A DNA stretch of 61,761 bases from Clostridiales bacterium (GTDB lineage Bacteria > Bacillota > Clostridia > Lachnospirales > Lachnospiraceae): NCBI GenBank assembly GCA_020860365.1, contig JAJBUL010000237.1, positions 1 through 61,761 of the forward strand, written 5' to 3'. The stretch's first letter is position 1. Each line of letters opens with the position of its first letter. A model generated the notes under the pieces. The model saw only the letters and a list, made by a program, of their open reading frames with translations, was not told the origin of the DNA and ran no database searches. This document shows, piece by piece, positions 1-61,761 of the stretch. Made by a program: the position numbers and the translations under genes.

Positions 1-89
1 TCACGAAAGTTCAAAATCTCAGTCCGTCTTCTCCACCCCGTGAATAGTAACCTGCAATCTATATTTTTTACCTCCCGTTCATTTTCTCC

Positions 90-118
90 TTGCCTTTCTA
101 TCTGCCCCACGATATACT
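90..118 (+). promoter_or_regulatory. Putative sigma-A promoter for the DUF1622 gene
   Basis: TTGCCT(90-95)-N17-TATACT(113-118), about 100 nt upstream of ATG 222. Confidence 0.5.
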
Positions 119-221
119 GTCATTAATTGAGAAGCATCTGCAGCTCGATCACCCGAAGGTCACGGAACCGAATATACAAGCCTTTTTTCCACCGCATACC
201 AGAAGAGAAAGGATTTTACAA

Positions 222-569
222 ATGAACGCTCTCGTCACACTTTTGGAAAATTTCCTGAATCAGTTTATCAATCTTGCCATCCTGTTTTTTGAATATGTCG
301 GCGTCGCCATCATCACGGTCACCGGTATTCGGGGAACGATCAACTACATCAAAAAAAGGCCGGACACCCGCCTGCTTCTGGCTGAGGGTCTGACCATGGG
401 ACTGGAGTTCAAGCTCGGAAGTGAAATTCTGAGAACAGTAATCGTACGCACGATGAACGAAATCCTGATCGTCGCCGGCATCATCGTCCTTCGGGCAGTG
501 CTGACTTTCCTGCTCCACTGGGAGATTAAAAATGAAGAAGAAGACGCGCAAGCACAGCACAGGCAATGA
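222..569 (+). CDS. DUF1622 family small membrane protein
   Basis: ATG 222 after AAAGGA; motif 'LAEGLTMGLEFKLGSEILRTV...IIVLRAVLTFLLHWEI' is typical of DUF1622. Confidence 0.8.
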   Translation: MNALVTLLENFLNQFINLAILFFEYVGVAIITVTGIRGTINYIKKRPDTRLLLAEGLTMGLEFKLGSEILRTVIVRTMNEILIVAGIIVLRAVLTFLLHWEIKNEEEDAQAQHRQ

Positions 570-1058
570 TCCCGGCAAATGTCGCAGTCAATGCGCCGCA
601 CAGTGTGTAGCGCGTTTTTTTATGCCAACAGAGGTAAAGTAGACGCTCATCGTGTAAAAAACCGTCTCCGTACAGCACATCATCAGCGACGCAGTCAACC
701 CGGTCAGGGAATCTGTCCCGTACTGCTTATAAATCTCCAAAAGAAGCCCTGACGCAGCGCCTGAGGAAAACAATCTCACTATGCCAAGCGGAACCAGTGC
801 AGAGGGAAATACCGCATCCGGAAGAATCCTTCCAATAATCGCCGCGATCCGCTCCAGAAGCCCGGATGCACGCAACACACCGGTCGCGGCCATCAATCCA
901 ATAAATGTAGGCGCCAGCTTTACAACTGTTTTCAGACCGCCCTCCGCGCCCTTTATGAAACTGTCATACACCGGAATCTTTGCCGCCATCCCGTATCCCA
1001 CAATATAAAGCACAACAAACGGGATGATCAGATCGGACAGATACAGAAGAACCCCCAT
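526..1058 (-). CDS. spmB: Spore maturation protein B (nucleoside recognition/Gate domain), with an apparent 1-nt frameshift in the T7 run at 615-621
   Basis: 'YDSFIKGAEGGLKTVVKLAPTFIGLM...CTETVFYTMSVYF' matches SpmB. Adding one A restores the canonical end KKTRYTLCGALTATFAGII...LLHF* (stop at 526). As given, the ORF stops at 588. Confidence 0.85.
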
Positions 1059-1089
1059 CGCTCATTCCCCTGCCTCGTATTCTCCCCCT

Positions 1090-1118
1090 ATTTTATGATA
1101 AAATCCACACAAATATAC
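1090..1118 (-). promoter_or_regulatory. Putative sigma-E (mother-cell sporulation) promoter of spmB
   Basis: Minus strand GTATATT-N14-CATAAAAT resembles the SigE consensus; spmAB is SigE-dependent in B. subtilis. Confidence 0.55.
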
Positions 1119-1215
1119 ACAGGGCCGCACAAGAACTGCACAGCCCTGCAAACCCCTTGCCATAAGTCCTGCCCTGACTGCATCTACAGGATCTCAGTCA
1201 CCACAGGCAGACCTG

Positions 1216-4200
1216 TTATAAAATACTGCTCTGTTTCCGCCGTCTTCGGGCACTCCATCCGAATGCCAGAGCCGCCGCACCCATCAAAACCGCATAAGCA
1301 GCCAGCGGCGCCGTATCCCCGGTCTCTACCGAGGTCGCCACACCAGTCGTCGAGCCATTGTCATCCACCGTATAGGACGAACCACTGCTCAGATAAGCCG
1401 AAGACGTCGACGAGTAAATCGAATCCCAGTCATCCGTGGATGTCGAGCCATAGACACTGTTCAGCAGGATCGTCTGGATTTCCAGGCTGTCCTGTGTAAA
1501 TGCCGCCGTGGCATTGACTATCTTGATCTGATAGCCAAATTCTCGCTGGTTTGTAATCACATTGCCGTCCTCGTCCACCTCTGCAACGTAAACCGTCACT
1601 CCGGAAGCCGTCCCCAGATTCAGAGTCAGCTTCAGGGTCAGCTCGCTGGCATTATCCAGTGTCATCGCAATCGGATCGGCATACAGCTCGGTCATATCCG
1701 CATCTTTAAACAGGCCGACATAGAACGTCTCACTGACCGCCGTCAGCGTCGTACCGTCATACACACGCTTAGTCAGATAGAGCGTCGCCTTTGTGGCTTT
1801 CACCTTATTCGTAATCGTCACAGTCAGATTGCTGCCTTTCGAAATCGTCACCGCCGGTTGATCCACTGTCACCACGTAGGAGAAATCAGAAGAATCCGTA
1901 ATCCGGTTCCCGCTCGCGTCAACCTCAGCTATATAATAAGTCATGTCACTCTCACCGGAGAGCAGAATGCGCCTGCGCACGGACACCGTAGAAGCATTCG
2001 AAAGGCTCATCTGCACCACCGTCGGCGTATCGCTGTAATCCGCATTCCGGTAAATCCCGGCGTAAAAGGTCTTCGTCACTGCTTCCGCCGCCCCGGAAGA
2101 ATCCGTCACATTCATCGTAAGCGTCAGCGTACCCGTATAACGGTAGCCATCCGGCAGAGAAGCGTATACATTCTGCACAACCATGCTGCGAACCGCCTCG
2201 GACATCTGTACCATGCCGCTGTTCGTATAGCGAACCGTCAGCTCGTCCGTCGATGAGAGAACGACGCCATATTCATCCGTCGCCGCCACATAATAAACGC
2301 CATTCTGCGTCAGATTCAAAAAGGTCACATTTCCGGTAAATCCGCTGACATCAAGAGAAACCACGTTGCTGACCTTATTTTTACGGGCAGAATCTGAAAA
2401 CAGAGCTACATAATAGGTATAAGCGCCATTCGCCTGATAAGTCCCTGTCGTAGTGTCATAAGCATAGACCTGATAATCTCCCGCATAGACCTCCTGGGTA
2501 ACAGTAAGCGCGTAGCCCGTCGCGACAGTAACCTCATTTTTCAGTACCACTTCCGTCGTTCCGCCCCGGACGACCGTAAACGCCACATCCGGCACCGGCG
2601 TATATCCGGTCGGAGCCGTAATTTCTGTCAGATAATACGTCTCCCCGTCCGTCAGCGCGTTCGTCCAGATAATTTCCGTCGTACCAGAGGGAAAGGTCTT
2701 ACTTCCCACTGTCTCGACTTCATAAATATTGCCAGACGCATCTTTTATGGCCAGAGTTGCTCCCGAAAGCAGACTGCCGTCAGAGGAATCCTCCACACGA
2801 ATCTTTATCGTGGAATCGTTCAGCTTATTCCAGACACTGACCGCCGCTGCAGTCTCCCCACACGAAACGGTCACTGCGTTCTCATCATCAAGCGACATCA
2901 GGTAGGCGAAACCATTCTCACCGGTCGTCACAGCAGCGCCCGTGCTGTCCGTCTCCCGCAGGTAAAAGGTCTGCTGCGGCTTTGTCAGCTTCAATTTATA
3001 TGTCTTCGTCTTTGCGGCTTCGCCACCCATCGAAAAAGGAATCGGAGATTCATTTACCGCCGTCGTCATCTCCTCATCGCTGTAAATGTTCATATAAAAC
3101 TTTTCTGAAGTCGAAAGCGCCGAACCATCCCGATCAAACACATTCAGATTGATCGACAGCTTCACAACACAATAAAACAGCTCCTCCGGCCACGCTTCCG
3201 AATAGCAATACTGCACGACAACGCTCTCTGCCGCCGACTCCGCCTCGCCAAGCACCACCGACACCAGTGGCGAACGTAAGCCGTCTGTTGCGGTCAGTAC
3301 AGTACCCGTTGCCTCTTCTCCCCCGGCCAGACTGTCTTCTGTAGCGCTCTCCGTCCCATTTTCGCTCTCTGCGCTGCCATCTTCCTGTGACAGTCCCTCT
3401 TCGGTCTCTGTCTCAGACTCTTCCGTCTGGGAGCTTTCCTCCGTCTCCGTATTCGTCACAATCAGAAGATTCCCATTCTCATCCGTCGCCGCCAGTGGAT
3501 TGCCGGCCGCGTCCGTCGCCGCCACATAGTAGGTACCGGACGCAAGGTTATCAAAAACCAGGCTCTGGCTGCCCGACGAACCAGACACAAAGGTCAGCGC
3601 TTTCACACTGCTGACGCGAGTCAGCGATGACCCGTTCTTCGTAAACAGTGCCACGTAACCGACCAGGTCGGTTCCCGCACGCAGCGCCGCGTCTCCGTAA
3701 AGCGCCTGCGCCGAGACAGTGATTGACCGGCCGGAAATCGTATCCGCCGAAGCCACCGACGCTTCATCCGCCCCCTCTGTTTCCGTTTCTGCTTCGGAAG
3801 CCACCTCTGTTTCGGCTTCTGTCTCCGTTTCTGCTTCGGAAGCCACTTCTGTTTCGGCTTCTGTTTCCGTTTCTACCACTTCAGAAGCCACCTCTGTCTC
3901 CGTTTCAGAAACGGATTCTGTCTCAATTTCCGGCTCGGTTTCTGCTTCAGATCCCACTTCTGATACACCCTCAGTTCCGGCTTCTCTACTCCTGCCTGCT
4001 TCCGTCTGTGCCACATTCTCTGGTGCAGCAACTGTCTCTTCCCCAGTCATAGCTTCACTTTCCGCAGTGGATTTCGTCTCAGGCATTTCTGCCAATGTGC
4101 CTGTGGTCTCTGACTCCGAAACGGTCTGTACCTCTTCCTCAAGTTCATCCGCTAGAAAAACGATCGGCAGCAGCTTCGCGTTCTCATTTTTAACCGTCAC

Positions 4201-5442
4201 GGACTGCGCGTAAATTGCGCCGGAAAGATTCCCCTCGCTCTCCACCGTTGCCGCCGGGGCAAGGATTGTTCCCTGCAGACTGCCGGAGAGCTTCAGCTTT
4301 CCCTCATAATCTGTGTAAGCATCTTCCTCTGTCGCCACAAAATTATAAATAACGGATCCTGCCTCTGACAAGTCAGAATAAGTTACCGTTTTCCCGAATC
4401 GCTTCAAAGAATAACCGGAAAACTCCAGTTCCTGATCCACGCTTACTGCAACCACATTGATCACATAAACCATATTCGTAATATCCAGCACCTTATCCGC
4501 GAAGAGCGCGGTCAGCTGCGTCTCATCCAGATCACCATTCTCATCCGCATAAAGGTTGATCACTGTGACTTCACTCGTCGTCTGCGCATCCGCCAGGACA
4601 GTCGAGACCTTTGCAAGCTCCGAAAGAAGCGCCTGTCCTTCTTCGCCCTTCAAAATCAGAGTGTCCAGGCTGTCATCCCCGGTCTGTAATTCTCCGTCCG
4701 TCTCTGAATCCTCTGCCGCTTCGTCATCAGCCCCCGTCTCAGACACAGCCTCTGCCTGATCTTCCCAAACCAGCGTCACCAGCGCTTCTGTCGCTTTCTC
4801 CGGGATGGTCACATCCTTTGCCACAAACAGCCAGGGCAACGCTTTTTCCAGCTTCTTCACCAGTTCTTTGCGCTTCAGCTTTTCACCCGCATTCTGACGC
4901 GCAGAGCGCTCTGTCTCTGTCTCTGTTTCCGTTTCTAATTCCGTTTCCGCTTCCGTCGTCTGTGACTCCGATTCGGTTGCCGACTCGGTCGTCTTTTCCT
5001 CATTCGCTGTCCTGGACTTTTCGGTCTCAGTCTCTGCGGCATTCTCCGCTTCCGTCGGCGTCTGGGTACCTGTGGCCTCGGTCGCTTTCTCCGTTTGAGC
5101 CACCGTTTCTGTGTCATACGTCTCCGCTTCTGTCGTCTGTGTCTGCGTTTCCGCTGTCTGCGTCTGTGACTCTGTCGTTGCCGTCTGCGTTTCCGTTGCC
5201 TGCGTCTGTGACTCTGTCGCTGCCGTCTGCGCCTCCGTCGCCGATTGTGGCTCCGTTGCCACTGTCTGTGTTTCCGTTGCCTGCGCCTGTGACTCAACCG
5301 CCTGTGTCTCTACTTCCTGAACGTCTGTCTGTGTATCTGCGGCAATTCCGGCCATACTGCACTGCTGCGCAAGCAGCGCCGCCACCAGAAAAGCTGCCGC
5401 TATTCTCCTGAATGTTCCCCGTCTTTTTCCTTTTTTTATCAT
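1216..5442 (-). CDS. Large acidic cell-wall-anchored surface protein (signal peptide, T/E/Q-rich stalks, choice-of-anchor-A-like region, repeated Ig-like/SpaA modules, VETGD sorting signal)
   Basis: ATG 5442 after GGAAGG; basic N-region then hydrophobic stretch; 'GTILAPAATV...LSGAIYAQSV'; SpaA/Cna-B-like 'LSGATLAIKD...YYLTEITAPTGY'; C-terminal VETGD + TM + RRRRK. Confidence 0.8.
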   Translation of the reverse strand: MIKKGKRRGTFRRIAAAFLVAALLAQQCSMAGIAADTQTDVQEVETQAVESQAQATETQTVATEPQSATEAQTAATESQTQATETQTATTESQTQTAETQTQTTEAETYDTETVAQTEKATEATGTQTPTEAENAAETETEKSRTANEEKTTESATESESQTTEAETELETETETETERSARQNAGEKLKRKELVKKLEKALPWLFVAKDVTIPEKATEALVTLVWEDQAEAVSETGADDEAAEDSETDGELQTGDDSLDTLILKGEEGQALLSELAKVSTVLADAQTTSEVTVINLYADENGDLDETQLTALFADKVLDITNMVYVINVVAVSVDQELEFSGYSLKRFGKTVTYSDLSEAGSVIYNFVATEEDAYTDYEGKLKLSGSLQGTILAPAATVESEGNLSGAIYAQSVTVKNENAKLLPIVFLADELEEEVQTVSESETTGTLAEMPETKSTAESEAMTGEETVAAPENVAQTEAGRSREAGTEGVSEVGSEAETEPEIETESVSETETEVASEVVETETEAETEVASEAETETEAETEVASEAETETEGADEASVASADTISGRSITVSAQALYGDAALRAGTDLVGYVALFTKNGSSLTRVSSVKALTFVSGSSGSQSLVFDNLASGTYYVAATDAAGNPLAATDENGNLLIVTNTETEESSQTEESETETEEGLSQEDGSAESENGTESATEDSLAGGEEATGTVLTATDGLRSPLVSVVLGEAESAAESVVVQYCYSEAWPEELFYCVVKLSINLNVFDRDGSALSTSEKFYMNIYSDEEMTTAVNESPIPFSMGGEAAKTKTYKLKLTKPQQTFYLRETDSTGAAVTTGENGFAYLMSLDDENAVTVSCGETAAAVSVWNKLNDSTIKIRVEDSSDGSLLSGATLAIKDASGNIYEVETVGSKTFPSGTTEIIWTNALTDGETYYLTEITAPTGYTPVPDVAFTVVRGGTTEVVLKNEVTVATGYALTVTQEVYAGDYQVYAYDTTTGTYQANGAYTYYVALFSDSARKNKVSNVVSLDVSGFTGNVTFLNLTQNGVYYVAATDEYGVVLSSTDELTVRYTNSGMVQMSEAVRSMVVQNVYASLPDGYRYTGTLTLTMNVTDSSGAAEAVTKTFYAGIYRNADYSDTPTVVQMSLSNASTVSVRRRILLSGESDMTYYIAEVDASGNRITDSSDFSYVVTVDQPAVTISKGSNLTVTITNKVKATKATLYLTKRVYDGTTLTAVSETFYVGLFKDADMTELYADPIAMTLDNASELTLKLTLNLGTASGVTVYVAEVDEDGNVITNQREFGYQIKIVNATAAFTQDSLEIQTILLNSVYGSTSTDDWDSIYSSTSSAYLSSGSSYTVDDNGSTTGVATSVETGDTAPLAAYAVLMGAAALAFGWSARRRRKQSSIL
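3775..3910 (-). repeat. In-frame 42-bp tandem repeat (VASEAETETEAETE) in the surface protein
   Basis: About 3 imperfect copies of gccacctctgtttcggcttctgtctccgtttctgcttcggaa. Confidence 0.8.
5125..5310 (-). repeat. In-frame 21/42-bp tandem repeats (TESQTQA/TETQTAT) in the surface-protein stalk
   Basis: Repeated gtctgtgactctgtcg / gtctgcgtttccgttgcc units. Confidence 0.8.
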
Positions 5443-5604
5443 AATTTTCCTTCCCACCCACAGCTGATATACAGCGTCCCTACCCGGAACCCCTGCCGGA
5501 TTTCCCGCCAAATCATCGGAATCGCTGCGTCATCCCGGTATACAAAACACTACGCGAAAAGCTAAAGCGCGCAGCAAGCCGCTCGAGTCTGTTCTGGTAA
5601 AACA

Positions 5605-6234
5605 TCATTTTGTCCCGAAGATACGATCTCCCGCATCCCCAAGGCCAGGCACGATATAGCCATGCTCATTCAAGTGGTCATCCAGTGCGCCAATATACAT
5701 ATCCACGTCCGGATGCGCCTTTTTCATCGCCTCAATCCCATCCGGCGCCGCAATAATACACATAAACCGAATGCTCTTACATCCCTTATCCTTCAGCATC
5801 TGAATCGCGGCGACCGCCGACCCGCCCGTGGCCAGCATCGGATCCACCACAAAAACCTCTCTCTCGCTGCAATCCGCAGGGAGCTTGCAATAATACTCAA
5901 CCGGCCGGAGGGTCTCCGGATCACGGTAAAGTCCGATGTGACCTACCTTCGCCGCGGGCATCATCGCCAGCATCCCATCCACCATACCAAGGCCCGCACG
6001 CAGAATCGGAACAACTGCCAGCTTCTTGCCGCTCAGCTCTTTCACTGTCGTCTTCGCAATCGGAGTTTCAATCTCTACATCCTGCAACTTCAGGTCTCGC
6101 GTCGCTTCATAGCACATATACATCGCAATCTCCCCGATCATTGCCCGAAAATCTCTGGAGCCGGTCTCCTTTCTCCGGATCATACCGATCTTATGCTGAA
6201 TCACCGGATGATCCATAATCATAATTTTCTGCAT
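5605..6234 (-). CDS. upp: Uracil phosphoribosyltransferase
   Basis: 209 aa from ATG 6234 (SD GGAGGAG); '[10 protein letters not shown]', PRPP motif '[11 protein letters not shown]', '[17 protein letters not shown]'. Confidence 0.97.
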
Positions 6235-6446
6235 CTGCTCCTCCTTCTCCCTGCCCCATTCGCCGCCGCACACTCTCATGGCGTCTGCCACACGACATTG
6301 TCCATATCTTACCACAGGCAAACCGTCAAATCCTATATTTTCTCTTAAATTTGTCTATCCAAAACGAACCGTTCGTTACAAGTCACACCTGGACCAGATT
6401 TACGATGTTTCCCGATCTACAGGTATGACCTGGCAAACCACTTTTC

Positions 6447-6875
6447 TCACTCATCAATCATCTTCACTCTGCGCGCATGCCTCTCAGCACCGGAAAATGG
6501 CGTGTTCAGGAAGGTCTCGGTGATCTTTACCGCCAGTCCCGGACCTGTCACACGCGCACCCATGCACAAAATATTCGCGTCATTGTGCAAACGCGTCGCC
6601 TCCGCACTGAAGCAGTCGCCGCAAAGTGCCGCGCGGATACCCTTATAGCGGTTCGCCGTCATCGACATGCCAATGCCGGTGCCGCAAATCAGAATCCCTT
6701 TGTCCGCGTTGCCGGAAAGAATTTCCTTCACCACTGCCTTTGCATAAACAGGATAATCCACCGCATCCGCCGAATAAGTGCCGCAATCCCTGTATGCAAT
6801 TCCTTTCGCATCCAGATCTCTCATAATCTCCTGTTTTAACTCATATCCTGCCTGGTCACATCCGATTGCTAACAT
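6447..6875 (-). CDS. rpiB: Ribose-5-phosphate isomerase B (RpiB/LacAB family)
   Basis: 'DYPVYA', 'GILICGTGIGMS', 'HNDANILCMGARV', 'RHARRV'. Confidence 0.93.
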   Translation of the reverse strand: MLAIGCDQAGYELKQEIMRDLDAKGIAYRDCGTYSADAVDYPVYAKAVVKEILSGNADKGILICGTGIGMSMTANRYKGIRAALCGDCFSAEATRLHNDANILCMGARVTGPGLAVKITETFLNTPFSGAERHARRVKMIDE

Positions 6876-7336
6876 AGTAGTTCCTCCTCATTTAATTGTA
6901 TCACCAGTTTTTTTATCATATATTGTAAGATTTCAAAACACTGCCCATAATCCGCAAGCGTACCTCCATAGGGATTCGGCAGACTCCCCGGCCAGTCCAC
7001 AAACCGGAAAAGCACCTGTACCAGATCCTCCCGTTCAGGCCGGAAGGTCTCCAGCGTTTTTTCCCGCACCTCATCATCAAACGTCAGGATCAATGTTCTG
7101 TCGTCAAAATCCTCCTGCACCAGCGGATCGCTCATGTGATGCTTCATAGTCAGCCCATTACTCACCAGCACCGCCTCTGCTTTCGGATTGATTGGCTCCG
7201 GAAATAGCACGATCAGGCCTTTCGAGGTCACGTCCAGTGCATCCAGCAGATACTTGCTCTGCATAATTGCCTCCGCCATCGGACCGACAGAAGTATCTCC
7301 TTTGCTCACAAAAATCAGTCGGTCGTATTTCTTCAC
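6869..7336 (-). CDS. Low-molecular-weight phosphatase (YwlE-like) fold protein with a degenerate active site
   Basis: GTG 7336 after GGAGGTG; LMW-PTP layout and position between sua5 and rpiB. The P-loop reads VSKGDTSVGPMAE instead of VCTGNTCRSPMAE, and DPYG reads NPYG. Confidence 0.75.
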   Translation of the reverse strand: MKKYDRLIFVSKGDTSVGPMAEAIMQSKYLLDALDVTSKGLIVLFPEPINPKAEAVLVSNGLTMKHHMSDPLVQEDFDDRTLILTFDDEVREKTLETFRPEREDLVQVLFRFVDWPGSLPNPYGGTLADYGQCFEILQYMIKKLVIQLNEEELLC

Positions 7337-7368
7337 TGTTCTCACCTCCCGCCTACGTAAAAATTGTA

Positions 7369-8415
7369 TCAGGCATAAATCACCTGATGCCCCGCCGCCT
7401 TCATCAGACGGTTCATAATCGCCGGTCCCATCTGCGGCGTCTCAAAGGATTCTGAATAGATCACCGAAACCTCCCGTCGGTCAAACTCCCGCAGGATCGC
7501 ATACAGATGCCGTGCAATGGAACGCTCATCCGCACGGGAGCCGATCGATTCCACGATCGCATGCGCGTAGCTGCCAGATGTCTCATCTGTCGCAATGACG
7601 CCTGGCATACGCCCTTTCTTATTCTCCGCGGCTGTCAGAGCGTTAATCTTTTCCTGTACCCTCTGCCGATCGCCCTCTACAATAAAAAGCGGCGCCCTCG
7701 GCGCATAATGGCGATACTTCATCCCCGGCGCTTTCGGCCGAACCGAAGAATCCTCCGAAATCAGCCCACGATCCATTTTCACCGATCCAATCACATCCCG
7801 CAGCATCTCCTGACTGATATATCCCGGACGCAAAATCATTGGTGTCTCCTCCGTCAGGTCAACAATCGTAGACTCCAACCCGATCGAAACCGGACCGCCA
7901 TCAATAATCATATCTATGACACCGTCCATATCCTCTGCAACATGCTGCGCCGTCGTCGGGCTCGGTCTGCCAGAGGTATTCGCACTCGGGGCAGCAATGT
8001 ATCCACCGCCCGCCCGAATCAGTGCCAGCGCAATTGGATGATCCGGCATACGCACCGCTACGGTATCCAGGCCTCCGGTCGTCGCGTAGGGCACCGCCGC
8101 TGACTTTTTTAAAATCATCGTCAGCGGTCCCGGCCAAAACATATCAGCAAGCAGCCGCGCCTGCGCGGGGCGATCCTCCGTAATCCTTTCAATCGCTTCC
8201 CAATCCGCGATATGTACAATCAGCGGGTTATCCGACGGCCGTCCTTTCGCCTGATAAATCTTCGCCGAAGCGCCCGCGTCCAGCGCGTCCGCGCCCAGCC
8301 CATAGACCGTCTCTGTCGGAAACGCCACCAGCCCGCCCTGTCGCACAATCTCACCCGCACGGCGGATCCCATCCTCACGGACGCCATTTCGCATATCTTC
8401 CAAAACTGTAATCAT
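7369..8415 (-). CDS. sua5: L-threonylcarbamoyladenylate synthase, Sua5 type (YrdC + SUA5 domains)
   Basis: 'VAFPTETVYGLGA', 'KGRPSDNPLIVH', 'APSANTSGRPSPT', 'PGMKYRHYAP'. Confidence 0.95.
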   Translation of the reverse strand: MITVLEDMRNGVREDGIRRAGEIVRQGGLVAFPTETVYGLGADALDAGASAKIYQAKGRPSDNPLIVHIADWEAIERITEDRPAQARLLADMFWPGPLTMILKKSAAVPYATTGGLDTVAVRMPDHPIALALIRAGGGYIAAPSANTSGRPSPTTAQHVAEDMDGVIDMIIDGGPVSIGLESTIVDLTEETPMILRPGYISQEMLRDVIGSVKMDRGLISEDSSVRPKAPGMKYRHYAPRAPLFIVEGDRQRVQEKINALTAAENKKGRMPGVIATDETSGSYAHAIVESIGSRADERSIARHLYAILREFDRREVSVIYSESFETPQMGPAIMNRLMKAAGHQVIYA

Positions 8416-8604
8416 CCTCTGTCTCCTTCTCTCAAACAGTATATCACTATAAGCCATTTTTTGAAACTCTTTTTATACGAAATGGCGAAAATAATTTGTG
8501 AAACACGCCTTTTTTCAGTGTTCAAAACGAAAAAGCTGTGTTAGAATAGGAGATATCAGGCGTCGGTAAAGCCACGCACATACGTAAGGAAAGGATACAA
8601 AATC

Positions 8605-9750
8605 ATGAACGAAGAGGAAAGAGTAATCGCACAGGAAACCAACGAGACAACCACAGCGGCACATGCAGAAACAGAAACCGCAGTGGTAACGGAGACGGCA
8701 GAAAATGCCGATCCTGCAGGCACAGAAACAGAAAACGAAGCGGCAGAGTGTACAGAAGCCGAAGCCACGGCAGCGACGGACGCAGAGGCAGATACCACAA
8801 CGGCAACAGCAGTGGAAGAGACAAACGCCACAGCTTCATCCGCACCGGAAGCGCCGACCGAAACCATGGCGGATTACGACGACGCCATCACCGCTTCCAT
8901 GAAGCCCATCCATGAAGGCGACATCCTCAAAGGCACCGTGATCGGCATCTCCGATGAAGAGCTGACCGTCGACCTCGGCATCTACACGGACGGTGTTGTC
9001 CGCCTCGGGGACGCCAGCGATGACCCCGACTTTTCCTTCCGCGATTTCGAAATCGGCCAGGAGATTTCCGCTACTGTTATCCGGCGCGACAACGCGCAGG
9101 GACGCATTCAGCTCTCCCTGAAAGCGGCGGCGGCCGTACTCGGATGGGAACGCCTGCAGCAGCTCGAAAAGGACCAGTCCAACATCACCGTAAAGATCAG
9201 CGAAGCGGTCAAGAGCGGCGTGACTGCCTACGTAGAAGGCATCCGCGGATTCATTCCGGCCTCCAAGCTCTCACTTAGCTACGTAGAAAATCTTGACGAA
9301 TATGTTGGCCGTGAGATTGAAGTCCGCGTCATCACCGCAGATCCGGAAAACAGGCGTCTCGTCCTTTCCGCTCGCGATATTCTCCGTGAGAAAGAGCAGG
9401 AAGAGCGCAAACAGCGCATCTCCAACGTAGAAGTCGGTCTCGTGACCGAAGGCACCGTAGAGACCATCAAGGATTACGGCGCTTTCATTGATCTCGGCAA
9501 AGGCATGAGCGGCCTGCTCCACGTCTCGCAGATCAGCCAGCAGCGCATCAAACATCCAGGCGTCGTACTCAAGGAAGGCCAGAAGGTCAAAGTAAAAGTC
9601 ATCGGAGTAAAAGATGGCAAGATCAGCCTCAGCATGAAAGCGCTCGAAGATGTGCAGGCACAGGAGGTCGAAGAAGAGACCTACAAGATGCCAAAAGCGG
9701 AAGCGGCGACCACCTCCTTCGCGTCACTGCTCAAAAACATTAAGCTCTAA
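8605..9750 (+). CDS. S1 RNA-binding domain protein (ribosomal protein S1-like, 3 S1 domains) with an acidic T/E/A-rich N-terminal extension
   Basis: S1 motifs 'GIRGFIPASKLS' and 'DYGAFIDLGKGMSGLLHVSQIS'; SD AAGGA. Confidence 0.85.
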   Translation: MNEEERVIAQETNETTTAAHAETETAVVTETAENADPAGTETENEAAECTEAEATAATDAEADTTTATAVEETNATASSAPEAPTETMADYDDAITASMKPIHEGDILKGTVIGISDEELTVDLGIYTDGVVRLGDASDDPDFSFRDFEIGQEISATVIRRDNAQGRIQLSLKAAAAVLGWERLQQLEKDQSNITVKISEAVKSGVTAYVEGIRGFIPASKLSLSYVENLDEYVGREIEVRVITADPENRRLVLSARDILREKEQEERKQRISNVEVGLVTEGTVETIKDYGAFIDLGKGMSGLLHVSQISQQRIKHPGVVLKEGQKVKVKVIGVKDGKISLSMKALEDVQAQEVEEETYKMPKAEAATTSFASLLKNIKL

Positions 9751-9760
9751 GGCTTTTCGG

Positions 9761-9800
9761 GAAAAAGCCGCCAGTCGCGAAAGGACTGACGGCTTTTTTC
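9761..9800. terminator. Bidirectional intrinsic terminator between the S1 gene and the amidase
   Basis: gaaaaagccgccagtc-gcgaaag-gactgacggcttttttc. Confidence 0.85.
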
Positions 9801-9833
9801 ATAAAACTCAGCTATCATTTCAAGCTTTTGTAT

Positions 9834-10580
9834 TCAATGATATTCATTTTTATCCAAAAGATACGTCAGAATTCCATCAAAAATCGCCTGCACCACCCGG
9901 TCCTGGTACGTATCCTCCTGCAGCAGCGCCTCCTCTTCGGGATTTGTCAGAAACCCACATTCCACGATCACCGTCGTGCTGACCGACCTTTTTAATATGT
10001 AGTAAGTCGTATTGCCCTTCTGTACCCGCGGCCGCTCGATCTCCAGCTCCTCATTCAGGCTGTCCTGAATCGCCGTCGCCAGCTTTTCCCCTTCCGCCGA
10101 CTGTTCGTAATAAAACACCTGCGGTCCTTTCACGGAAGAATCCTCCGGGTAGCTGTTTTGATGAATGCTCACCGTCAGGACCGGATCCTCCTCCTCAATC
10201 ATCGCCACCCGCCGCTGCATATCCTGCGCTTTCTTATTCGACGCGTCCGCATCATACAAGCCATTCTCCGTCGTGCGTGTCAGCACCACCTCATACCCTT
10301 CCGCTTCCAGCAACACCGCCAGCTTTTGGGCGTAAATCAGATTCAGAACCTTTTCACTGACGCCGCTCTCGCCGATCATACCCGGGTCGTCACCTCCGTG
10401 TCCAGGATCAATAACAATCGTCTGTCCATTTTGTACCTCATTCATTTCCTCCGATGTGCGCGCTGCCCCGGATATCTCATTCTCCAGAAGGTTCGCCGCC
10501 TGCCAGTCTACCGCATATCTCGGCAGGATCAGTGCCGCCACAAATACGATAAGAATCATAAAATACTGAAACAGCTTCAC
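9834..10580 (-). CDS. N-acetylmuramoyl-L-alanine amidase (Amidase_3, CwlD-like)
   Basis: N-terminal TM; 'IVIDPGHGGDDPG', 'EKVLNL', 'VSIHQNS', 'IVECGFLTNPEE'; GTG 10580; SigE-like CATATATT at 10642-10635. Confidence 0.88.
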   Translation of the reverse strand: MKLFQYFMILIVFVAALILPRYAVDWQAANLLENEISGAARTSEEMNEVQNGQTIVIDPGHGGDDPGMIGESGVSEKVLNLIYAQKLAVLLEAEGYEVVLTRTTENGLYDADASNKKAQDMQRRVAMIEEEDPVLTVSIHQNSYPEDSSVKGPQVFYYEQSAEGEKLATAIQDSLNEELEIERPRVQKGNTTYYILKRSVSTTVIVECGFLTNPEEEALLQEDTYQDRVVQAIFDGILTYLLDKNEYH

Positions 10581-10727
10581 GCCTTTTCTGATTTTTTTCT
10601 CCAAACCCTGCACACCCAAAACACTGATTTCTATAATATATGAGGGAAAATTCAAAATAAGCAGTCTTATTTGTTTCGCGATGCCAGATGTCCGTTCGGA
10701 TTTACCAGAATGAACTGAGAAAACAAC

Positions 10728-10766
10728 AAATTCGTAACTGTGAAGCTACTGGGCAGTTACAAATTT
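10728..10766 (-). terminator. Intrinsic terminator downstream of the Rpn gene
   Basis: Inverted repeat aaattcgtaactg...cagttacaaattt followed by a T-rich tract on the minus strand. Confidence 0.6.
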
Positions 10767-10806
10767 TTATGTGATTTTGATCTCAGTTTAAACCGTAACG
10801 TTTTTT

Positions 10807-11070
10807 TTACTTTCGAAGCTCTTCTTCTGCAGCCTCTGCTCGCATTCGCTCAAATTCGGTATTTTTACGTTCTTCTTCACGGCGTTCTGCACGGCCCTCT
10901 TCACGGCCTTCCGCACGCCCTTCTGCACGCCCTTCTGCACGGCCTTCCGCACGCCCTTCTTTTATTCCTTCGCTTTTGGCTTCTTCCCAGGCTTCTTTTC
11001 GGGCATCTTCTCTCGCTTCTTCTTTTGCAACTTCTAAAGCATCATCCCAATTCCATTGTGTAAATAACAT
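10807..11070 (-). CDS. Putative internally initiated small Rpn protein (RpnS-like, 87 aa), in frame with Rpn
   Basis: GGAGGTG (11083-11077) lies 6 nt upstream of in-frame ATG 11070 (MLFTQWNWDDALEVAKEEA...). Confidence 0.6.
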   Translation of the reverse strand: MLFTQWNWDDALEVAKEEAREDARKEAWEEAKSEGIKEGRAEGRAEGRAEGRAEGREEGRAERREEERKNTEFERMRAEAAEEELRK

Positions 11071-11742
11071 ATTTTCCACCTCCGAACTGTGTTTGTTCAG
11101 AAAACCGGTCATAATTCCTTCTTGACGGCATCTTTTTATTGCATATGAGATCGCTTCTGCATTGCCTGCGCCTTCTTCCCTATAGTCGCGGATATACTCC
11201 ATAAAAGTGGAATACTCGGCCATGGGGCGGCATTTTGCCAGAATGCTGTGTCCTTTGTTTCGGTTAATGTTGATAATCTTTGTGGTGAGTTCCAGCATCC
11301 AAGGGCTTTGAATGTCAATAAATGCGTCTGAGAGTTTCTGTTCTTTCTCCAGCGGAAAATCTTTCGTCCCATTATAAAACACGTAGAACTCCGGTGTTGG
11401 TATTTTTATCAGATGCTCCCGATATAAATTACGAGAAGGAATCAGACTCTCTATCGTACGCCCGAAGTAAATCAGGTTTCGAAGCGGCATATTTTCATTG
11501 AGCGTGGACTGGTGTTCGCTGATTACAAGCACTCGTTTATTTACTGTGAATGCCAGATCATTTTTACGAGCCATAAAGAGTACACCTTCTAGTGTTCTGT
11601 ATTCGATATTTTCTGGCTTAGTGTCGCTTGTGCCTGCTATTGAGTCATATAATGCTGCCGCATTTTCTTTTTCACTGAAATATGCAGTGAATACAGATGC
11701 TTTTACTTCCCGGTTTCCGTAATCCTTGATTCTATTTGTCAT
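10807..11742 (-). CDS. Rpn family recombination-promoting nuclease / putative transposase (PD-(D/E)XK)
   Basis: 'KNDLAF...VISEHQSTLNENMPLR', 'IPTPEFYVFYNG', C-terminal (EGRA)n; AT-richer than the flanks. Confidence 0.85.
   Translation of the reverse strand: MTNRIKDYGNREVKASVFTAYFSEKENAAALYDSIAGTSDTKPENIEYRTLEGVLFMARKNDLAFTVNKRVLVISEHQSTLNENMPLRNLIYFGRTIESLIPSRNLYREHLIKIPTPEFYVFYNGTKDFPLEKEQKLSDAFIDIQSPWMLELTTKIININRNKGHSILAKCRPMAEYSTFMEYIRDYREEGAGNAEAISYAIKRCRQEGIMTGFLNKHSSEVENMLFTQWNWDDALEVAKEEAREDARKEAWEEAKSEGIKEGRAEGRAEGRAEGRAEGREEGRAERREEERKNTEFERMRAEAAEEELRK
10870..10965 (-). repeat. 12-bp tandem repeat encoding EGRA in the Rpn C-terminus
   Basis: Repeated gaagggcgtgca / gaaggccgtgca units. 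Confidence 0.9.
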
Positions 11743-12121
11743 TTAACAGCTGTCCTTTCCTGAATATGGTTTTACATTGTGAAACTGTGGAGCTTTCAGA
11801 AATAAGACAGCGCAACTGCAAATGTAATAATTGCCTTATGATTGCATTATACATGATATCGCCAGAAATAGCTATCTTTTTCTGAAAAATATTTCTTTTT
11901 TGCTTTCTCTTTAGGAACTAACGGCAGGTGAGTTTATGATTTGATTTGTCATAAGGCAAAGTAATTATAGATTGTTTAGAATTGGAAAATAAGCCTGCCA
12001 GACTTTACAAGCAGATATTAACACCGCTTAATGTCTTTGTCAATGTTTTTGGAGAAAATATTACGAAAAATAATGTTACTAACGAATGAAAAGGCATTCC
12101 ATATGATTGGACTTTTTATGA

Positions 12122-12150
12122 TTTACAGCCGGAAATGCTTGTGGTATAGT
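12122..12150 (+). promoter_or_regulatory. Putative sigma-A promoter of the D-2-hydroxyacid dehydrogenase
   Basis: TTTACA-N17-TATAGT with extended -10 TG. Confidence 0.6.
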
Positions 12151-12259
12151 TTGATATATGAGGGACGGGATATCAAAAGAAAAGTATGAAAAAACGGCTT
12201 ATAAAGCAGTAAAATACTCATATGTGAATTATTTTGGGTGAATAAAGGAGGATGTCTGG

Positions 12260-13240
12260 ATGAAATTATATATATACAGCATGCGGAAGTTCGATGAGCT
12301 TCCCTGTTTTGAAAAGTACTGTAGAAAATACGGGATTGCGTATGCTTACACGACGGAGACGCCGTGCCTGGAGAACCTGGACTACTGCAAGGGCTATGAG
12401 GTGGTGGATGTTATCACGACCGTGATTGACCGGCCGATGCTGGATCGGTTTCACGAGCTGGGCGTACGCTGCCTGACGACGCGTACGATCGGCTACGACC
12501 ACATAGACGTCGATTACGCGAAAAGTCTCGGCATTGGCGTAGTCCATGTGAGTTATTCGCCAAACAGCGTGGCAGATTATACGATCATGCTGATGCTCAT
12601 GGGATGCCGCCGGATGAAGCACATCATGGAGCGGGCTGCTGTTCAGGATTACACGCTGAAGGGCAAGCTCGGCCGCGAAATTCAGGACTGCACGGTGGGG
12701 ATTATCGGCACTGGCCGCATCGGACGGACGCTGATCCGCCATCTTTCCGGCTTTGGCTGCAAAATGCTCGCCTATGATATTTACGAGAGCGAGGAAGTAA
12801 AAGAATACGTGCAGTACGTAGATCTGGACACACTTTATGCGGAGTCAGACATTCTCACACTCCACGTGCCTGCAACGGAAGACAATTATCATATGATTGA
12901 CGCGCGGGCGATTGCCAAAATGAAGCAGGATGTGATTCTGATCAACTGCGCGCGTGGTTCTCTGGTAGATACCGACGCTCTGATCGACGGCATCGAAAGT
13001 GGAAAGATCGGCTTCGCCGGGCTGGATGTGGTGGAACACGAGAGTGGGCTGTATTATTTCAACCGCATGGGCGAGCCGCTGCATAATCCGAAGCTGGCAA
13101 TCCTGCGTTCCTATTCCAACGTTGTCGTCAGTCCGCACACCGCGTTTTACACGGATGAGGCTGTGGCCAATATGGCAGAAAACTCAATTCTCGGCGCGAT
13201 GGCGTTTATGAGTGGGGAAGAGACGCCGTTTCTGGTGTAA
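12260..13240 (+). CDS. D-lactate dehydrogenase-like D-2-hydroxyacid dehydrogenase (NAD-dependent)
   Basis: 'TRTIGYDHID', Rossmann 'GIIGTGRIG', 'INCARGSLVD', 'SPHTAFYT'; SD AAAGGAGG. Confidence 0.9.
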   Translation: MKLYIYSMRKFDELPCFEKYCRKYGIAYAYTTETPCLENLDYCKGYEVVDVITTVIDRPMLDRFHELGVRCLTTRTIGYDHIDVDYAKSLGIGVVHVSYSPNSVADYTIMLMLMGCRRMKHIMERAAVQDYTLKGKLGREIQDCTVGIIGTGRIGRTLIRHLSGFGCKMLAYDIYESEEVKEYVQYVDLDTLYAESDILTLHVPATEDNYHMIDARAIAKMKQDVILINCARGSLVDTDALIDGIESGKIGFAGLDVVEHESGLYYFNRMGEPLHNPKLAILRSYSNVVVSPHTAFYTDEAVANMAENSILGAMAFMSGEETPFLV

Positions 13241-13248
13241 GTATCGTC

Positions 13249-13286
13249 GAGCCGGACAGAGAACGAAAATCTCCTCTGTCCGGCTC
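13249..13286. terminator. Terminator hairpin between the convergent ldh-like gene and rplY
   Basis: gagccggacagag...ctctgtccggctc. Confidence 0.8.
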
Positions 13287-13295
13287 ATGAATTTT

Positions 13296-13880
13296 TTATG
13301 CTTCTTCCAGCGCAGCATCCTCGTCCTGTACCGCAGACATATGTGGCTCTGAAACGAGAACCACTACGGTATCCGGACTCGTGCCCAGCTCGATATCCGG
13401 GTTGGACGCGATCGCAAGGTCGCCTACTTTGATGGAATCTCCCGGCCGCATTTCACCGACATCAATTTCCACCTTTTCCACCAGTGCGGATGGCAGCGCC
13501 TTATATGGAATTTCCTCAAGCGCAAGCTGAAGAATTCCTGCCTGAATTTTATCGTGGTTCAGAAGAACTACTTCCGCAACCGAATGGACTTTTTCACTGC
13601 TCACGAGCGCCTGAAAATCCACCTCGTCATACTGATTTTTCATAGAATTGTAATGGACTTCCTTAATCAGAACATCCATCATCTGTCCATCGACATTCAG
13701 ATAGAGCTGGCTGCCTTTTTTCTTTTCCCGGAATGTACGTTCTGCTGCCTGCTTGTCAATCTGGATGGGGATAGAGCCTTCAATTTCCCGGCCAAATATA
13801 TTACCGGTCACATAGCCTTCCCGACGAAGCTTTTTTGCTTTTACCGACATGTCTCTTTTCTCAGCTTTTAAAGTATCCAT
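13296..13880 (-). CDS. rplY: 50S ribosomal protein L25 / general stress protein Ctc
   Basis: 'LKAEKR...KKLRREGYVTGNIFG', 'EVDFQAL', TL5 C-terminal domain 'GDSIKVGDL'; ATG 13880; extended -10 TGTTATAAT at 13985-13977. Confidence 0.88.
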   Translation of the reverse strand: MDTLKAEKRDMSVKAKKLRREGYVTGNIFGREIEGSIPIQIDKQAAERTFREKKKGSQLYLNVDGQMMDVLIKEVHYNSMKNQYDEVDFQALVSSEKVHSVAEVVLLNHDKIQAGILQLALEEIPYKALPSALVEKVEIDVGEMRPGDSIKVGDLAIASNPDIELGTSPDTVVVLVSEPHMSAVQDEDAALEEA

Positions 13881-14132
13881 ATTATCTCTTCCTTTCTTTA
13901 TGCTGATTGTTTGCAGACTTGCCACGCTGTAATAAGTGTATGATATGGTCTGTAGACATCTTTTTGTTACAAATGTATTATAACACGGAAATCAGTAAAA
14001 AAATCGCCAAAATGAATTGTTTTTATTCCGCTATATATGAAAAAATACCTGCTGAAGTTCACAACTCTTTCACAAAAAACCGAAAAGGATAATATCTGTT
14101 GCCAACCTGCATTCTCACCGCTGCTTTGTTCA

Positions 14133-14161
14133 TTGACTTTATCTGCGGAAAATGTTAGAGT
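14133..14161 (+). promoter_or_regulatory. Putative sigma-A promoter of the response regulator
   Basis: TTGACT-N17-TAGAGT with extended TG. Confidence 0.55.
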
Positions 14162-14321
14162 GAGCTGAAGATGCTCAGGAAACGTCAGTTAGCCATTTCC
14201 TGTAAATTATGTGCAGGCCAGTGCAAGATGTTTTGCGGCTTATGCCGCACCCGGCCCGCGCGGACGAGCAGGAGGCAGGGGGCGCCTCCTGTTCGATCCG
14301 CGGATAAGGATGTGAGGGAAA

Positions 14322-16031
14322 GTGACTGGGATCAGCATACTGATCGTAGATGATGACAGACTGCTTGTGGAAAAGATGAAGAATACAATGGACTGGGAAG
14401 GCCTGAATATTTCAGCGGTATTGACTGCCTATAATATTCGTCAGGCCGAAGACGTCTTGAATGCGTGTCCGGTTCAGATCCTGCTCTGCGATGTTGATAT
14501 GCCGCAGGGAAGCGGTCTGGAGCTTCTGGCCTGGATACGCAGTACCGGTCTGAAAGTAGAGTGTGTCTTTCTAAGCAGCTATGCGAATTTTACTTATGCG
14601 CAGAAGGCGCTCAGCCTTTCTGCATGTGAATATCTCCTGAAACCAATCGCGAACGTGGATTTGGAGCGCGTGTTGAAACGAGTGGTCGACAGTGTGCGGG
14701 AGAAAAGAAGATCGTCTGGTATACAGCCAGAGCCACCTGCATTGGACCGGAACAGGCTGTGGGAGAAGCTCCTGCTGCGGCAAGCTCCGTGGGATGATAT
14801 GATGCAGGAAAGCGCCACAAGCCGTCTTTTTAACCCGAAGGAAAAATTCTGCATGGTATTTATGTGTGTTCTGCCGTCAGCGTCAAGGAAGCCGGAAAAG
14901 AAAGAATCTGCTATCCTTGATTTCCAGATTCGCGACAGCGTGACAGATTTTTTCCAAAATATGGAGCAGAAAACAGGCAGAGAGGAACTGCCGGAAACAG
15001 AATGGGATTCGCGCAGAAGGGAACTGCCGGAAACAGAGAAAGATTCACGCAGAGAAGAATTGTCGGAAAAAGAGCAGGATTCACGCAGAAAAGAATTGCT
15101 GGAAGCTGTGGTACATATCAGTGAGCAGGAATGGATCCTGGTGATGCGCTGTGGGGAAGACTGGAAGACTATGAAGGAAACGATCCAGAATCTGGTGCGC
15201 TACCTGCGGCAGCAAATGGATCATCCGATGGCAGTCTGTGCTGGTACACCAACGCCTGTTGAAAATATGTCCGCAGGCATAGAACAGCTGGATGCCCTGA
15301 TTGCCAGTGTGGTAATGGATGAAGATGAAATCATCTTCGAAGACGACTGGACTATGAGAAAGAGAACCACCGCTGTTCCGTGGAAGGTATGGGAGAAGGA
15401 ACTGCTGGAGACCGGCAATGTCGCCCGTACAGAGGAGCGGATCCTGTATTATATTGATGAACAGAGGAAAAGCGACGGCTGGAACCGTAATTTTCTTTCC
15501 TGTTTTCTGCGAGAGCTAGAGCAGATGATGTATTTTTATCTGAACGAGTACGGATACAGCTACACCCAGCTTTTTGATGAACAGGAATTTGATAAATATG
15601 AAAGGGCGGCAAAGACGTCCGTTGGGAAAACGAAGGAATTCGTGCTCTATATTTTTGAAAAGCTGAAGGGTGGAAGGAAGGCGTTTACCAGCCAGGAAGA
15701 TGTGGTCTGCCGGATCAAAGAGTACATTGAGTCCCATCTCGGAGAAAACCTTTCGCGGTCCGTCCTTTCCCAGGAGGTATTTCTGTCGGAAGGGTATATA
15801 ACTCAGATATTTCTGAAGGAGACCGGCAGCTCACTTCCATCTTATATTGCCCAGCGGCGAATCGAAAAGGCCAAAGAATACCTGGAACACTCCGGACTTC
15901 CGGTAAGCCGTATTGCCAGTGAAGTGGGATATAATAATTTTTCTTATTTCTCAAAAACGTTCCGGGAGCTTGTCGGCTGCACGCCAAACGAATACCGGAC
16001 GTCTATTGATAAAAAAAGAAACCGTTTTTAA
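14322..16031 (+). CDS. YesN-type two-component response regulator (REC + AraC HTH)
   Basis: 'ILIVDDD', 'LCDVDMP', 'YLLKP'; C-terminal AraC 'IASEVGYNNFSYFSKTFRELVGCTPNEYR'. Confidence 0.92.
   Translation: MTGISILIVDDDRLLVEKMKNTMDWEGLNISAVLTAYNIRQAEDVLNACPVQILLCDVDMPQGSGLELLAWIRSTGLKVECVFLSSYANFTYAQKALSLSACEYLLKPIANVDLERVLKRVVDSVREKRRSSGIQPEPPALDRNRLWEKLLLRQAPWDDMMQESATSRLFNPKEKFCMVFMCVLPSASRKPEKKESAILDFQIRDSVTDFFQNMEQKTGREELPETEWDSRRRELPETEKDSRREELSEKEQDSRRKELLEAVVHISEQEWILVMRCGEDWKTMKETIQNLVRYLRQQMDHPMAVCAGTPTPVENMSAGIEQLDALIASVVMDEDEIIFEDDWTMRKRTTAVPWKVWEKELLETGNVARTEERILYYIDEQRKSDGWNRNFLSCFLRELEQMMYFYLNEYGYSYTQLFDEQEFDKYERAAKTSVGKTKEFVLYIFEKLKGGRKAFTSQEDVVCRIKEYIESHLGENLSRSVLSQEVFLSEGYITQIFLKETGSSLPSYIAQRRIEKAKEYLEHSGLPVSRIASEVGYNNFSYFSKTFRELVGCTPNEYRTSIDKKRNRF
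14979..15104 (+). repeat. In-frame 36-bp tandem repeat (REELPETEKDSR) in the response regulator linker
   Basis: About 3.5 copies of aga-ga(a/g)gaa(c/t)tgccggaaacaga...gattc(a/g)cgc. Confidence 0.85.
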
Positions 16032-16270
16032 CAAAAAAAGAGACAGAACAGGAAAAGATGCGAAATACAATATCGCTTCTTTTCCTGTTTTTTTGGCAAA
16101 AAATAGAAGGAAAAATGGTGGAAAATTGTGAACGACTGTTATAAAATAACCTCACAAAGAAAACACGTGTAAAAATGTAAGGCTTTACAAAAAAATCGGA
16201 ACCGAAAAAAACAGAAGCGAAAGGCAGAGCCGAAAAGCTCAAAACTGAAAGGAAGGAGGAAATCAGTGAA

Positions 16271-17206
16271 ATGAAAACAAAGGAGGCGCACATCGATCGG
16301 AAAAAAAACTTCCGCATAGGGGTCAGAAGAAGTATGCCTCTGTACCTGTTAATGCTTCCGTCCATTATTATTTTCCTGCTGTTTACCTATTATCCCATGT
16401 ACGGCGTCGTCATTGCTTTTAAGGATTACTCTCCCGCGCTGGGGATTATGGGGAGCCCCTGGGTAGGGTTGAAACATTTTAAACAGTTTTTCAACTCTTA
16501 CCAGTTCTGGCCGACGATCCGCAATACGCTGGTCATCAGCCTCTATACCATCCTGGTTACATTTCCACTGCCGATCGTGCTGGCGCTCCTGTGCAACCAG
16601 ATGCGGGCGGTAAAATTCAAAAAGTTTTTTCAGGTGGCGACCTATCTGCCGCACTTTATTTCCACCGTTGTCATGTGCGGAATGATTATTCTGTTTCTGT
16701 CACCATCCACGGGAATTATCGCGAAGATTGTCGGGCTCTTCGGCTTTACTCTTCCGAATCTGATGGGAGAGGCGTCAGCCTTCCCACATATCTACGTGTG
16801 GACAGAAGCCTGGCAGCATGTGGGATGGGACAGCATCCTGTATATAGCGACTTTGTCCGCGGTTGATCCGACCCTGTATGAAGCTGCGATTATGGATGGC
16901 GCGAATAAGTGGCACAGGGTGCTTCACATTGACGTACCGGCATTGCTTCCGACGGCGACGATTATGTTCATTATGCGGATGGGGAGTGTCATGAGTGTAG
17001 GTTTTGAAAAGGTATATCTACTGCAGAACACCCTGAACAGCAGTACGAGTGAAATTCTTTCTACCTATGTCTACAAAATGGGACTCATCAGCAATCAGTA
17101 CAGTCTGTCATCGGCGATTGGCCTGTTCAACAATGCCATAAACCTGATTTTGCTGGTTACAGTAAATCAGATTGCTAAGAAACTCAGCGATACATCCCTG
17201 ATTTAA
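16271..17206 (+). CDS. Carbohydrate ABC transporter permease (LplB/YteP family)
   Basis: 'SPWVGLKHF', 'YLPHFIS', EAA loop 'LYEAAIMDGA'. Confidence 0.93.
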   Translation: MKTKEAHIDRKKNFRIGVRRSMPLYLLMLPSIIIFLLFTYYPMYGVVIAFKDYSPALGIMGSPWVGLKHFKQFFNSYQFWPTIRNTLVISLYTILVTFPLPIVLALLCNQMRAVKFKKFFQVATYLPHFISTVVMCGMIILFLSPSTGIIAKIVGLFGFTLPNLMGEASAFPHIYVWTEAWQHVGWDSILYIATLSAVDPTLYEAAIMDGANKWHRVLHIDVPALLPTATIMFIMRMGSVMSVGFEKVYLLQNTLNSSTSEILSTYVYKMGLISNQYSLSSAIGLFNNAINLILLVTVNQIAKKLSDTSLI

Positions 17207-17230
17207 GGCAGAGGAGGAGAGGTAAACAAT

Positions 17231-18145
17231 ATGGGCAAAGAAGTTTCTGTTACTTCTGCAAAGAAGATTAAAAAATCCAGAGACGACAAAATATTTGATT
17301 TTATAATGTATACAATCGCAATTTTGCTGATCATTATCACGCTCTATCCGATGTACTTTATTGTAATCGCATCAATCAGCGATCCCACAGCAGTATCGAA
17401 TGGGGAACTGCTCTTTTTGCCGACCGGGATTAATCTGAAGGCTTACAAAGAGCTGCTGGGATACGCAAAGCTGTGGATCGGCTACCGAAATACGATTCTC
17501 TATGCGATACTTGGAACTGTGATTGTACTGGTCGTAAATATACCGGCATCCTACGCCCTGTCCAGAAAAAAGCTGTACGGCAAAAAATTGTTTACGTTTT
17601 TCTACCTGATCCCGATGTTTTTTACCGGCGGTCTGATTCCGACCTACCTGGCTGTAAAGAATTTTAATCTGCTGGATACCATCTGGGTAATGGTGCTGCC
17701 GTTCTCAGTGGTGCCATATTACATCATAGTAGGACGGACCTTCTTTAACAACAGTATTCCTGAGGAGCTGTGGGAAGCAGCGCAGCTGGACGGCTGCGGA
17801 TATATCGGATTTTTCTTCCGGGTAGTGCTGCCGCTCTCCAAAGCAGTACTCGCGGTGATTGCCCTGTGGGCGGCGGTGGGTCAGTGGAATTCTTATTTCA
17901 ACGCGCTCATTTACCTGAGAAGTGAGGAACTGCAGCCCCTGCAGATTGTCCTGCGAAATATCCTGATCAGCAATCAGACGATCAGCTCTATGACGACCGG
18001 GGCAGCAGCTGTGGAGGCGAAACAGATGGCTGATCTGATTAAATACGCAGTGATCGTTGTTTCATCCGCGCCGATTATGTGCCTGTATCCGTTTGTCCAG
18101 AAGTACTTTAATCAGGGTGTTATGCTGGGTTCGCTGAAAGGGTGA
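17231..18145 (+). CDS. Carbohydrate ABC transporter permease (LplC/YtcP family)
   Basis: 'MFFTGGLIPTY', 'EAAQLDG', 'YPFVQKYFNQGVMLGSLKG'. Confidence 0.93.
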   Translation: MGKEVSVTSAKKIKKSRDDKIFDFIMYTIAILLIIITLYPMYFIVIASISDPTAVSNGELLFLPTGINLKAYKELLGYAKLWIGYRNTILYAILGTVIVLVVNIPASYALSRKKLYGKKLFTFFYLIPMFFTGGLIPTYLAVKNFNLLDTIWVMVLPFSVVPYYIIVGRTFFNNSIPEELWEAAQLDGCGYIGFFFRVVLPLSKAVLAVIALWAAVGQWNSYFNALIYLRSEELQPLQIVLRNILISNQTISSMTTGAAAVEAKQMADLIKYAVIVVSSAPIMCLYPFVQKYFNQGVMLGSLKG

Positions 18146-18297
18146 GGAAGGCAACCAGAACGGCAAAAAGCGGGAAAAGCAGTAGAATCGATAAAACACA
18201 AAAGCAATGTAAAAAAGGAAAAGCAAAAAAAGCAATACAAAAGCAACAAAGGAAAGTCAACAAAAAAAGTTCAAAAATCAAAAGGAGGAACACAGCT

Positions 18298-19902
18298 ATG
18301 ACGAAAAAAATATCCAGGAGAGATTTTCTGCGCGGAGGAGCAGCCGTACTGGCACTGGGAACAATGGAAGGAGCAGGATTTGCGACAACAGCACAGGTGG
18401 AGGAGAAGCCAACTTACACGATTGCTACTGTGAGATGGACAGACACCTGGCCAACAGACTACCTCTATGAGGGAATCATGCAGGAACTGGCGGATAAGCA
18501 TGGCATCAATATTGAATGGCAGGTGTACTATAATTCGGACTGGAACGAGCAGAAGTCACTGCTGTTGGCATCCGGCGATCTTCCGGACGCATTTTTCGGC
18601 TCGATCTGTCTTACCGCGACGGATGTTTCTCAGAATAAACCGTTCTTTGTGGAACTCACAGATCTGATTGACGAGTACATGCCCAACCTGGTGTCCGTAA
18701 TGGAGGAATGCCCGGATCTGCGGGCGGTCTGCACCGACCGTGATGGCAAGATTTACAGTCTGCCCAAGAAGCTGCCGCTTCGCCCGGAGGTGTGCGGCAA
18801 TGTTCTCTACATCAATCAGGACTGGCTGGATAATCTGGGACTGGAGACGCCGACCACGCTGGACGAGCTGACCGCGGTACTGAAGGCATTTGCGGCAGAG
18901 GATGCGGACGGCGACGGAGATGCGACCAGTGAGATTGGCTATACCAACTCAGCCGGATCCGTGCTGAGCGGAGACCTGCGAAATATTATGTTTCCATTTG
19001 GGACGATGGTGAGCCGCGCAGACAATTATATGGGGCTGAATGGAGAGGGCACGCCAGTATTTATGCCGATTGAAGAGAACTATAAATCCGCGGTGGTATG
19101 GATGCATGACCTCTATGAGAGCGGTGTGCTCGATCCGGAATATTTCACGCAGGAAGGCAGTACGGCAACCGCAAAAAGACAGGCTGAGGGAGGTTCTAAG
19201 GTCGGTCTGTTCACCGGGTGGACCGCAGACGCAGAGGCCGGTGTGAACGCATCGCAGTTTGTGGCGCTGGAAGCGATAGAAGGCCCGGATGGGAACCGTT
19301 ACGTAGAGAATGCTTCAAACTATCTGGATATCTCCGATCGAGAGCTTTTGATCACCACAAAATGCGAGAATCCGGAGAAGCTGCTTGCGTGGGCAGATGA
19401 TTTCTATACCGATCTGGTTTCCCTCCAGACCTTTTACGGCTCCATCCCGGACTGTGTGGCGGAGAATGAGGATGGGACATATGAGGTTCTTGTTCCGGAA
19501 GACGGAAGTTCTCTCGATACCTCTGCATGGTCCAATTCCATGCGTGACTTTGGCCCGAAGTACATGACCGATGAATTTGCTGCGCTGGTATCCCTTCCAG
19601 AGGATCAGGGCGACGGCATTAAGCTGGCCGAGGACGAGATCAACGCGCAGTATGTGACGACGGACAGGAACGTTGGACTTCCGGTGCTCCAGTACACAGA
19701 CGATGAGCTGAGCCGGATCAATACGCTTGGCATTGATATCTACAGCTATTGCGAAGCACAGTATGCCCACTGGGTAGTGGATGGCGGCGTAGAGGAAGAG
19801 TGGGACAGCTATGTAGAGCAGCTGAAGAAAATGGGGGTAGAAGAACTGATTTCCATCCATCAGGACGCTTATGACGCGTATCTGGAAAATAAGGAAGCGT
19901 AA
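18298..19902 (+). CDS. Carbohydrate ABC transporter solute-binding protein (LplA-like) with a twin-arginine leader
   Basis: ATG 18298 after AAAGGAGG; 'SRRDFLRG'; 'LLLASGDLPD', 'INQDWLDNLGLETPTT'. Confidence 0.9.
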   Translation: MTKKISRRDFLRGGAAVLALGTMEGAGFATTAQVEEKPTYTIATVRWTDTWPTDYLYEGIMQELADKHGINIEWQVYYNSDWNEQKSLLLASGDLPDAFFGSICLTATDVSQNKPFFVELTDLIDEYMPNLVSVMEECPDLRAVCTDRDGKIYSLPKKLPLRPEVCGNVLYINQDWLDNLGLETPTTLDELTAVLKAFAAEDADGDGDATSEIGYTNSAGSVLSGDLRNIMFPFGTMVSRADNYMGLNGEGTPVFMPIEENYKSAVVWMHDLYESGVLDPEYFTQEGSTATAKRQAEGGSKVGLFTGWTADAEAGVNASQFVALEAIEGPDGNRYVENASNYLDISDRELLITTKCENPEKLLAWADDFYTDLVSLQTFYGSIPDCVAENEDGTYEVLVPEDGSSLDTSAWSNSMRDFGPKYMTDEFAALVSLPEDQGDGIKLAEDEINAQYVTTDRNVGLPVLQYTDDELSRINTLGIDIYSYCEAQYAHWVVDGGVEEEWDSYVEQLKKMGVEELISIHQDAYDAYLENKEA

Positions 19903-20072
19903 GTGAACGCGGGAGCGTTCAGGAGCAAATAGTGAGTGGACACAGGAATGTTCTGAAAAGGCGGGCAGACAATGATCCGGGAGATGTCGGGAAATACAGA
20001 TGGAAAACCGGCGTATCCTGTGATAAGGTGACGCCAGGATTGAATGTCATGAATGGAGTGCCTGGGAAGAAT

Positions 20073-21848
20073 ATGAAGAGGAACGCGGGAAACGCAAAGT
20101 ATAAAGTGCAAAGCTTAAAATCTGTGTCCATAAAGCTATTGGCTTTGTTCGCGGTGACGGTGGCAGGGCTGCTGGTATTCCTGGTTTTTGAGATCCAGGA
20201 GAACCGGAAGCTGATGGATGAGTATGTGAATGATACGGCTGGACTTTATGTCAACCAGATTAACCGGGACATTACTCAGATCACCAGTGAGCTGATTTAC
20301 ATCCTGGAAGGGAGTGACGACATCAGCAGCCTGCCGGATCAGCTTGCGCCATCTGATACAGCGTATTATGACACGCTGACCAGTATTATGGAGCAGAACC
20401 GTATTCTCAAAATCCGTTACCAGGAGACTTCCTTTTTTTATGTATACAGCTATCGTGTGGATGTCCTGATCACAGGCAGTGGAACAACCTTTGCGGACAG
20501 CTGGAAAAGTGATCTTTATGAGGAGCTTCTGGCTCTGCTAAAGGGACAGGAAGACTGGAATTCAAACACGACACAGTGGACGCTGCTGTATGTTGGGGAG
20601 GATTCTTACATTGTCAGCTGGTATACGAAGAATGGGAAGACGCTTGGTTGTGTGATGAATGTAGACACGGTGTTTGATATCCTCGGAGATGGAATCAGCA
20701 GCTACGAGGCCATTCCGTTTATGAAGGATGAGGAAGGAAATTTTCTCCTCCCGAAGGATATGACGAAGGAGTACCGTGAACTCATTCTGGAAGAAAAAAC
20801 AGAGAAAAATCTCTGTTCGTATCAATTGGGAAGCATTGGTGTTGTATATCTTTATATTGTCCCCGGCAGCGGGATGCTGGAGCGCCTCCTGAATATACAG
20901 GTTTTCTTTGCGGTACTGGTGGCGGTGATCATGATGCTGTGCGTGGGTGTGCTTTATGGCTATTACAGAAGAGTGATGGAGCCGATGCGCGAGTTTGTCG
21001 ATGGTCTGGATCGGCTGGATGAGGAGCAGATGCTCAATGAGGATGGAACCAACAACATTCTCGAGCTGCAATTTGCCAGCGGGCAGTTCCGCAAGCTGCT
21101 CCGGAAGATCCAGTCGCTGAAAATCATTATCTATGAGCGGGAGCTGAAAGAGCAGAAGGCGGAACTGGAATACGTGCAGGAGCAGCTGCGGCCGCATTTT
21201 CTGCTGAACTGCCTGAGTGTAATTCACGGAAAGGCGGATGAAAAGGGAGAGATGGAGATCGTTCGCATCACAGAGAAGCTGGCGGATTATATGAGATATG
21301 TGATGCGGGATTCCCATATTCTGCGGCGGGTCAGTGAAGAACTGGAACATATTGAAGCCTATGTGGAGATGCAGAAGCTGCGTTATGGGGAGGACTCTTT
21401 TTCCTATGAGGTGATGTCAGACGCAGATGTAGGGGATTGTCTGATTCCTCCGCTGGTACTGCAGACGCTGGTAGAAAACGCGATTGTGCATGAAGTGACG
21501 TTGGATGCGAAGATCGAGATTTCTCTTTACATTACGGTAGAGAAGTATGAGGAGACTCCTTATCTCTACATCAGCGTATCCGATACGGGAAGCGGTTTTT
21601 CGGAGGAGATTCTGGAGGCACTGGAGAAGGACAGCCCGATTGTTTACAACGGACGCACCCATATAGGCCTGCAGAACGTTCGCCGGAGGCTGGAATTGAT
21701 GTATGGCGGCCGTGCGGGCATCACCTTTTCAAATATGGCGAAAAACTTTGGTGCGGTAGTGGAGGTGCGCCTGCCGCTGGAGCGTGCGGGAGATGGAGCA
21801 GAGACGATACAGGTAAGACGGAGGAGTGGACAAGATGAGAAAGAATAA
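20073..21848 (+). CDS. YesM-type sensor histidine kinase
   Basis: Two TMs; H-box 'QLRPHFLLNCL', 'LQTLVENAIVH', 'DTGSGF', 'IGLQNV'; start uncertain (19932-20073). Confidence 0.9.
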   Translation: MKRNAGNAKYKVQSLKSVSIKLLALFAVTVAGLLVFLVFEIQENRKLMDEYVNDTAGLYVNQINRDITQITSELIYILEGSDDISSLPDQLAPSDTAYYDTLTSIMEQNRILKIRYQETSFFYVYSYRVDVLITGSGTTFADSWKSDLYEELLALLKGQEDWNSNTTQWTLLYVGEDSYIVSWYTKNGKTLGCVMNVDTVFDILGDGISSYEAIPFMKDEEGNFLLPKDMTKEYRELILEEKTEKNLCSYQLGSIGVVYLYIVPGSGMLERLLNIQVFFAVLVAVIMMLCVGVLYGYYRRVMEPMREFVDGLDRLDEEQMLNEDGTNNILELQFASGQFRKLLRKIQSLKIIIYERELKEQKAELEYVQEQLRPHFLLNCLSVIHGKADEKGEMEIVRITEKLADYMRYVMRDSHILRRVSEELEHIEAYVEMQKLRYGEDSFSYEVMSDADVGDCLIPPLVLQTLVENAIVHEVTLDAKIEISLYITVEKYEETPYLYISVSDTGSGFSEEILEALEKDSPIVYNGRTHIGLQNVRRRLELMYGGRAGITFSNMAKNFGAVVEVRLPLERAGDGAETIQVRRRSGQDEKE

Positions 21849-24228
21849 CCTGTGGAAGATGGAGCCGGTCGGCCGAGAAGAAAATACAGTCAGAGGGGAG
21901 CACTATCGCTTCACGCTGCTGACGCCCTGTCTGATCCGGATGGAGTATCGGGAGGATGGTGCTTTTGAGGATCGGCCGACTCAGATGGTATGGAATCGGA
22001 GATTTGACGAGGTTCCTTTTCGTCTGGTAAAGGACGGAAAAGGATTCGATCTGTTCACAGAGCAGATGCATATCACGTATGATGGACAAAGATTTTCGCC
22101 GAATGGCCTGACGGCAAAGGCACTCGGCGGACTTCACCCCTATGGCAACAGCTGGAGGTATGGGGAAAACGGTCAGAATCTGGGAGGTACGGTAAGAACT
22201 CTGGATAAGGTGGATGGCGCGTGTGTGCTCTCGGATGGGATCCAGTCGTTTACCGGATGCTCAGTTCTGGATGACAGCCAGTCGCTGCTTCTCACAGAAG
22301 AGGACTGGGTCGAGCCGCGGCGGGGGGAAGGGATCGATTTGTACCTGTTTGCCTACGGAAACGACTACAAACAGGCGCTGAAGGATTTTTACCGTCTGAC
22401 TGGAAACACGCCGATGCTGCCCAGGTATGCGCTTGGCAACTGGTGGAGCCGTTACTATGCGTATACCGAAGAAAGTTACATGGAGCTGGTGAACCGCTTC
22501 CAGGCGGAGAAAATTCCCTTTACTGTGGCGGTCATAGACATGGACTGGCATCTGGTTGGGGAAGTCGACCCGAAATACGGCTCCGGCTGGACCGGCTATA
22601 CCTGGAACCGGACACTTTTTCCGGATCCGGAGCGCTTTCTTTCCTGGCTCCATGCGCACGGAATGCGGACGACACTGAACCTGCATCCGGCGGACGGCAT
22701 TCGCGCCTTCGAGGAGGCATATCCTCGCATGGCCGAGAGCCTGGGGAATGTGGACACAGAGCATGAGGCGCCAATCGACTTTGACATTACAAATCCGGAA
22801 TTTCTGGAGGCATATTTTGACTGCGTTCTCCATCCGGAGGAGGATCATGGGGTAGATTTCTGGTGGATTGACTGGCAGCAGGGCGATACCACAAAGATTC
22901 CCGGACTGGATCCGCTGTGGATGCTGAACCACTATCACTATCTGGACAATGCCCGCAATGGAAAGAGGCCGATGACCTTTTCCAGGTATGCGGGGCCGGG
23001 TTCCCACCGCTACCCGGTCGGTTTCTCTGGCGATACGATCACGACATGGAAATCGCTGGATTTTCAGCCGTATTTTACCAGCACAGCCTCTAATATCGGC
23101 TATGGCTGGTGGAGTCATGACATCGGTGGGCATATGCTGGGCTATAAAAACGACGACATGGCGGCGCGCTGGGTGCAGTATGGGGTGTTTTCTCCAATTA
23201 ACCGTCTGCACAGCTCGAAAAGCGAATTTAACGGCAAAGAGCCGTGGCGTTATCCGGAAGAGATCGCGGGCGTGATGACCGATTTCCTGCGTCTTCGCCA
23301 TGAATTACTGCCCTACCTGTATACGATGAATTACCGCGCGTATCAGGAAAACCTGCCTCTGATCCTGCCGATGTATTACGATTATCCGACAGCGAGGGAG
23401 GCTTATCAGGTGAAGAATCAATATCTCTTCGGCACGGCGTTCCTGGTTGCTCCGATCACGACGCCGGAGATCGCTGGCATTGACCGGGGCAAGGTACATG
23501 TGTGGCTGCCGGAAGGGCGGTATATCGACTTCTTTACGGGAATGTTGTACTCCGGTGGGCGCGAGCTGGATATGTACCGCGATATCCATTCCATCCCGGT
23601 GTTGGCAAAAGCGGGTGCGATCGTTCCCTTAACGCCGGAAATTATCGGACCGGCGGCGACAGGGAACCCGCGAAGGCTCTGCATCTGCGTTTTTGGCGGG
23701 GCGGACGGGACATTTACTCTCTACGAGGATGACAATGAAACCTGTGCGTATCAGAGCGGAGACTGTGCAATGACCGCGATGGCATTTGACTGGGAGCAGG
23801 GAATCTTTACTATTGAGAGAGCAAAAGGAAATCTGACTTTGCTTCCTGAAGAAAGGATTTACGAAGTGCGTTTCTATGGGGTAAAAGACTCCACTGTAGT
23901 GGCTGAGGTCGACGGTGTGCGCGTCGAGGCGCAAAAAGAATATGATTCTGTCCTGGGCTGCCTGCGGGCAGGTCTTCCGGAGATCACCCCCGGTCAGTCC
24001 GTCCGGGTCACGATATCGCAGGCAGCCCTGCGGGAGAATGATGTGACCGGACAGGTTTTCGACCTTCTGAATCGCGCAGAAATTGATTTTGTGGTCAAAG
24101 AAAAAGTCTATTCCCTGGTGAAAAAAACCGTTCCGACCGCTGTCAAAGTGGCAGAGCTTCATTCGCAAAGGCTTGATGCGGAGCTGGTGGGGGCAGTCAC
24201 GGAGATCCTGACCGCATATGTGGAGTGA
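21835..24228 (+). CDS. Glycoside hydrolase family 31 (GH31_u1-like alpha-glucosidase)
   Basis: 'GNWWSRY', 'VIDMDWH', nucleophile motif 'FWWIDWQQG', acid/base 'WSHDIGGH'. Confidence 0.9.
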   Translation: MRKNNLWKMEPVGREENTVRGEHYRFTLLTPCLIRMEYREDGAFEDRPTQMVWNRRFDEVPFRLVKDGKGFDLFTEQMHITYDGQRFSPNGLTAKALGGLHPYGNSWRYGENGQNLGGTVRTLDKVDGACVLSDGIQSFTGCSVLDDSQSLLLTEEDWVEPRRGEGIDLYLFAYGNDYKQALKDFYRLTGNTPMLPRYALGNWWSRYYAYTEESYMELVNRFQAEKIPFTVAVIDMDWHLVGEVDPKYGSGWTGYTWNRTLFPDPERFLSWLHAHGMRTTLNLHPADGIRAFEEAYPRMAESLGNVDTEHEAPIDFDITNPEFLEAYFDCVLHPEEDHGVDFWWIDWQQGDTTKIPGLDPLWMLNHYHYLDNARNGKRPMTFSRYAGPGSHRYPVGFSGDTITTWKSLDFQPYFTSTASNIGYGWWSHDIGGHMLGYKNDDMAARWVQYGVFSPINRLHSSKSEFNGKEPWRYPEEIAGVMTDFLRLRHELLPYLYTMNYRAYQENLPLILPMYYDYPTAREAYQVKNQYLFGTAFLVAPITTPEIAGIDRGKVHVWLPEGRYIDFFTGMLYSGGRELDMYRDIHSIPVLAKAGAIVPLTPEIIGPAATGNPRRLCICVFGGADGTFTLYEDDNETCAYQSGDCAMTAMAFDWEQGIFTIERAKGNLTLLPEERIYEVRFYGVKDSTVVAEVDGVRVEAQKEYDSVLGCLRAGLPEITPGQSVRVTISQAALRENDVTGQVFDLLNRAEIDFVVKEKVYSLVKKTVPTAVKVAELHSQRLDAELVGAVTEILTAYVE

Positions 24229-24547
24229 AAAATCCCCGGGAAGTGGAAAGTTAAACGATGCAGATTCACTGCTAAACACGGTTCGAACCCTGCTTTCTCT
24301 GCGTCACGCCAAGGAGGATCTCCAGGCGGACGCGGAATTCGAGGCACTCTACGCCGAGAGAAGGAAGCTCCCGTTCGTGTATCGCAGGGGCGGCCTGATT
24401 CTCGCCCTGAACCCATCCGCAGAGCGCGTAAGCGCACCGGTGGCCGTGACCGGCAAAGAGAAAAAAGTCCTTTTCTCAATCGGAAACGGGGTGATGAGCA
24501 ACAAAGAGATTGCTTTGGAGCCACAGTCCTTTGTTGTGTGGAAGTAA
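24218..24547 (+). pseudogene. C-terminal remnant of a GH13 alpha-amylase/alpha-glucosidase-like gene
   Basis: 'DADSLLNTVRTLLSLRH...FVYRRG..ILALNPS...LEPQSFVVWK' resembles the end of a GH13 barrel plus the C-terminal beta-sandwich; the catalytic domain is absent. Confidence 0.55.
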
Positions 24548-24567
24548 TAGAAGAACGACAGATAGAG

Positions 24568-24598
24568 AAAAAGAGCTGCTTTGGACGGCTCTTTTTTT
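24568..24598. terminator. Bidirectional terminator at the GH31 / amidohydrolase convergence
   Basis: aaaaagagctg-ctttgga-cggctcttttttt. Confidence 0.75.
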
Positions 24599-24634
24599 GC
24601 AGCGCTCCAGCTCCGCCAGACTCTCCGGGGTACC
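24588..24634. repeat. Direct copy of a 46-bp segment internal to the amidohydrolase gene (25282-25327)
   Basis: gctc(T)6-7gcagcgctccagctccgccagactctccggggtacc occurs at both positions. Confidence 0.95.
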
Positions 24635-24670
24635 TATTGCTGTTTCCTCTATCTGTTCTGCGTGAATGAA

Positions 24671-25705
24671 TCAGATCTGATAAATCCTTTCCGCGTTCCC
24701 ATGCAGCATCTGCTCTTTTTCTTCCTCGGTGACATCCAGTGCGCGCACAAACGCCGGGCCGTCGGTCAGCCATTCTTTGCGCACCGGATAGGAGGTGCCC
24801 CAGATGATATGATCCGCGCCAAGTACCTTCACCGCGCACTCCAGCTGGGTCTTTCCCCAGGGCTGCGCATGGGACATTTCAAAATAAATGTGCTCACGGA
24901 AACGTGCCGCCATTTCACCGCTGTCAGATTTGAAACGGCTGACATCTTCAGTCTTTTTCGCCTGCTGCGGGAACATCATGTTTGCGATGGCAAAGAAGCC
25001 GCCGCCGAGCATGGAGTGTACCATTTTAAGGTTCGGATATTTTACAAACAGATCGCTGAAGACCTCGCGGCCTACGGCGAGTCCCTGGTCCACGCACCGG
25101 CCATAGGAACGTCTTACATTATTATACGCACAGAAGGACTGGTATTCCGCCGGAATCGGGGTATGATGAACGTAAACGCTCATCTCCAGCTCATTGACCT
25201 TCGCGAAAAACGCGTCAAATTTTTCATCGTCCAGATAGGCATCTCCATAATGCGCGCTGACCTGTACAGCGTTCATACCCAGCTCTTTTTTGCAGCGCTC
25301 CAGCTCCGCCAGACTCTCCGGGGTACCGTAGGGAGGAACAACCGCCAGTGCAATCAGCCTGCCGCTGCTCGCTTTTTCATATGCGTGCATCCCGTCATTG
25401 AACATACGGCAAAAGTCCAGATCCATCCATTCATGGCAGCCTGGCACCTTCAGCAGCGCCTTGTCTACGCCCGCCGCGTCCAGATCCGCCAGCTGACTCT
25501 CCATGACATAGTCCCCCTGCACATAGTTCAGGTTTGGGCTGCCCTCCGGTTTCTCAAGCACAACCTGCTTTTCCCCGTTCGTGCCGGGAATCTCCTCACA
25601 GCGACCATGCCAGCCAAACTTCACTTCACTCAGGAAACGCGCCATCAGATCATCGTCTGTAAAAAGCGCTTCCGGAACCCAGTATAAATTCGCATCAATT
25701 ATCAT
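24671..25705 (-). CDS. Amidohydrolase family (Amidohydro_2) protein with non-canonical metal ligands
   Basis: ATG 25705 after GGAGGT; TIM-barrel pattern 'IIDANLY', 'YVHH', 'LGADHIIWGTSYP', 'MLHGNAERIY'. Confidence 0.82.
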   Translation of the reverse strand: MIIDANLYWVPEALFTDDDLMARFLSEVKFGWHGRCEEIPGTNGEKQVVLEKPEGSPNLNYVQGDYVMESQLADLDAAGVDKALLKVPGCHEWMDLDFCRMFNDGMHAYEKASSGRLIALAVVPPYGTPESLAELERCKKELGMNAVQVSAHYGDAYLDDEKFDAFFAKVNELEMSVYVHHTPIPAEYQSFCAYNNVRRSYGRCVDQGLAVGREVFSDLFVKYPNLKMVHSMLGGGFFAIANMMFPQQAKKTEDVSRFKSDSGEMAARFREHIYFEMSHAQPWGKTQLECAVKVLGADHIIWGTSYPVRKEWLTDGPAFVRALDVTEEEKEQMLHGNAERIYQI

Positions 25706-25844
25706 TTTTGAATACCTCCATTTTGAAATATATGCTTCAATCTTATCCCTATTTCGGATACACACGCACAAGTCGGTCAAGTCACACCGCAGACCATACA
25801 GCAAGTGCGTGGTCTGGTGGTGAATCGTAACCACAAGTTTCTGT

Positions 25845-27188
25845 TTATTTCAGGCTTTCCAGCATCTCCACCGCCTTCGCCGCAAGCAGTTCTGCCGCAC
25901 CGCGCCCGAACGGAGAATTCTGCGCCTCATAGCAGCTGCGGTCATATGCACTCTCATCTGCCATATATTTGGAAGCGCCGTTGACGAGCGTACAGATCAG
26001 TGTCGTGCCAAACCCGGACTGCTCCATGATAAACTCTGCCGTCCGGCAGGTCAGCTCTGGCTTCACGCCCAGCAGCGCCAGATCGCCGATGCGAATTGCC
26101 TCGATCGTCGTCTCACTCTCACCGTCCGGCTCATACACAGCATGTCTGGTCGGACGCAAACTGTGCAGATCATGGTTCATGTGCTTCGCCGGTACCATCA
26201 GGCTTGCAGAAGCTGCTTTCATCGTCGGTTCATCTGTCTTACTCTGATTTGTCTCACATAGCTCCGCATTCTCTTGTGAAAAATTCGCTTTTGTCTGGCT
26301 CACTTCATGCGCAATCTCACAGATCCGCTTCTTCAGCTCCTCCGAAAGACGGTCACAAATTGCAAAACCTTCCTCATGCAGATCGGTATGGATTTTTTCG
26401 CCATTCTCGAAAGTTTCGTTTACCGCCTTCTCGATGGGCGCCTGATCCGCTGCTGCGCCGATCAGAAACAGGCAGACAAGGCTCTCCCCGCTCTCTTCTT
26501 CTACTTTCCGGCAGGCGTTTCCGGCGATGTCGGAAGTCACCGGTTTTTTGCCGTCTGAAAGCACCGACTGATCCATGACGGAAGACTGAATCGCGAAATG
26601 GCTGATCAGGGCGATCGGCTTGCCTGCCAGATCATTGAACCGAAGAACGGTCACCATGCGGTTCGTCGGCCCATCGCCATTCGTGCCGACCCACCAGCCG
26701 TCCGCTGTCTCAATATCCCGGCTCGCCACAATACCGCACTCTCTGGCTCCGATTTCCATTGTCGCACTCTGCAGATTGTTCACGGCCTCCTCTGCCGATC
26801 CAACCGCGGCTTCCCGCAGCGCTTCGCGGTATTTTGTCTTCAGGGCAAGCTCCCCTTCTGATTTAAAATGACGATCTGGAAGCAAATGCGGTGAGGAGAA
26901 TGAATGAGTCACGCACACCCAGATGTTTTCCTCTTTCACACCCGTTTTTTCCGTGATCAGCGCACGGATGGCCTCCGTCTCTTCCCCCGGCATGGAAGTG
27001 ATCTCCAGGGAAACCAGGATCACCGTACTTTCTGTTTTTTCCTGCCGGATTGCTACCGCCCTCGCATGAATCGGGTCATGGATCATCCCAAAATTCTCAA
27101 CCGCAAGGTAATCCTGCGGGATCTCAATCACGCGCTTTCCCGCTCCTGCCTTTAGTCCTCCCATACTTTTATCCTTCTTTCTTTCCAT
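25845..27188 (-). CDS. Neutral/alkaline ceramidase N-terminal-domain-like protein
   Basis: 'LKAGAGKRVI', 'IHDPIHARAV', 'VTHSFSSPH', 'GAAADQAP', 'IRIGDLAL', 'YEAQNSPF'. Confidence 0.7.
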   Translation of the reverse strand: MERKKDKSMGGLKAGAGKRVIEIPQDYLAVENFGMIHDPIHARAVAIRQEKTESTVILVSLEITSMPGEETEAIRALITEKTGVKEENIWVCVTHSFSSPHLLPDRHFKSEGELALKTKYREALREAAVGSAEEAVNNLQSATMEIGARECGIVASRDIETADGWWVGTNGDGPTNRMVTVLRFNDLAGKPIALISHFAIQSSVMDQSVLSDGKKPVTSDIAGNACRKVEEESGESLVCLFLIGAAADQAPIEKAVNETFENGEKIHTDLHEEGFAICDRLSEELKKRICEIAHEVSQTKANFSQENAELCETNQSKTDEPTMKAASASLMVPAKHMNHDLHSLRPTRHAVYEPDGESETTIEAIRIGDLALLGVKPELTCRTAEFIMEQSGFGTTLICTLVNGASKYMADESAYDRSCYEAQNSPFGRGAAELLAAKAVEMLESLK

Positions 27189-27228
27189 TCACATTTGATC
27201 ATTTAACCAAATACAACTGCACACTTTG

Positions 27229-27660
27229 CTACCACGCCAGCAGTGCGCTGCACATACTCTCCGTTGTGTCTTTACTCTCGTAATTAAACACAAACACATC
27301 CGTCTCTGTAGTCACCACAAGGTAGCATTCCAGTGCGTTCTTCACACAGAGCATATACTGTCCCCACGCATCATTTTCCCAGATGCCGACGGTATACTTG
27401 TCTTCGGAAACAGCGTTTATGGCGTTTCCCATATCAAAGGAAGTCACAATCTCGGCTGAACGGAGCTCTTCTTTGCCAAATTGAATCACCACTTCATCCT
27501 CATAGGAAACCATAAACACTTCATCTTCAATGTTAATGCTCATGGCGGCTTTTTTAAAAATGCCAAGCGCAGCCAGGATTCCTACAATCACAACCACCGC
27601 AACCAGACCTTTGAGCGCGTTCACGACTCCCTGATGTTTTTCCAGAAAATCTGTATTCAT
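27229..27660 (-). CDS. Hypothetical single-TM protein with a probable small beta (PH-like) domain
   Basis: 143 aa, hydrophobic stretch at aa 18-35, co-oriented within the operon. Confidence 0.65.
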   Translation of the reverse strand: MNTDFLEKHQGVVNALKGLVAVVVIVGILAALGIFKKAAMSINIEDEVFMVSYEDEVVIQFGKEELRSAEIVTSFDMGNAINAVSEDKYTVGIWENDAWGQYMLCVKNALECYLVVTTETDVFVFNYESKDTTESMCSALLAW

Positions 27661-27747
27661 CTTTTTAACCGACCTCTGCCCGTATCTCGAATCCTGTGTT
27701 TACGTGCTCCGCACACGCACAGCCTTCCATTTTATTGACTGATATGC

Positions 27748-28647
27748 TTATCTTAGCGTCTTATCATAAGAAAAATGGTAGCCTTTGTATACAAAATCCA
27801 CCATATTCGGGTTTATCTTGGTAAATCCCCCCTTTGGCATATCCGCGCTGTGCGGTCGCTGGCAGTCGTAGATCAGATTTCCATCGGTGTCCCGCTCATC
27901 GACAATCGGCGGATGCGGTGCCGCTGGTGATGGCTGTTCCAATTCTTCTCCCGCCATGGCCTTGCATGCCGCCTCGTAAAAAATATCCAGAGCACCATCC
28001 GCCACTTTGCCGGGACCGCCATAAACCGCGTCAAACGCATCCCGGTGCGCCAGCAGTTTTTCCAGGTCGCTCTTCCATTTGCTCACGGAGCCATTCAGCG
28101 TCTTACCGTGCCCCATTACCTCATCCCCGGTAAACAGCAGTCTGCCCTTTCGGTCCAAAATCGCGATTCCGTCTGCCGTGTGGTCGCCGATGCGGAAAAT
28201 CTCCAGTTCGCGCCCTTTAAGCGGAATAATGTCGCCGTCGCTCACCGCTGTTTTTGGATAATCTGGCTCTGGGAAGACAATCCCTTCAAAGCTCGGATAG
28301 GGAATAGACGCCAATGGCAGAGCTTCCTCACCCATATAAGCCATATCAAAGTAAAAATTATTGGCTGAATGGTCAAAATGGTGATGGGTGTTGATCACCC
28401 ACGGCACCGGCTTGCCACAGAGCTTTTCCAGAAATTCTCTTAAATTCCCGGCGCCGTAACCGGTATCAATCGCCACTCCCGCCTCGTCGCCGACCAGCAG
28501 ATAATGATAATCGCCGGAGCTCATGATCTGCCAGGTGCTTTCGTTAATCTGTGTAACCTCATAATATGGGACATCCATTGGTGTAAGCGTTCCGTCCTTG
28601 TGGCGGATCTGAACGTTATGTTTTGGTGAAAAATCAATCGCTGTCAT
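27748..28647 (-). CDS. MBL-fold metallo-hydrolase
   Basis: ATG 28647 after GGAGGGG; 'IDTG', 'THHHFDH', 'GDHT', 'LFTGD'; the final PGHG motif reads GGPG. Confidence 0.85.
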   Translation of the reverse strand: MTAIDFSPKHNVQIRHKDGTLTPMDVPYYEVTQINESTWQIMSSGDYHYLLVGDEAGVAIDTGYGAGNLREFLEKLCGKPVPWVINTHHHFDHSANNFYFDMAYMGEEALPLASIPYPSFEGIVFPEPDYPKTAVSDGDIIPLKGRELEIFRIGDHTADGIAILDRKGRLLFTGDEVMGHGKTLNGSVSKWKSDLEKLLAHRDAFDAVYGGPGKVADGALDIFYEAACKAMAGEELEQPSPAAPHPPIVDERDTDGNLIYDCQRPHSADMPKGGFTKINPNMVDFVYKGYHFSYDKTLR

Positions 28648-28946
28648 TTGCCCCTCCTGTTGCTTTTTTTGTCTTAAAATGATATAATGCATAGAATATT
28701 AGTGTAATTTTAAGCTATTTTTTATTTTACACGAAATATTTCCATTTTTCTATTGTTATTTTCGCCCGCTTTTTTCTGTCCAACCGTCTGGCAATAAAGC
28801 ATAATGATCTGGAAACATTTCCGTGGAGAAAAAACAGCTTACACCATTTACCATAATTTAGGTAAATCCGGCCAACTGAAGTCTGTCTGCGCTTCGCATG
28901 GCATAACACAGCGGTCGCTAAATCATTTGCAAAAGGATAAACCATC

Positions 28947-29924
28947 ATGCTGGAATGCAGTGCCATCAAACACTTAAATGATTTTATTGTGCTTGCCGAC
29001 ACCGGCAATTATACCCAGGCCTGTGACCGGCTCTATCTCTCGAAGTCTACGCTGACCAAGCACATCCGGGATCTGGAAGCCAGCCTGGAGCACAAGCTGT
29101 TCGTCCAGTCCGGCCATAAGCTTGTACTGACTGAGTTTGGCAAATTCTTCCTGGACTATGCCAGGCGCTTTACCACGCTCGATGATGAGTACGAGCAGGC
29201 CCGAACCTCCTGGGAGGAAGACGTCTCTTCCGAAGTGCGGATCGCAGTCGCCGCGCATATGAACTGCGACCATATGGTAAATATGCTGTGGGATCATTTC
29301 AGTCAGGGACACCCGCAATATCATCTTTCAACGATTGAGTACCAGGCCGCGCTTCTCTCCCGCGAGGACCTGTTCGCCATGGGATATGAGCTGGTATTCG
29401 CCCTCTCGGCTTTACCGACAGACAAAAGCTGCGGCTGCTTTACCTGGGCTGAAAGTGAATTGACTGCTGTGCTCCCGCTTTCACACGCGCTTGCCGCCCC
29501 GGATCAGGGGCGTACCCGCATCCGGCTGCAGGAGCTGGCCGCTGAGCCGTTTGTACTTCCCCCGCGGGAGACCGCGCTGCACCAGATGGTCGTTTCCCTC
29601 TGCCAGCAGGCCAGCTTCACGCCGCGGATTGACTTTACCATCCACGGAAACGCGAATCTGGCGGAACTTGTATCTGGCAATGTCGGTGTCTCCATCTCTA
29701 CAGAAAATGATATCCCGGCAAAGGTTTACGCGAAAAGGGTCGCCCTGATTCCTCTCGACCCGCCCTCGCCCGTTTATCTGAATCTGTACTATCGCAAAGA
29801 CCTGGCGCTCTCCGCGTCGGCAAAGGCGTTTTTGAATTACGCGATGCACATTCACAGGGATCACTCCATGGATATCCCTTACTATGGACCGGAGGCAGGA
29901 ATTGAAAACCCTTTTTTTAAATGA
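28947..29924 (+). CDS. LysR family transcriptional regulator 1
   Basis: N-terminal wHTH 'NYTQACDRLYLSKSTLTKHIRDLEASL...LTEFG' plus substrate-binding domain. Confidence 0.88.
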   Translation: MLECSAIKHLNDFIVLADTGNYTQACDRLYLSKSTLTKHIRDLEASLEHKLFVQSGHKLVLTEFGKFFLDYARRFTTLDDEYEQARTSWEEDVSSEVRIAVAAHMNCDHMVNMLWDHFSQGHPQYHLSTIEYQAALLSREDLFAMGYELVFALSALPTDKSCGCFTWAESELTAVLPLSHALAAPDQGRTRIRLQELAAEPFVLPPRETALHQMVVSLCQQASFTPRIDFTIHGNANLAELVSGNVGVSISTENDIPAKVYAKRVALIPLDPPSPVYLNLYYRKDLALSASAKAFLNYAMHIHRDHSMDIPYYGPEAGIENPFFK

Positions 29925-30795
29925 ATTTCTCATTCTCGCGGAACAGCTGAATTTCTCCAACGCCGCGAAAAAGCTCGGCATCAACCAGTCCGCTCTCTCC
30001 CGGCACATCAAACAGCTGGAAGAAGAGCTTAACGTGCCTCTTTTTACCCGCACCACCCAGAAAATCGAGCTGACCTCTTTCGGAATGGCCTTTCTTCCGC
30101 ACGCAATAGCCATCACAGAACACGAAAAAGAGTTTGAGCGCACTGCGGAAGCACTCCGCCGGGATGCGGATCATCGAATTTCCCTGGGAGTCGTCGGATT
30201 CCCGGCTTACTACGGCATCACCACGCTCTTTGCTGATTTCAAAAAACAATACCCGCAGGCTATCATCGATGTGCTGATGCTCTCAACGGATGAAACGCTC
30301 GGTCAGCTGCAGTCCGGTCTCCTCGACGCCGCCTTTATCCACAACACCGGCACGTTTGAGGACGACTATACCATGATTCCTTACCGGGAGGACTACCTCT
30401 CGGTAAGCCTCCCGCACAGCCATCCGCTGGCAGCGAAGAAGTCCGTACATCTCTCTGAATTAAAGGATGAGGTCTTCTTCATCCGCCACAAAAAAGGATC
30501 TACTCCCTGGCAGCTGGAGGTCAATGAACTGCAAAACGCAGGCTTCACACCAAAGCTGTCGTCCAGCAAAGGCAACTGGGAGGATTCTGTCATCAATCGT
30601 AGTGGAGAGGTCTCTCTGGTAAAGCAGGGACTCGCGGATAAGCTGCGCGGCAATGTCCACATCGCCGTCGTCGATCTCGAGCCGCGCGTTCACACCGATC
30701 TTTATCTGATCTATCCAAAAGAGCGACACCTGAACGCAATGGTAGACGCATTTGTAAAATTCACAGCCGAAAACCGGAAAGGAAACCTCGGCTAA
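29902..30795 (+). CDS. LysR family transcriptional regulator 2
   Basis: TTG 29902 after GGAGG (alternative ATG 29884); 'NFSNAAKKLGINQSALSRHIKQLEEELNVPLFTRTTQKIELT'. Confidence 0.92.
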   Translation: MKTLFLNEFLILAEQLNFSNAAKKLGINQSALSRHIKQLEEELNVPLFTRTTQKIELTSFGMAFLPHAIAITEHEKEFERTAEALRRDADHRISLGVVGFPAYYGITTLFADFKKQYPQAIIDVLMLSTDETLGQLQSGLLDAAFIHNTGTFEDDYTMIPYREDYLSVSLPHSHPLAAKKSVHLSELKDEVFFIRHKKGSTPWQLEVNELQNAGFTPKLSSSKGNWEDSVINRSGEVSLVKQGLADKLRGNVHIAVVDLEPRVHTDLYLIYPKERHLNAMVDAFVKFTAENRKGNLG

Positions 30796-30840
30796 TTCGT
30801 TACAGGTCACACCATGACCAAATTTACCTTATCTCAGCCA

Positions 30841-32016
30841 CTACTCTTTCACGTTTGAGAACAGCCATTCCCGGATTGCTTCTATATTATAGGCGGTCTT
30901 CCAGGTATTGACATGATGCTCCCCACCCCGGCTGCTCCAGCCATTCGCCACGCTCTCAATCTTGTATGGCGTATAAATCACATTCGCACCGGTCGCAATC
31001 AATGTTTTCGCGATCCCGGCCATTTCCTCTTCCGAAGCTCTGGCGTCAATCAGCTTTCGCGCAACCTTCGCGCCCTTTGATTCCATCTCACACGCCATCT
31101 GATTCATCACCGGAAAGGCTTTCGCGTCGCCCATGGAATTGATCATCCAGAGGTTCTGTTTTTCCAGTCCTCCGATCTGCCGCTCATCCCATTGTCCGGC
31201 CACCAGAAAGGAAGCCGCAAACAGATCCGGATAGCGCACGTTCAGCACAATCGAAGACATGCAGCCCATCGATTGTCCCGTCGTATAGAGACGTTTCCGA
31301 TCGACCGGATATGTCTCGCAAACCCAGTCCAGCAAACGTTTTTCCATCTCCAGGCGCGGGTCAACGTTCCAGTCGTCATCCACAATCGGCGGGCCGTCAA
31401 ACTGCGGCGCCAGTACAAAGCATTTGCGCTTCGCCTGCTCTTCCGGTCTGGCCCAGACCAAGGCTCCGACGCCCTGCGCCAGCGTCAGGCGCGAATCCGG
31501 CCCACAGGGTCCAGCATCATGAATAAACTGCACCAGAGGATAGGTGCTCTCCGGCTCCAGGTCTTTGGGGATATAAAGGTTGTACGCCAGCCCTTCAAAT
31601 TCCCCCTGGATGAAATCATCCACAATCAGGTTCTGCACCTGATCATTCTGATCTGCCTGTTTCAGTATATCATTTTCCGCGGCAAACGGCGCCGCGATTT
31701 CACTGCCGTCCGAGGCGTTTATCGACTTACATTGCCGCACGGTCACACTGGCCCTCTCCAGCGTCGTCGGTGTATGCTCCCAGGGATTCCCCTGATGGAA
31801 GGTAGACGCGGACGCATCCTCCGGCGACAGCTCTAACACGACGGTATTTCCCTCCACGGATATCCCCGTGATAGTGCGGTCTGCGACGGAAAACGCTTCC
31901 GCAGGTATATCGGCTGCGATCGACTGATCATATTCCAGCAGCGCCCGGACGCATTTCTGCGCCTCCGGCCCCACCTCAGTCACCGCCGTGATATGTAAAA
32001 TATGTTGGTTATTCAT
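30841..32016 (-). CDS. Alpha/beta-hydrolase esterase with an N-terminal Ig-like domain (Thermotoga EstA / COG4099-like)
   Basis: 'YNLYIP', 'YPLVQFIHDAG', 'FVLAPQF', nucleophile 'TGQSMG', C-terminal 'HHVNTW...IREWLF'. Confidence 0.82.
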   Translation of the reverse strand: MNNQHILHITAVTEVGPEAQKCVRALLEYDQSIAADIPAEAFSVADRTITGISVEGNTVVLELSPEDASASTFHQGNPWEHTPTTLERASVTVRQCKSINASDGSEIAAPFAAENDILKQADQNDQVQNLIVDDFIQGEFEGLAYNLYIPKDLEPESTYPLVQFIHDAGPCGPDSRLTLAQGVGALVWARPEEQAKRKCFVLAPQFDGPPIVDDDWNVDPRLEMEKRLLDWVCETYPVDRKRLYTTGQSMGCMSSIVLNVRYPDLFAASFLVAGQWDERQIGGLEKQNLWMINSMGDAKAFPVMNQMACEMESKGAKVARKLIDARASEEEMAGIAKTLIATGANVIYTPYKIESVANGWSSRGGEHHVNTWKTAYNIEAIREWLFSNVKE

Positions 32017-32032
32017 AATATTCCTCCGTGCC

Positions 32033-32728
32033 TCACCAGATTTCATGCGCCTCTCCGGCGGGGAGTACCGTACAGTTTTCTTCTTCCCGGTATGGCATCC
32101 CCCGCTCGATCAGATAGATCGCCAGAGGCGCGGCTGCACTAAGCAGCACGCCGCCAGAGAGCTTCAGCTCATTCAGTACAGAGTCCGCGCGAAAGAAGCT
32201 GTTGATCGCAATCATCAGGGCGGTAGCCGCCAGGCAGACCGCCGAGATAACCGCTGCTTTTTTCAGATTTCCCGAGGAGCTTCGATGGTCATAAAGCGTC
32301 ATCCGTTTGCGCATAAACACATAATTTATGGTTGCCGCGGCCAACAGCATCAGGCCGATCACAGATGCGAACTCCGGCACCGCCACCAGCAGAGAATAGG
32401 TTCCGGCGAAGCCGTCCATACACATCAGACGAAAATACACCGCACACACTGCCACCGTCAGCAGAATATACATCATGCGGTACCAGACGTACATCGTCGG
32501 CGTCACATCCTGCACCAGCCATGGCTCCGTATAAAAGCGCTCGACCTTATAGCCGCCGTTTGCTTTTTCCGTGCGGATCTCTGTATAGCCGCGAAAATAC
32601 TTGTGATAGTAGGTACTGCGGTGGATATCGTCCCCGGTTGTCTTCTCCAGCTTCTGCTCCAGCTTCCAGTTCGAATTCACACCGTAAATGTCGTTGCCGA
32701 CCTTCTCCGGACCTGTTTTCTTTGCCAT
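32033..32728 (-). CDS. Hypothetical membrane protein (about 4 TM)
   Basis: SD AAGGAGTG; four hydrophobic segments; in the operon after oppF. Confidence 0.75.
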   Translation of the reverse strand: MAKKTGPEKVGNDIYGVNSNWKLEQKLEKTTGDDIHRSTYYHKYFRGYTEIRTEKANGGYKVERFYTEPWLVQDVTPTMYVWYRMMYILLTVAVCAVYFRLMCMDGFAGTYSLLVAVPEFASVIGLMLLAAATINYVFMRKRMTLYDHRSSSGNLKKAAVISAVCLAATALMIAINSFFRADSVLNELKLSGGVLLSAAAPLAIYLIERGMPYREEENCTVLPAGEAHEIW

Positions 32729-32795
32729 GAAACAATCACTCCTTCGTTTATCAGGCGAGCATACTCTATACCCTTGGGCAACATATGGTTCCTTT

Positions 32796-33752
32796 TCAGT
32801 CGTTTATTTCCTTCACCCTGCAGCAGGACACAAAGTGTCTCGGTTCGACCTCTTCAAGCACCTGCGGCTGGCGGCATTTGTCACACGCGTACGGACAGCG
32901 CGCCGCGAAACGGCAGCCCGGCTCCGGATTAATCGCGGAGGTGATCTCACCTTTCAGCTGCACACGCTGCATCGGATGATCCAGATCCGTCGACGGGATT
33001 GCTGACAGCAGCGCCTTCGTATACGGATGCAGCGGACGGCGGAACAGCTCACGGGACGGGCTGGTCTCTACCAGCTGCCCCAGATACATGACGCAGATGT
33101 CGTCCGAAATATGGCGAACAACCGAAAGGTCATGGGTGACAAACATATAAGTCAGCTGCATCTGCTCCTGCAAATCCATCAGCAGGTTCAGCACCTGTGC
33201 CTGAATCGACACATCGAGGGCAGACACCGGCTCGTCGCACATGATAAACTGCGGATTCAGCGCCAGGGCGCGGGCAATGCCGACTCTCTGGCGGCGGCCA
33301 CCGTCCATCTCATGCGGATAAGCAAGGCGAAGACGCTCTTCAATGCCGACCAGATCCATCAGCTCTTCCGTGCGCTGCTGCACCTGTGCTTTGGTATAGC
33401 GATGCGACTCCTGCAGCGGCTCCTTGATGGTTGCTTCCACGCTGGAGCGCGGGTTCAGGGACGAATACGGATCCTGGAATACAATGCTGACCTTCTCACG
33501 CAGCTCGCGGAGCTTTTTGCCCTTCGCATAGGTGATGTCCTCGCCGTCCAGGCGGACCACGCCATCCGTCGCGTCCAGCAGGCGGATAATGGTGCGGCCC
33601 AGCGTACTTTTTCCGCATCCGGACTCACCGACTACGCCCATCGTATGTCCCTTTTCAATGGATAACGTAATATCATCCACGGCGTGGTTCGTACCGGCGC
33701 CAACGCTGAAATATTTTTTTAAATGTTCTACCTCAAGCAGTGCCATGCTCAC
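32796..33752 (-). CDS. oppF: Oligopeptide/dipeptide ABC transporter ATPase (OppF/DppF-like)
   Basis: 'GESGCGKST', 'YPHEMDGGRRQR', 'DEPVSALDVS', C-terminal 'GCRFAARC'. Confidence 0.92.
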   Translation of the reverse strand: MSMALLEVEHLKKYFSVGAGTNHAVDDITLSIEKGHTMGVVGESGCGKSTLGRTIIRLLDATDGVVRLDGEDITYAKGKKLRELREKVSIVFQDPYSSLNPRSSVEATIKEPLQESHRYTKAQVQQRTEELMDLVGIEERLRLAYPHEMDGGRRQRVGIARALALNPQFIMCDEPVSALDVSIQAQVLNLLMDLQEQMQLTYMFVTHDLSVVRHISDDICVMYLGQLVETSPSRELFRRPLHPYTKALLSAIPSTDLDHPMQRVQLKGEITSAINPEPGCRFAARCPYACDKCRQPQVLEEVEPRHFVSCCRVKEIND

Positions 33753-34804
33753 ACGCCTCCTCTCTTGCCTTGTCCGGCATTTACTCTGCCGATGTCGGAT
33801 GCAGGCTGCGTATTCTTCGTCTTCGCGGCTGTCTGTGCCCCTCCCGCTGTAAATTTACAACAGCGGACAAAATGGCCGGGCTCAATTTCCAACATGATCT
33901 GATCCTTCGAACACTCACTCGTACACTCTGGACACCGCGGCCCGAATTTACAGCCGTCCGGCAGGTTCGTCGGATCAGGCGGCAGGCCATGGATCGGCGA
34001 GAGCCGCTTGGAATCGTCGTCCAACTTCGGCAGAGAGCCAAACAGGCCCAACGTATACGGATGCCGCGGGTTGCGGAAAATATGCTCCCGCGTGCCGTAC
34101 TCCACAATCTCGCCCGCATAGATAACCGCGACGTCGTCGCAGGTCTCCGCCACGACGCCCAGGTCGTGCGTGATCAGAATCATGGACGTATTAAATTTCT
34201 CACGAAGCTCGCGCATCATATCCAGCACCTGTGCCTGAATGGTAACATCCAGCGCTGTCGTCGGCTCATCCGCGAGAATCAGCTCCGGATTGCAGGCCAG
34301 CGCCATCGCGATCACGACACGCTGCTTCATGCCGCCGGAGAACTGATGCGGATAATCCATATAGCGGACACTCGCAATTCCCACCAGTTCCAGCATCTCG
34401 ATCGTGCGCTCCTGTGCCTGCTGTTTGGTGTAATTATTATGCTGCAGGACCACCTCACTGATCTGATCGCCGACCGTCATCGTCGGGTTCAGCGCCGTCA
34501 TCGGATCCTGGAAAATCATGGCAATTTTATTGCCGCGCACCTTCATCATTTCCTTTTCCGGCAGCTTCAGCAGATCCTGGCCATCCAGGAAAATCTCACC
34601 CTTCTGAATCTTCGCCGGCGGCGTCGGCAGAATACGCAGGATCGATTTCGCGATTGTCGTCTTGCCTGCTCCCGTCTCGCCCACAAGGCCGAGGGTCTTA
34701 CCCTTTTTTACCGTCAGGTCCACACCATTGACAGCCTGTACGATCTGGCCGCCGGAGGAATACTCGACGACAAGATCTTTGATTTGCAAAAACTCTTCAC
34801 TCAT
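33749..34804 (-). CDS. oppD: Oligopeptide/dipeptide ABC transporter ATPase (OppD/DppD-like)
   Basis: 'GETGAGKTT', 'YPHQFSGGMKQR', 'DEPTTALDVTIQAQ'. Confidence 0.92.
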   Translation of the reverse strand: MSEEFLQIKDLVVEYSSGGQIVQAVNGVDLTVKKGKTLGLVGETGAGKTTIAKSILRILPTPPAKIQKGEIFLDGQDLLKLPEKEMMKVRGNKIAMIFQDPMTALNPTMTVGDQISEVVLQHNNYTKQQAQERTIEMLELVGIASVRYMDYPHQFSGGMKQRVVIAMALACNPELILADEPTTALDVTIQAQVLDMMRELREKFNTSMILITHDLGVVAETCDDVAVIYAGEIVEYGTREHIFRNPRHPYTLGLFGSLPKLDDDSKRLSPIHGLPPDPTNLPDGCKFGPRCPECTSECSKDQIMLEIEPGHFVRCCKFTAGGAQTAAKTKNTQPASDIGRVNAGQGKRGGV

Positions 34805-34820
34805 CTTCTCTTCCCCCTCA

Positions 34821-35714
34821 TCAGTCCTTCAGCCTCGGATCCATCGCGTCGCGCAGACCGTCGCCAAGCAGGTTGATCGCCAGTACCGTAAGCAGGATGA
34901 CAAATCCCGGCCACAGCATCTCATGCGGATATTTTGTCAGATACTCACGCGCGGAAGAACACATCGCGCCCCACTCCGCGGTCGGCGGCTGGATACCCAG
35001 CCCTATGTAGGAAAGGCCTGCCGCTGACATCATCGTGCCGCCGATCTGGCCGGTCGTACCGACGATTGTCGGCGCAATGATATTCGGCATCATATGCTTA
35101 AACATGATTTTCATCTTTGAGCAGTTCATTGCCTTCGCTGCTTCCAGATATTCCATCTCACGCTCTTTTAGCGCCATCGCACGAGTGCCGCGCACAGAAC
35201 CAGGAAGACCGGAAACCGAAAGCGCCAGCACCGTGTAGCCAAACCCGGAGCCCAATGCGGAGGAAATCACGATCGCGAGCAGGGTACCCGGAATCGCCAT
35301 CCACACGTCGCAGATACGCATTGCGATATTGTCCACCTGTCCGCCATAGTACCCGACGATACAGCCGAAAAACACACCGAACACCATGCCGACAATAGCC
35401 ACTGTGAAGCCAAGCATCAGAGACATCCGGCCGCCGTAAAGGATACGGCTGAAAATGTCGCGCCCCAGGTTGTCACAGCCCATAATATGCGCAAAGCTCG
35501 AACCCGCGTTCAGAGCGGAATAATCCATGTAATTCGGGTCATAGGGGGCAATCAGCGGCGCGAATACACACGCCAGGATAATGATCAGAAGAACAATCAG
35601 GCCCAGCATCGCCGTTTTGCTCTTTACCAGCCGCCGCATGATCTGGCGCAGCTGGGTGTCTTTTTTCCGTTTCGGCACGGAAGAAGCCTTCGTAACAGTT
35701 GCCGCGTTCGCCAT
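34821..35714 (-). CDS. oppC: Peptide/nickel ABC transporter permease (OppC/DppC-like)
   Basis: 'GCDNLGRDIFSRILYGGR', 'GLGIQPPTAEWG', 'GDGLRDAMDP'. Confidence 0.92.
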   Translation of the reverse strand: MANAATVTKASSVPKRKKDTQLRQIMRRLVKSKTAMLGLIVLLIIILACVFAPLIAPYDPNYMDYSALNAGSSFAHIMGCDNLGRDIFSRILYGGRMSLMLGFTVAIVGMVFGVFFGCIVGYYGGQVDNIAMRICDVWMAIPGTLLAIVISSALGSGFGYTVLALSVSGLPGSVRGTRAMALKEREMEYLEAAKAMNCSKMKIMFKHMMPNIIAPTIVGTTGQIGGTMMSAAGLSYIGLGIQPPTAEWGAMCSSAREYLTKYPHEMLWPGFVILLTVLAINLLGDGLRDAMDPRLKD

Positions 35715-36697
35715 TATTTCTTCCCGCCTTTCTTCGCACCGCCTTTTTTCGCGGCATAATTTACATACTGCGCCTTGATACGCGGATCAAGATACGCATA
35801 CACCAGGTCTACCAACAGCGTGATCACCGCTGAGAACAGTGCTAGGATCATAACCGAGCCGCGAACCACCGGATAGTCTCTTGAGTTCACGCCGGTCAGC
35901 AGATACTGGCCGATCCCCGGGAAAGAGAATACCGTCTCAATAACCACGGTACCGCCGACCACCATCGACAGCTGCATACCCAGCGAATTCACTACGGGGA
36001 TCAACGCGTTCGGCAGCATATGTTTATAGATAACGGTACGCTCCGGAAGTCCTTTCGCCCGCGCCGTCGTCACAAAATCGGCGCGGATCATTTCCAGTGC
36101 TGCGGAACGCGTCTGCCTTGCGTTCATCGCCATACCGGACAGAGAGTTTGCCAGCACCGGCATAATCCAGTACATCCAGGTCGGATAAGAGCCGCTGATA
36201 CCGAACGGCGGCAGCCAGCCCAGCTGTACCGAAAACAGAACCACCATCAGAAGTCCCAGGAAAAACTGCGGCACCGAGATAAATACCATTGCCAGAACCA
36301 GAACGCCCTGATCCCAGATCGTATTTCTGTGAATCGCCGCGTTTACGCCGAGCGGGATGCCGATGATAATATTCAAGAACATCGAAATCAGGCCCAGACC
36401 CAGCGTACGGGGAAGACGGGTCGCAAATTCCTGAATGACAGGAATGCCATATACATAGGATTCGCCAAAGTCCAGACGACAGGCATTGATCAGGAACTCA
36501 CCGAGCTGTACCATATACGGCCGGTCAAGCCCTAACTGCTCCCGCACACGCGCGATATCCTCATTCGTGGCGCCCGACCCCAGGATGATCTGTGCGGGAT
36601 CACCCGGCACAAACCACATGATCGTAAAAATAATGACGCCCACACAGGCCATAATTACGATCAGCCAGAGAAGTCTTTTTACTATATATCTCCACAT
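35714..36697 (-). CDS. oppB: Peptide/nickel ABC transporter permease (OppB/DppB-like)
   Basis: 'PGDPA', 'TARAKGL', 'IETVFSFPGIG', 'RDYPVV', 'YAYLDPRIK'. Confidence 0.92.
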   Translation of the reverse strand: MWRYIVKRLLWLIVIMACVGVIIFTIMWFVPGDPAQIILGSGATNEDIARVREQLGLDRPYMVQLGEFLINACRLDFGESYVYGIPVIQEFATRLPRTLGLGLISMFLNIIIGIPLGVNAAIHRNTIWDQGVLVLAMVFISVPQFFLGLLMVVLFSVQLGWLPPFGISGSYPTWMYWIMPVLANSLSGMAMNARQTRSAALEMIRADFVTTARAKGLPERTVIYKHMLPNALIPVVNSLGMQLSMVVGGTVVIETVFSFPGIGQYLLTGVNSRDYPVVRGSVMILALFSAVITLLVDLVYAYLDPRIKAQYVNYAAKKGGAKKGGKK

Positions 36698-36793
36698 AGT
36701 TACGCCTTTCTTTTTAAGAGCTTCTTAAAACAGCATCAGGACGAAAACATATCTGTAGTCATCTGTCCTGAATCATTACATTTTTTGTAAAAT

Positions 36794-36829
36794 AGGGCAC
36801 CGCCCCGCAACTGCCGGAGCGGCGCCCTG
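36794..36829 (-). terminator. Hairpin/terminator after the Opp solute-binding gene
   Basis: agggcaccgcccc...ggagcggcgccct followed by ATTTT on the minus strand. Confidence 0.6.
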
Positions 36830-36858
36830 AGGAAAATTATTATGAAAGAAACTGCTGA

Positions 36859-38499
36859 TTATTCAACCGATCCATCGAAGCAGCAGGCACCCGGAAGCAG
36901 GTTCAGGCGGTCAGACAGGCATACATAGGTACAGTCTTCCGGAACGATATCGTAGTTGTTTCCGGCATAAAGACCCATCGCGTAACCATTGTCTGTACAC
37001 ATCTGCCACCATGCCAGCATATTCTCTGCGGTATGACCCTCAGCCGTATTGCACAGCTCCAGGAGCTCCTGCCACTCATCATTTACGGTGAAGTAGCCGT
37101 TCGCTGTACCGGTACCGCCATTGCTGTTGTAGTCGAAGCCGTGACTCCAAACCTGTACGTTGTAGTCGCCAGCCATCATGCCGAACATCATATCCCATGC
37201 GGAGGAATCCGCCAGAGTGGAGGTCTGTGTCGCCTGGTCAACGCCCTTTACAGTCGCGTTGATACCGGCCGCCGCAAGCTGAGCCGCGATAATCGTCGCC
37301 ACGTCATTGTAATCGCTCTGTGTAAGAACCGTCAGTGTCTCTCCGTTATAAGAGGATGCCGCAAGATACTCCGCTGCCGCTTCCAGATCTGCGCCGTCAT
37401 TCGTATTGTAGTTGTCAAGGCTTGCCCAGTCTACATAGCTGTAATCCGAATAATAATCGGTCGCGTATGCGTACAGTCTGGTATAGGTTCCGCCAAGAGC
37501 TGTGATCAGGCCGTTCTGGTCGATCGCGTTCAGAACCGCAAGTCTCAGGTTCACATCACCAGTCGGCATATCTTCGCTGCAGTTCAGGCAAAGTCCGTAA
37601 ACAAACTTCTGCACATAGCTGTATACGCTGTACTGATCGCCGTAGCTTCCATCGTCTGTGAAGGTCTCAATGTTTTCCAGCGGCATATCATATACCATAT
37701 CCAGAGCGCCGGACTGAAGACCTGTCTCACGGGAGTTGCCTTCGTCTACGAACTGATAGGTGATCGTCTGTACATTCGCCTGAGACTCCTGACGGCGAAG
37801 AGACTCATCCGTCTGCCAGTACTCCTCGTTCTTCTCAATCACCAGAGAGGAACCAGAGGTATAGGATACAAATTTATACGGGCCGGTACCGCACATCGAG
37901 CTGGTCAGATTTTCCGTATTGTTCTCCGAAACGATGAAACAGCGGGACAGGAAGTTCTCCAGTGCGCCCAGGGAATTCAATTCCTCTGAGAAGGTGAACA
38001 GAACGGTCGTGTCATCCTCCGCCTCTACGGAAACCAGCGTCTGCCAGTTTGAAGTCGTCGCGTTCTCATACTGATACATATAGCTGTAAGCAATATCAGA
38101 AGCGGTGATGTGATTGCCGGCATGATCGTAGATATAATCATAAATGTACACACGGTACTCTACGCTGCCTTCCTCATGGTCATACCCGCCATATTCGCCG
38201 CGGCTTGCATCCGCCAGTAGCGCATAGAACTCGCCATCCGCAGACGTCTCAAACAGCATCTCATAGACTTCGTAGTTACCCGGTACATTATTGTCGGTAC
38301 CCCACGGCTCAATGGAAGTCGCCGTGTTCCAGCCTACTATCAGGGAAGAACGGGTGAACGAATTGTCGATATTCGCAGTATCATGCAGCGAATCATCACT
38401 TGCCAGCGCTGTCGTCCCAACAAGGCTTGTGCCAAACGCAACCGCCACAAAGCTGGCCGCCGTTCCCTTCAGAAAATCTCTTCTGCTGATTTCTCTCAT
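36859..38499 (-). CDS. Family 5 (Opp/Dpp/Nik) solute-binding protein with a twin-arginine leader
   Basis: 'SRRDFLKG'; 'GNHITASDIAYS', 'GTGPYKFVSY', 'LRLAVLNAID'; SD AGGAGG. Confidence 0.88.
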   Translation of the reverse strand: MREISRRDFLKGTAASFVAVAFGTSLVGTTALASDDSLHDTANIDNSFTRSSLIVGWNTATSIEPWGTDNNVPGNYEVYEMLFETSADGEFYALLADASRGEYGGYDHEEGSVEYRVYIYDYIYDHAGNHITASDIAYSYMYQYENATTSNWQTLVSVEAEDDTTVLFTFSEELNSLGALENFLSRCFIVSENNTENLTSSMCGTGPYKFVSYTSGSSLVIEKNEEYWQTDESLRRQESQANVQTITYQFVDEGNSRETGLQSGALDMVYDMPLENIETFTDDGSYGDQYSVYSYVQKFVYGLCLNCSEDMPTGDVNLRLAVLNAIDQNGLITALGGTYTRLYAYATDYYSDYSYVDWASLDNYNTNDGADLEAAAEYLAASSYNGETLTVLTQSDYNDVATIIAAQLAAAGINATVKGVDQATQTSTLADSSAWDMMFGMMAGDYNVQVWSHGFDYNSNGGTGTANGYFTVNDEWQELLELCNTAEGHTAENMLAWWQMCTDNGYAMGLYAGNNYDIVPEDCTYVCLSDRLNLLPGACCFDGSVE

Positions 38500-38718
38500 T
38501 TTGTTTTTCCTCCTAATTTTTATTCAGGCAAAATGCCTTTTCCTGCTCCTCTGCGTCGGATTTTTCATAGCCGTGCGCACCCAAAAGAGCCGGCTCAATT
38601 TTTTACTTTTATCACAGCCATCCGGACGGGATCGATCCGAAGCTGCTGCCGGTGACAGTGATTTTCTGGTACTTCACGAAACCAGAGGACGTCTCCTTCG
38701 ATTCCTTTGAATAATGCC

Positions 38719-38747
38719 ATTTTACTGATTCCTCTGTGCAGTTTCAA
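38719..38747 (-). promoter_or_regulatory. Putative sigma-A promoter of the opp operon, with a LysR-type T-N11-A dyad upstream at about 38769-38785
   Basis: Minus strand TTGAAA-N17-TAAAAT; ATTGCAAAAAATGAAT centred about 65 nt upstream of the predicted start site. Confidence 0.5.
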
Positions 38748-38941
38748 CACGGGAAAAGTTGGAGTTTTATTCATTTTTTGCAATAATCACCACATACCCG
38801 GCCTGCGTTTTCCTCTTTTTCGTGTTTTTCACTACCTCATTTTCCTATACAAGGCTGCGCCAGGCGGGTGCGGCGTTTCTCCGGTTCGAAGGACAAGATT
38901 GCCGCGCGGCAGATTTTTTCTCCCGCCTGTATGCATAGTAA

Positions 38942-38972
38942 CGGGCAGGATACGATTCCTCCGTCCTGCCCG
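38942..38972 (-). terminator. Hairpin ending the nif-like/marR operon
   Basis: cgggcaggatacg...cgtcctgcccg. Confidence 0.55.
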
Positions 38973-38996
38973 CCGCGCATTCCTTTTCAGTTGCCT

Positions 38997-39236
38997 TCAA
39001 TCATTTCTCATGTCGTTTGGTTTTGGCTCAACAACAGACCATTTTTCATCCCCCGACTGTACATAATACACCGGTATCTGCCCCACCAGCTCCGGCAGAT
39101 ACCGCAGCATATCTTTCATACCGATCTCCTCGAAATTAAAAAATGTCATTTTTCCAAGGCAATGAAAGCCAGATGCCTCTCGGCAGTACATCACCCACCG
39201 GGATTCTCTGGCAAACAGTCGAGGCACCCTTTTCAT
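38997..39236 (-). CDS. Hypothetical 79-aa protein
   Basis: ATG overlaps the marR stop (TGATG); no recognisable motif. Confidence 0.35.
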   Translation of the reverse strand: MKRVPRLFARESRWVMYCREASGFHCLGKMTFFNFEEIGMKDMLRYLPELVGQIPVYYVQSGDEKWSVVEPKPNDMRND

Positions 39237-39721
39237 CAGGCTCCATCACCACAGTCCGATTCATCTTCCAGCTCTTCCACCACCCGGCAGATTCGCAGCA
39301 GCGCCTCCGCATCTTCCGTTCCCAGGCGGTCTACAAGTCGGGCGATCTCTTCCCGTTTTTCCTTTCTCCGCCGCCCCACACGCTGCTTTCCCAGATCGGT
39401 CAGCTTTACACTCACCCGCCTGCGGTCATACGACGATGTTTCACGAACGATAAGCTGATCCTCTTCCAGTTCGTTGAGTACCGCGGTTACGCGTGGGGTT
39501 GTGACGCGCATATAGTCGCGGAGTTCTCCAGGAGATGTCTGCCCTTCATGCGCATACAGATAGTTGAGAACCATCCCCCGCCCGGAATCCGATTCTCCGG
39601 AATGCTTTCTTCCTCTTCGGCTCGCATGTCTTCTCTGCGTCACGTTCATAATTTCATCAATCAGCTGTTCTCTGTCCATCTTTTCGTCCTTCTTTCTCCC
39701 CATCTGGTTTTGCTCCGTCAT
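39236..39721 (-). CDS. MarR family transcriptional regulator
   Basis: 'VLNYLY...SPGELRDYMRVTTPRVTAVLNELEEDQLIVR...DRRRVSVKLTDLG'; start 39721 or 39679. Confidence 0.88.
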   Translation of the reverse strand: MTEQNQMGRKKDEKMDREQLIDEIMNVTQRRHASRRGRKHSGESDSGRGMVLNYLYAHEGQTSPGELRDYMRVTTPRVTAVLNELEEDQLIVRETSSYDRRRVSVKLTDLGKQRVGRRRKEKREEIARLVDRLGTEDAEALLRICRVVEELEDESDCGDGA

Positions 39722-39755
39722 CCAATCGGCATGTATTTCATCAAAAGTTCTTCTC

Positions 39756-42173
<2,418 letters not shown>

Positions 42174-42265
42174 ATTATATATGTCTCCTTCTCTTTTCTT
42201 TAATCAAATCCGCCTGTTAAACCATCTGGTCGCAAATCGACGCCCCGGTTTTCCAAAACGCGCTG

Positions 42266-42685
42266 CTACTCATGATCTCCAAACTCCAGATGCGCGTCCT
42301 CAAATATGGTAAGGTCAATGTCATATTCCTGTTTTACCCGTTCCTTCAGCAGTTCACTGTCCGTTGAGAGAATGACCCACTGGCAGCCGCAGGCAATGAC
42401 AAACCGCTTCTCTCCCTGTTCCCTGGAAAGCTCCGCGAGCGCCTCAACGATCTGGTTCAGATAGCGCCCGCTGGAAAAATCGCTCATCGACGGACAAAGC
42501 AGCGCCGCCCGCCCTTCGCGCATCAACGCCCCGATTCTCCGATATGGCTTATGGCGCAGGCAGTTCACAGAGCCCACAAAAAGCAACATTCCCTTCTCTG
42601 ATAGTTCCTCAAGCAAATGATCTCCTTTTCCTCCTCGCTGAGGCATGCGCCCCGCGTCTATGTTTCTATTATTGTCTCTGTCCAT
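42266..42685 (-). CDS. 139-aa single-domain nitrogenase component-1-like protein (N-terminal cluster-binding domain only)
   Basis: 'LFVGSVNCLRH' resembles HGPxGC, 'DFSSGRYLNQIVEAL' resembles DIVFGGEEKL..AI, 'VIACGCQWVILSTD' resembles V.TTC...IGDD; SD GGAGG. Confidence 0.65.
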   Translation of the reverse strand: MDRDNNRNIDAGRMPQRGGKGDHLLEELSEKGMLLFVGSVNCLRHKPYRRIGALMREGRAALLCPSMSDFSSGRYLNQIVEALAELSREQGEKRFVIACGCQWVILSTDSELLKERVKQEYDIDLTIFEDAHLEFGDHE

Positions 42686-42730
42686 TCATTTCCTCCATAT
42701 ACGATAATTGTAAAAAACCGTGCAATTTAT

Positions 42731-42776
42731 TTAATTCACATGAGTTAATCATATCCATTAATTATCCGTTTGTCAA
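42731..42776 (-). promoter_or_regulatory. Sigma-A promoter of the nif-like operon with an overlapping palindromic (MarR-type) operator
   Basis: TTGACA(42776-42771)-N17-TATGAT(42753-42748); dyad TTAAtTCAcaTGAgTTAA at 42731-42748. Confidence 0.65.
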
Positions 42777-42927
42777 GCAAAAAAAGGCCCGCAACTCCTC
42801 CCCTGTCAGAAAAAGAGCTGCAGACCACCTTTCTTCTCTGCGCCAAAACGCAGTTATACCATGATTCCTTCGCGAGCAATACGCTCTCCAGATCCGCCTC
42901 TTTGAAATTCATTACCGAAACATTTAT

Positions 42928-45405
42928 CTAAAGATAATGTCCCGTCACGCTTTCCTGGTTTTCCCTGACCTCCTGGGGTGTACCTACGGCAACAATCCGT
43001 CCGCCTGATTTGCCACCCCCAGGTCCCATGTCGATAATATAATCCGCATTTCGTATGATATCCAGGTCATGCTCAATGACAACCAGCGTCGCGCCATTTT
43101 TCAGCAGAGTCTGAAATACTCGCAGAAGCGTCTGTACATCCAGCGGATGTAATCCTATAGTAGGCTCGTCAAACACAAACACAGAGTCCGTCTGCACCCG
43201 TCCCATCTCACTTGCAAGCTTCAGGCGTTGTGCTTCTCCGCCGGAAAGGCTGGGGGTCTCTTCTCCCAATGTCAGATAATCCAATCCCAGATCCTGCAGC
43301 GTTTTCAGCTTCGGAACAACTCGCTTCAGTTCCGCGCAAGCGGAGAGCGCTGAATGGATATCCATGTCCATCATCTGCGGCAAAGACCAGGATTGTCCTG
43401 CTTTGTTCGTCCAGAGGATCTGTTCTGCCTGCTTATTATAACGGCTGCCTCCGCACTCTGTGCACGTAATATGAATATCCGGTAAAAACTGGATGTCGAG
43501 ATCAATCTGACCGGTTCCATCACAGACCGGACATCGAAGTCTGCCCGTATTATAAGAAAAATCCCCCGCCTTATAGCCCTGCTCCTTAGCCTGGGGCAAT
43601 CTCGCAAATTGTTTTCTCAGATCATCATGGATATCGGCATAAGTGGCGACCGTAGAACGGACATTAATGCCAATCGGCGTCGCGTCAATTAATTTTACGT
43701 GACAAATCTCATCTGCTTTAACAAACTCCACCGAAGCTGGCAGTTTTTTCCCTTCAATGACAGCCTCCAAAGCTGGCACCAGACATTCCAGCACCAGAGT
43801 TGTCTTACCAGAGCCTGATACACCAGTCACAACTGTTAGTTTTCCCTTTGGAATACGTACTTTCAAGGGCTTCACCGTATGAATTTCCCTGGTAAACATA
43901 CACAGTTCTCCCGCCTCAAAAAGGTTCTCAGACGAGACCGATTTTCTTTTGGGCTTTTCTCTATTTTTTTTCAGAAAAGGCCCGATTGTTGACTGACGGT
44001 TCTGGATAATCTCTTCGACGGTTCCTTCAGCTATCACATTTCCTCCCTCCGCACCGGCTCCTGGCCCCATCTCTACCAGCCAGTCTGCTTCCGCGATCAC
44101 CTGTGTATCGTGATCAACCAGAATCACAGTATTCCCGTCCACGACCAGGTCACGCATCACAGAGATCAGACCTCTTATATTGTGCGGATGCAGTCCGATA
44201 GAGGGTTCATCCAAAATATACATTGCTCCTGTGATGCGGTTCCTCACCGCGCGAGCCAGCTGCATGCGCTGCCGTTCTCCTGTCGAGAGTGTCGAAGTGC
44301 CCCGATCCAGAGTCAGGTATCCCAGCCCCAATTCCAGCAGACGCCTCGCCACGACATGGAAGGATTCACAAATACTCTCAGCCAGAGGCCGCATTTCCTC
44401 CGGCAGTGTCGACGGCAGTTCCTCCACCCATACGGACAGCTCCTCCAGCGTCATCTGGCAGGCCTCCGCCAAAGAAATTCCCCGAAGTTTCGGAGCACGT
44501 GCCGCCTTAGACAGACGCGTTCCCCCACAGCATGTACAAGTGTCCTGCCGGAGAAATTTCTCTACGCGTTTCATACCCTTTTCATCCTTTACTTTTGAAA
44601 GAGCATTTTCTACCGTATAAACAGCATTAAAATAAGTAAAATCAAGTTCTCCTGACTGATTGGTATTTTTCGCCTTGTAAAAAATATGCTTTTTTTCCGC
44701 TGGGCCGTGAAAAACAATCTCTTTTTCCTTCTCTGTCAGTTCACAAAACGGAACATCCGTCCGCACCCCCATCTCGCGGCAGACATCCGTCATCAGAGAC
44801 CACATCAGAGAATTCCAGGGAGCTACAGCCCCCTGGTCAATCGTCAATGATTCATCCGGTACCAGCGTTGACAGGTCAACTGTCTGCACCTGACCGGTTC
44901 CGTCACATGCCTGGCAGGCGCCCTGACTGTTAAAAGAAAGTTCCTCCGCCGAAGGCGCCCAAAAATGCGCACCACATTCCGGACAAATCAATTCACGCCC
45001 GGCAGCAACATTCAATGACGGTGGAAGATAGTGCCCATTGGGGCATCGATGGTTCGCCAGCCTGGAGAACATCAGACGCAGGCTATTTAAAAGTTCTGTT
45101 CCTGTGCCAAACGTGCTGCGCAGTCCCGGCACCCCTGGTCTCTGATGAAGAGCGAGAGCGGCAGGAACATGCAACACCTCATCCACATCCGCTTTCGAAG
45201 CAGTTGTCATTCTCCTGCGAGTGTACGTCGACAAAGACTCCATATATCGCCTGGATCCTTCCGCATAAAGAACACCAAGCGCCAGAGAAGACTTCCCCGA
45301 GCCGGAAACACCTACAATACCCACAATCTGGTTCAAAGGAATATCCACATCAATATTTTTAAGATTATGAACCCGCGCGCCCCGGATGTTAATTTTATCA
45401 ATCAT
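42928..45405 (-). CDS. Class II UvrA-like ABC ATPase (UvrA2/DrrC-like)
   Basis: 'IRGARVHNLKNID'; two Walker A (GVSGSGKSS, GVSGSGKTT); LSTGE and LSGGE signatures; CxxC zinc modules; about 825 aa, shorter than canonical UvrA. Confidence 0.88.
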   Translation of the reverse strand: MIDKINIRGARVHNLKNIDVDIPLNQIVGIVGVSGSGKSSLALGVLYAEGSRRYMESLSTYTRRRMTTASKADVDEVLHVPAALALHQRPGVPGLRSTFGTGTELLNSLRLMFSRLANHRCPNGHYLPPSLNVAAGRELICPECGAHFWAPSAEELSFNSQGACQACDGTGQVQTVDLSTLVPDESLTIDQGAVAPWNSLMWSLMTDVCREMGVRTDVPFCELTEKEKEIVFHGPAEKKHIFYKAKNTNQSGELDFTYFNAVYTVENALSKVKDEKGMKRVEKFLRQDTCTCCGGTRLSKAARAPKLRGISLAEACQMTLEELSVWVEELPSTLPEEMRPLAESICESFHVVARRLLELGLGYLTLDRGTSTLSTGERQRMQLARAVRNRITGAMYILDEPSIGLHPHNIRGLISVMRDLVVDGNTVILVDHDTQVIAEADWLVEMGPGAGAEGGNVIAEGTVEEIIQNRQSTIGPFLKKNREKPKRKSVSSENLFEAGELCMFTREIHTVKPLKVRIPKGKLTVVTGVSGSGKTTLVLECLVPALEAVIEGKKLPASVEFVKADEICHVKLIDATPIGINVRSTVATYADIHDDLRKQFARLPQAKEQGYKAGDFSYNTGRLRCPVCDGTGQIDLDIQFLPDIHITCTECGGSRYNKQAEQILWTNKAGQSWSLPQMMDMDIHSALSACAELKRVVPKLKTLQDLGLDYLTLGEETPSLSGGEAQRLKLASEMGRVQTDSVFVFDEPTIGLHPLDVQTLLRVFQTLLKNGATLVVIEHDLDIIRNADYIIDMGPGGGKSGGRIVAVGTPQEVRENQESVTGHYL

Positions 45406-45448
45406 AGCGAAAGCATTCCTCCTGATTCTAAATATGATAAGATCATTC

Positions 45449-45478
45449 AAAAAGCCTCCGCAGCTTATGCGAAGGCTC
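45449..45478 (-). terminator. Intrinsic terminator of the SIS operon
   Basis: Minus strand agccttcgca-taagc-tgcggaggct-tttt. Confidence 0.75.
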
Positions 45479-45512
45479 ATATAATAACTGCCTTATTCCA
45501 CGTTCTTCCTTA

Positions 45513-46679
45513 TTAGTCTACCACTTCTATCGGCGAAAAGTAAGTAGGAATAAAAATTGTCGGATCCATTCCACCGCGGAACATCGGTTCACCAATTGTC
45601 GTATGACGGAAGCCCGCAAAGAGCGCTCCTGGCAGGTACGCGTAAATAGATGCCAGGAAATTCCACTCCTTTGGAGGCACAGGCATCCTGCAATAAGCTA
45701 CTTCTTCCGTAATACCCAGATTTTCCGGTGTCTGGTCACTGAATACCAGGACTTCTCTGGCTCCCCGCTTTACCATGTTATTCACCGTATCCGCGATTCT
45801 GGAAACATTATCATCATTGCTATTGATGATCACCATTTCTCCATACGCTTCGCCCGGTCCCATTAAAATATTCACATGCATATAGTTTTCGCTGTCAATA
45901 ACCGCGCAAGCGTCCCCGGAAAGCTCAATCACTTTCGCCTGTACAAACTTTGCCGCCCAGAACATGGCGCCGTCAGCTGTAAGTCCCAGATACTTTTTGT
46001 CCATCCAGTGTATCGCCGCCGCAAAGCAGGAATCTGCCATCTTCTCCCAGTCGGCAAAAAACAGGTCATGATAGCTCTGCAGTTGCTCACGCAGCTGTGG
46101 CAAACACGCTTTTCCCGTCCGCATTTCTGCCATGGCAGCCGCCAGAATGATCGTACTGATCACATTAATATAGTAAGTACGCAAACCAGCATTGTTATCG
46201 CCTGCCGGTGCATTTTCATAAAAAAGAATATCCGCCTCTTTTGCAGTCTCTGAATCTGGACTATCCGTGACAGCCACCGTAATAATTCCGTGACGTTTAC
46301 ACTGCCGCAAAGCTTCAATCGTGCGGAAAATCCGACCGGACACACTGATAAAAAGAGCAATCGCTTCAGATCCATCCTCTTCATAGTCATAGTGGCGGCT
46401 CAGCTCAATTGCCTCCACCGCTTCATATTTTACATCCGGCAGATAATAAGCAAACGCCTCCTTCACGGCAAATGCTGCAATATTTGAATCCCCGCAGCCA
46501 GTTCCGATGATATGGGTTGCCGTGCGAAAAATCGGGTTTCCAATTATCTCTTTCACATTGTTTGCGGCGCGATCAAACTGATCCATCGTAAGAGGATCCA
46601 CATCTGTACACTGTGCAAAGAAGCTGTCCTGGAAGTAAAATCTTCTGTAATATTTTTCATCATTTAACCTTTTATACAT
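45513..46679 (-). CDS. Double-SIS domain protein (GlmS-C/FrlB/AgaS-like), type B copy 2
   Basis: 'GTGCGDS', 'ISVSG', 'KVIELSG...DSENYMHVN'; no glutaminase domain. Confidence 0.85.
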   Translation of the reverse strand: MYKRLNDEKYYRRFYFQDSFFAQCTDVDPLTMDQFDRAANNVKEIIGNPIFRTATHIIGTGCGDSNIAAFAVKEAFAYYLPDVKYEAVEAIELSRHYDYEEDGSEAIALFISVSGRIFRTIEALRQCKRHGIITVAVTDSPDSETAKEADILFYENAPAGDNNAGLRTYYINVISTIILAAAMAEMRTGKACLPQLREQLQSYHDLFFADWEKMADSCFAAAIHWMDKKYLGLTADGAMFWAAKFVQAKVIELSGDACAVIDSENYMHVNILMGPGEAYGEMVIINSNDDNVSRIADTVNNMVKRGAREVLVFSDQTPENLGITEEVAYCRMPVPPKEWNFLASIYAYLPGALFAGFRHTTIGEPMFRGGMDPTIFIPTYFSPIEVVD

Positions 46680-46689
46680 CGTATCCTCC

Positions 46690-47892
46690 TCACCTCATCC
46701 ATTTTTCTTCCCTGAAATCATAGTGTCCACCAAAATATAATTTCTCATTGACAGCAGCCTGATAACCGGCCAGCAGTGCCCCCGGAATAAAATCAACAAA
46801 TGGCGACATCCATCTCTCCGGCGCCTTTGCAATCCGGCAGATCACCGGCACTCCGGCATTAGCTCTGGAGTTGTAGCTGTTTTGGGCTATATGATATAAA
46901 TCAGGAAATTGCACTTCCATATCAGCCTCCACTGCAAACGACTCTTTCTCTGAATCCGTGACAACAAGAGTTGGGCGATGCTGCGTCAGGCAGCCTGCGA
47001 TCGTGTCCTTCATACGGCCAATGCTCGGATCTGCTTCGTTGATCATCACGATTGTCCCCACCTCATCAGGGCCGCGCATAAAAAAGCTGATATGCGCAAA
47101 TTCCTCTGAATTCGTATGATCACAGTACACACCACCGCATTCAATAAATTTTTCTTCTACAAACTGGGCCGAAAAGCCCTCATTTCCATCAGCAATCACT
47201 TCAAACCTGTTCAGATTCTTCATTCGAATTGCCTCTGCAAACATCAGATCATCGATCCTTTCAATGTCTTCAAGGAAACGGAGCGTATACTCTTCCACAC
47301 TCTTTTTCACTTCACCAAAACGCTCCGTATCTATGCTTCCATTACAAAGCCCAAGATAAGCTCCCAACGCCGCTATACCTGTCATGCTGGCATAATAAGA
47401 GCGAAGTCCAGGTGTGTTGCGTCCTGTCGGCGTCTCCAGGTTATAGATATAGCCAGCAGCCTTTCCACACACAGAATCGGGTGTGTTCGTAATCAACAGT
47501 GTCTTCGCCCCATAATTGTCGGCCTTACCAAACGCCTCTGCCACACGCCCCGAGGAGCCGCTCGCACTGATCGCTACAACCAACACTGCCTCTGCCTGGT
47601 AGCCATCCAGGAGTTCTTTTTCGCTGTAGAACCGACAAAAATCCATGATATCTGGCACATCGCATTTGCTCAGGCCGCTCAGCTTCTTAAATCCCGGAAG
47701 CATCGCCCCTACGGCTGAATACGAATCTCCACAGCCGAGCAGCATCACCCGGCGGATTTTCTCCGCCTCTTTTTGCGGCAAAACCGCACAAAGCTTTTTA
47801 AGGTCAAAACTTTTTTCTGTCTGATAGGCCGCCAGGCTAATAAGATCCTGTACCTGGCGAGTCACGGAATTGCTATAGTCCTTTTTATCCAT
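46690..47892 (-). CDS. Double-SIS domain protein, type A copy 2
   Basis: 'LGCGDSYSA', 'ISASGSS', 'TPGLRSY', 'KFIECGG...EEFAH'. Confidence 0.85.
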   Translation of the reverse strand: MDKKDYSNSVTRQVQDLISLAAYQTEKSFDLKKLCAVLPQKEAEKIRRVMLLGCGDSYSAVGAMLPGFKKLSGLSKCDVPDIMDFCRFYSEKELLDGYQAEAVLVVAISASGSSGRVAEAFGKADNYGAKTLLITNTPDSVCGKAAGYIYNLETPTGRNTPGLRSYYASMTGIAALGAYLGLCNGSIDTERFGEVKKSVEEYTLRFLEDIERIDDLMFAEAIRMKNLNRFEVIADGNEGFSAQFVEEKFIECGGVYCDHTNSEEFAHISFFMRGPDEVGTIVMINEADPSIGRMKDTIAGCLTQHRPTLVVTDSEKESFAVEADMEVQFPDLYHIAQNSYNSRANAGVPVICRIAKAPERWMSPFVDFIPGALLAGYQAAVNEKLYFGGHYDFREEKWMR

Positions 47893-47942
47893 CTGTCTTC
47901 TCCTTCCTTACAGGCATAATCGTTGATGTGCCGGTTCTCCGT

Positions 47943-49235
47943 TCATGCACCTTTTCTGTTCCGATAAGATTGGCTCAATTTTAAAGCAATACATCCGAAC
48001 ACCATCGCTCCCGCAAATGTAATAATTGCAATCAGAAAATCAATCGTATAAGACCCTGTAGCGTCATAGATTGCCCCAAGAGGCACAGAAAACACTGCGG
48101 CAATCATACTGTTACCAATCATCATCACTGCCCAGATATCTGAATAATAGCGGTCTCCCACCACAGTGCGGGCAATCAGCGGCGCCTGCATGCTATACAT
48201 ATTCAATCCCGCAAAACCAGTTAAAAGACAAGCTGGCAGCAAAAACAAGGGATACTGTTTGGATAGAATCATCCCCATCATTCCCAGAGTCATAAAGCCA
48301 ACACCCCAGGCCATTCCGGCTTTGACACCATACCTGTCATTTAATCTTCCCAGCAAAAAGCCGCTGATCACGGAACCGATACTGCAAATACAGGCTGCGA
48401 CGGAGCCATAGGAAACACTGGTTCCCAATTCCATGGTTGCAAATGTAGCAATATAGCCAGGCATCGAACTGCCGACGCTATAGCAAAGACAGGCCACCCA
48501 GGCAAAATAAAACATTGGCATAACAACGGCCTGCTTACGCGTCACACCCCAGCTCTGCTGCAGCCGTGCTTCGCCTGCCCGGGCAGGCGAACCTGAGAGA
48601 GATCCAGCCTCTTCTTGCCCATAAGGGCTGCATTTCATCTCCTCTGGACTTTTCAGGTGTAAGAAGACATAAGGCAAAGCGATTACCACCGGAAGCAGAG
48701 GCAAAATATGATACGCACTCCTCCACCCAAGATGCTCAATCAGCTGCGCGCTAAGTAAAGTAAAAAGAATCGTAAAGGCGTTTCCACTGGCAACACAGAT
48801 ACCTAATACCGTTCCTGTCTTCTTTTTAAACCACATGTTAATGATCAATGGCATGGCCATATACTGCGTAAATGCGGAGCCAATTCCGATCATGACAGCA
48901 GATACATAAAAACCATTAATCGACTGGTAAGACCCCATCAGGAACATACCCAAAAGCATCAGAAAGAGAGCCGGCACCACCACAAGTTTCAGTTTATAGG
49001 TAGTCAAAATCCGCCCCGCTACAGGATAAAGTACAGCCATCACTGCACACTCTATCCCACTTACGATCGTCATCTGTCGGACAAGAATACCAAATTCTTC
49101 CACAACCGGAGTGACAAAATTCCCGATACTGACATTAATAATACTGGTAGAAAAATAAATTAGAATACAGCAGACCATGATTGTCCACGCATAGTGTTTT
49201 TCCTGCATATTCGCTTTTTTCATATGATCGTTCAA
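47943..49235 (-). CDS. MFS transporter
   Basis: About 12 hydrophobic segments; 'INMWFKKKTGTVLG', 'LGRLNDRYG'. Confidence 0.9.
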   Translation of the reverse strand: MNDHMKKANMQEKHYAWTIMVCCILIYFSTSIINVSIGNFVTPVVEEFGILVRQMTIVSGIECAVMAVLYPVAGRILTTYKLKLVVVPALFLMLLGMFLMGSYQSINGFYVSAVMIGIGSAFTQYMAMPLIINMWFKKKTGTVLGICVASGNAFTILFTLLSAQLIEHLGWRSAYHILPLLPVVIALPYVFLHLKSPEEMKCSPYGQEEAGSLSGSPARAGEARLQQSWGVTRKQAVVMPMFYFAWVACLCYSVGSSMPGYIATFATMELGTSVSYGSVAACICSIGSVISGFLLGRLNDRYGVKAGMAWGVGFMTLGMMGMILSKQYPLFLLPACLLTGFAGLNMYSMQAPLIARTVVGDRYYSDIWAVMMIGNSMIAAVFSVPLGAIYDATGSYTIDFLIAIITFAGAMVFGCIALKLSQSYRNRKGA

Positions 49236-49314
49236 ACCTCTTACCCTCGCTGTCTATTGCACATACAATGATTGGAGTGTGAGCGCTCCATTCCTGACCT
49301 TTTCCCTGGTATCA

Positions 49315-50520
49315 TCATGATCTCAGATTAAAAACATATTGATCTAGGCGGTCAAATGCCTCCTGCACCAGACTAAAAGGCAGCGCCAGATTCAGACGAA
49401 TCGCATAGGGGCGATGGAAAGGACGACCATCCTGCCAGATGACACCAACCTCCGCGCCCGCATTTAGTAACTCGTCCAGACTCTTTTTGTTCGCCAGGCA
49501 CCATTTTTCACAGTCCAGGTACATCATATAAGTTCCCTGTGGATGGTAAAGCTCCACGCCGTCAAAATGCTTTTCAATAAAATCATACGCGTAAGAAACA
49601 TTCTGACTCAGAACCTCACAAAGCTCATCCACCCAGGTCGCACCCTCATCGCTATAGGCGCCAATCAGTGCATGCATAGACAGCACATTCATATGATTGT
49701 AACCTGATTTGCTGCCCTGTGCCCGCACACGGTCTCTCAGATAGCTGTTATAAATAATATGATAAGAACCGATAAGTCCTGCCAGGTTAAATGTCTTAGA
49801 CGGCGCATAGAGTGCGATTGTCCGCATTTTCGCGTCCTCTGAGACAGACTGTGTCGGAATATGACGATGCCCGTCCAATAGAATATCCGACCAGATCTCA
49901 TCAGAGACGACAATGCAGTCATTCGCCGCATACACTTCCATCGCTTTTTCGATCTCTTCCTTCTCCCACACACGGCCGCACGGATTGTGCGGGGAACAGA
50001 ATACCGCCAGATGGATCTGGTACTGCTTCAGCTTGCGGTCCATATCCTCATAGTCCATCCGCCACACTCCATCCGCGTCCCGGATCAGATCCGTGAGAAT
50101 AATGCGATACCCTGCCCTCGTCAGATCATTCGTAAACCCGATGTAGGTCGGGCTGTGCAATAACACATAGTCCCCCTGTGAGCAAAACGCATTCGCGGCA
50201 CTGAGCATCCCTCCCAGCACGCCATTCTCATATTTAATGCATTCCGGTGTCAGGTCTTCCACTCCATTGCGCTCCTTCTGCCAGCGAATAATCGTGTCGT
50301 AATATGCCTCCGACGGAGAATAATACCCAAACGCCGGATGGGCTATCCGCTCTGCCATGGCTCTGGTTACAGACGGCGCGGTAGCAAAATTCATATCTGC
50401 CACCCACATCGGGATCTGAGAAAAGCCCTCTCTGGTAATTCCATTCTCGTATGGAATATTATCCACCGCCATGGCGTCTTTTCCTCTCCGATCCATGATT
50501 GTTGTAAAATCATACTTCAT
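49315..50520 (-). CDS. MalY/PatB family PLP-dependent C-S lyase / aminotransferase
   Basis: 'PMWVADMNF', 'CSPHNPCGRVW', 'SDEIW', PLP lysine in 'APSKTFN'. Confidence 0.92.
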   Translation of the reverse strand: MKYDFTTIMDRRGKDAMAVDNIPYENGITREGFSQIPMWVADMNFATAPSVTRAMAERIAHPAFGYYSPSEAYYDTIIRWQKERNGVEDLTPECIKYENGVLGGMLSAANAFCSQGDYVLLHSPTYIGFTNDLTRAGYRIILTDLIRDADGVWRMDYEDMDRKLKQYQIHLAVFCSPHNPCGRVWEKEEIEKAMEVYAANDCIVVSDEIWSDILLDGHRHIPTQSVSEDAKMRTIALYAPSKTFNLAGLIGSYHIIYNSYLRDRVRAQGSKSGYNHMNVLSMHALIGAYSDEGATWVDELCEVLSQNVSYAYDFIEKHFDGVELYHPQGTYMMYLDCEKWCLANKKSLDELLNAGAEVGVIWQDGRPFHRPYAIRLNLALPFSLVQEAFDRLDQYVFNLRS

Positions 50521-50521
50521 G

Positions 50522-51793
50522 TTACTTTCCTCCCAGTTTCTTGCGTTGTTTTTTCGACATGGTTACCGCACAGGCGCCAGTCAAAAATGCACCAATATAG
50601 AGAAGCATTCCCATGACAAATGCGCCGCGATAGCTTCCCAAGCGATCGTAAAAAAGTCCGATTGATGAATAAAGTCCACCACCAATCAGGCTGTTTGCCA
50701 TCATCATAATCGCCCATATCTCTGAATAATTCTTAGAGCCGACAATACTCCTCGCCAGCAAAGGACACTGAACCGTATACATACTTGCCCCAAGGCCAAC
50801 AATAAAAGCCCCTGGAAGAACCAGCATAGGAGACTGCTTGCTCAAAAGCATAAGCAGGTAGCCGACTGTCGTCGTAGCCGCTCCCCAGGTCAGGCCATAG
50901 ACTACACTAAACCGGTCATTCAGCTGCCCGAGTATCAGGCTGCTTCCAATCGTACCTACCGCCAGCGCAATACCCGCATAAGATCCGAAATTAATGGTCT
51001 GTCCCAGCTCCATCGTCGTGTAGGTCACAATATAGCCGGATACTCCACTACCATAAATGTACATCAGGCACGCCGCCCACGCGACATATAAAAACAGAGA
51101 GCCAAATGCCTGTTTCCGTGTCAGCCCCCACTCGGAAGATACTGTGCTTCCATCCGAAGCAATACTCTCTTCCTCATCCTCCCCATAGGGTCTGCACCCT
51201 GCCTCCTGTGGACTCTTGATCAGCAGAAACACCGGCAGTATGGTGATCACTGCACCCATTGCGGCCATAATCAAATACGCGTTCCGCCAGCCACAGGCGG
51301 TGATCAGCCTGGCGGACAGAAAGCTGTAGAAAATGCCGGCACCACTGCCCACCGCCACCACTGTCCCGAGCACCGCACCAGCTCTTTTATGGAACCACAT
51401 ATTTATCACGATCGGCATTGCGACAAATCCAGTAAACGCCTGTGCCACACCGATCAGCGCCCCGGAAAAATAGAACATATAAACCGAATGATAGGTAGAC
51501 ATCAAAGCGACGCCGCAGGTCTCTGCTATGACCGCAATTCCCATCACGAACCCGATTCTTCTGGTAGTGAGGACTTTTGCCGCTGTCGTGTACAGCAAAG
51601 CCATCGCAACTGCCTCAATGCTGACGAACATCGTCAGCTGGCTCACCTGACACCCCAGTTCATTGACAATCGGCGTAATAAAATTGCCCATGGCAGCGCC
51701 TGTCACTGCGGAAGATCCTATTTTGATCATAATGCAGGCAAACATAATCTTCCAGGCATAATGCTGCCTGCCATTACTTGTCTTTGTACTCAT
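50522..51793 (-). CDS. MFS transporter (paralogue of 47943-49235)
   Basis: 'HYAWKIM', 'MGNFITPIV', 'INMWFHKRAG', 'WGLTRKQA'; same motifs as its paralogue. Confidence 0.9.
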   Translation of the reverse strand: MSTKTSNGRQHYAWKIMFACIMIKIGSSAVTGAAMGNFITPIVNELGCQVSQLTMFVSIEAVAMALLYTTAAKVLTTRRIGFVMGIAVIAETCGVALMSTYHSVYMFYFSGALIGVAQAFTGFVAMPIVINMWFHKRAGAVLGTVVAVGSGAGIFYSFLSARLITACGWRNAYLIMAAMGAVITILPVFLLIKSPQEAGCRPYGEDEEESIASDGSTVSSEWGLTRKQAFGSLFLYVAWAACLMYIYGSGVSGYIVTYTTMELGQTINFGSYAGIALAVGTIGSSLILGQLNDRFSVVYGLTWGAATTTVGYLLMLLSKQSPMLVLPGAFIVGLGASMYTVQCPLLARSIVGSKNYSEIWAIMMMANSLIGGGLYSSIGLFYDRLGSYRGAFVMGMLLYIGAFLTGACAVTMSKKQRKKLGGK

Positions 51794-51818
51794 ACTAAAC
51801 CTTTCCTCTCTTCACTCT

Positions 51819-52244
51819 TTACTCTTCTCCAGCCTCAATAAATCCGTCCATCGCAGCATCCAGATAGTCAGCAAACTGCACCTGGTATTCCTCTGTATGC
51901 AGACTCTCGGTCGCCTGGAATAATATGGTAAAAATAAGGAACACAATTGCCATTCCCACTATGGAATTCAGGAGACTGTGATTCTTTAAAAAGGGGAGTC
52001 TGCTGCGAAGCGGCGTGTCTGAAAGGAAGATCATCGGGCTCAACATCCAGAGAAAAATCACGAGAGATGACAGTTTCATCACCAGTGTATCCCAGATACT
52101 CGCTGGAACCAGAGGCGGGGTGACCATGCATAGCACAAAAACAGCCACACAGCCAATATAATAGCATACGGCAAGTATACTCTTCCATGGTGTCCCGCTC
52201 CGAAATCCAAAAAGAATCTTCTTTCTTTTTTTCTGCCCGTCCAA
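51819..52244 (-). CDS. Hypothetical membrane protein (about 3 TM)
   Basis: 'GFRSGTPWKSILA' followed by hydrophobic segments; in the operon. Confidence 0.65.
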   Translation of the reverse strand: MDGQKKRKKILFGFRSGTPWKSILAVCYYIGCVAVFVLCMVTPPLVPASIWDTLVMKLSSLVIFLWMLSPMIFLSDTPLRSRLPFLKNHSLLNSIVGMAIVFLIFTILFQATESLHTEEYQVQFADYLDAAMDGFIEAGEE

Positions 52245-52278
52245 TCCCTGTCACCCCACATGTTTTGCATTTTTCATG

Positions 52279-52307
52279 CAGGTCTTCGCAGCAAATGCGA
52301 AGACCTG
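52279..52307. other. Intra-operon stem-loop
   Basis: Perfect 12-bp stem caggtcttcgca-gcaaa-tgcgaagacctg; no U-tract on the coding (minus) strand. Confidence 0.6.
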
Positions 52308-52329
52308 TTTTAAATAATACCTCTTGCTT

Positions 52330-53163
52330 TTATTTTGAGTCGTCCTTTGCCAGTTCTTCTTCCAGTTCACGAATTTTTCTCACATATTCGGCCACAATTT
52401 CACCCACCACTGGGCCTCCCCATTTTCCGCCTTCAAAAGCAGAGCCTACCAGCGCCCCATCCGCATAGCGCAGTCTTCGCTTACAGTTCTCTACATTTGT
52501 GCCTCCGCCCAGGATCACCGGGATCGGTCCGACTGCCTTTACATCTTTTACCAGGCGCTCATTCATCTCCTCATCACTGTGAAGGACTTCTACTGCGTCC
52601 GCTCCAACACGCATGGACATCCCTGCAAGATTTCGGATATTCTCAGGGCTATATTCGCCTTTGAAATGATAGCCCGAAACCTCCGCGAGCATCGCAACGC
52701 CCTTCGCATTGATTTTCGCCCGGTATTCCATTACTTTCAGCGGATCCGCATTGATGACACCCCCAAATGGAGAAGGAGTCGAGCCTACCAGTGCTGTGCA
52801 ACGGATGAAATCCGCCCCGGTCGCCTTCGCTACCGCCAAAGACGGAGTAATACAGTTCCACATCAACTGCACACCCATCTTAAAATCCGGTCCCACCGCG
52901 TCACGGACGCGCGCGGCAACCATCGCAAGTGTAGCCACACGGGCATAATCCGTATCATCGCCAACTGGATATACATTATCCACAGACTGCAGCAATCCAC
53001 CATCGGCTCCATTTGCTTTCAGGGTCTGGCAATCCTGAATCGCTTTCCTGGTCATCTTATCCAGATTTCCTTCTTCATACTGTGCCGTTCCCGGCATTGG
53101 AAGCAAGTGCACCAGACCGATCACGAGTTTTTTCCCATTCAAATCTTTAAACATACTCTCCAA
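52330..53163 (-). CDS. BtpA/SgcQ family TIM-barrel protein
   Basis: 'VIGLVHLLPMPG', 'ATGADFIR', 'PVILGGGTNVEN', 'DGALVGS'; start TTG 53163 or ATG 53154. Confidence 0.87.
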   Translation of the reverse strand: MESMFKDLNGKKLVIGLVHLLPMPGTAQYEEGNLDKMTRKAIQDCQTLKANGADGGLLQSVDNVYPVGDDTDYARVATLAMVAARVRDAVGPDFKMGVQLMWNCITPSLAVAKATGADFIRCTALVGSTPSPFGGVINADPLKVMEYRAKINAKGVAMLAEVSGYHFKGEYSPENIRNLAGMSMRVGADAVEVLHSDEEMNERLVKDVKAVGPIPVILGGGTNVENCKRRLRYADGALVGSAFEGGKWGGPVVGEIVAEYVRKIRELEEELAKDDSK

Positions 53164-53174
53164 CCTCTCTCCTT

Positions 53175-54134
53175 CTAGTTGTTTTTATATTTTTTATAAA
53201 GTTCCTCCGCCATCGCATAACACTGCTCCCGCACACCAAGCATATCCGGAATTGCCCCATACTGATTGATATTCATCGCGGAACCTACATTCGCCATAAT
53301 GCCAACCATCAGAGGATCCTTTCCTTCCGCATACGCGTAAAGTGCTGCGCCGGTCGAAGTATTTCCACAGCCGGTCGGATCAACAACAGTGCAGGGTGCC
53401 GGCGGAAGGTAGTAAGCCGCATCCGGTGTCACACTGTACAGGCCTCTGCCGCCGACACGAAACAGCGTAAAACTGACAGGAAGCTTCTGGAGCTCGGCAA
53501 TGCAAGCTTCATCACCTTCTACCTCAAACAATCGCTGTGCTTCCTGAATATTCAGGCTGAAAATATCTGCCACTTCTGCCGCGCGGTAGATATTTTCCCG
53601 GAATTCTGGAAAAGCTACAGACCCTTCCAGCTCCCACATCATGCAGAATCCATCTCGTTCCTTGATCCTGCGAATTTTCTCCCAGAATACACGGTCACAG
53701 TTCTGAGCCAGATACACGCCCTTTACACCGCCTTTTTCTGTCAGAGCGCCAATGTCCTCCGGTGAAGTCTTCATAAACCCAAAATCTTCCCAGCGGGTTC
53801 CCCGCCGCAAAAAACTCTCGTTTTGCGAATTACTCGGAGCAGCGCCAGCCATCGCTCCGCCCTTTGTTTCATAGGTAATATAGGAGTGATTGCAATGATC
53901 ACACACAACTTTCAGAAAAGACGTATCTACTCCGTTTTTTTCTACCCATGGAGCAAAAATTTCCTCGTAGTCCGCCCCAAGCTTGCTACACTGAATCACG
54001 CTGTCCGTCCAGATTTTGATTCCTGTATAGGCAAATGTAGCCGGTCCCCCAATGTGCTCTCCGTCCGAACCGGACCCATCTGCAAAGGATACGCTGTCTA
54101 TCATCACATTGCCAGCCGCTATATATTCTGCCAT
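53175..54134 (-). CDS. PfkB/ribokinase family kinase, MAK32-like subgroup
   Basis: 'GNVMID...IGGPATFA', 'FSLNIQEA', anion-hole motif 'DPTGCGNTSTG'. Confidence 0.85.
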   Translation of the reverse strand: MAEYIAAGNVMIDSVSFADGSGSDGEHIGGPATFAYTGIKIWTDSVIQCSKLGADYEEIFAPWVEKNGVDTSFLKVVCDHCNHSYITYETKGGAMAGAAPSNSQNESFLRRGTRWEDFGFMKTSPEDIGALTEKGGVKGVYLAQNCDRVFWEKIRRIKERDGFCMMWELEGSVAFPEFRENIYRAAEVADIFSLNIQEAQRLFEVEGDEACIAELQKLPVSFTLFRVGGRGLYSVTPDAAYYLPPAPCTVVDPTGCGNTSTGAALYAYAEGKDPLMVGIMANVGSAMNINQYGAIPDMLGVREQCYAMAEELYKKYKNN

Positions 54135-54249
54135 CTCTTACCCCTTTCTTTTCCTGTATTCCCTGTGTTCTTACTCATTTTTGTTTTTCTTTTTTCACAT
54201 TCTTTCGTTTCCAGTGTATTCCCGTTTTTTCCAGTATTCTCTTTTCCCG

Positions 54250-55377
54250 TCAGATTACAATTATCTCACTGGTTGCAATCGTAAACACAGACGGGTCTAC
54301 CTTTTCCGCTGTTCCGAAATAAGCGCTCCCCTGCTGCACTGCACGATAGGAGGCAAGCAGCGTCCCCGGAATATATGCGTACAATAATCCCAAAAAGCGA
54401 TAGTCCTCCCTGGGCAAAGGAATCCTGCAAAATCCAACCGGTGCAGATATGCCAACTTCTGATGGTTCTTTATCGCAAATCAAAAATACATAACGTCCTT
54501 TTGAATATGCAAACATTGCTGCATCTGCGATCCGTCCGATATTCGCCTCATCACTCCACGCCAGGAGCATTGTCCCATAGGCCAGTTCCGGTGCAATCAT
54601 ATTATTTACATGGAAGAAATTTTCCGAATCAATGACGGTACACTTGTCACCGGACGCTTCCGCAAATTTTGCTGAAACAAATTCCGCGCATGCAAACTGT
54701 GGACCATCCGCAATCACCTCAAATCCTTTTGCGGACTTCATTTCTTCCGCCGCCGCCTGGCAATCCTCATCTATCCGGTCGAACCTGCGCATAAAAAGAA
54801 CATGATACTCTAGCAAAGCCTCCAAAAGCTCTGTACAGGCTTTGGTATCTCCACTTCTGACTTCCGACAGAACGGCCGCAAGTATGAGCAAAGAAAGCAT
54901 GGACGCATAGTAGCTGCCCAGTCCAGGTGCATCCGGAGCAATTTTCGTCAGATAAATATAATCAGCTGCCTTCGCCACGCGCGATTCTGCGTTGTGTGTA
55001 AGTGCAACCGTCATACATCCGTGCTTTTTCCCTCGCTCCAAAAGCTCCACCACCCGCGCGGAACCGCCTCCGGCACTGACCGCCACGATCAACGTGTTCG
55101 GCTCCTGCTCTTCAAGCGGGAGATACCGTGTCGCTTCGATAATCCCAGGCGCCATCACCTGACAGCCATCTCCAAGATAAAAAGAAAATGCCTGTAAAGC
55201 CTCCACACAGGCCAGATAGGAATCCCCACAACCGGACAGAATGATGCGATCTATCCGCCTTAGTTTTTCATCAGGCAACAATCCCCGGAAATGCGCGAGT
55301 GCAAAATCAAATTGTGTGATTGCCTGATCATCCAGGCTACGGCACAGATTTCTCAATTTATTCTCCGTATATTCCAT
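54250..55377 (-). CDS. Double-SIS domain protein, type B copy 1
   Basis: ATG 55377 after AAGGAG; 'SGCGDSY', 'VSAGGGS', 'KFAEASGD...DSENFFHVN'. Confidence 0.85.
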   Translation of the reverse strand: MEYTENKLRNLCRSLDDQAITQFDFALAHFRGLLPDEKLRRIDRIILSGCGDSYLACVEALQAFSFYLGDGCQVMAPGIIEATRYLPLEEQEPNTLIVAVSAGGGSARVVELLERGKKHGCMTVALTHNAESRVAKAADYIYLTKIAPDAPGLGSYYASMLSLLILAAVLSEVRSGDTKACTELLEALLEYHVLFMRRFDRIDEDCQAAAEEMKSAKGFEVIADGPQFACAEFVSAKFAEASGDKCTVIDSENFFHVNNMIAPELAYGTMLLAWSDEANIGRIADAAMFAYSKGRYVFLICDKEPSEVGISAPVGFCRIPLPREDYRFLGLLYAYIPGTLLASYRAVQQGSAYFGTAEKVDPSVFTIATSEIIVI

Positions 55378-55393
55378 CTCCGTCTCCTTTCTG

Positions 55394-56524
55394 TCAGCCA
55401 AATGACATATTCCACTTCTGTGTCCTGTAATCATACCTTCCGCCAAAAAACAGCTTCTCTGCCACCGCTGCGGTGTATCCCCCCGCCAGAGAGCCGGGGA
55501 TAAAACTAACCAGAGGAAGTAGCCATTCATAGCCTTCCGGGGGCGCAGGGAGCCGACATACAGTAATACGTTCATCTGTCAGAGAACTCACATTGTCAGT
55601 CACCAACAGCACCGGTCGCCCCAGCGCTGCCGCGGAATTTGCGCTCTCCAACACCCGATTGTAATCTGGCTGTGAGCGAAACGCGTGAAAAATCGTTCCT
55701 ATCGTCTGTGGTTCTTTCAGGAAAAACGGAATATGACACCAGTCTTCCGCATCTGTATGTGAGCACTGTGTTCCGGCACACTCAATAAATTTTTCCTCTA
55801 CAAATTGTGCAGTAAAATAATCGGGGCCATCCCCAACAATATCAAACCGCGTAAAATCTCTCCATTTTACGGAGAGATTGAAAACAAGATCATCGATCTC
55901 CTCCAGACATTCCCTATAGCTCGACACATAGGCTCCTGTCACTCGTTTTATCTCTTCGAACCTGTCATCACTCAAAAGACCTTTACAGCGTCCGATGTGT
56001 GTCCCCAACGCAACAATTGCAACCATATTAGCGAAATAAGAGCGCAAGCCAGGTGTATTGCATAACTCCGGCGTCTCCGTAGCATAAAACAATTCCGCGG
56101 CTTTTGCACCCTTTGATTCCGGGTTGTTGGAAATCAGCATCGTTCTCGCTCCAGCATCCTTACTGCACTCCAGTATTTTGACAATGCGCTCGGAAGAACC
56201 GCTCGCGCTGATCGCCACGGTCAGAGCGGCTCTGCCTCCGGTAATTTTCTGATTCGTCCAGAAAGCTGTATAATCCATCGGATCCGGTGCAAAGGTCGCT
56301 GAAATTCCTGACAGGGCGGCAAAAGCCGCCCGCATCGCGCCGGCCGCGGAGTAGGAATCCCCACAGCCGGTTAACACTACCCGTTCAAGAGCAGCAAATT
56401 GTTCTCTCGGCAGAATCGCATCTAGTTTCGCGGTGGAAAAACAGTTTTCCGCCTGTATGACCGCAAGCTCCGGAAGGCTGTTTACCTGAAGCGTCACGGT
56501 GTTATAATAATCCTGTCTGTTCAT
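55394..56524 (-). CDS. Double-SIS domain protein, type A copy 1
   Basis: ATG 56524 after GAGGAGG; 'TGCGDSYSA', 'ISASGSS', 'TPGLRSY', 'KFIECAG...EDWCH'. Confidence 0.85.
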   Translation of the reverse strand: MNRQDYYNTVTLQVNSLPELAVIQAENCFSTAKLDAILPREQFAALERVVLTGCGDSYSAAGAMRAAFAALSGISATFAPDPMDYTAFWTNQKITGGRAALTVAISASGSSERIVKILECSKDAGARTMLISNNPESKGAKAAELFYATETPELCNTPGLRSYFANMVAIVALGTHIGRCKGLLSDDRFEEIKRVTGAYVSSYRECLEEIDDLVFNLSVKWRDFTRFDIVGDGPDYFTAQFVEEKFIECAGTQCSHTDAEDWCHIPFFLKEPQTIGTIFHAFRSQPDYNRVLESANSAAALGRPVLLVTDNVSSLTDERITVCRLPAPPEGYEWLLPLVSFIPGSLAGGYTAAVAEKLFFGGRYDYRTQKWNMSFG

Positions 56525-56564
56525 CTGTCCCTCCTCTGTGTCTATCATATGCCTTATTACGTTG

Positions 56565-57524
56565 TCATGGCTTTGTTGCGGTTCCCTTCATCTCCTCCAA
56601 CTTCTTCATATTCTTTCGAATCAGTCGTTCTTCCGCGCCAGAACGATAACCGCTCATCACCAGATAGACCACCGTCGCCAGGGCAAATGGCAATGCGAGC
56701 AACAGATACGGGTCTGTAACTACGGTAGATAAATAATTTGATGTTGAATAGGCAAGGCCAAAAATAAAACTCACCAGCAATGCGCCAATCGGCTCAGAAT
56801 TTCCAATTGTCGCAGCCGCCATACCAACAAAACCCTTACTGGCCGTCAACCCTTTTGAGAAGAAATTCTGATAGCCCATTGACAGGTACATACCTCCGAA
56901 ACTGCCTACCGCAGCCGCGATCACAAACGCGATCGTATAAATCTGCTTTGTCTTAATTCCAACTGACTCCGCAGCCGCCGGATTCTGCCCGATCGCCCGC
57001 ATTCTCAGCCCCAACTTTGTGCGGTACAATAGGAACCACACCGCAAATGTCATAATAAATGCCAGATATGTGAACACATTATGTCCAGAAACTATTGCGC
57101 CAATAATCGGGATGTTTTTGATAATCGGAATATTCACATCGCCTAGCGCCAGGCTGTTAATCGCTCCCGCCGTGTTTGCCTTCGTTCCTGTGATAACCCA
57201 CATTACAAAAATTGTACCTCCGGTTAACGCCATATTCATGGAGATTGACATCAGATAGAGGTCTACTTTCATTACAAAAGCGGCAAAGCAGATAATCAAC
57301 ACCACCACGACCGAAGATAACATTCCAATCAGGATACCCAGCCACACATTTTGAAAGGCAGCGCTTGCGATCACACCAGACAGAGCGGAAACAAGCAGCA
57401 TACTTTCTCCTGCCATATTCATCAAACCTGCCTGTGAAGAAATAGTTGAACAGATCGCAATAAAAATAATAGGTGTTGAGATACGGATTACAGCATAGAT
57501 AAAGCTTGTAATACTGCTCAGCAT
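56565..57524 (-). CDS. Nucleoside/simple-sugar ABC permease (NupC/YufQ-like)
   Basis: 'STPIIF...AGLMNMAGE', 'RTKLGLRMRAIGQNPAAAESVGI'. Confidence 0.88.
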   Translation of the reverse strand: MLSSITSFIYAVIRISTPIIFIAICSTISSQAGLMNMAGESMLLVSALSGVIASAAFQNVWLGILIGMLSSVVVVLIICFAAFVMKVDLYLMSISMNMALTGGTIFVMWVITGTKANTAGAINSLALGDVNIPIIKNIPIIGAIVSGHNVFTYLAFIMTFAVWFLLYRTKLGLRMRAIGQNPAAAESVGIKTKQIYTIAFVIAAAVGSFGGMYLSMGYQNFFSKGLTASKGFVGMAAATIGNSEPIGALLVSFIFGLAYSTSNYLSTVVTDPYLLLALPFALATVVYLVMSGYRSGAEERLIRKNMKKLEEMKGTATKP

Positions 57525-57527
57525 AGA

Positions 57528-58619
57528 TTAAGCCACCTCCTCCTGACTTTCTTTCGAAGCTTTGATGATGGATTTCTGACGCGCTTTGCTCAGGAAGCCC
57601 TCCGCCGCCACGAAGAAAATAATCACGGCCTGTAGCATTGTCACCATCTCGACCGGTATGTTTGTATTTGTATTCAATACAGCTGCCGCCGTCCGGATAT
57701 AGGCCATTACAAAAGCAGTCAGCGGAACATAAAGCGGTGACTTTTGTGCCATTACCGCGATGATCAGTCCGTCCATACCGATATTCGTCAGAGCCGTCAA
57801 CTGATAATTGTTGTATGCACCAAAGACCTCTACACACGCAGCCAAACCGGCAAAAAGGCCACCCAGGAGCTGTCCCATAAATGGAACAACCTTTACATTA
57901 ATCCCGGCGTACTTCGCAAACGAGGGGTTCGAACCGGTCAGGCGGATTTCCACGCCCAGTCGAGTGCGGTAAAAAATAACAATCGCTACGATCACACCGA
58001 TCACTGCTAACCAGAATCCATCATGCGCGTTGGTATTACCCCACCATCTTGCAAAACGCATGTTGTCCGGATACGTCTTAGACGCGATAAAGGACAGCGT
58101 CCGGTCAGCCGCATATTTACGGATCAGAGACAAAGCTATATAAAGACATACACTATTCAATACGATAGATGTTACCGTCTCATTCGCACCAAGCTTCTCA
58201 CGGCCGGCAGCCGGAATCATGGAGACCACGCCGCCTGTCAGCATACAGGTAACCGCGATCAGGGTAATATTCACGATCCATGGCAGGTTTGTCATAAATG
58301 TTGTATTAAACATAACCAGGATAATCGGTACTGGTGCAATATTAATAATTCCTTCCGCAATCATACTAAAGCGTCCGCTTGCATAAACAAAACACATACC
58401 GCAGCCACAGAGCATATACGGACCCCATCTGGAGAGTACCTGCGCAAACCGCCGTCTTGAAGTAAACGGCCCGATTGCGAAATTATATACCGCATCTCTC
58501 CAGCCATCCGCGCCAGTGACCAGACAAATAATCACAAGGCATACCGCATATGCGATAATAATTCCGAGGACAACTCTTAAAAACGTGTAAAAATGATCTA
58601 TCCTCTGCACTTTCTTCAT
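57528..58619 (-). CDS. Nucleoside/simple-sugar ABC permease (NupB/YufP-like)
   Basis: 'GANETVTSIVLN', 'RTRLGVEIRLTGSNPSFAKYAGIN', 'GMDGLIIA'. Confidence 0.88.
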   Translation of the reverse strand: MKKVQRIDHFYTFLRVVLGIIIAYAVCLVIICLVTGADGWRDAVYNFAIGPFTSRRRFAQVLSRWGPYMLCGCGMCFVYASGRFSMIAEGIINIAPVPIILVMFNTTFMTNLPWIVNITLIAVTCMLTGGVVSMIPAAGREKLGANETVTSIVLNSVCLYIALSLIRKYAADRTLSFIASKTYPDNMRFARWWGNTNAHDGFWLAVIGVIVAIVIFYRTRLGVEIRLTGSNPSFAKYAGINVKVVPFMGQLLGGLFAGLAACVEVFGAYNNYQLTALTNIGMDGLIIAVMAQKSPLYVPLTAFVMAYIRTAAAVLNTNTNIPVEMVTMLQAVIIFFVAAEGFLSKARQKSIIKASKESQEEVA

Positions 58620-60166
58620 TGTAAATCCCCCATTTCCTCCGGGGTCATCCTTCTGACGCCCAGCATATACTCTCCAAGCACCTCATCGGTGACCGCCTTT
58701 ACGTTATGAAATTGGGCAACAATTTCCCCGTCTTTCATCACCAGCAGCCGATCGGAGACCTCCATGATTTCATTCAGATCGGAGGAAATCAGCAGGACGC
58801 CTCGGTTGAACTCTCTGGTATACTTCACCAACAGCCGTCGGATCAGATCCGAAGTCCCTACGTCAATGCCTCGAGTCGGCTGATTTGCAATGATAAAATT
58901 CGCATCCCCAGAGAATTCTCTGGCCACGATCACCTTTTGAATATTACCGCCTGAAAGAAATTTAATATTTTCATTTCCATCACTGCAGGCCACTTCAAAG
59001 TCTTTGATCGACTGATCCACAAACTCGTTCAGTTTCTTCATATTTAAAAATGGTCCCTTGCTAAACTCTCCCTTTGTCAGAGAAGTTGCTACCAAATTAT
59101 CCCGAATTGACAGATCTCCAGCGATCCCATATTTCATGCGATCCTCTGACACATGCGCAAGACCAAGGTCACGGATTTTTCGGATCGAGAGACCATTGGT
59201 CTCTTTTCCATGCAGCTGGAGACTTCCGGATGTACGCTCAATGATACCGGAAAGAAGCTCTGAGAGCTCGGTCTGGCCATTTCCTTCGACCCCGGCAATT
59301 CCTACCACTTCACCCGCACGAACACCGAAACTCAGATCCTTAATAATCTGCTTTCCAAAATGATCCAGATAATTCAGCTTTTCTACATGAAGGATCGTTT
59401 TCTCTGGCCTTGCCGGTGCTTTCTCAATCGTCAGATCCACTTCACGCTCTACCATCATCTTGGACATCTTCGCCGTGTCCAGATCTTCGATCGCCGCCTG
59501 TCCGGTAACTCTGCCATGCCGCAATACGGTACAGCGGTCACACAGCTCCATCACTTCTTCTAGCTTATGCGAAATAAAAACAATTCCATGTCCCTGCTCA
59601 CGCAATAACTTCAGCTGAATAAACAGTTCCCTCGTCTCCTGCGGTGTCAACACAGCGGTCGGCTCGTCCATAATCAGCACATTAACATTACGAATCAGTG
59701 CTTTCAGCAGTTCTACTTTCTGCTTCTGCCCTACTGTCAGGTCACGGATCAGTGCATTCGGATCCACCTCCATCTGGTATTTCTCTATCACTTCCCGGGT
59801 CATTTCCACCGCTTTCTTCTTGTCAAAAAGCATTCCTTTCCCCGGTTCCATACCCAGAATCACATTCTCTGCCACAGACAGATTCGGCACCTGCATGAAA
59901 TGCTGGTGAACCATACCCACGCCCTTGGCAATCGCGTCCAGCGGGCTCGCAATCTGCGTTTCTTCCCCATTTATGTAGATTTTCCCTTCCTGATGGCTCT
60001 CAAGACCAAAAAGAATTTTCATCAGGGTGGTCTTTCCGGCTCCGTTTTCACCAATCAGGCCATGTATCTCACTTTCATTGATTGAGAAGGTTACGTCTTT
60101 ATTGGCCATAAATCCGTTGGGATAAATCTTTGTGATTCCTTCCATCTTCAATAATTCTTTTGCCAT
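58616..60166 (-). CDS. Nucleoside/simple-sugar ABC ATPase, tandem domains (NupA/YufO-like)
   Basis: ATG 60166; 'GENGAGKTTLM', 'GMVHQHF', 'DEPTAVLTPQE', 'LSGGNIQK', 'QPTRGIDVG'. Confidence 0.93.
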   Translation of the reverse strand: MAKELLKMEGITKIYPNGFMANKDVTFSINESEIHGLIGENGAGKTTLMKILFGLESHQEGKIYINGEETQIASPLDAIAKGVGMVHQHFMQVPNLSVAENVILGMEPGKGMLFDKKKAVEMTREVIEKYQMEVDPNALIRDLTVGQKQKVELLKALIRNVNVLIMDEPTAVLTPQETRELFIQLKLLREQGHGIVFISHKLEEVMELCDRCTVLRHGRVTGQAAIEDLDTAKMSKMMVEREVDLTIEKAPARPEKTILHVEKLNYLDHFGKQIIKDLSFGVRAGEVVGIAGVEGNGQTELSELLSGIIERTSGSLQLHGKETNGLSIRKIRDLGLAHVSEDRMKYGIAGDLSIRDNLVATSLTKGEFSKGPFLNMKKLNEFVDQSIKDFEVACSDGNENIKFLSGGNIQKVIVAREFSGDANFIIANQPTRGIDVGTSDLIRRLLVKYTREFNRGVLLISSDLNEIMEVSDRLLVMKDGEIVAQFHNVKAVTDEVLGEYMLGVRRMTPEEMGDLQ

Positions 60167-60293
60167 GACATCCCTTTCCGTATCTCTATACTGACTGAGC
60201 AGGCGGCAGCTATTTCGCCTCCTGCTCACACATAGGCCGCATCTGACACTGATCAGAAATATTTCTGTCGCGTCCCTGTGCATTATAATACCT

Positions 60294-60322
60294 GCGGGGT
60301 AAATGCCAGGCATTTACCCCGC
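60294..60322. other. Perfect 14-bp inverted repeat after the BMP gene (stabilising hairpin or attenuator)
   Basis: gcggggtaaatgcc-a-ggcatttaccccgc. Confidence 0.7.
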
Positions 60323-60364
60323 TTCATGGTCTGTTTTCACTTGACCTCACATTAAGCCGTTTTC

Positions 60365-61486
60365 TCACTGGTCACGGTACTCTTCAAATTCCTCATAGGT
60401 ATCAAAATCATAATAAGAAGGAACCTCAATCTCGCCACTTCCAATCTTATCAATGATATCATAAATCACTTCACGAACTTCCTCCGGTGTATTCTCCAGA
60501 TAATAATCGTTCTCCAGAATTCCTACGCCATCCTCCGCTACACCGTACAGCCGGTTGCCTGTCTCAATGCTCCCATCGCCAGACTCTACACTGTCAATGA
60601 TCGCTTTTGCGCATGGTGCAATATTCTTTGTGATCGAAGTGAGGATGTTTTCATACCCAACCGCCGACTCACTACCTTCGTCAGCCAGACTCTTGAAATA
60701 GGAATACTGGTCATAATCGCATCCCATAATGAAGTAGCCTTCTTCAATTCCGCCGTGCTCTTCCGCTGCCTGTGCCGCGCCAAGCATCATCTGCGCTGTG
60801 ATTGGCCATACCACGTCGCACCCGCTGTCATACATTACATTCATCTGCTCATATACAGCGGACATACTGGTCTCAACCAGATACGCATGCAGATATTCCA
60901 CATCCAGCCCCAGATCATTCTGCGCATACCGTGCACCCGCAAGCCATCCGGTACTGAAATCGTTCAAAATCGGGCTATCGGTAGAGAGAACACCGATCTT
61001 TCCGACTTTTGTCATCTCAGCCTGCAAAATAGCCGCCACGAAAGAGCTCTCATTCTGTGCAAAAGAAATGCCGTAAATATTATCCCCCTCATAAACCGTA
61101 TCACGGCCAGTATCATAGAGAATAAATGTCGTATCCGGATACTCCGCAACGGTATCATTCAGAATATCTGAAATATACCAGTCTGGTCCAAGGAAATAAT
61201 CATAGTGTGTCGTTTCCAGAGCGTCATAGAAGCTGTTTACAGCCAGAGCCGCATCATATGATCCATACTCTACCAGGGTCATATCCCACCCATACTCTTC
61301 ACAAACCTCCTGTGCCGCGCTGTAACCCATATCCGACAGGCCAAAGTCCCCAATAAATGCAGTAAAGAACAGCAGCTTCTTACTTCCCTCTTCAGCCAAA
61401 GCTGTCCCCGGCATTGCTCCCAGGGCTGCTGCTGCCACTCCTGCCACTGAACCACGCAGAAAATCTCTTCTGGATATTTTTTTCAT
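60365..61486 (-). CDS. BMP (basic membrane protein/PnrA-like) solute-binding protein with a twin-arginine leader
   Basis: 'SRRDFLRG'; 'IGDFG', 'FAQNESSF', 'MGCDYDQ', 'ILTSITKN'; SD GGAGG. Confidence 0.88.
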   Translation of the reverse strand: MKKISRRDFLRGSVAGVAAAALGAMPGTALAEEGSKKLLFFTAFIGDFGLSDMGYSAAQEVCEEYGWDMTLVEYGSYDAALAVNSFYDALETTHYDYFLGPDWYISDILNDTVAEYPDTTFILYDTGRDTVYEGDNIYGISFAQNESSFVAAILQAEMTKVGKIGVLSTDSPILNDFSTGWLAGARYAQNDLGLDVEYLHAYLVETSMSAVYEQMNVMYDSGCDVVWPITAQMMLGAAQAAEEHGGIEEGYFIMGCDYDQYSYFKSLADEGSESAVGYENILTSITKNIAPCAKAIIDSVESGDGSIETGNRLYGVAEDGVGILENDYYLENTPEEVREVIYDIIDKIGSGEIEVPSYYDFDTYEEFEEYRDQ

Positions 61487-61722
61487 GTTACTTTTCCTCC
61501 TTTTTTGAGTTTATTATACGGCCATAGACAGCACCGCTTACTCACACATTTCTGTTCATTATCTGTTCTTCCCGTTCTTCTAGATGTTCATTTAATTTGT
61601 ATTTCATCCAAAGAGAACATTATCAAAAAGCAAAACAACACAATATTTGCTCTTTTCCGTTCATATTTGTTTGGAAAGTTTGTTTTCACCCCCCCCTAGC
61701 CCCTTTATTTTTGTGTATTTTT

Positions 61723-61750
61723 ACTATAATATCATTTTTTTATTTGTCAA
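61723..61750 (-). promoter_or_regulatory. Putative sigma-A promoter of the BMP/SIS operon
   Basis: Minus strand TTGACA-N16-TATAGT. Confidence 0.55.
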
Positions 61751-61761
61751 CAGGTAAATCT

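Follow-up and report, generated by a model that had tools for sequence, protein, structure and literature searches.

A likely 14-gene Lachnospiraceae operon with a nucleoside-type importer and ordered pairs of double-SIS proteins, possibly used to scavenge ribose conjugates

The window, a 61,761-nt stretch of DNA from a Clostridiales bacterium (Lachnospiraceae), carries 14 minus-strand genes at positions 45513..61486 that likely form a single operon, as judged from their arrangement. We tentatively propose, at a confidence somewhat short of probable, that the operon serves in scavenging N-linked ribose (pentose) conjugates with a non-flat aglycone, with a kinase step followed by SIS-mediated release of pentose 5-phosphate. 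The best reading is an frl-like logic acting on ribose conjugates rather than on hexose Amadori products. An earlier reading made without database searches (the sequence-only reading) had suggested N-linked sugar conjugates in general; ribose or pentose conjugates are now favored and hexose Amadori products disfavored, because the ribose contacts of the BMP protein are kept, nucleoside enzymes lie beside relatives of the cluster, and the FrlB and FrlD signatures failed. The features of the operon were as follows.

61723..61750, minus strand: sigma-70-like promoter, TTGACA-16-TATAGT, with a leader of about 240 nt (pattern scan; similar position in relatives)
60365..61486, minus strand: BMP/PnrA-family substrate-binding protein with a TAT-like signal (Pfam Bmp, alignment)
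58616..60166, minus strand: two-domain ABC ATPase of the sugar/nucleoside type (Pfam, NCBIfam)
57528..58619, minus strand: ABC permease 1, BPD_transp_2 (Pfam)
56565..57524, minus strand: ABC permease 2, BPD_transp_2 (Pfam)
55394..56524, minus strand: double-SIS protein A, alpha type, GlmS fold, with D56, R113, K245, E248 and H264 (alignment and structure comparison)
54250..55377, minus strand: double-SIS protein B, beta type, predicted partner of A (alignment and complex model)
53175..54134, minus strand: PfkB-fold kinase, putative, with GCGN (N258) instead of GAGD (Pfam, motif alignment, Foldseek)
52330..53163, minus strand: BtpA/SgcQ-family protein, QxVD variant, 25% identical to E. coli SgcQ (Pfam, alignment)
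52283..52302, no strand assigned: 12-bp intergenic hairpin core after the BtpA gene, a small dispersed repeat
51819..52244, minus strand: 141-aa membrane protein belonging to no family (conserved at 19 of 64 loci)
50522..51793, minus strand: MFS transporter 1 (Pfam, NCBIfam)
49315..50520, minus strand: MalY/PatB-like PLP enzyme (NCBIfam, alignment)
47943..49235, minus strand: MFS transporter 2, 41% identical to MFS transporter 1 (Pfam, identity)
46690..47892, minus strand: double-SIS protein A', alpha type (identity and tree)
45513..46679, minus strand: double-SIS protein B', beta type (identity and tree)
about 45450..45478, minus strand: intrinsic terminator-like hairpin with a U tract (11-bp stem and U5)

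All 14 open reading frames were present in the order given by the sequence-only reading, and their Pfam families (Bmp, ABC_tran, two BPD_transp_2, four SIS, PfkB, BtpA, two MFS_1, and Aminotran_1_2) agreed with it. The likely starts of the ATPase (60166), SIS A (56524), and SIS B (about 55377) were revised relative to the longest open reading frames, giving intergenic gaps of 198, -4, 3, 40, 16, 115, 11, 85, 25, 1, 79, 50, and 10 nt. The promoter proposed at about 61750 was the top-scoring site of the scan (11/12), and in seven of nine relatives a similar site lay 252 to 284 nt ahead of the BMP start, but the scan returned 28 sites where chance alone would give 25. The terminator proposed at about 45450 has the stem and U tract listed above, but the pattern scan missed it, and the 121-nt region folded no better than shuffled sequences (z, -1.35). 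No Rfam match was found within 42000..61761, and the 10 upstream regions compared had no common operator beyond the ribosome site; 275 nt of contig lie upstream of the BMP gene.

The gene arrangement is beyond chance, because the same gene set recurs in many genomes: the importer, the kinase, and at least two SIS genes occurred together at 37 of 63 genome loci, 24 of which also had BtpA, in line with the expected co-occurrence. The sequence-only reading had overlooked a wider cassette that usually contains YjbQ; distant SIS relatives usually adjoin YjbQ, which is absent from the window. The family, found in 3 of 400 same-phylum genomes, is rare, and the operon core is scattered among Clostridia-type bacteria. 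Searches of the window's own genome, which is 95% complete, turned up neither YjbQ nor a GRP-like transporter, an E/D-type SIS protein, or a close orthologue of DeoR. PDB sequence searches returned no close relative of any operon enzyme, and the nearest known enzymes were no closer than approximately 20 to 25% identity. At one locus (L082), BtpA-SIS genes lay beside queD, queE, and folE, and the locus could be linked to no known product. Two plasmid matches (L081 and L083) had unrelated contexts and were dropped.

The ribose assignment starts from the binding protein. Asp98, Asp225, and Lys242 engage the ribose in a nucleoside-binding protein, according to PMC13325309; the equivalents in the window BMP are D125, D257, and K287, and all 33 of the 33 related BMPs retain them. 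At the site of Phe27, which stacks on the base, the window protein has L50 and 6 of the 33 relatives have Phe, and F48 may stand in place of Phe27; the site of Phe176, also base-stacking, aligns with Y202 pairwise but with T206 by family motif. The protein shares the Pfam Bmp domain, the ribose-binding Asp/Asp/Lys set, and Phe151 with the PnrA, TmpC, BmpA, and BmpD nucleoside ABC importers, but their Asp19, Phe27, and Asn28 are replaced by T42, L50, and S51, and its TAT-like signal has no lipobox cysteine. By alignment, the window BMP appears to keep all the ribose contacts of nucleoside binders and to have lost the base contacts, and the importer can be classed from its sequence as nucleoside type.

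Nucleoside hydrolases, phosphorylases, or ADP-ribosylglycohydrolases were found beside distant SIS relatives in 27 of 39 groups, and nucleoside/ribose enzymes in 2 of 170 tiles of the window's own genome used as the control, in a count whose reference enzymes came from the same loci, whose kin are non-independent, and whose control is one genome. On a Rhizobium plasmid, a ribokinase, a hydrolase, a GGGN kinase, SIS, YjbQ, and a phosphorylase occurred together. Nucleoside/ribose enzymes lay near SIS genes in 16 of 64 genome loci; in the window's own subtype, which is YjbQ-less, only 2 of 20 loci had one. The nucleoside link is thus weak for this subtype, relatives supply most of the case for ribose, and the window SIS pairs may have drifted to other sugars. 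Bacteroidetes ribose utilization systems (bioRxiv 10.1101/574913) and E. coli yegTUV (PMC10819704) scavenge ribose bound in a variety of linkages, using kinases, nucleoside hydrolases, and ADP-ribosylglycohydrolases like those near the distant SIS relatives, but their transport machinery differs and the accessible parts of these sources name no SIS-YjbQ/BtpA-GxGN module.

The kinase scored above the Pfam PF00294 cutoff, had a ribokinase fold by Foldseek (TM of about 0.7), and had as its top profile match 3kd6, titled nucleoside kinase. The Asp of the GxGD motif, which is GAGD in RbsK and FrlD, is catalytic in the PfkB/ribokinase family; 80 of 81 members of the window kinase family have GxGN with Asn at this site, and because the catalytic Asp is replaced, kinase activity is only putative. 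The label "MAK32-like," of which we take a GAGN motif to be the mark, found no MAK32 profile match in the Pfam or NCBIfam scans, and the MAK32 literature, thinly covered for subscription papers, gave nothing relevant to the kinase. Ribokinase binds the ribose diol through an N-terminal Asp, and this residue was retained in 67 of 75 family members, in keeping with the preferred ribose reading. This retention speaks against a reading that we consider unlikely, in which the substrate is modified in its sugar (a 2'-O-methyl, 2-amino, or epimeric pentose, free or in a nucleoside), a hydrolase would free the sugar, the kinase would phosphorylate it, and the SIS pair would remove or invert the C2 substituent, as GlcN6P deaminases do, to yield ribulose 5-phosphate. 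The ribose-centered BMP and neighborhood data are also compatible with such a route, the SIS fold is common to GlcN6P deaminases (2cb0; Z, 34.2), and DeoC follows SIS-BtpA at one locus (L173), an aldolase having been paired with a 2'-O-methyluridine hydrolase (PMC6278475); in addition, 2'-O-methyl nucleoside catabolism is largely unexplored, according to PMC12709175. However, the window contains no nucleoside hydrolase, MalY and the multiple kinase and SIS paralogues would be left unexplained, and no precedent was found for enol-ether demethylation by an SIS protein.

The four SIS proteins (375 to 400 aa) belong to an uncharacterized GlmS-fold subfamily. Identity was 41.5% for A/A' and 36% for B/B' but approximately 29% between types, which confirms the pairing of A with A' and of B with B'; what had been overlooked is that the genes form ordered alpha-beta pairs, the alpha gene preceding the beta gene in 66 of 69 cases and the other 3 lying at locus edges. 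A deeper alpha/beta split is favored, short of proof, because an AU test did not reject the alternative of a single clade of all YjbQ-less SIS genes (P of 0.057). Alpha and beta proteins are predicted to form heterodimers: the A-B complex model scored 0.94 (best control, 0.00), with at least 96% of contacts the same between runs and a partner pLDDT of at least 89; among solved complexes 116 of 157 attained the mark for this score, and among mismatched pairs 2 of 215. Memory of the solved GlmS and FraB homodimers may be the source of the score.

The closest folds were the GlmS isomerase domain (Z, 39.6; rmsd, 2.7; 346 aligned residues) and the SIS-type GlcN6P deaminases (GlmD and NagB-II), followed by FrlB (8glr; Z, 28.9; rmsd, 3.1; 314 aligned residues) and FraB (Z, 25.7). 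The window proteins, 17 to 18% identical to GlmS, keep the equivalents of its K485, E488, H504, S303, S347, S349, and G350, whereas T302, D354, and G500 are replaced by Asp, Arg, and Glu, and both the N-terminal glutaminase domain and HGP are absent. The column of GlmS K603, whose role is the basis for inferring the nitrogen source, had no conserved Lys in an alignment that is loose at the C terminus; the substrate is therefore the likely source of the nitrogen.

E. coli frlABCD, B. subtilis frlBONMD, and Salmonella fra, to which Salmonella gfr can be added as a further fructosamine system, have the same combination of importer, PfkB-type kinase, and double-SIS protein with a trans-acting Glu/His pair 16 residues apart. 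E248 and H264 of SIS A align with E488/H504 of GlmS and E233/H249 of FrlB, and the pair stood 16 residues apart, the deglycase spacing (PMC10285752), in 160 of 160 aligned SIS rows, which is compatible with the proposed scheme in which an imported compound is phosphorylated and then cleaved by SIS proteins. If the operon were instead a divergent member of the frl/gfr/fra type, acting on Amadori or Heyns products of hexoses and with the two SIS pairs serving different amino acids, it would share this architecture, would suit the MalY and MFS genes of the YjbQ-less subtype (MalY in 7 of 20 loci), and would fit R161, which lies close to the K133 region of FraB that reportedly binds the amino-acid carboxylate (PMC12359202) and is its presumed equivalent. 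Nonetheless, we regard this reading as improbable. The HGP loop after the catalytic His was found in 0 of 160 rows, whereas a G231A change abolishes FraB activity (PMC12359202); the His-anchoring Glu (E85 in FraB, E98 in FrlB, with E107 in that column of E. coli FrlB) is Arg in 155 of 160; and B and B' reached 21 and 24.6 bits against NF008481 (cutoff, 430 bits), with A and A' absent from the matches at an E value of 0.001. The operon is not itself an frl/fra system. The cluster differs from the fructosamine systems in its GxD-S motif, its GxGN kinase (FrlD has GAGD), its nucleoside-type BMP importer, its BtpA/YjbQ partners, and its encoding of SIS as two different subunits in an ordered pair; E. 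coli FrlB is 19 to 27% identical to the window SIS proteins over partial alignments, and the FrlB and FraB Z scores fall below that of GlmS.

We give little credence to a PsuG-independent route for C-ribosides (pseudouridine derivatives), in which the SIS pair would open and isomerize the ring and YjbQ or BtpA would cut the C-C bond: the neighboring hydrolases and phosphorylases lean to pyrimidines, PsuG occurs at L076 and a PsuK-like gene at L017, and one query found no PsuG in the window's own genome, but PsuG was present in 1 of 103 loci counted, an aromatic base is poorly compatible with the lost base-stacking Phe, and adenine deaminases and ADP-ribosylglycohydrolases are also common neighbors.

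The BtpA protein scored 127 bits against PF03437 (cutoff, 30) and 119.9 bits against TIGR00259, below the cutoff of 153.4. Its relative SgcQ, whose annotation goes no further than putative nucleoside triphosphatase, is encoded in the E. coli sugar-phosphate operon sgcXBCQAER, which differs in having PTS uptake and no SIS or PfkB kinase gene. The MalY protein scored 299 bits against TIGR04350 (cutoff, 340) and has the SKTFN PLP-lysine motif; its suggested processing of an amino-acid moiety is reduced to a minor accessory role by its presence in 7 of 64 loci. That scarcity, a MalY as close to an unlinked paralogue of its own genome (64%) as to cluster MalYs (57 to 63%) and outside the clade of six other cluster-linked ones, and the repeat hairpin after BtpA would suit a union of two units that have nothing to do with each other, one a conserved block of importer, SIS, kinase, and BtpA genes and the other a recruited MFS-MalY-MFS block acting on a substrate of its own (e.g., cysteine S-conjugates). 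We think this very unlikely, given MFS homologues in 26 of 64 loci, often right beside SIS pairs, the recurrence of MalY, in at least three arrangements, at 7 of 20 loci without YjbQ versus 0 of 44 with it, and a gap of 1 nt between MalY and MFS 1.

Taking gene content, conservation, folds, residue patterns, pair order, and neighborhood together, we infer the following scheme for the preferred scavenging of ribose conjugates. The ABC importer would likely take up N-linked ribose (pentose) conjugates, and the GCGN kinase would likely phosphorylate them at the 5' position. The two alpha-beta SIS pairs, as predicted heterodimers and perhaps with different aglycone preferences, would then open and isomerize the sugar ring and release the amine, leaving pentose 5-phosphate. 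Two kinds of candidate substrate are nucleosides that have been reduced or ring-opened (ribosyl-ureides and dihydrouridine products) and amino acids that carry a ribulosyl or ribosyl group through glycation by ribose or ADP-ribose. BtpA might act on a phosphosugar intermediate, MalY might degrade the released amino-acid moiety, and the MFS proteins might move the aglycone. As anticipated, no described pathway matching this combination was found in the SIS, deglycase, and nucleoside literature searched, mostly outside subscription papers and supplements. With similarly thin coverage of subscription papers, the BtpA/SgcQ literature gave nothing pointing to relevance and the YjbQ literature no function fitting the operon context; a 2026 preprint describes yjbQ as without clear function.

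A broader possibility, which we put forward as doubtful, is that the operon represents one version of a pathway, spread across phyla and so far undescribed, that yields ribose 5-phosphate from ribosides (damaged, reduced, or glycated) beyond the reach of nucleoside hydrolases and phosphorylases, with a kinase subfamily that lacks the catalytic Asp, a genetically fixed SIS heterodimer, and YjbQ and BtpA as alternative third enzymes. FraB is a conformational heterodimer, of which the alpha-beta pair would be the hard-wired counterpart, and the YjbQ and BtpA families, both long unassigned, would thereby gain their first physiological reactions.

If confirmed, the operon would represent a new route for freeing sugar phosphate from ribose compounds that ordinary nucleoside enzymes cannot split, and would tie three unassigned families, YjbQ/UPF0047, BtpA/SgcQ, and the GxGN kinases, to one testable chemistry. 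Natural SIS heterodimers would offer a system for asking why SIS enzymes carry two unequal active sites. Anaerofilum hominis BX8 (L017) is a cultured carrier of a window-type cluster, so that ligand screens and induction tests are feasible. If the proposal is true, it would reveal how anaerobes salvage ribose from the breakdown of modified or damaged RNA and from ribose glycation products, a little-studied nutrient pool.

The 14-gene order proposed in the sequence-only reading was borne out as minus-strand ORFs running from 61486 to 45513: a BMP binding protein, an ATPase, two permeases, SIS A, SIS B, a PfkB kinase, BtpA, a membrane protein, an MFS protein, MalY, a second MFS protein, SIS A', and SIS B'. 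The window is an entire contig of a 4.28-Mb assembly that is 95% complete. With likely starts, intergenic gaps were −4 to 198 nt. Family scans agreed with the earlier family labels; the specific NCBIfam models all scored under their cut-offs, and the 141-amino-acid membrane protein had no family match in these scans. The terminator predicted near 45450 corresponded to a terminator-like hairpin and U tract at about 45478 to 45450, which a pattern scan for terminators failed to pick up. The promoter-like site at about 61750 was the top-scoring site of its region in a scan that gave no overall excess of sites; a promoter-like site lay 252 to 284 nt upstream of the BMP gene in seven of nine relatives. 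The spacer separating btpA from the membrane protein gene contains a 12-bp hairpin (52283 to 52302; z, −3.9), one copy of a small dispersed repeat: six near-identical palindromes lie on other contigs, and its core is common to the terminator. The uvrA-like gene directly after the terminator (42928 to 45405) is outside the unit; its short product (approximately 825 amino acids) passes TIGR00630 and not NF001503. Farther on, a 214-amino-acid ORF (39943 to 40587) matches only positions 1 to 198 of the 275 in the NifH model, below the cut-off, and may be truncated or encode a NifH-like reductase.

Searching species genomes with an SIS alignment of 89 rows confirmed 180 stretches. The best 80 of these fell into 63 loci, cut at 10 kb or contig ends, many of them kin and a few sharing a genome. 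The taxa represented include Lachnospiraceae, Oscillospiraceae, Erysipelotrichaceae, Anaerovibrio, Limnochordia, and a Bacillus. Among the loci from these best 80 stretches, 37 of 63 combined two or more SIS genes with an importer gene and the kinase, with BtpA in 24 of the 37, MFS in 13, and MalY in 4. A profile search returned 344 clusters at an E value of 1e-30. The family was patchy. Of 400 further genomes in the phylum, 3 carried it; within the genus, 2 of 24 did, and the remaining genus matches were weak and lay in 500- to 670-amino-acid frames resembling GlmS. One relative's cluster with five SIS genes (L012) has two identical reverse-transcriptase ORFs, presumably of the group II intron type, inside and beside it (99 to 1562 and 9314 to 10777). 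YjbQ/UPF0047 genes, which the sequence-only reading could not have revealed, alternated with SIS genes (alpha-YjbQ-beta-YjbQ) in 44 of 64 loci; none was present in the window's subtype or found in its own 95% complete assembly. MalY occurred in 7 of 20 YjbQ-less loci versus 0 of 44 YjbQ loci, and a Pfam-less transporter, which we take to be GRP-like, in 0 of 20 versus 27 of 44. The window MalY falls outside the clade formed by six other close copies.

The predicted SIS A model (pLDDT, 97) is a GlmS-type double SIS, matching Escherichia coli GlmS (Z, 39.6; rmsd, 2.7; 346 residues aligned) more closely than FrlB (Z, 28.9) or FraB (Z, 25.7). The 63 loci and the window together supplied 160 SIS ORFs that were 340 amino acids or longer. 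In all of them, D56, S106, G109, K245, E248, E260, and H264 were invariant, and the catalytic-type Glu-His distance was always 16, the spacing given in PMC10285752 as a rule for deglycases, which act by isomerization and then Schiff-base hydrolysis. K245, E248, and H264 correspond to GlmS K485, E488, and H504, and E248 and H264 to FrlB E233 and H249. In contrast, the HGP motif of FrlB and FraB was found in 0 of 160 ORFs, Arg (R113) took the place of the frl-type Glu anchor in 155 of these 160, and the survey showed no conserved lysine near the C terminus. According to PMC12359202, the FraB G231A mutant is inactive, and opposite subunits supply the active-site Glu and His. Because the Glu/His pair is kept and the frl signatures are absent, the window SIS proteins likely act like deglycases or deaminases, yet they are not FrlB, FraB, or GlmS.

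A tree of 121 of the 160 SIS rows plus GlmS separated first genes (alpha: E, A, A') from second genes (beta: D, B, B'). In a 25-row IQ-TREE analysis, the A+A' and B+B' clades each had 100/100 support, beta 100/99, and alpha 90/99; the test did not reject an alternative A+B clade (p = 0.057), and alpha was unresolved in a 68-row tree. Of 69 alpha genes in the window and L016 to L062, 66 were followed by a beta gene, and the three exceptions lie at locus edges. The predicted A-B complex, whose interface includes SIS A residues 243 to 248 and 258 to 270, scored 0.94 (best control, 0.00; contact agreement, at least 96%; partner pLDDT, at least 89) and so passed the mark, which 116 of the 157 solved complexes and 2 of the 215 mismatched pairs also passed. 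This pass may reflect likeness to solved dimers only, since GlmS-type homodimer structures exist.

The PfkB kinase has a ribokinase fold, with 3kd6, titled nucleoside kinase, as its top profile match. The Asp of GAGD is the catalytic base; RbsK and FrlD carry GAGD, whereas the window-type predicted kinase carries GxGN, as do 80 of 81 kinases at genome loci and 26 of 30 at distant loci. The three GAGD kinases at distant loci were all at loci with BtpA and without YjbQ. One locus has five tandem GxGN kinase paralogues (L050, 13892 to 18714); at another (L173, 8437 to 19319), a GAGD kinase-SIS-BtpA-DeoC block lies in a ureide-catabolism context together with AllG/AllH, a gene of hydantoinase-like type, and an M42 peptidase.

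The closest structures to the BMP protein were BmpA, a streptococcal-type lipoprotein set, BmpD, and TmpC. In a nucleoside binder described in PMC13325309, Asp98, Asp225, and Lys242 contact ribose, and Phe27 and Phe176 cradle the base. The three ribose contacts and Phe151 were retained in 33 of 33 BMP relatives; the Phe27 position is L50 in the window protein and Phe in 6 of 33 relatives, and the alignment at the Phe176 site is ambiguous. Because the ribose contacts are kept and Phe27 is replaced, this pattern argues for a riboside or pentose ligand with an unusual aglycone. The signal of the window BMP (60365 to 61486) is twin-arginine-like and lacks a lipobox cysteine, unlike its relatives, which have a lipobox; the TatC match in its own genome (G000:C325:5503-5880) has one stop inside. 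Another locus (L039) has three BMP paralogues retaining the Phe27 site, adjoining an atypical nucleoside hydrolase.

Searches of plasmids turned up a Rhizobium locus that combines ribokinase, nucleoside hydrolase, GGGN kinase, SIS, YjbQ, and uridine-phosphorylase-like genes, and a Mesorhizobium kinase-SIS-BtpA-BMP operon near a dihydropyrimidinase gene. Metagenomes were then scanned with 10 distant representatives; 80 of the 316 matches were kept and, together with five other loci, gave 39 groups at 90% SIS identity. YjbQ occurred in 33 of these, a kinase in 24, nucleoside hydrolase, phosphorylase, and ADP-ribosylglycohydrolase in 17 each, deaminase in 5, and deoxyribosyltransferase in 4. Any nucleoside/ribose enzyme occurred in 27 of 39 distant groups and 16 of 64 genome loci versus 2 of 170 own-genome tiles, and in only 2 of 20 loci of the window's subtype; because the reference enzymes came from the same loci and kinship inflates the counts, this link is a strong lead rather than a statistical test. 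The enzyme mix resembles that of Bacteroidetes ribose-utilization loci described in 10.1101/574913. PfkB-ADP-ribosylglycohydrolase fusions recur beside the distant SIS-YjbQ cassette (L101, 232 to 2079, and similar loci), with 5-formyl-THF-cyclo-ligase-like genes in 14 of 39 groups. TrpF catalyzes the Amadori rearrangement of a ribosylamine phosphate; TrpF-like (PRAI) genes, with canonical PfkB kinases and nucleoside hydrolase, adjoin the cassette at two loci (L072, 3616 to 4329; L074, 13599 to 14294). On a Streptosporangium plasmid (L082, 8980 to 10954), a related SIS gene and a BtpA that has the QxVD motif of the window protein and 43% identity to it adjoin queD, queE, folE, and nucleotide-modifying genes.

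The most likely reading, which we hold tentatively, is catabolism of N-linked ribose conjugates with a non-flat aglycone, every reaction of which we infer. The importer would take up the conjugate and the kinase would add a 5'-phosphate; Glu/His catalysis at the alpha-beta interface would then bring about ring opening, isomerization, and imine hydrolysis, yielding a pentose 5-phosphate and an amine, and BtpA, MalY, and the MFS proteins would deal with intermediates and aglycones. Sugar-modified pentoses (compare PMC12709175 and PMC6278475) are an unlikely substrate. Hexose Amadori products (compare PMC10221552) are less probable, given the missing HGP motif and the Arg at the Glu anchor. C-ribosides as substrates, or a composite locus, are each slightly more doubtful. 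No description of this cassette was found in the open-access literature searched. The gene cluster is a real, conserved, uncharacterized catabolic system and, within the scope of that search, a previously undescribed form of kinase-plus-SIS logic.
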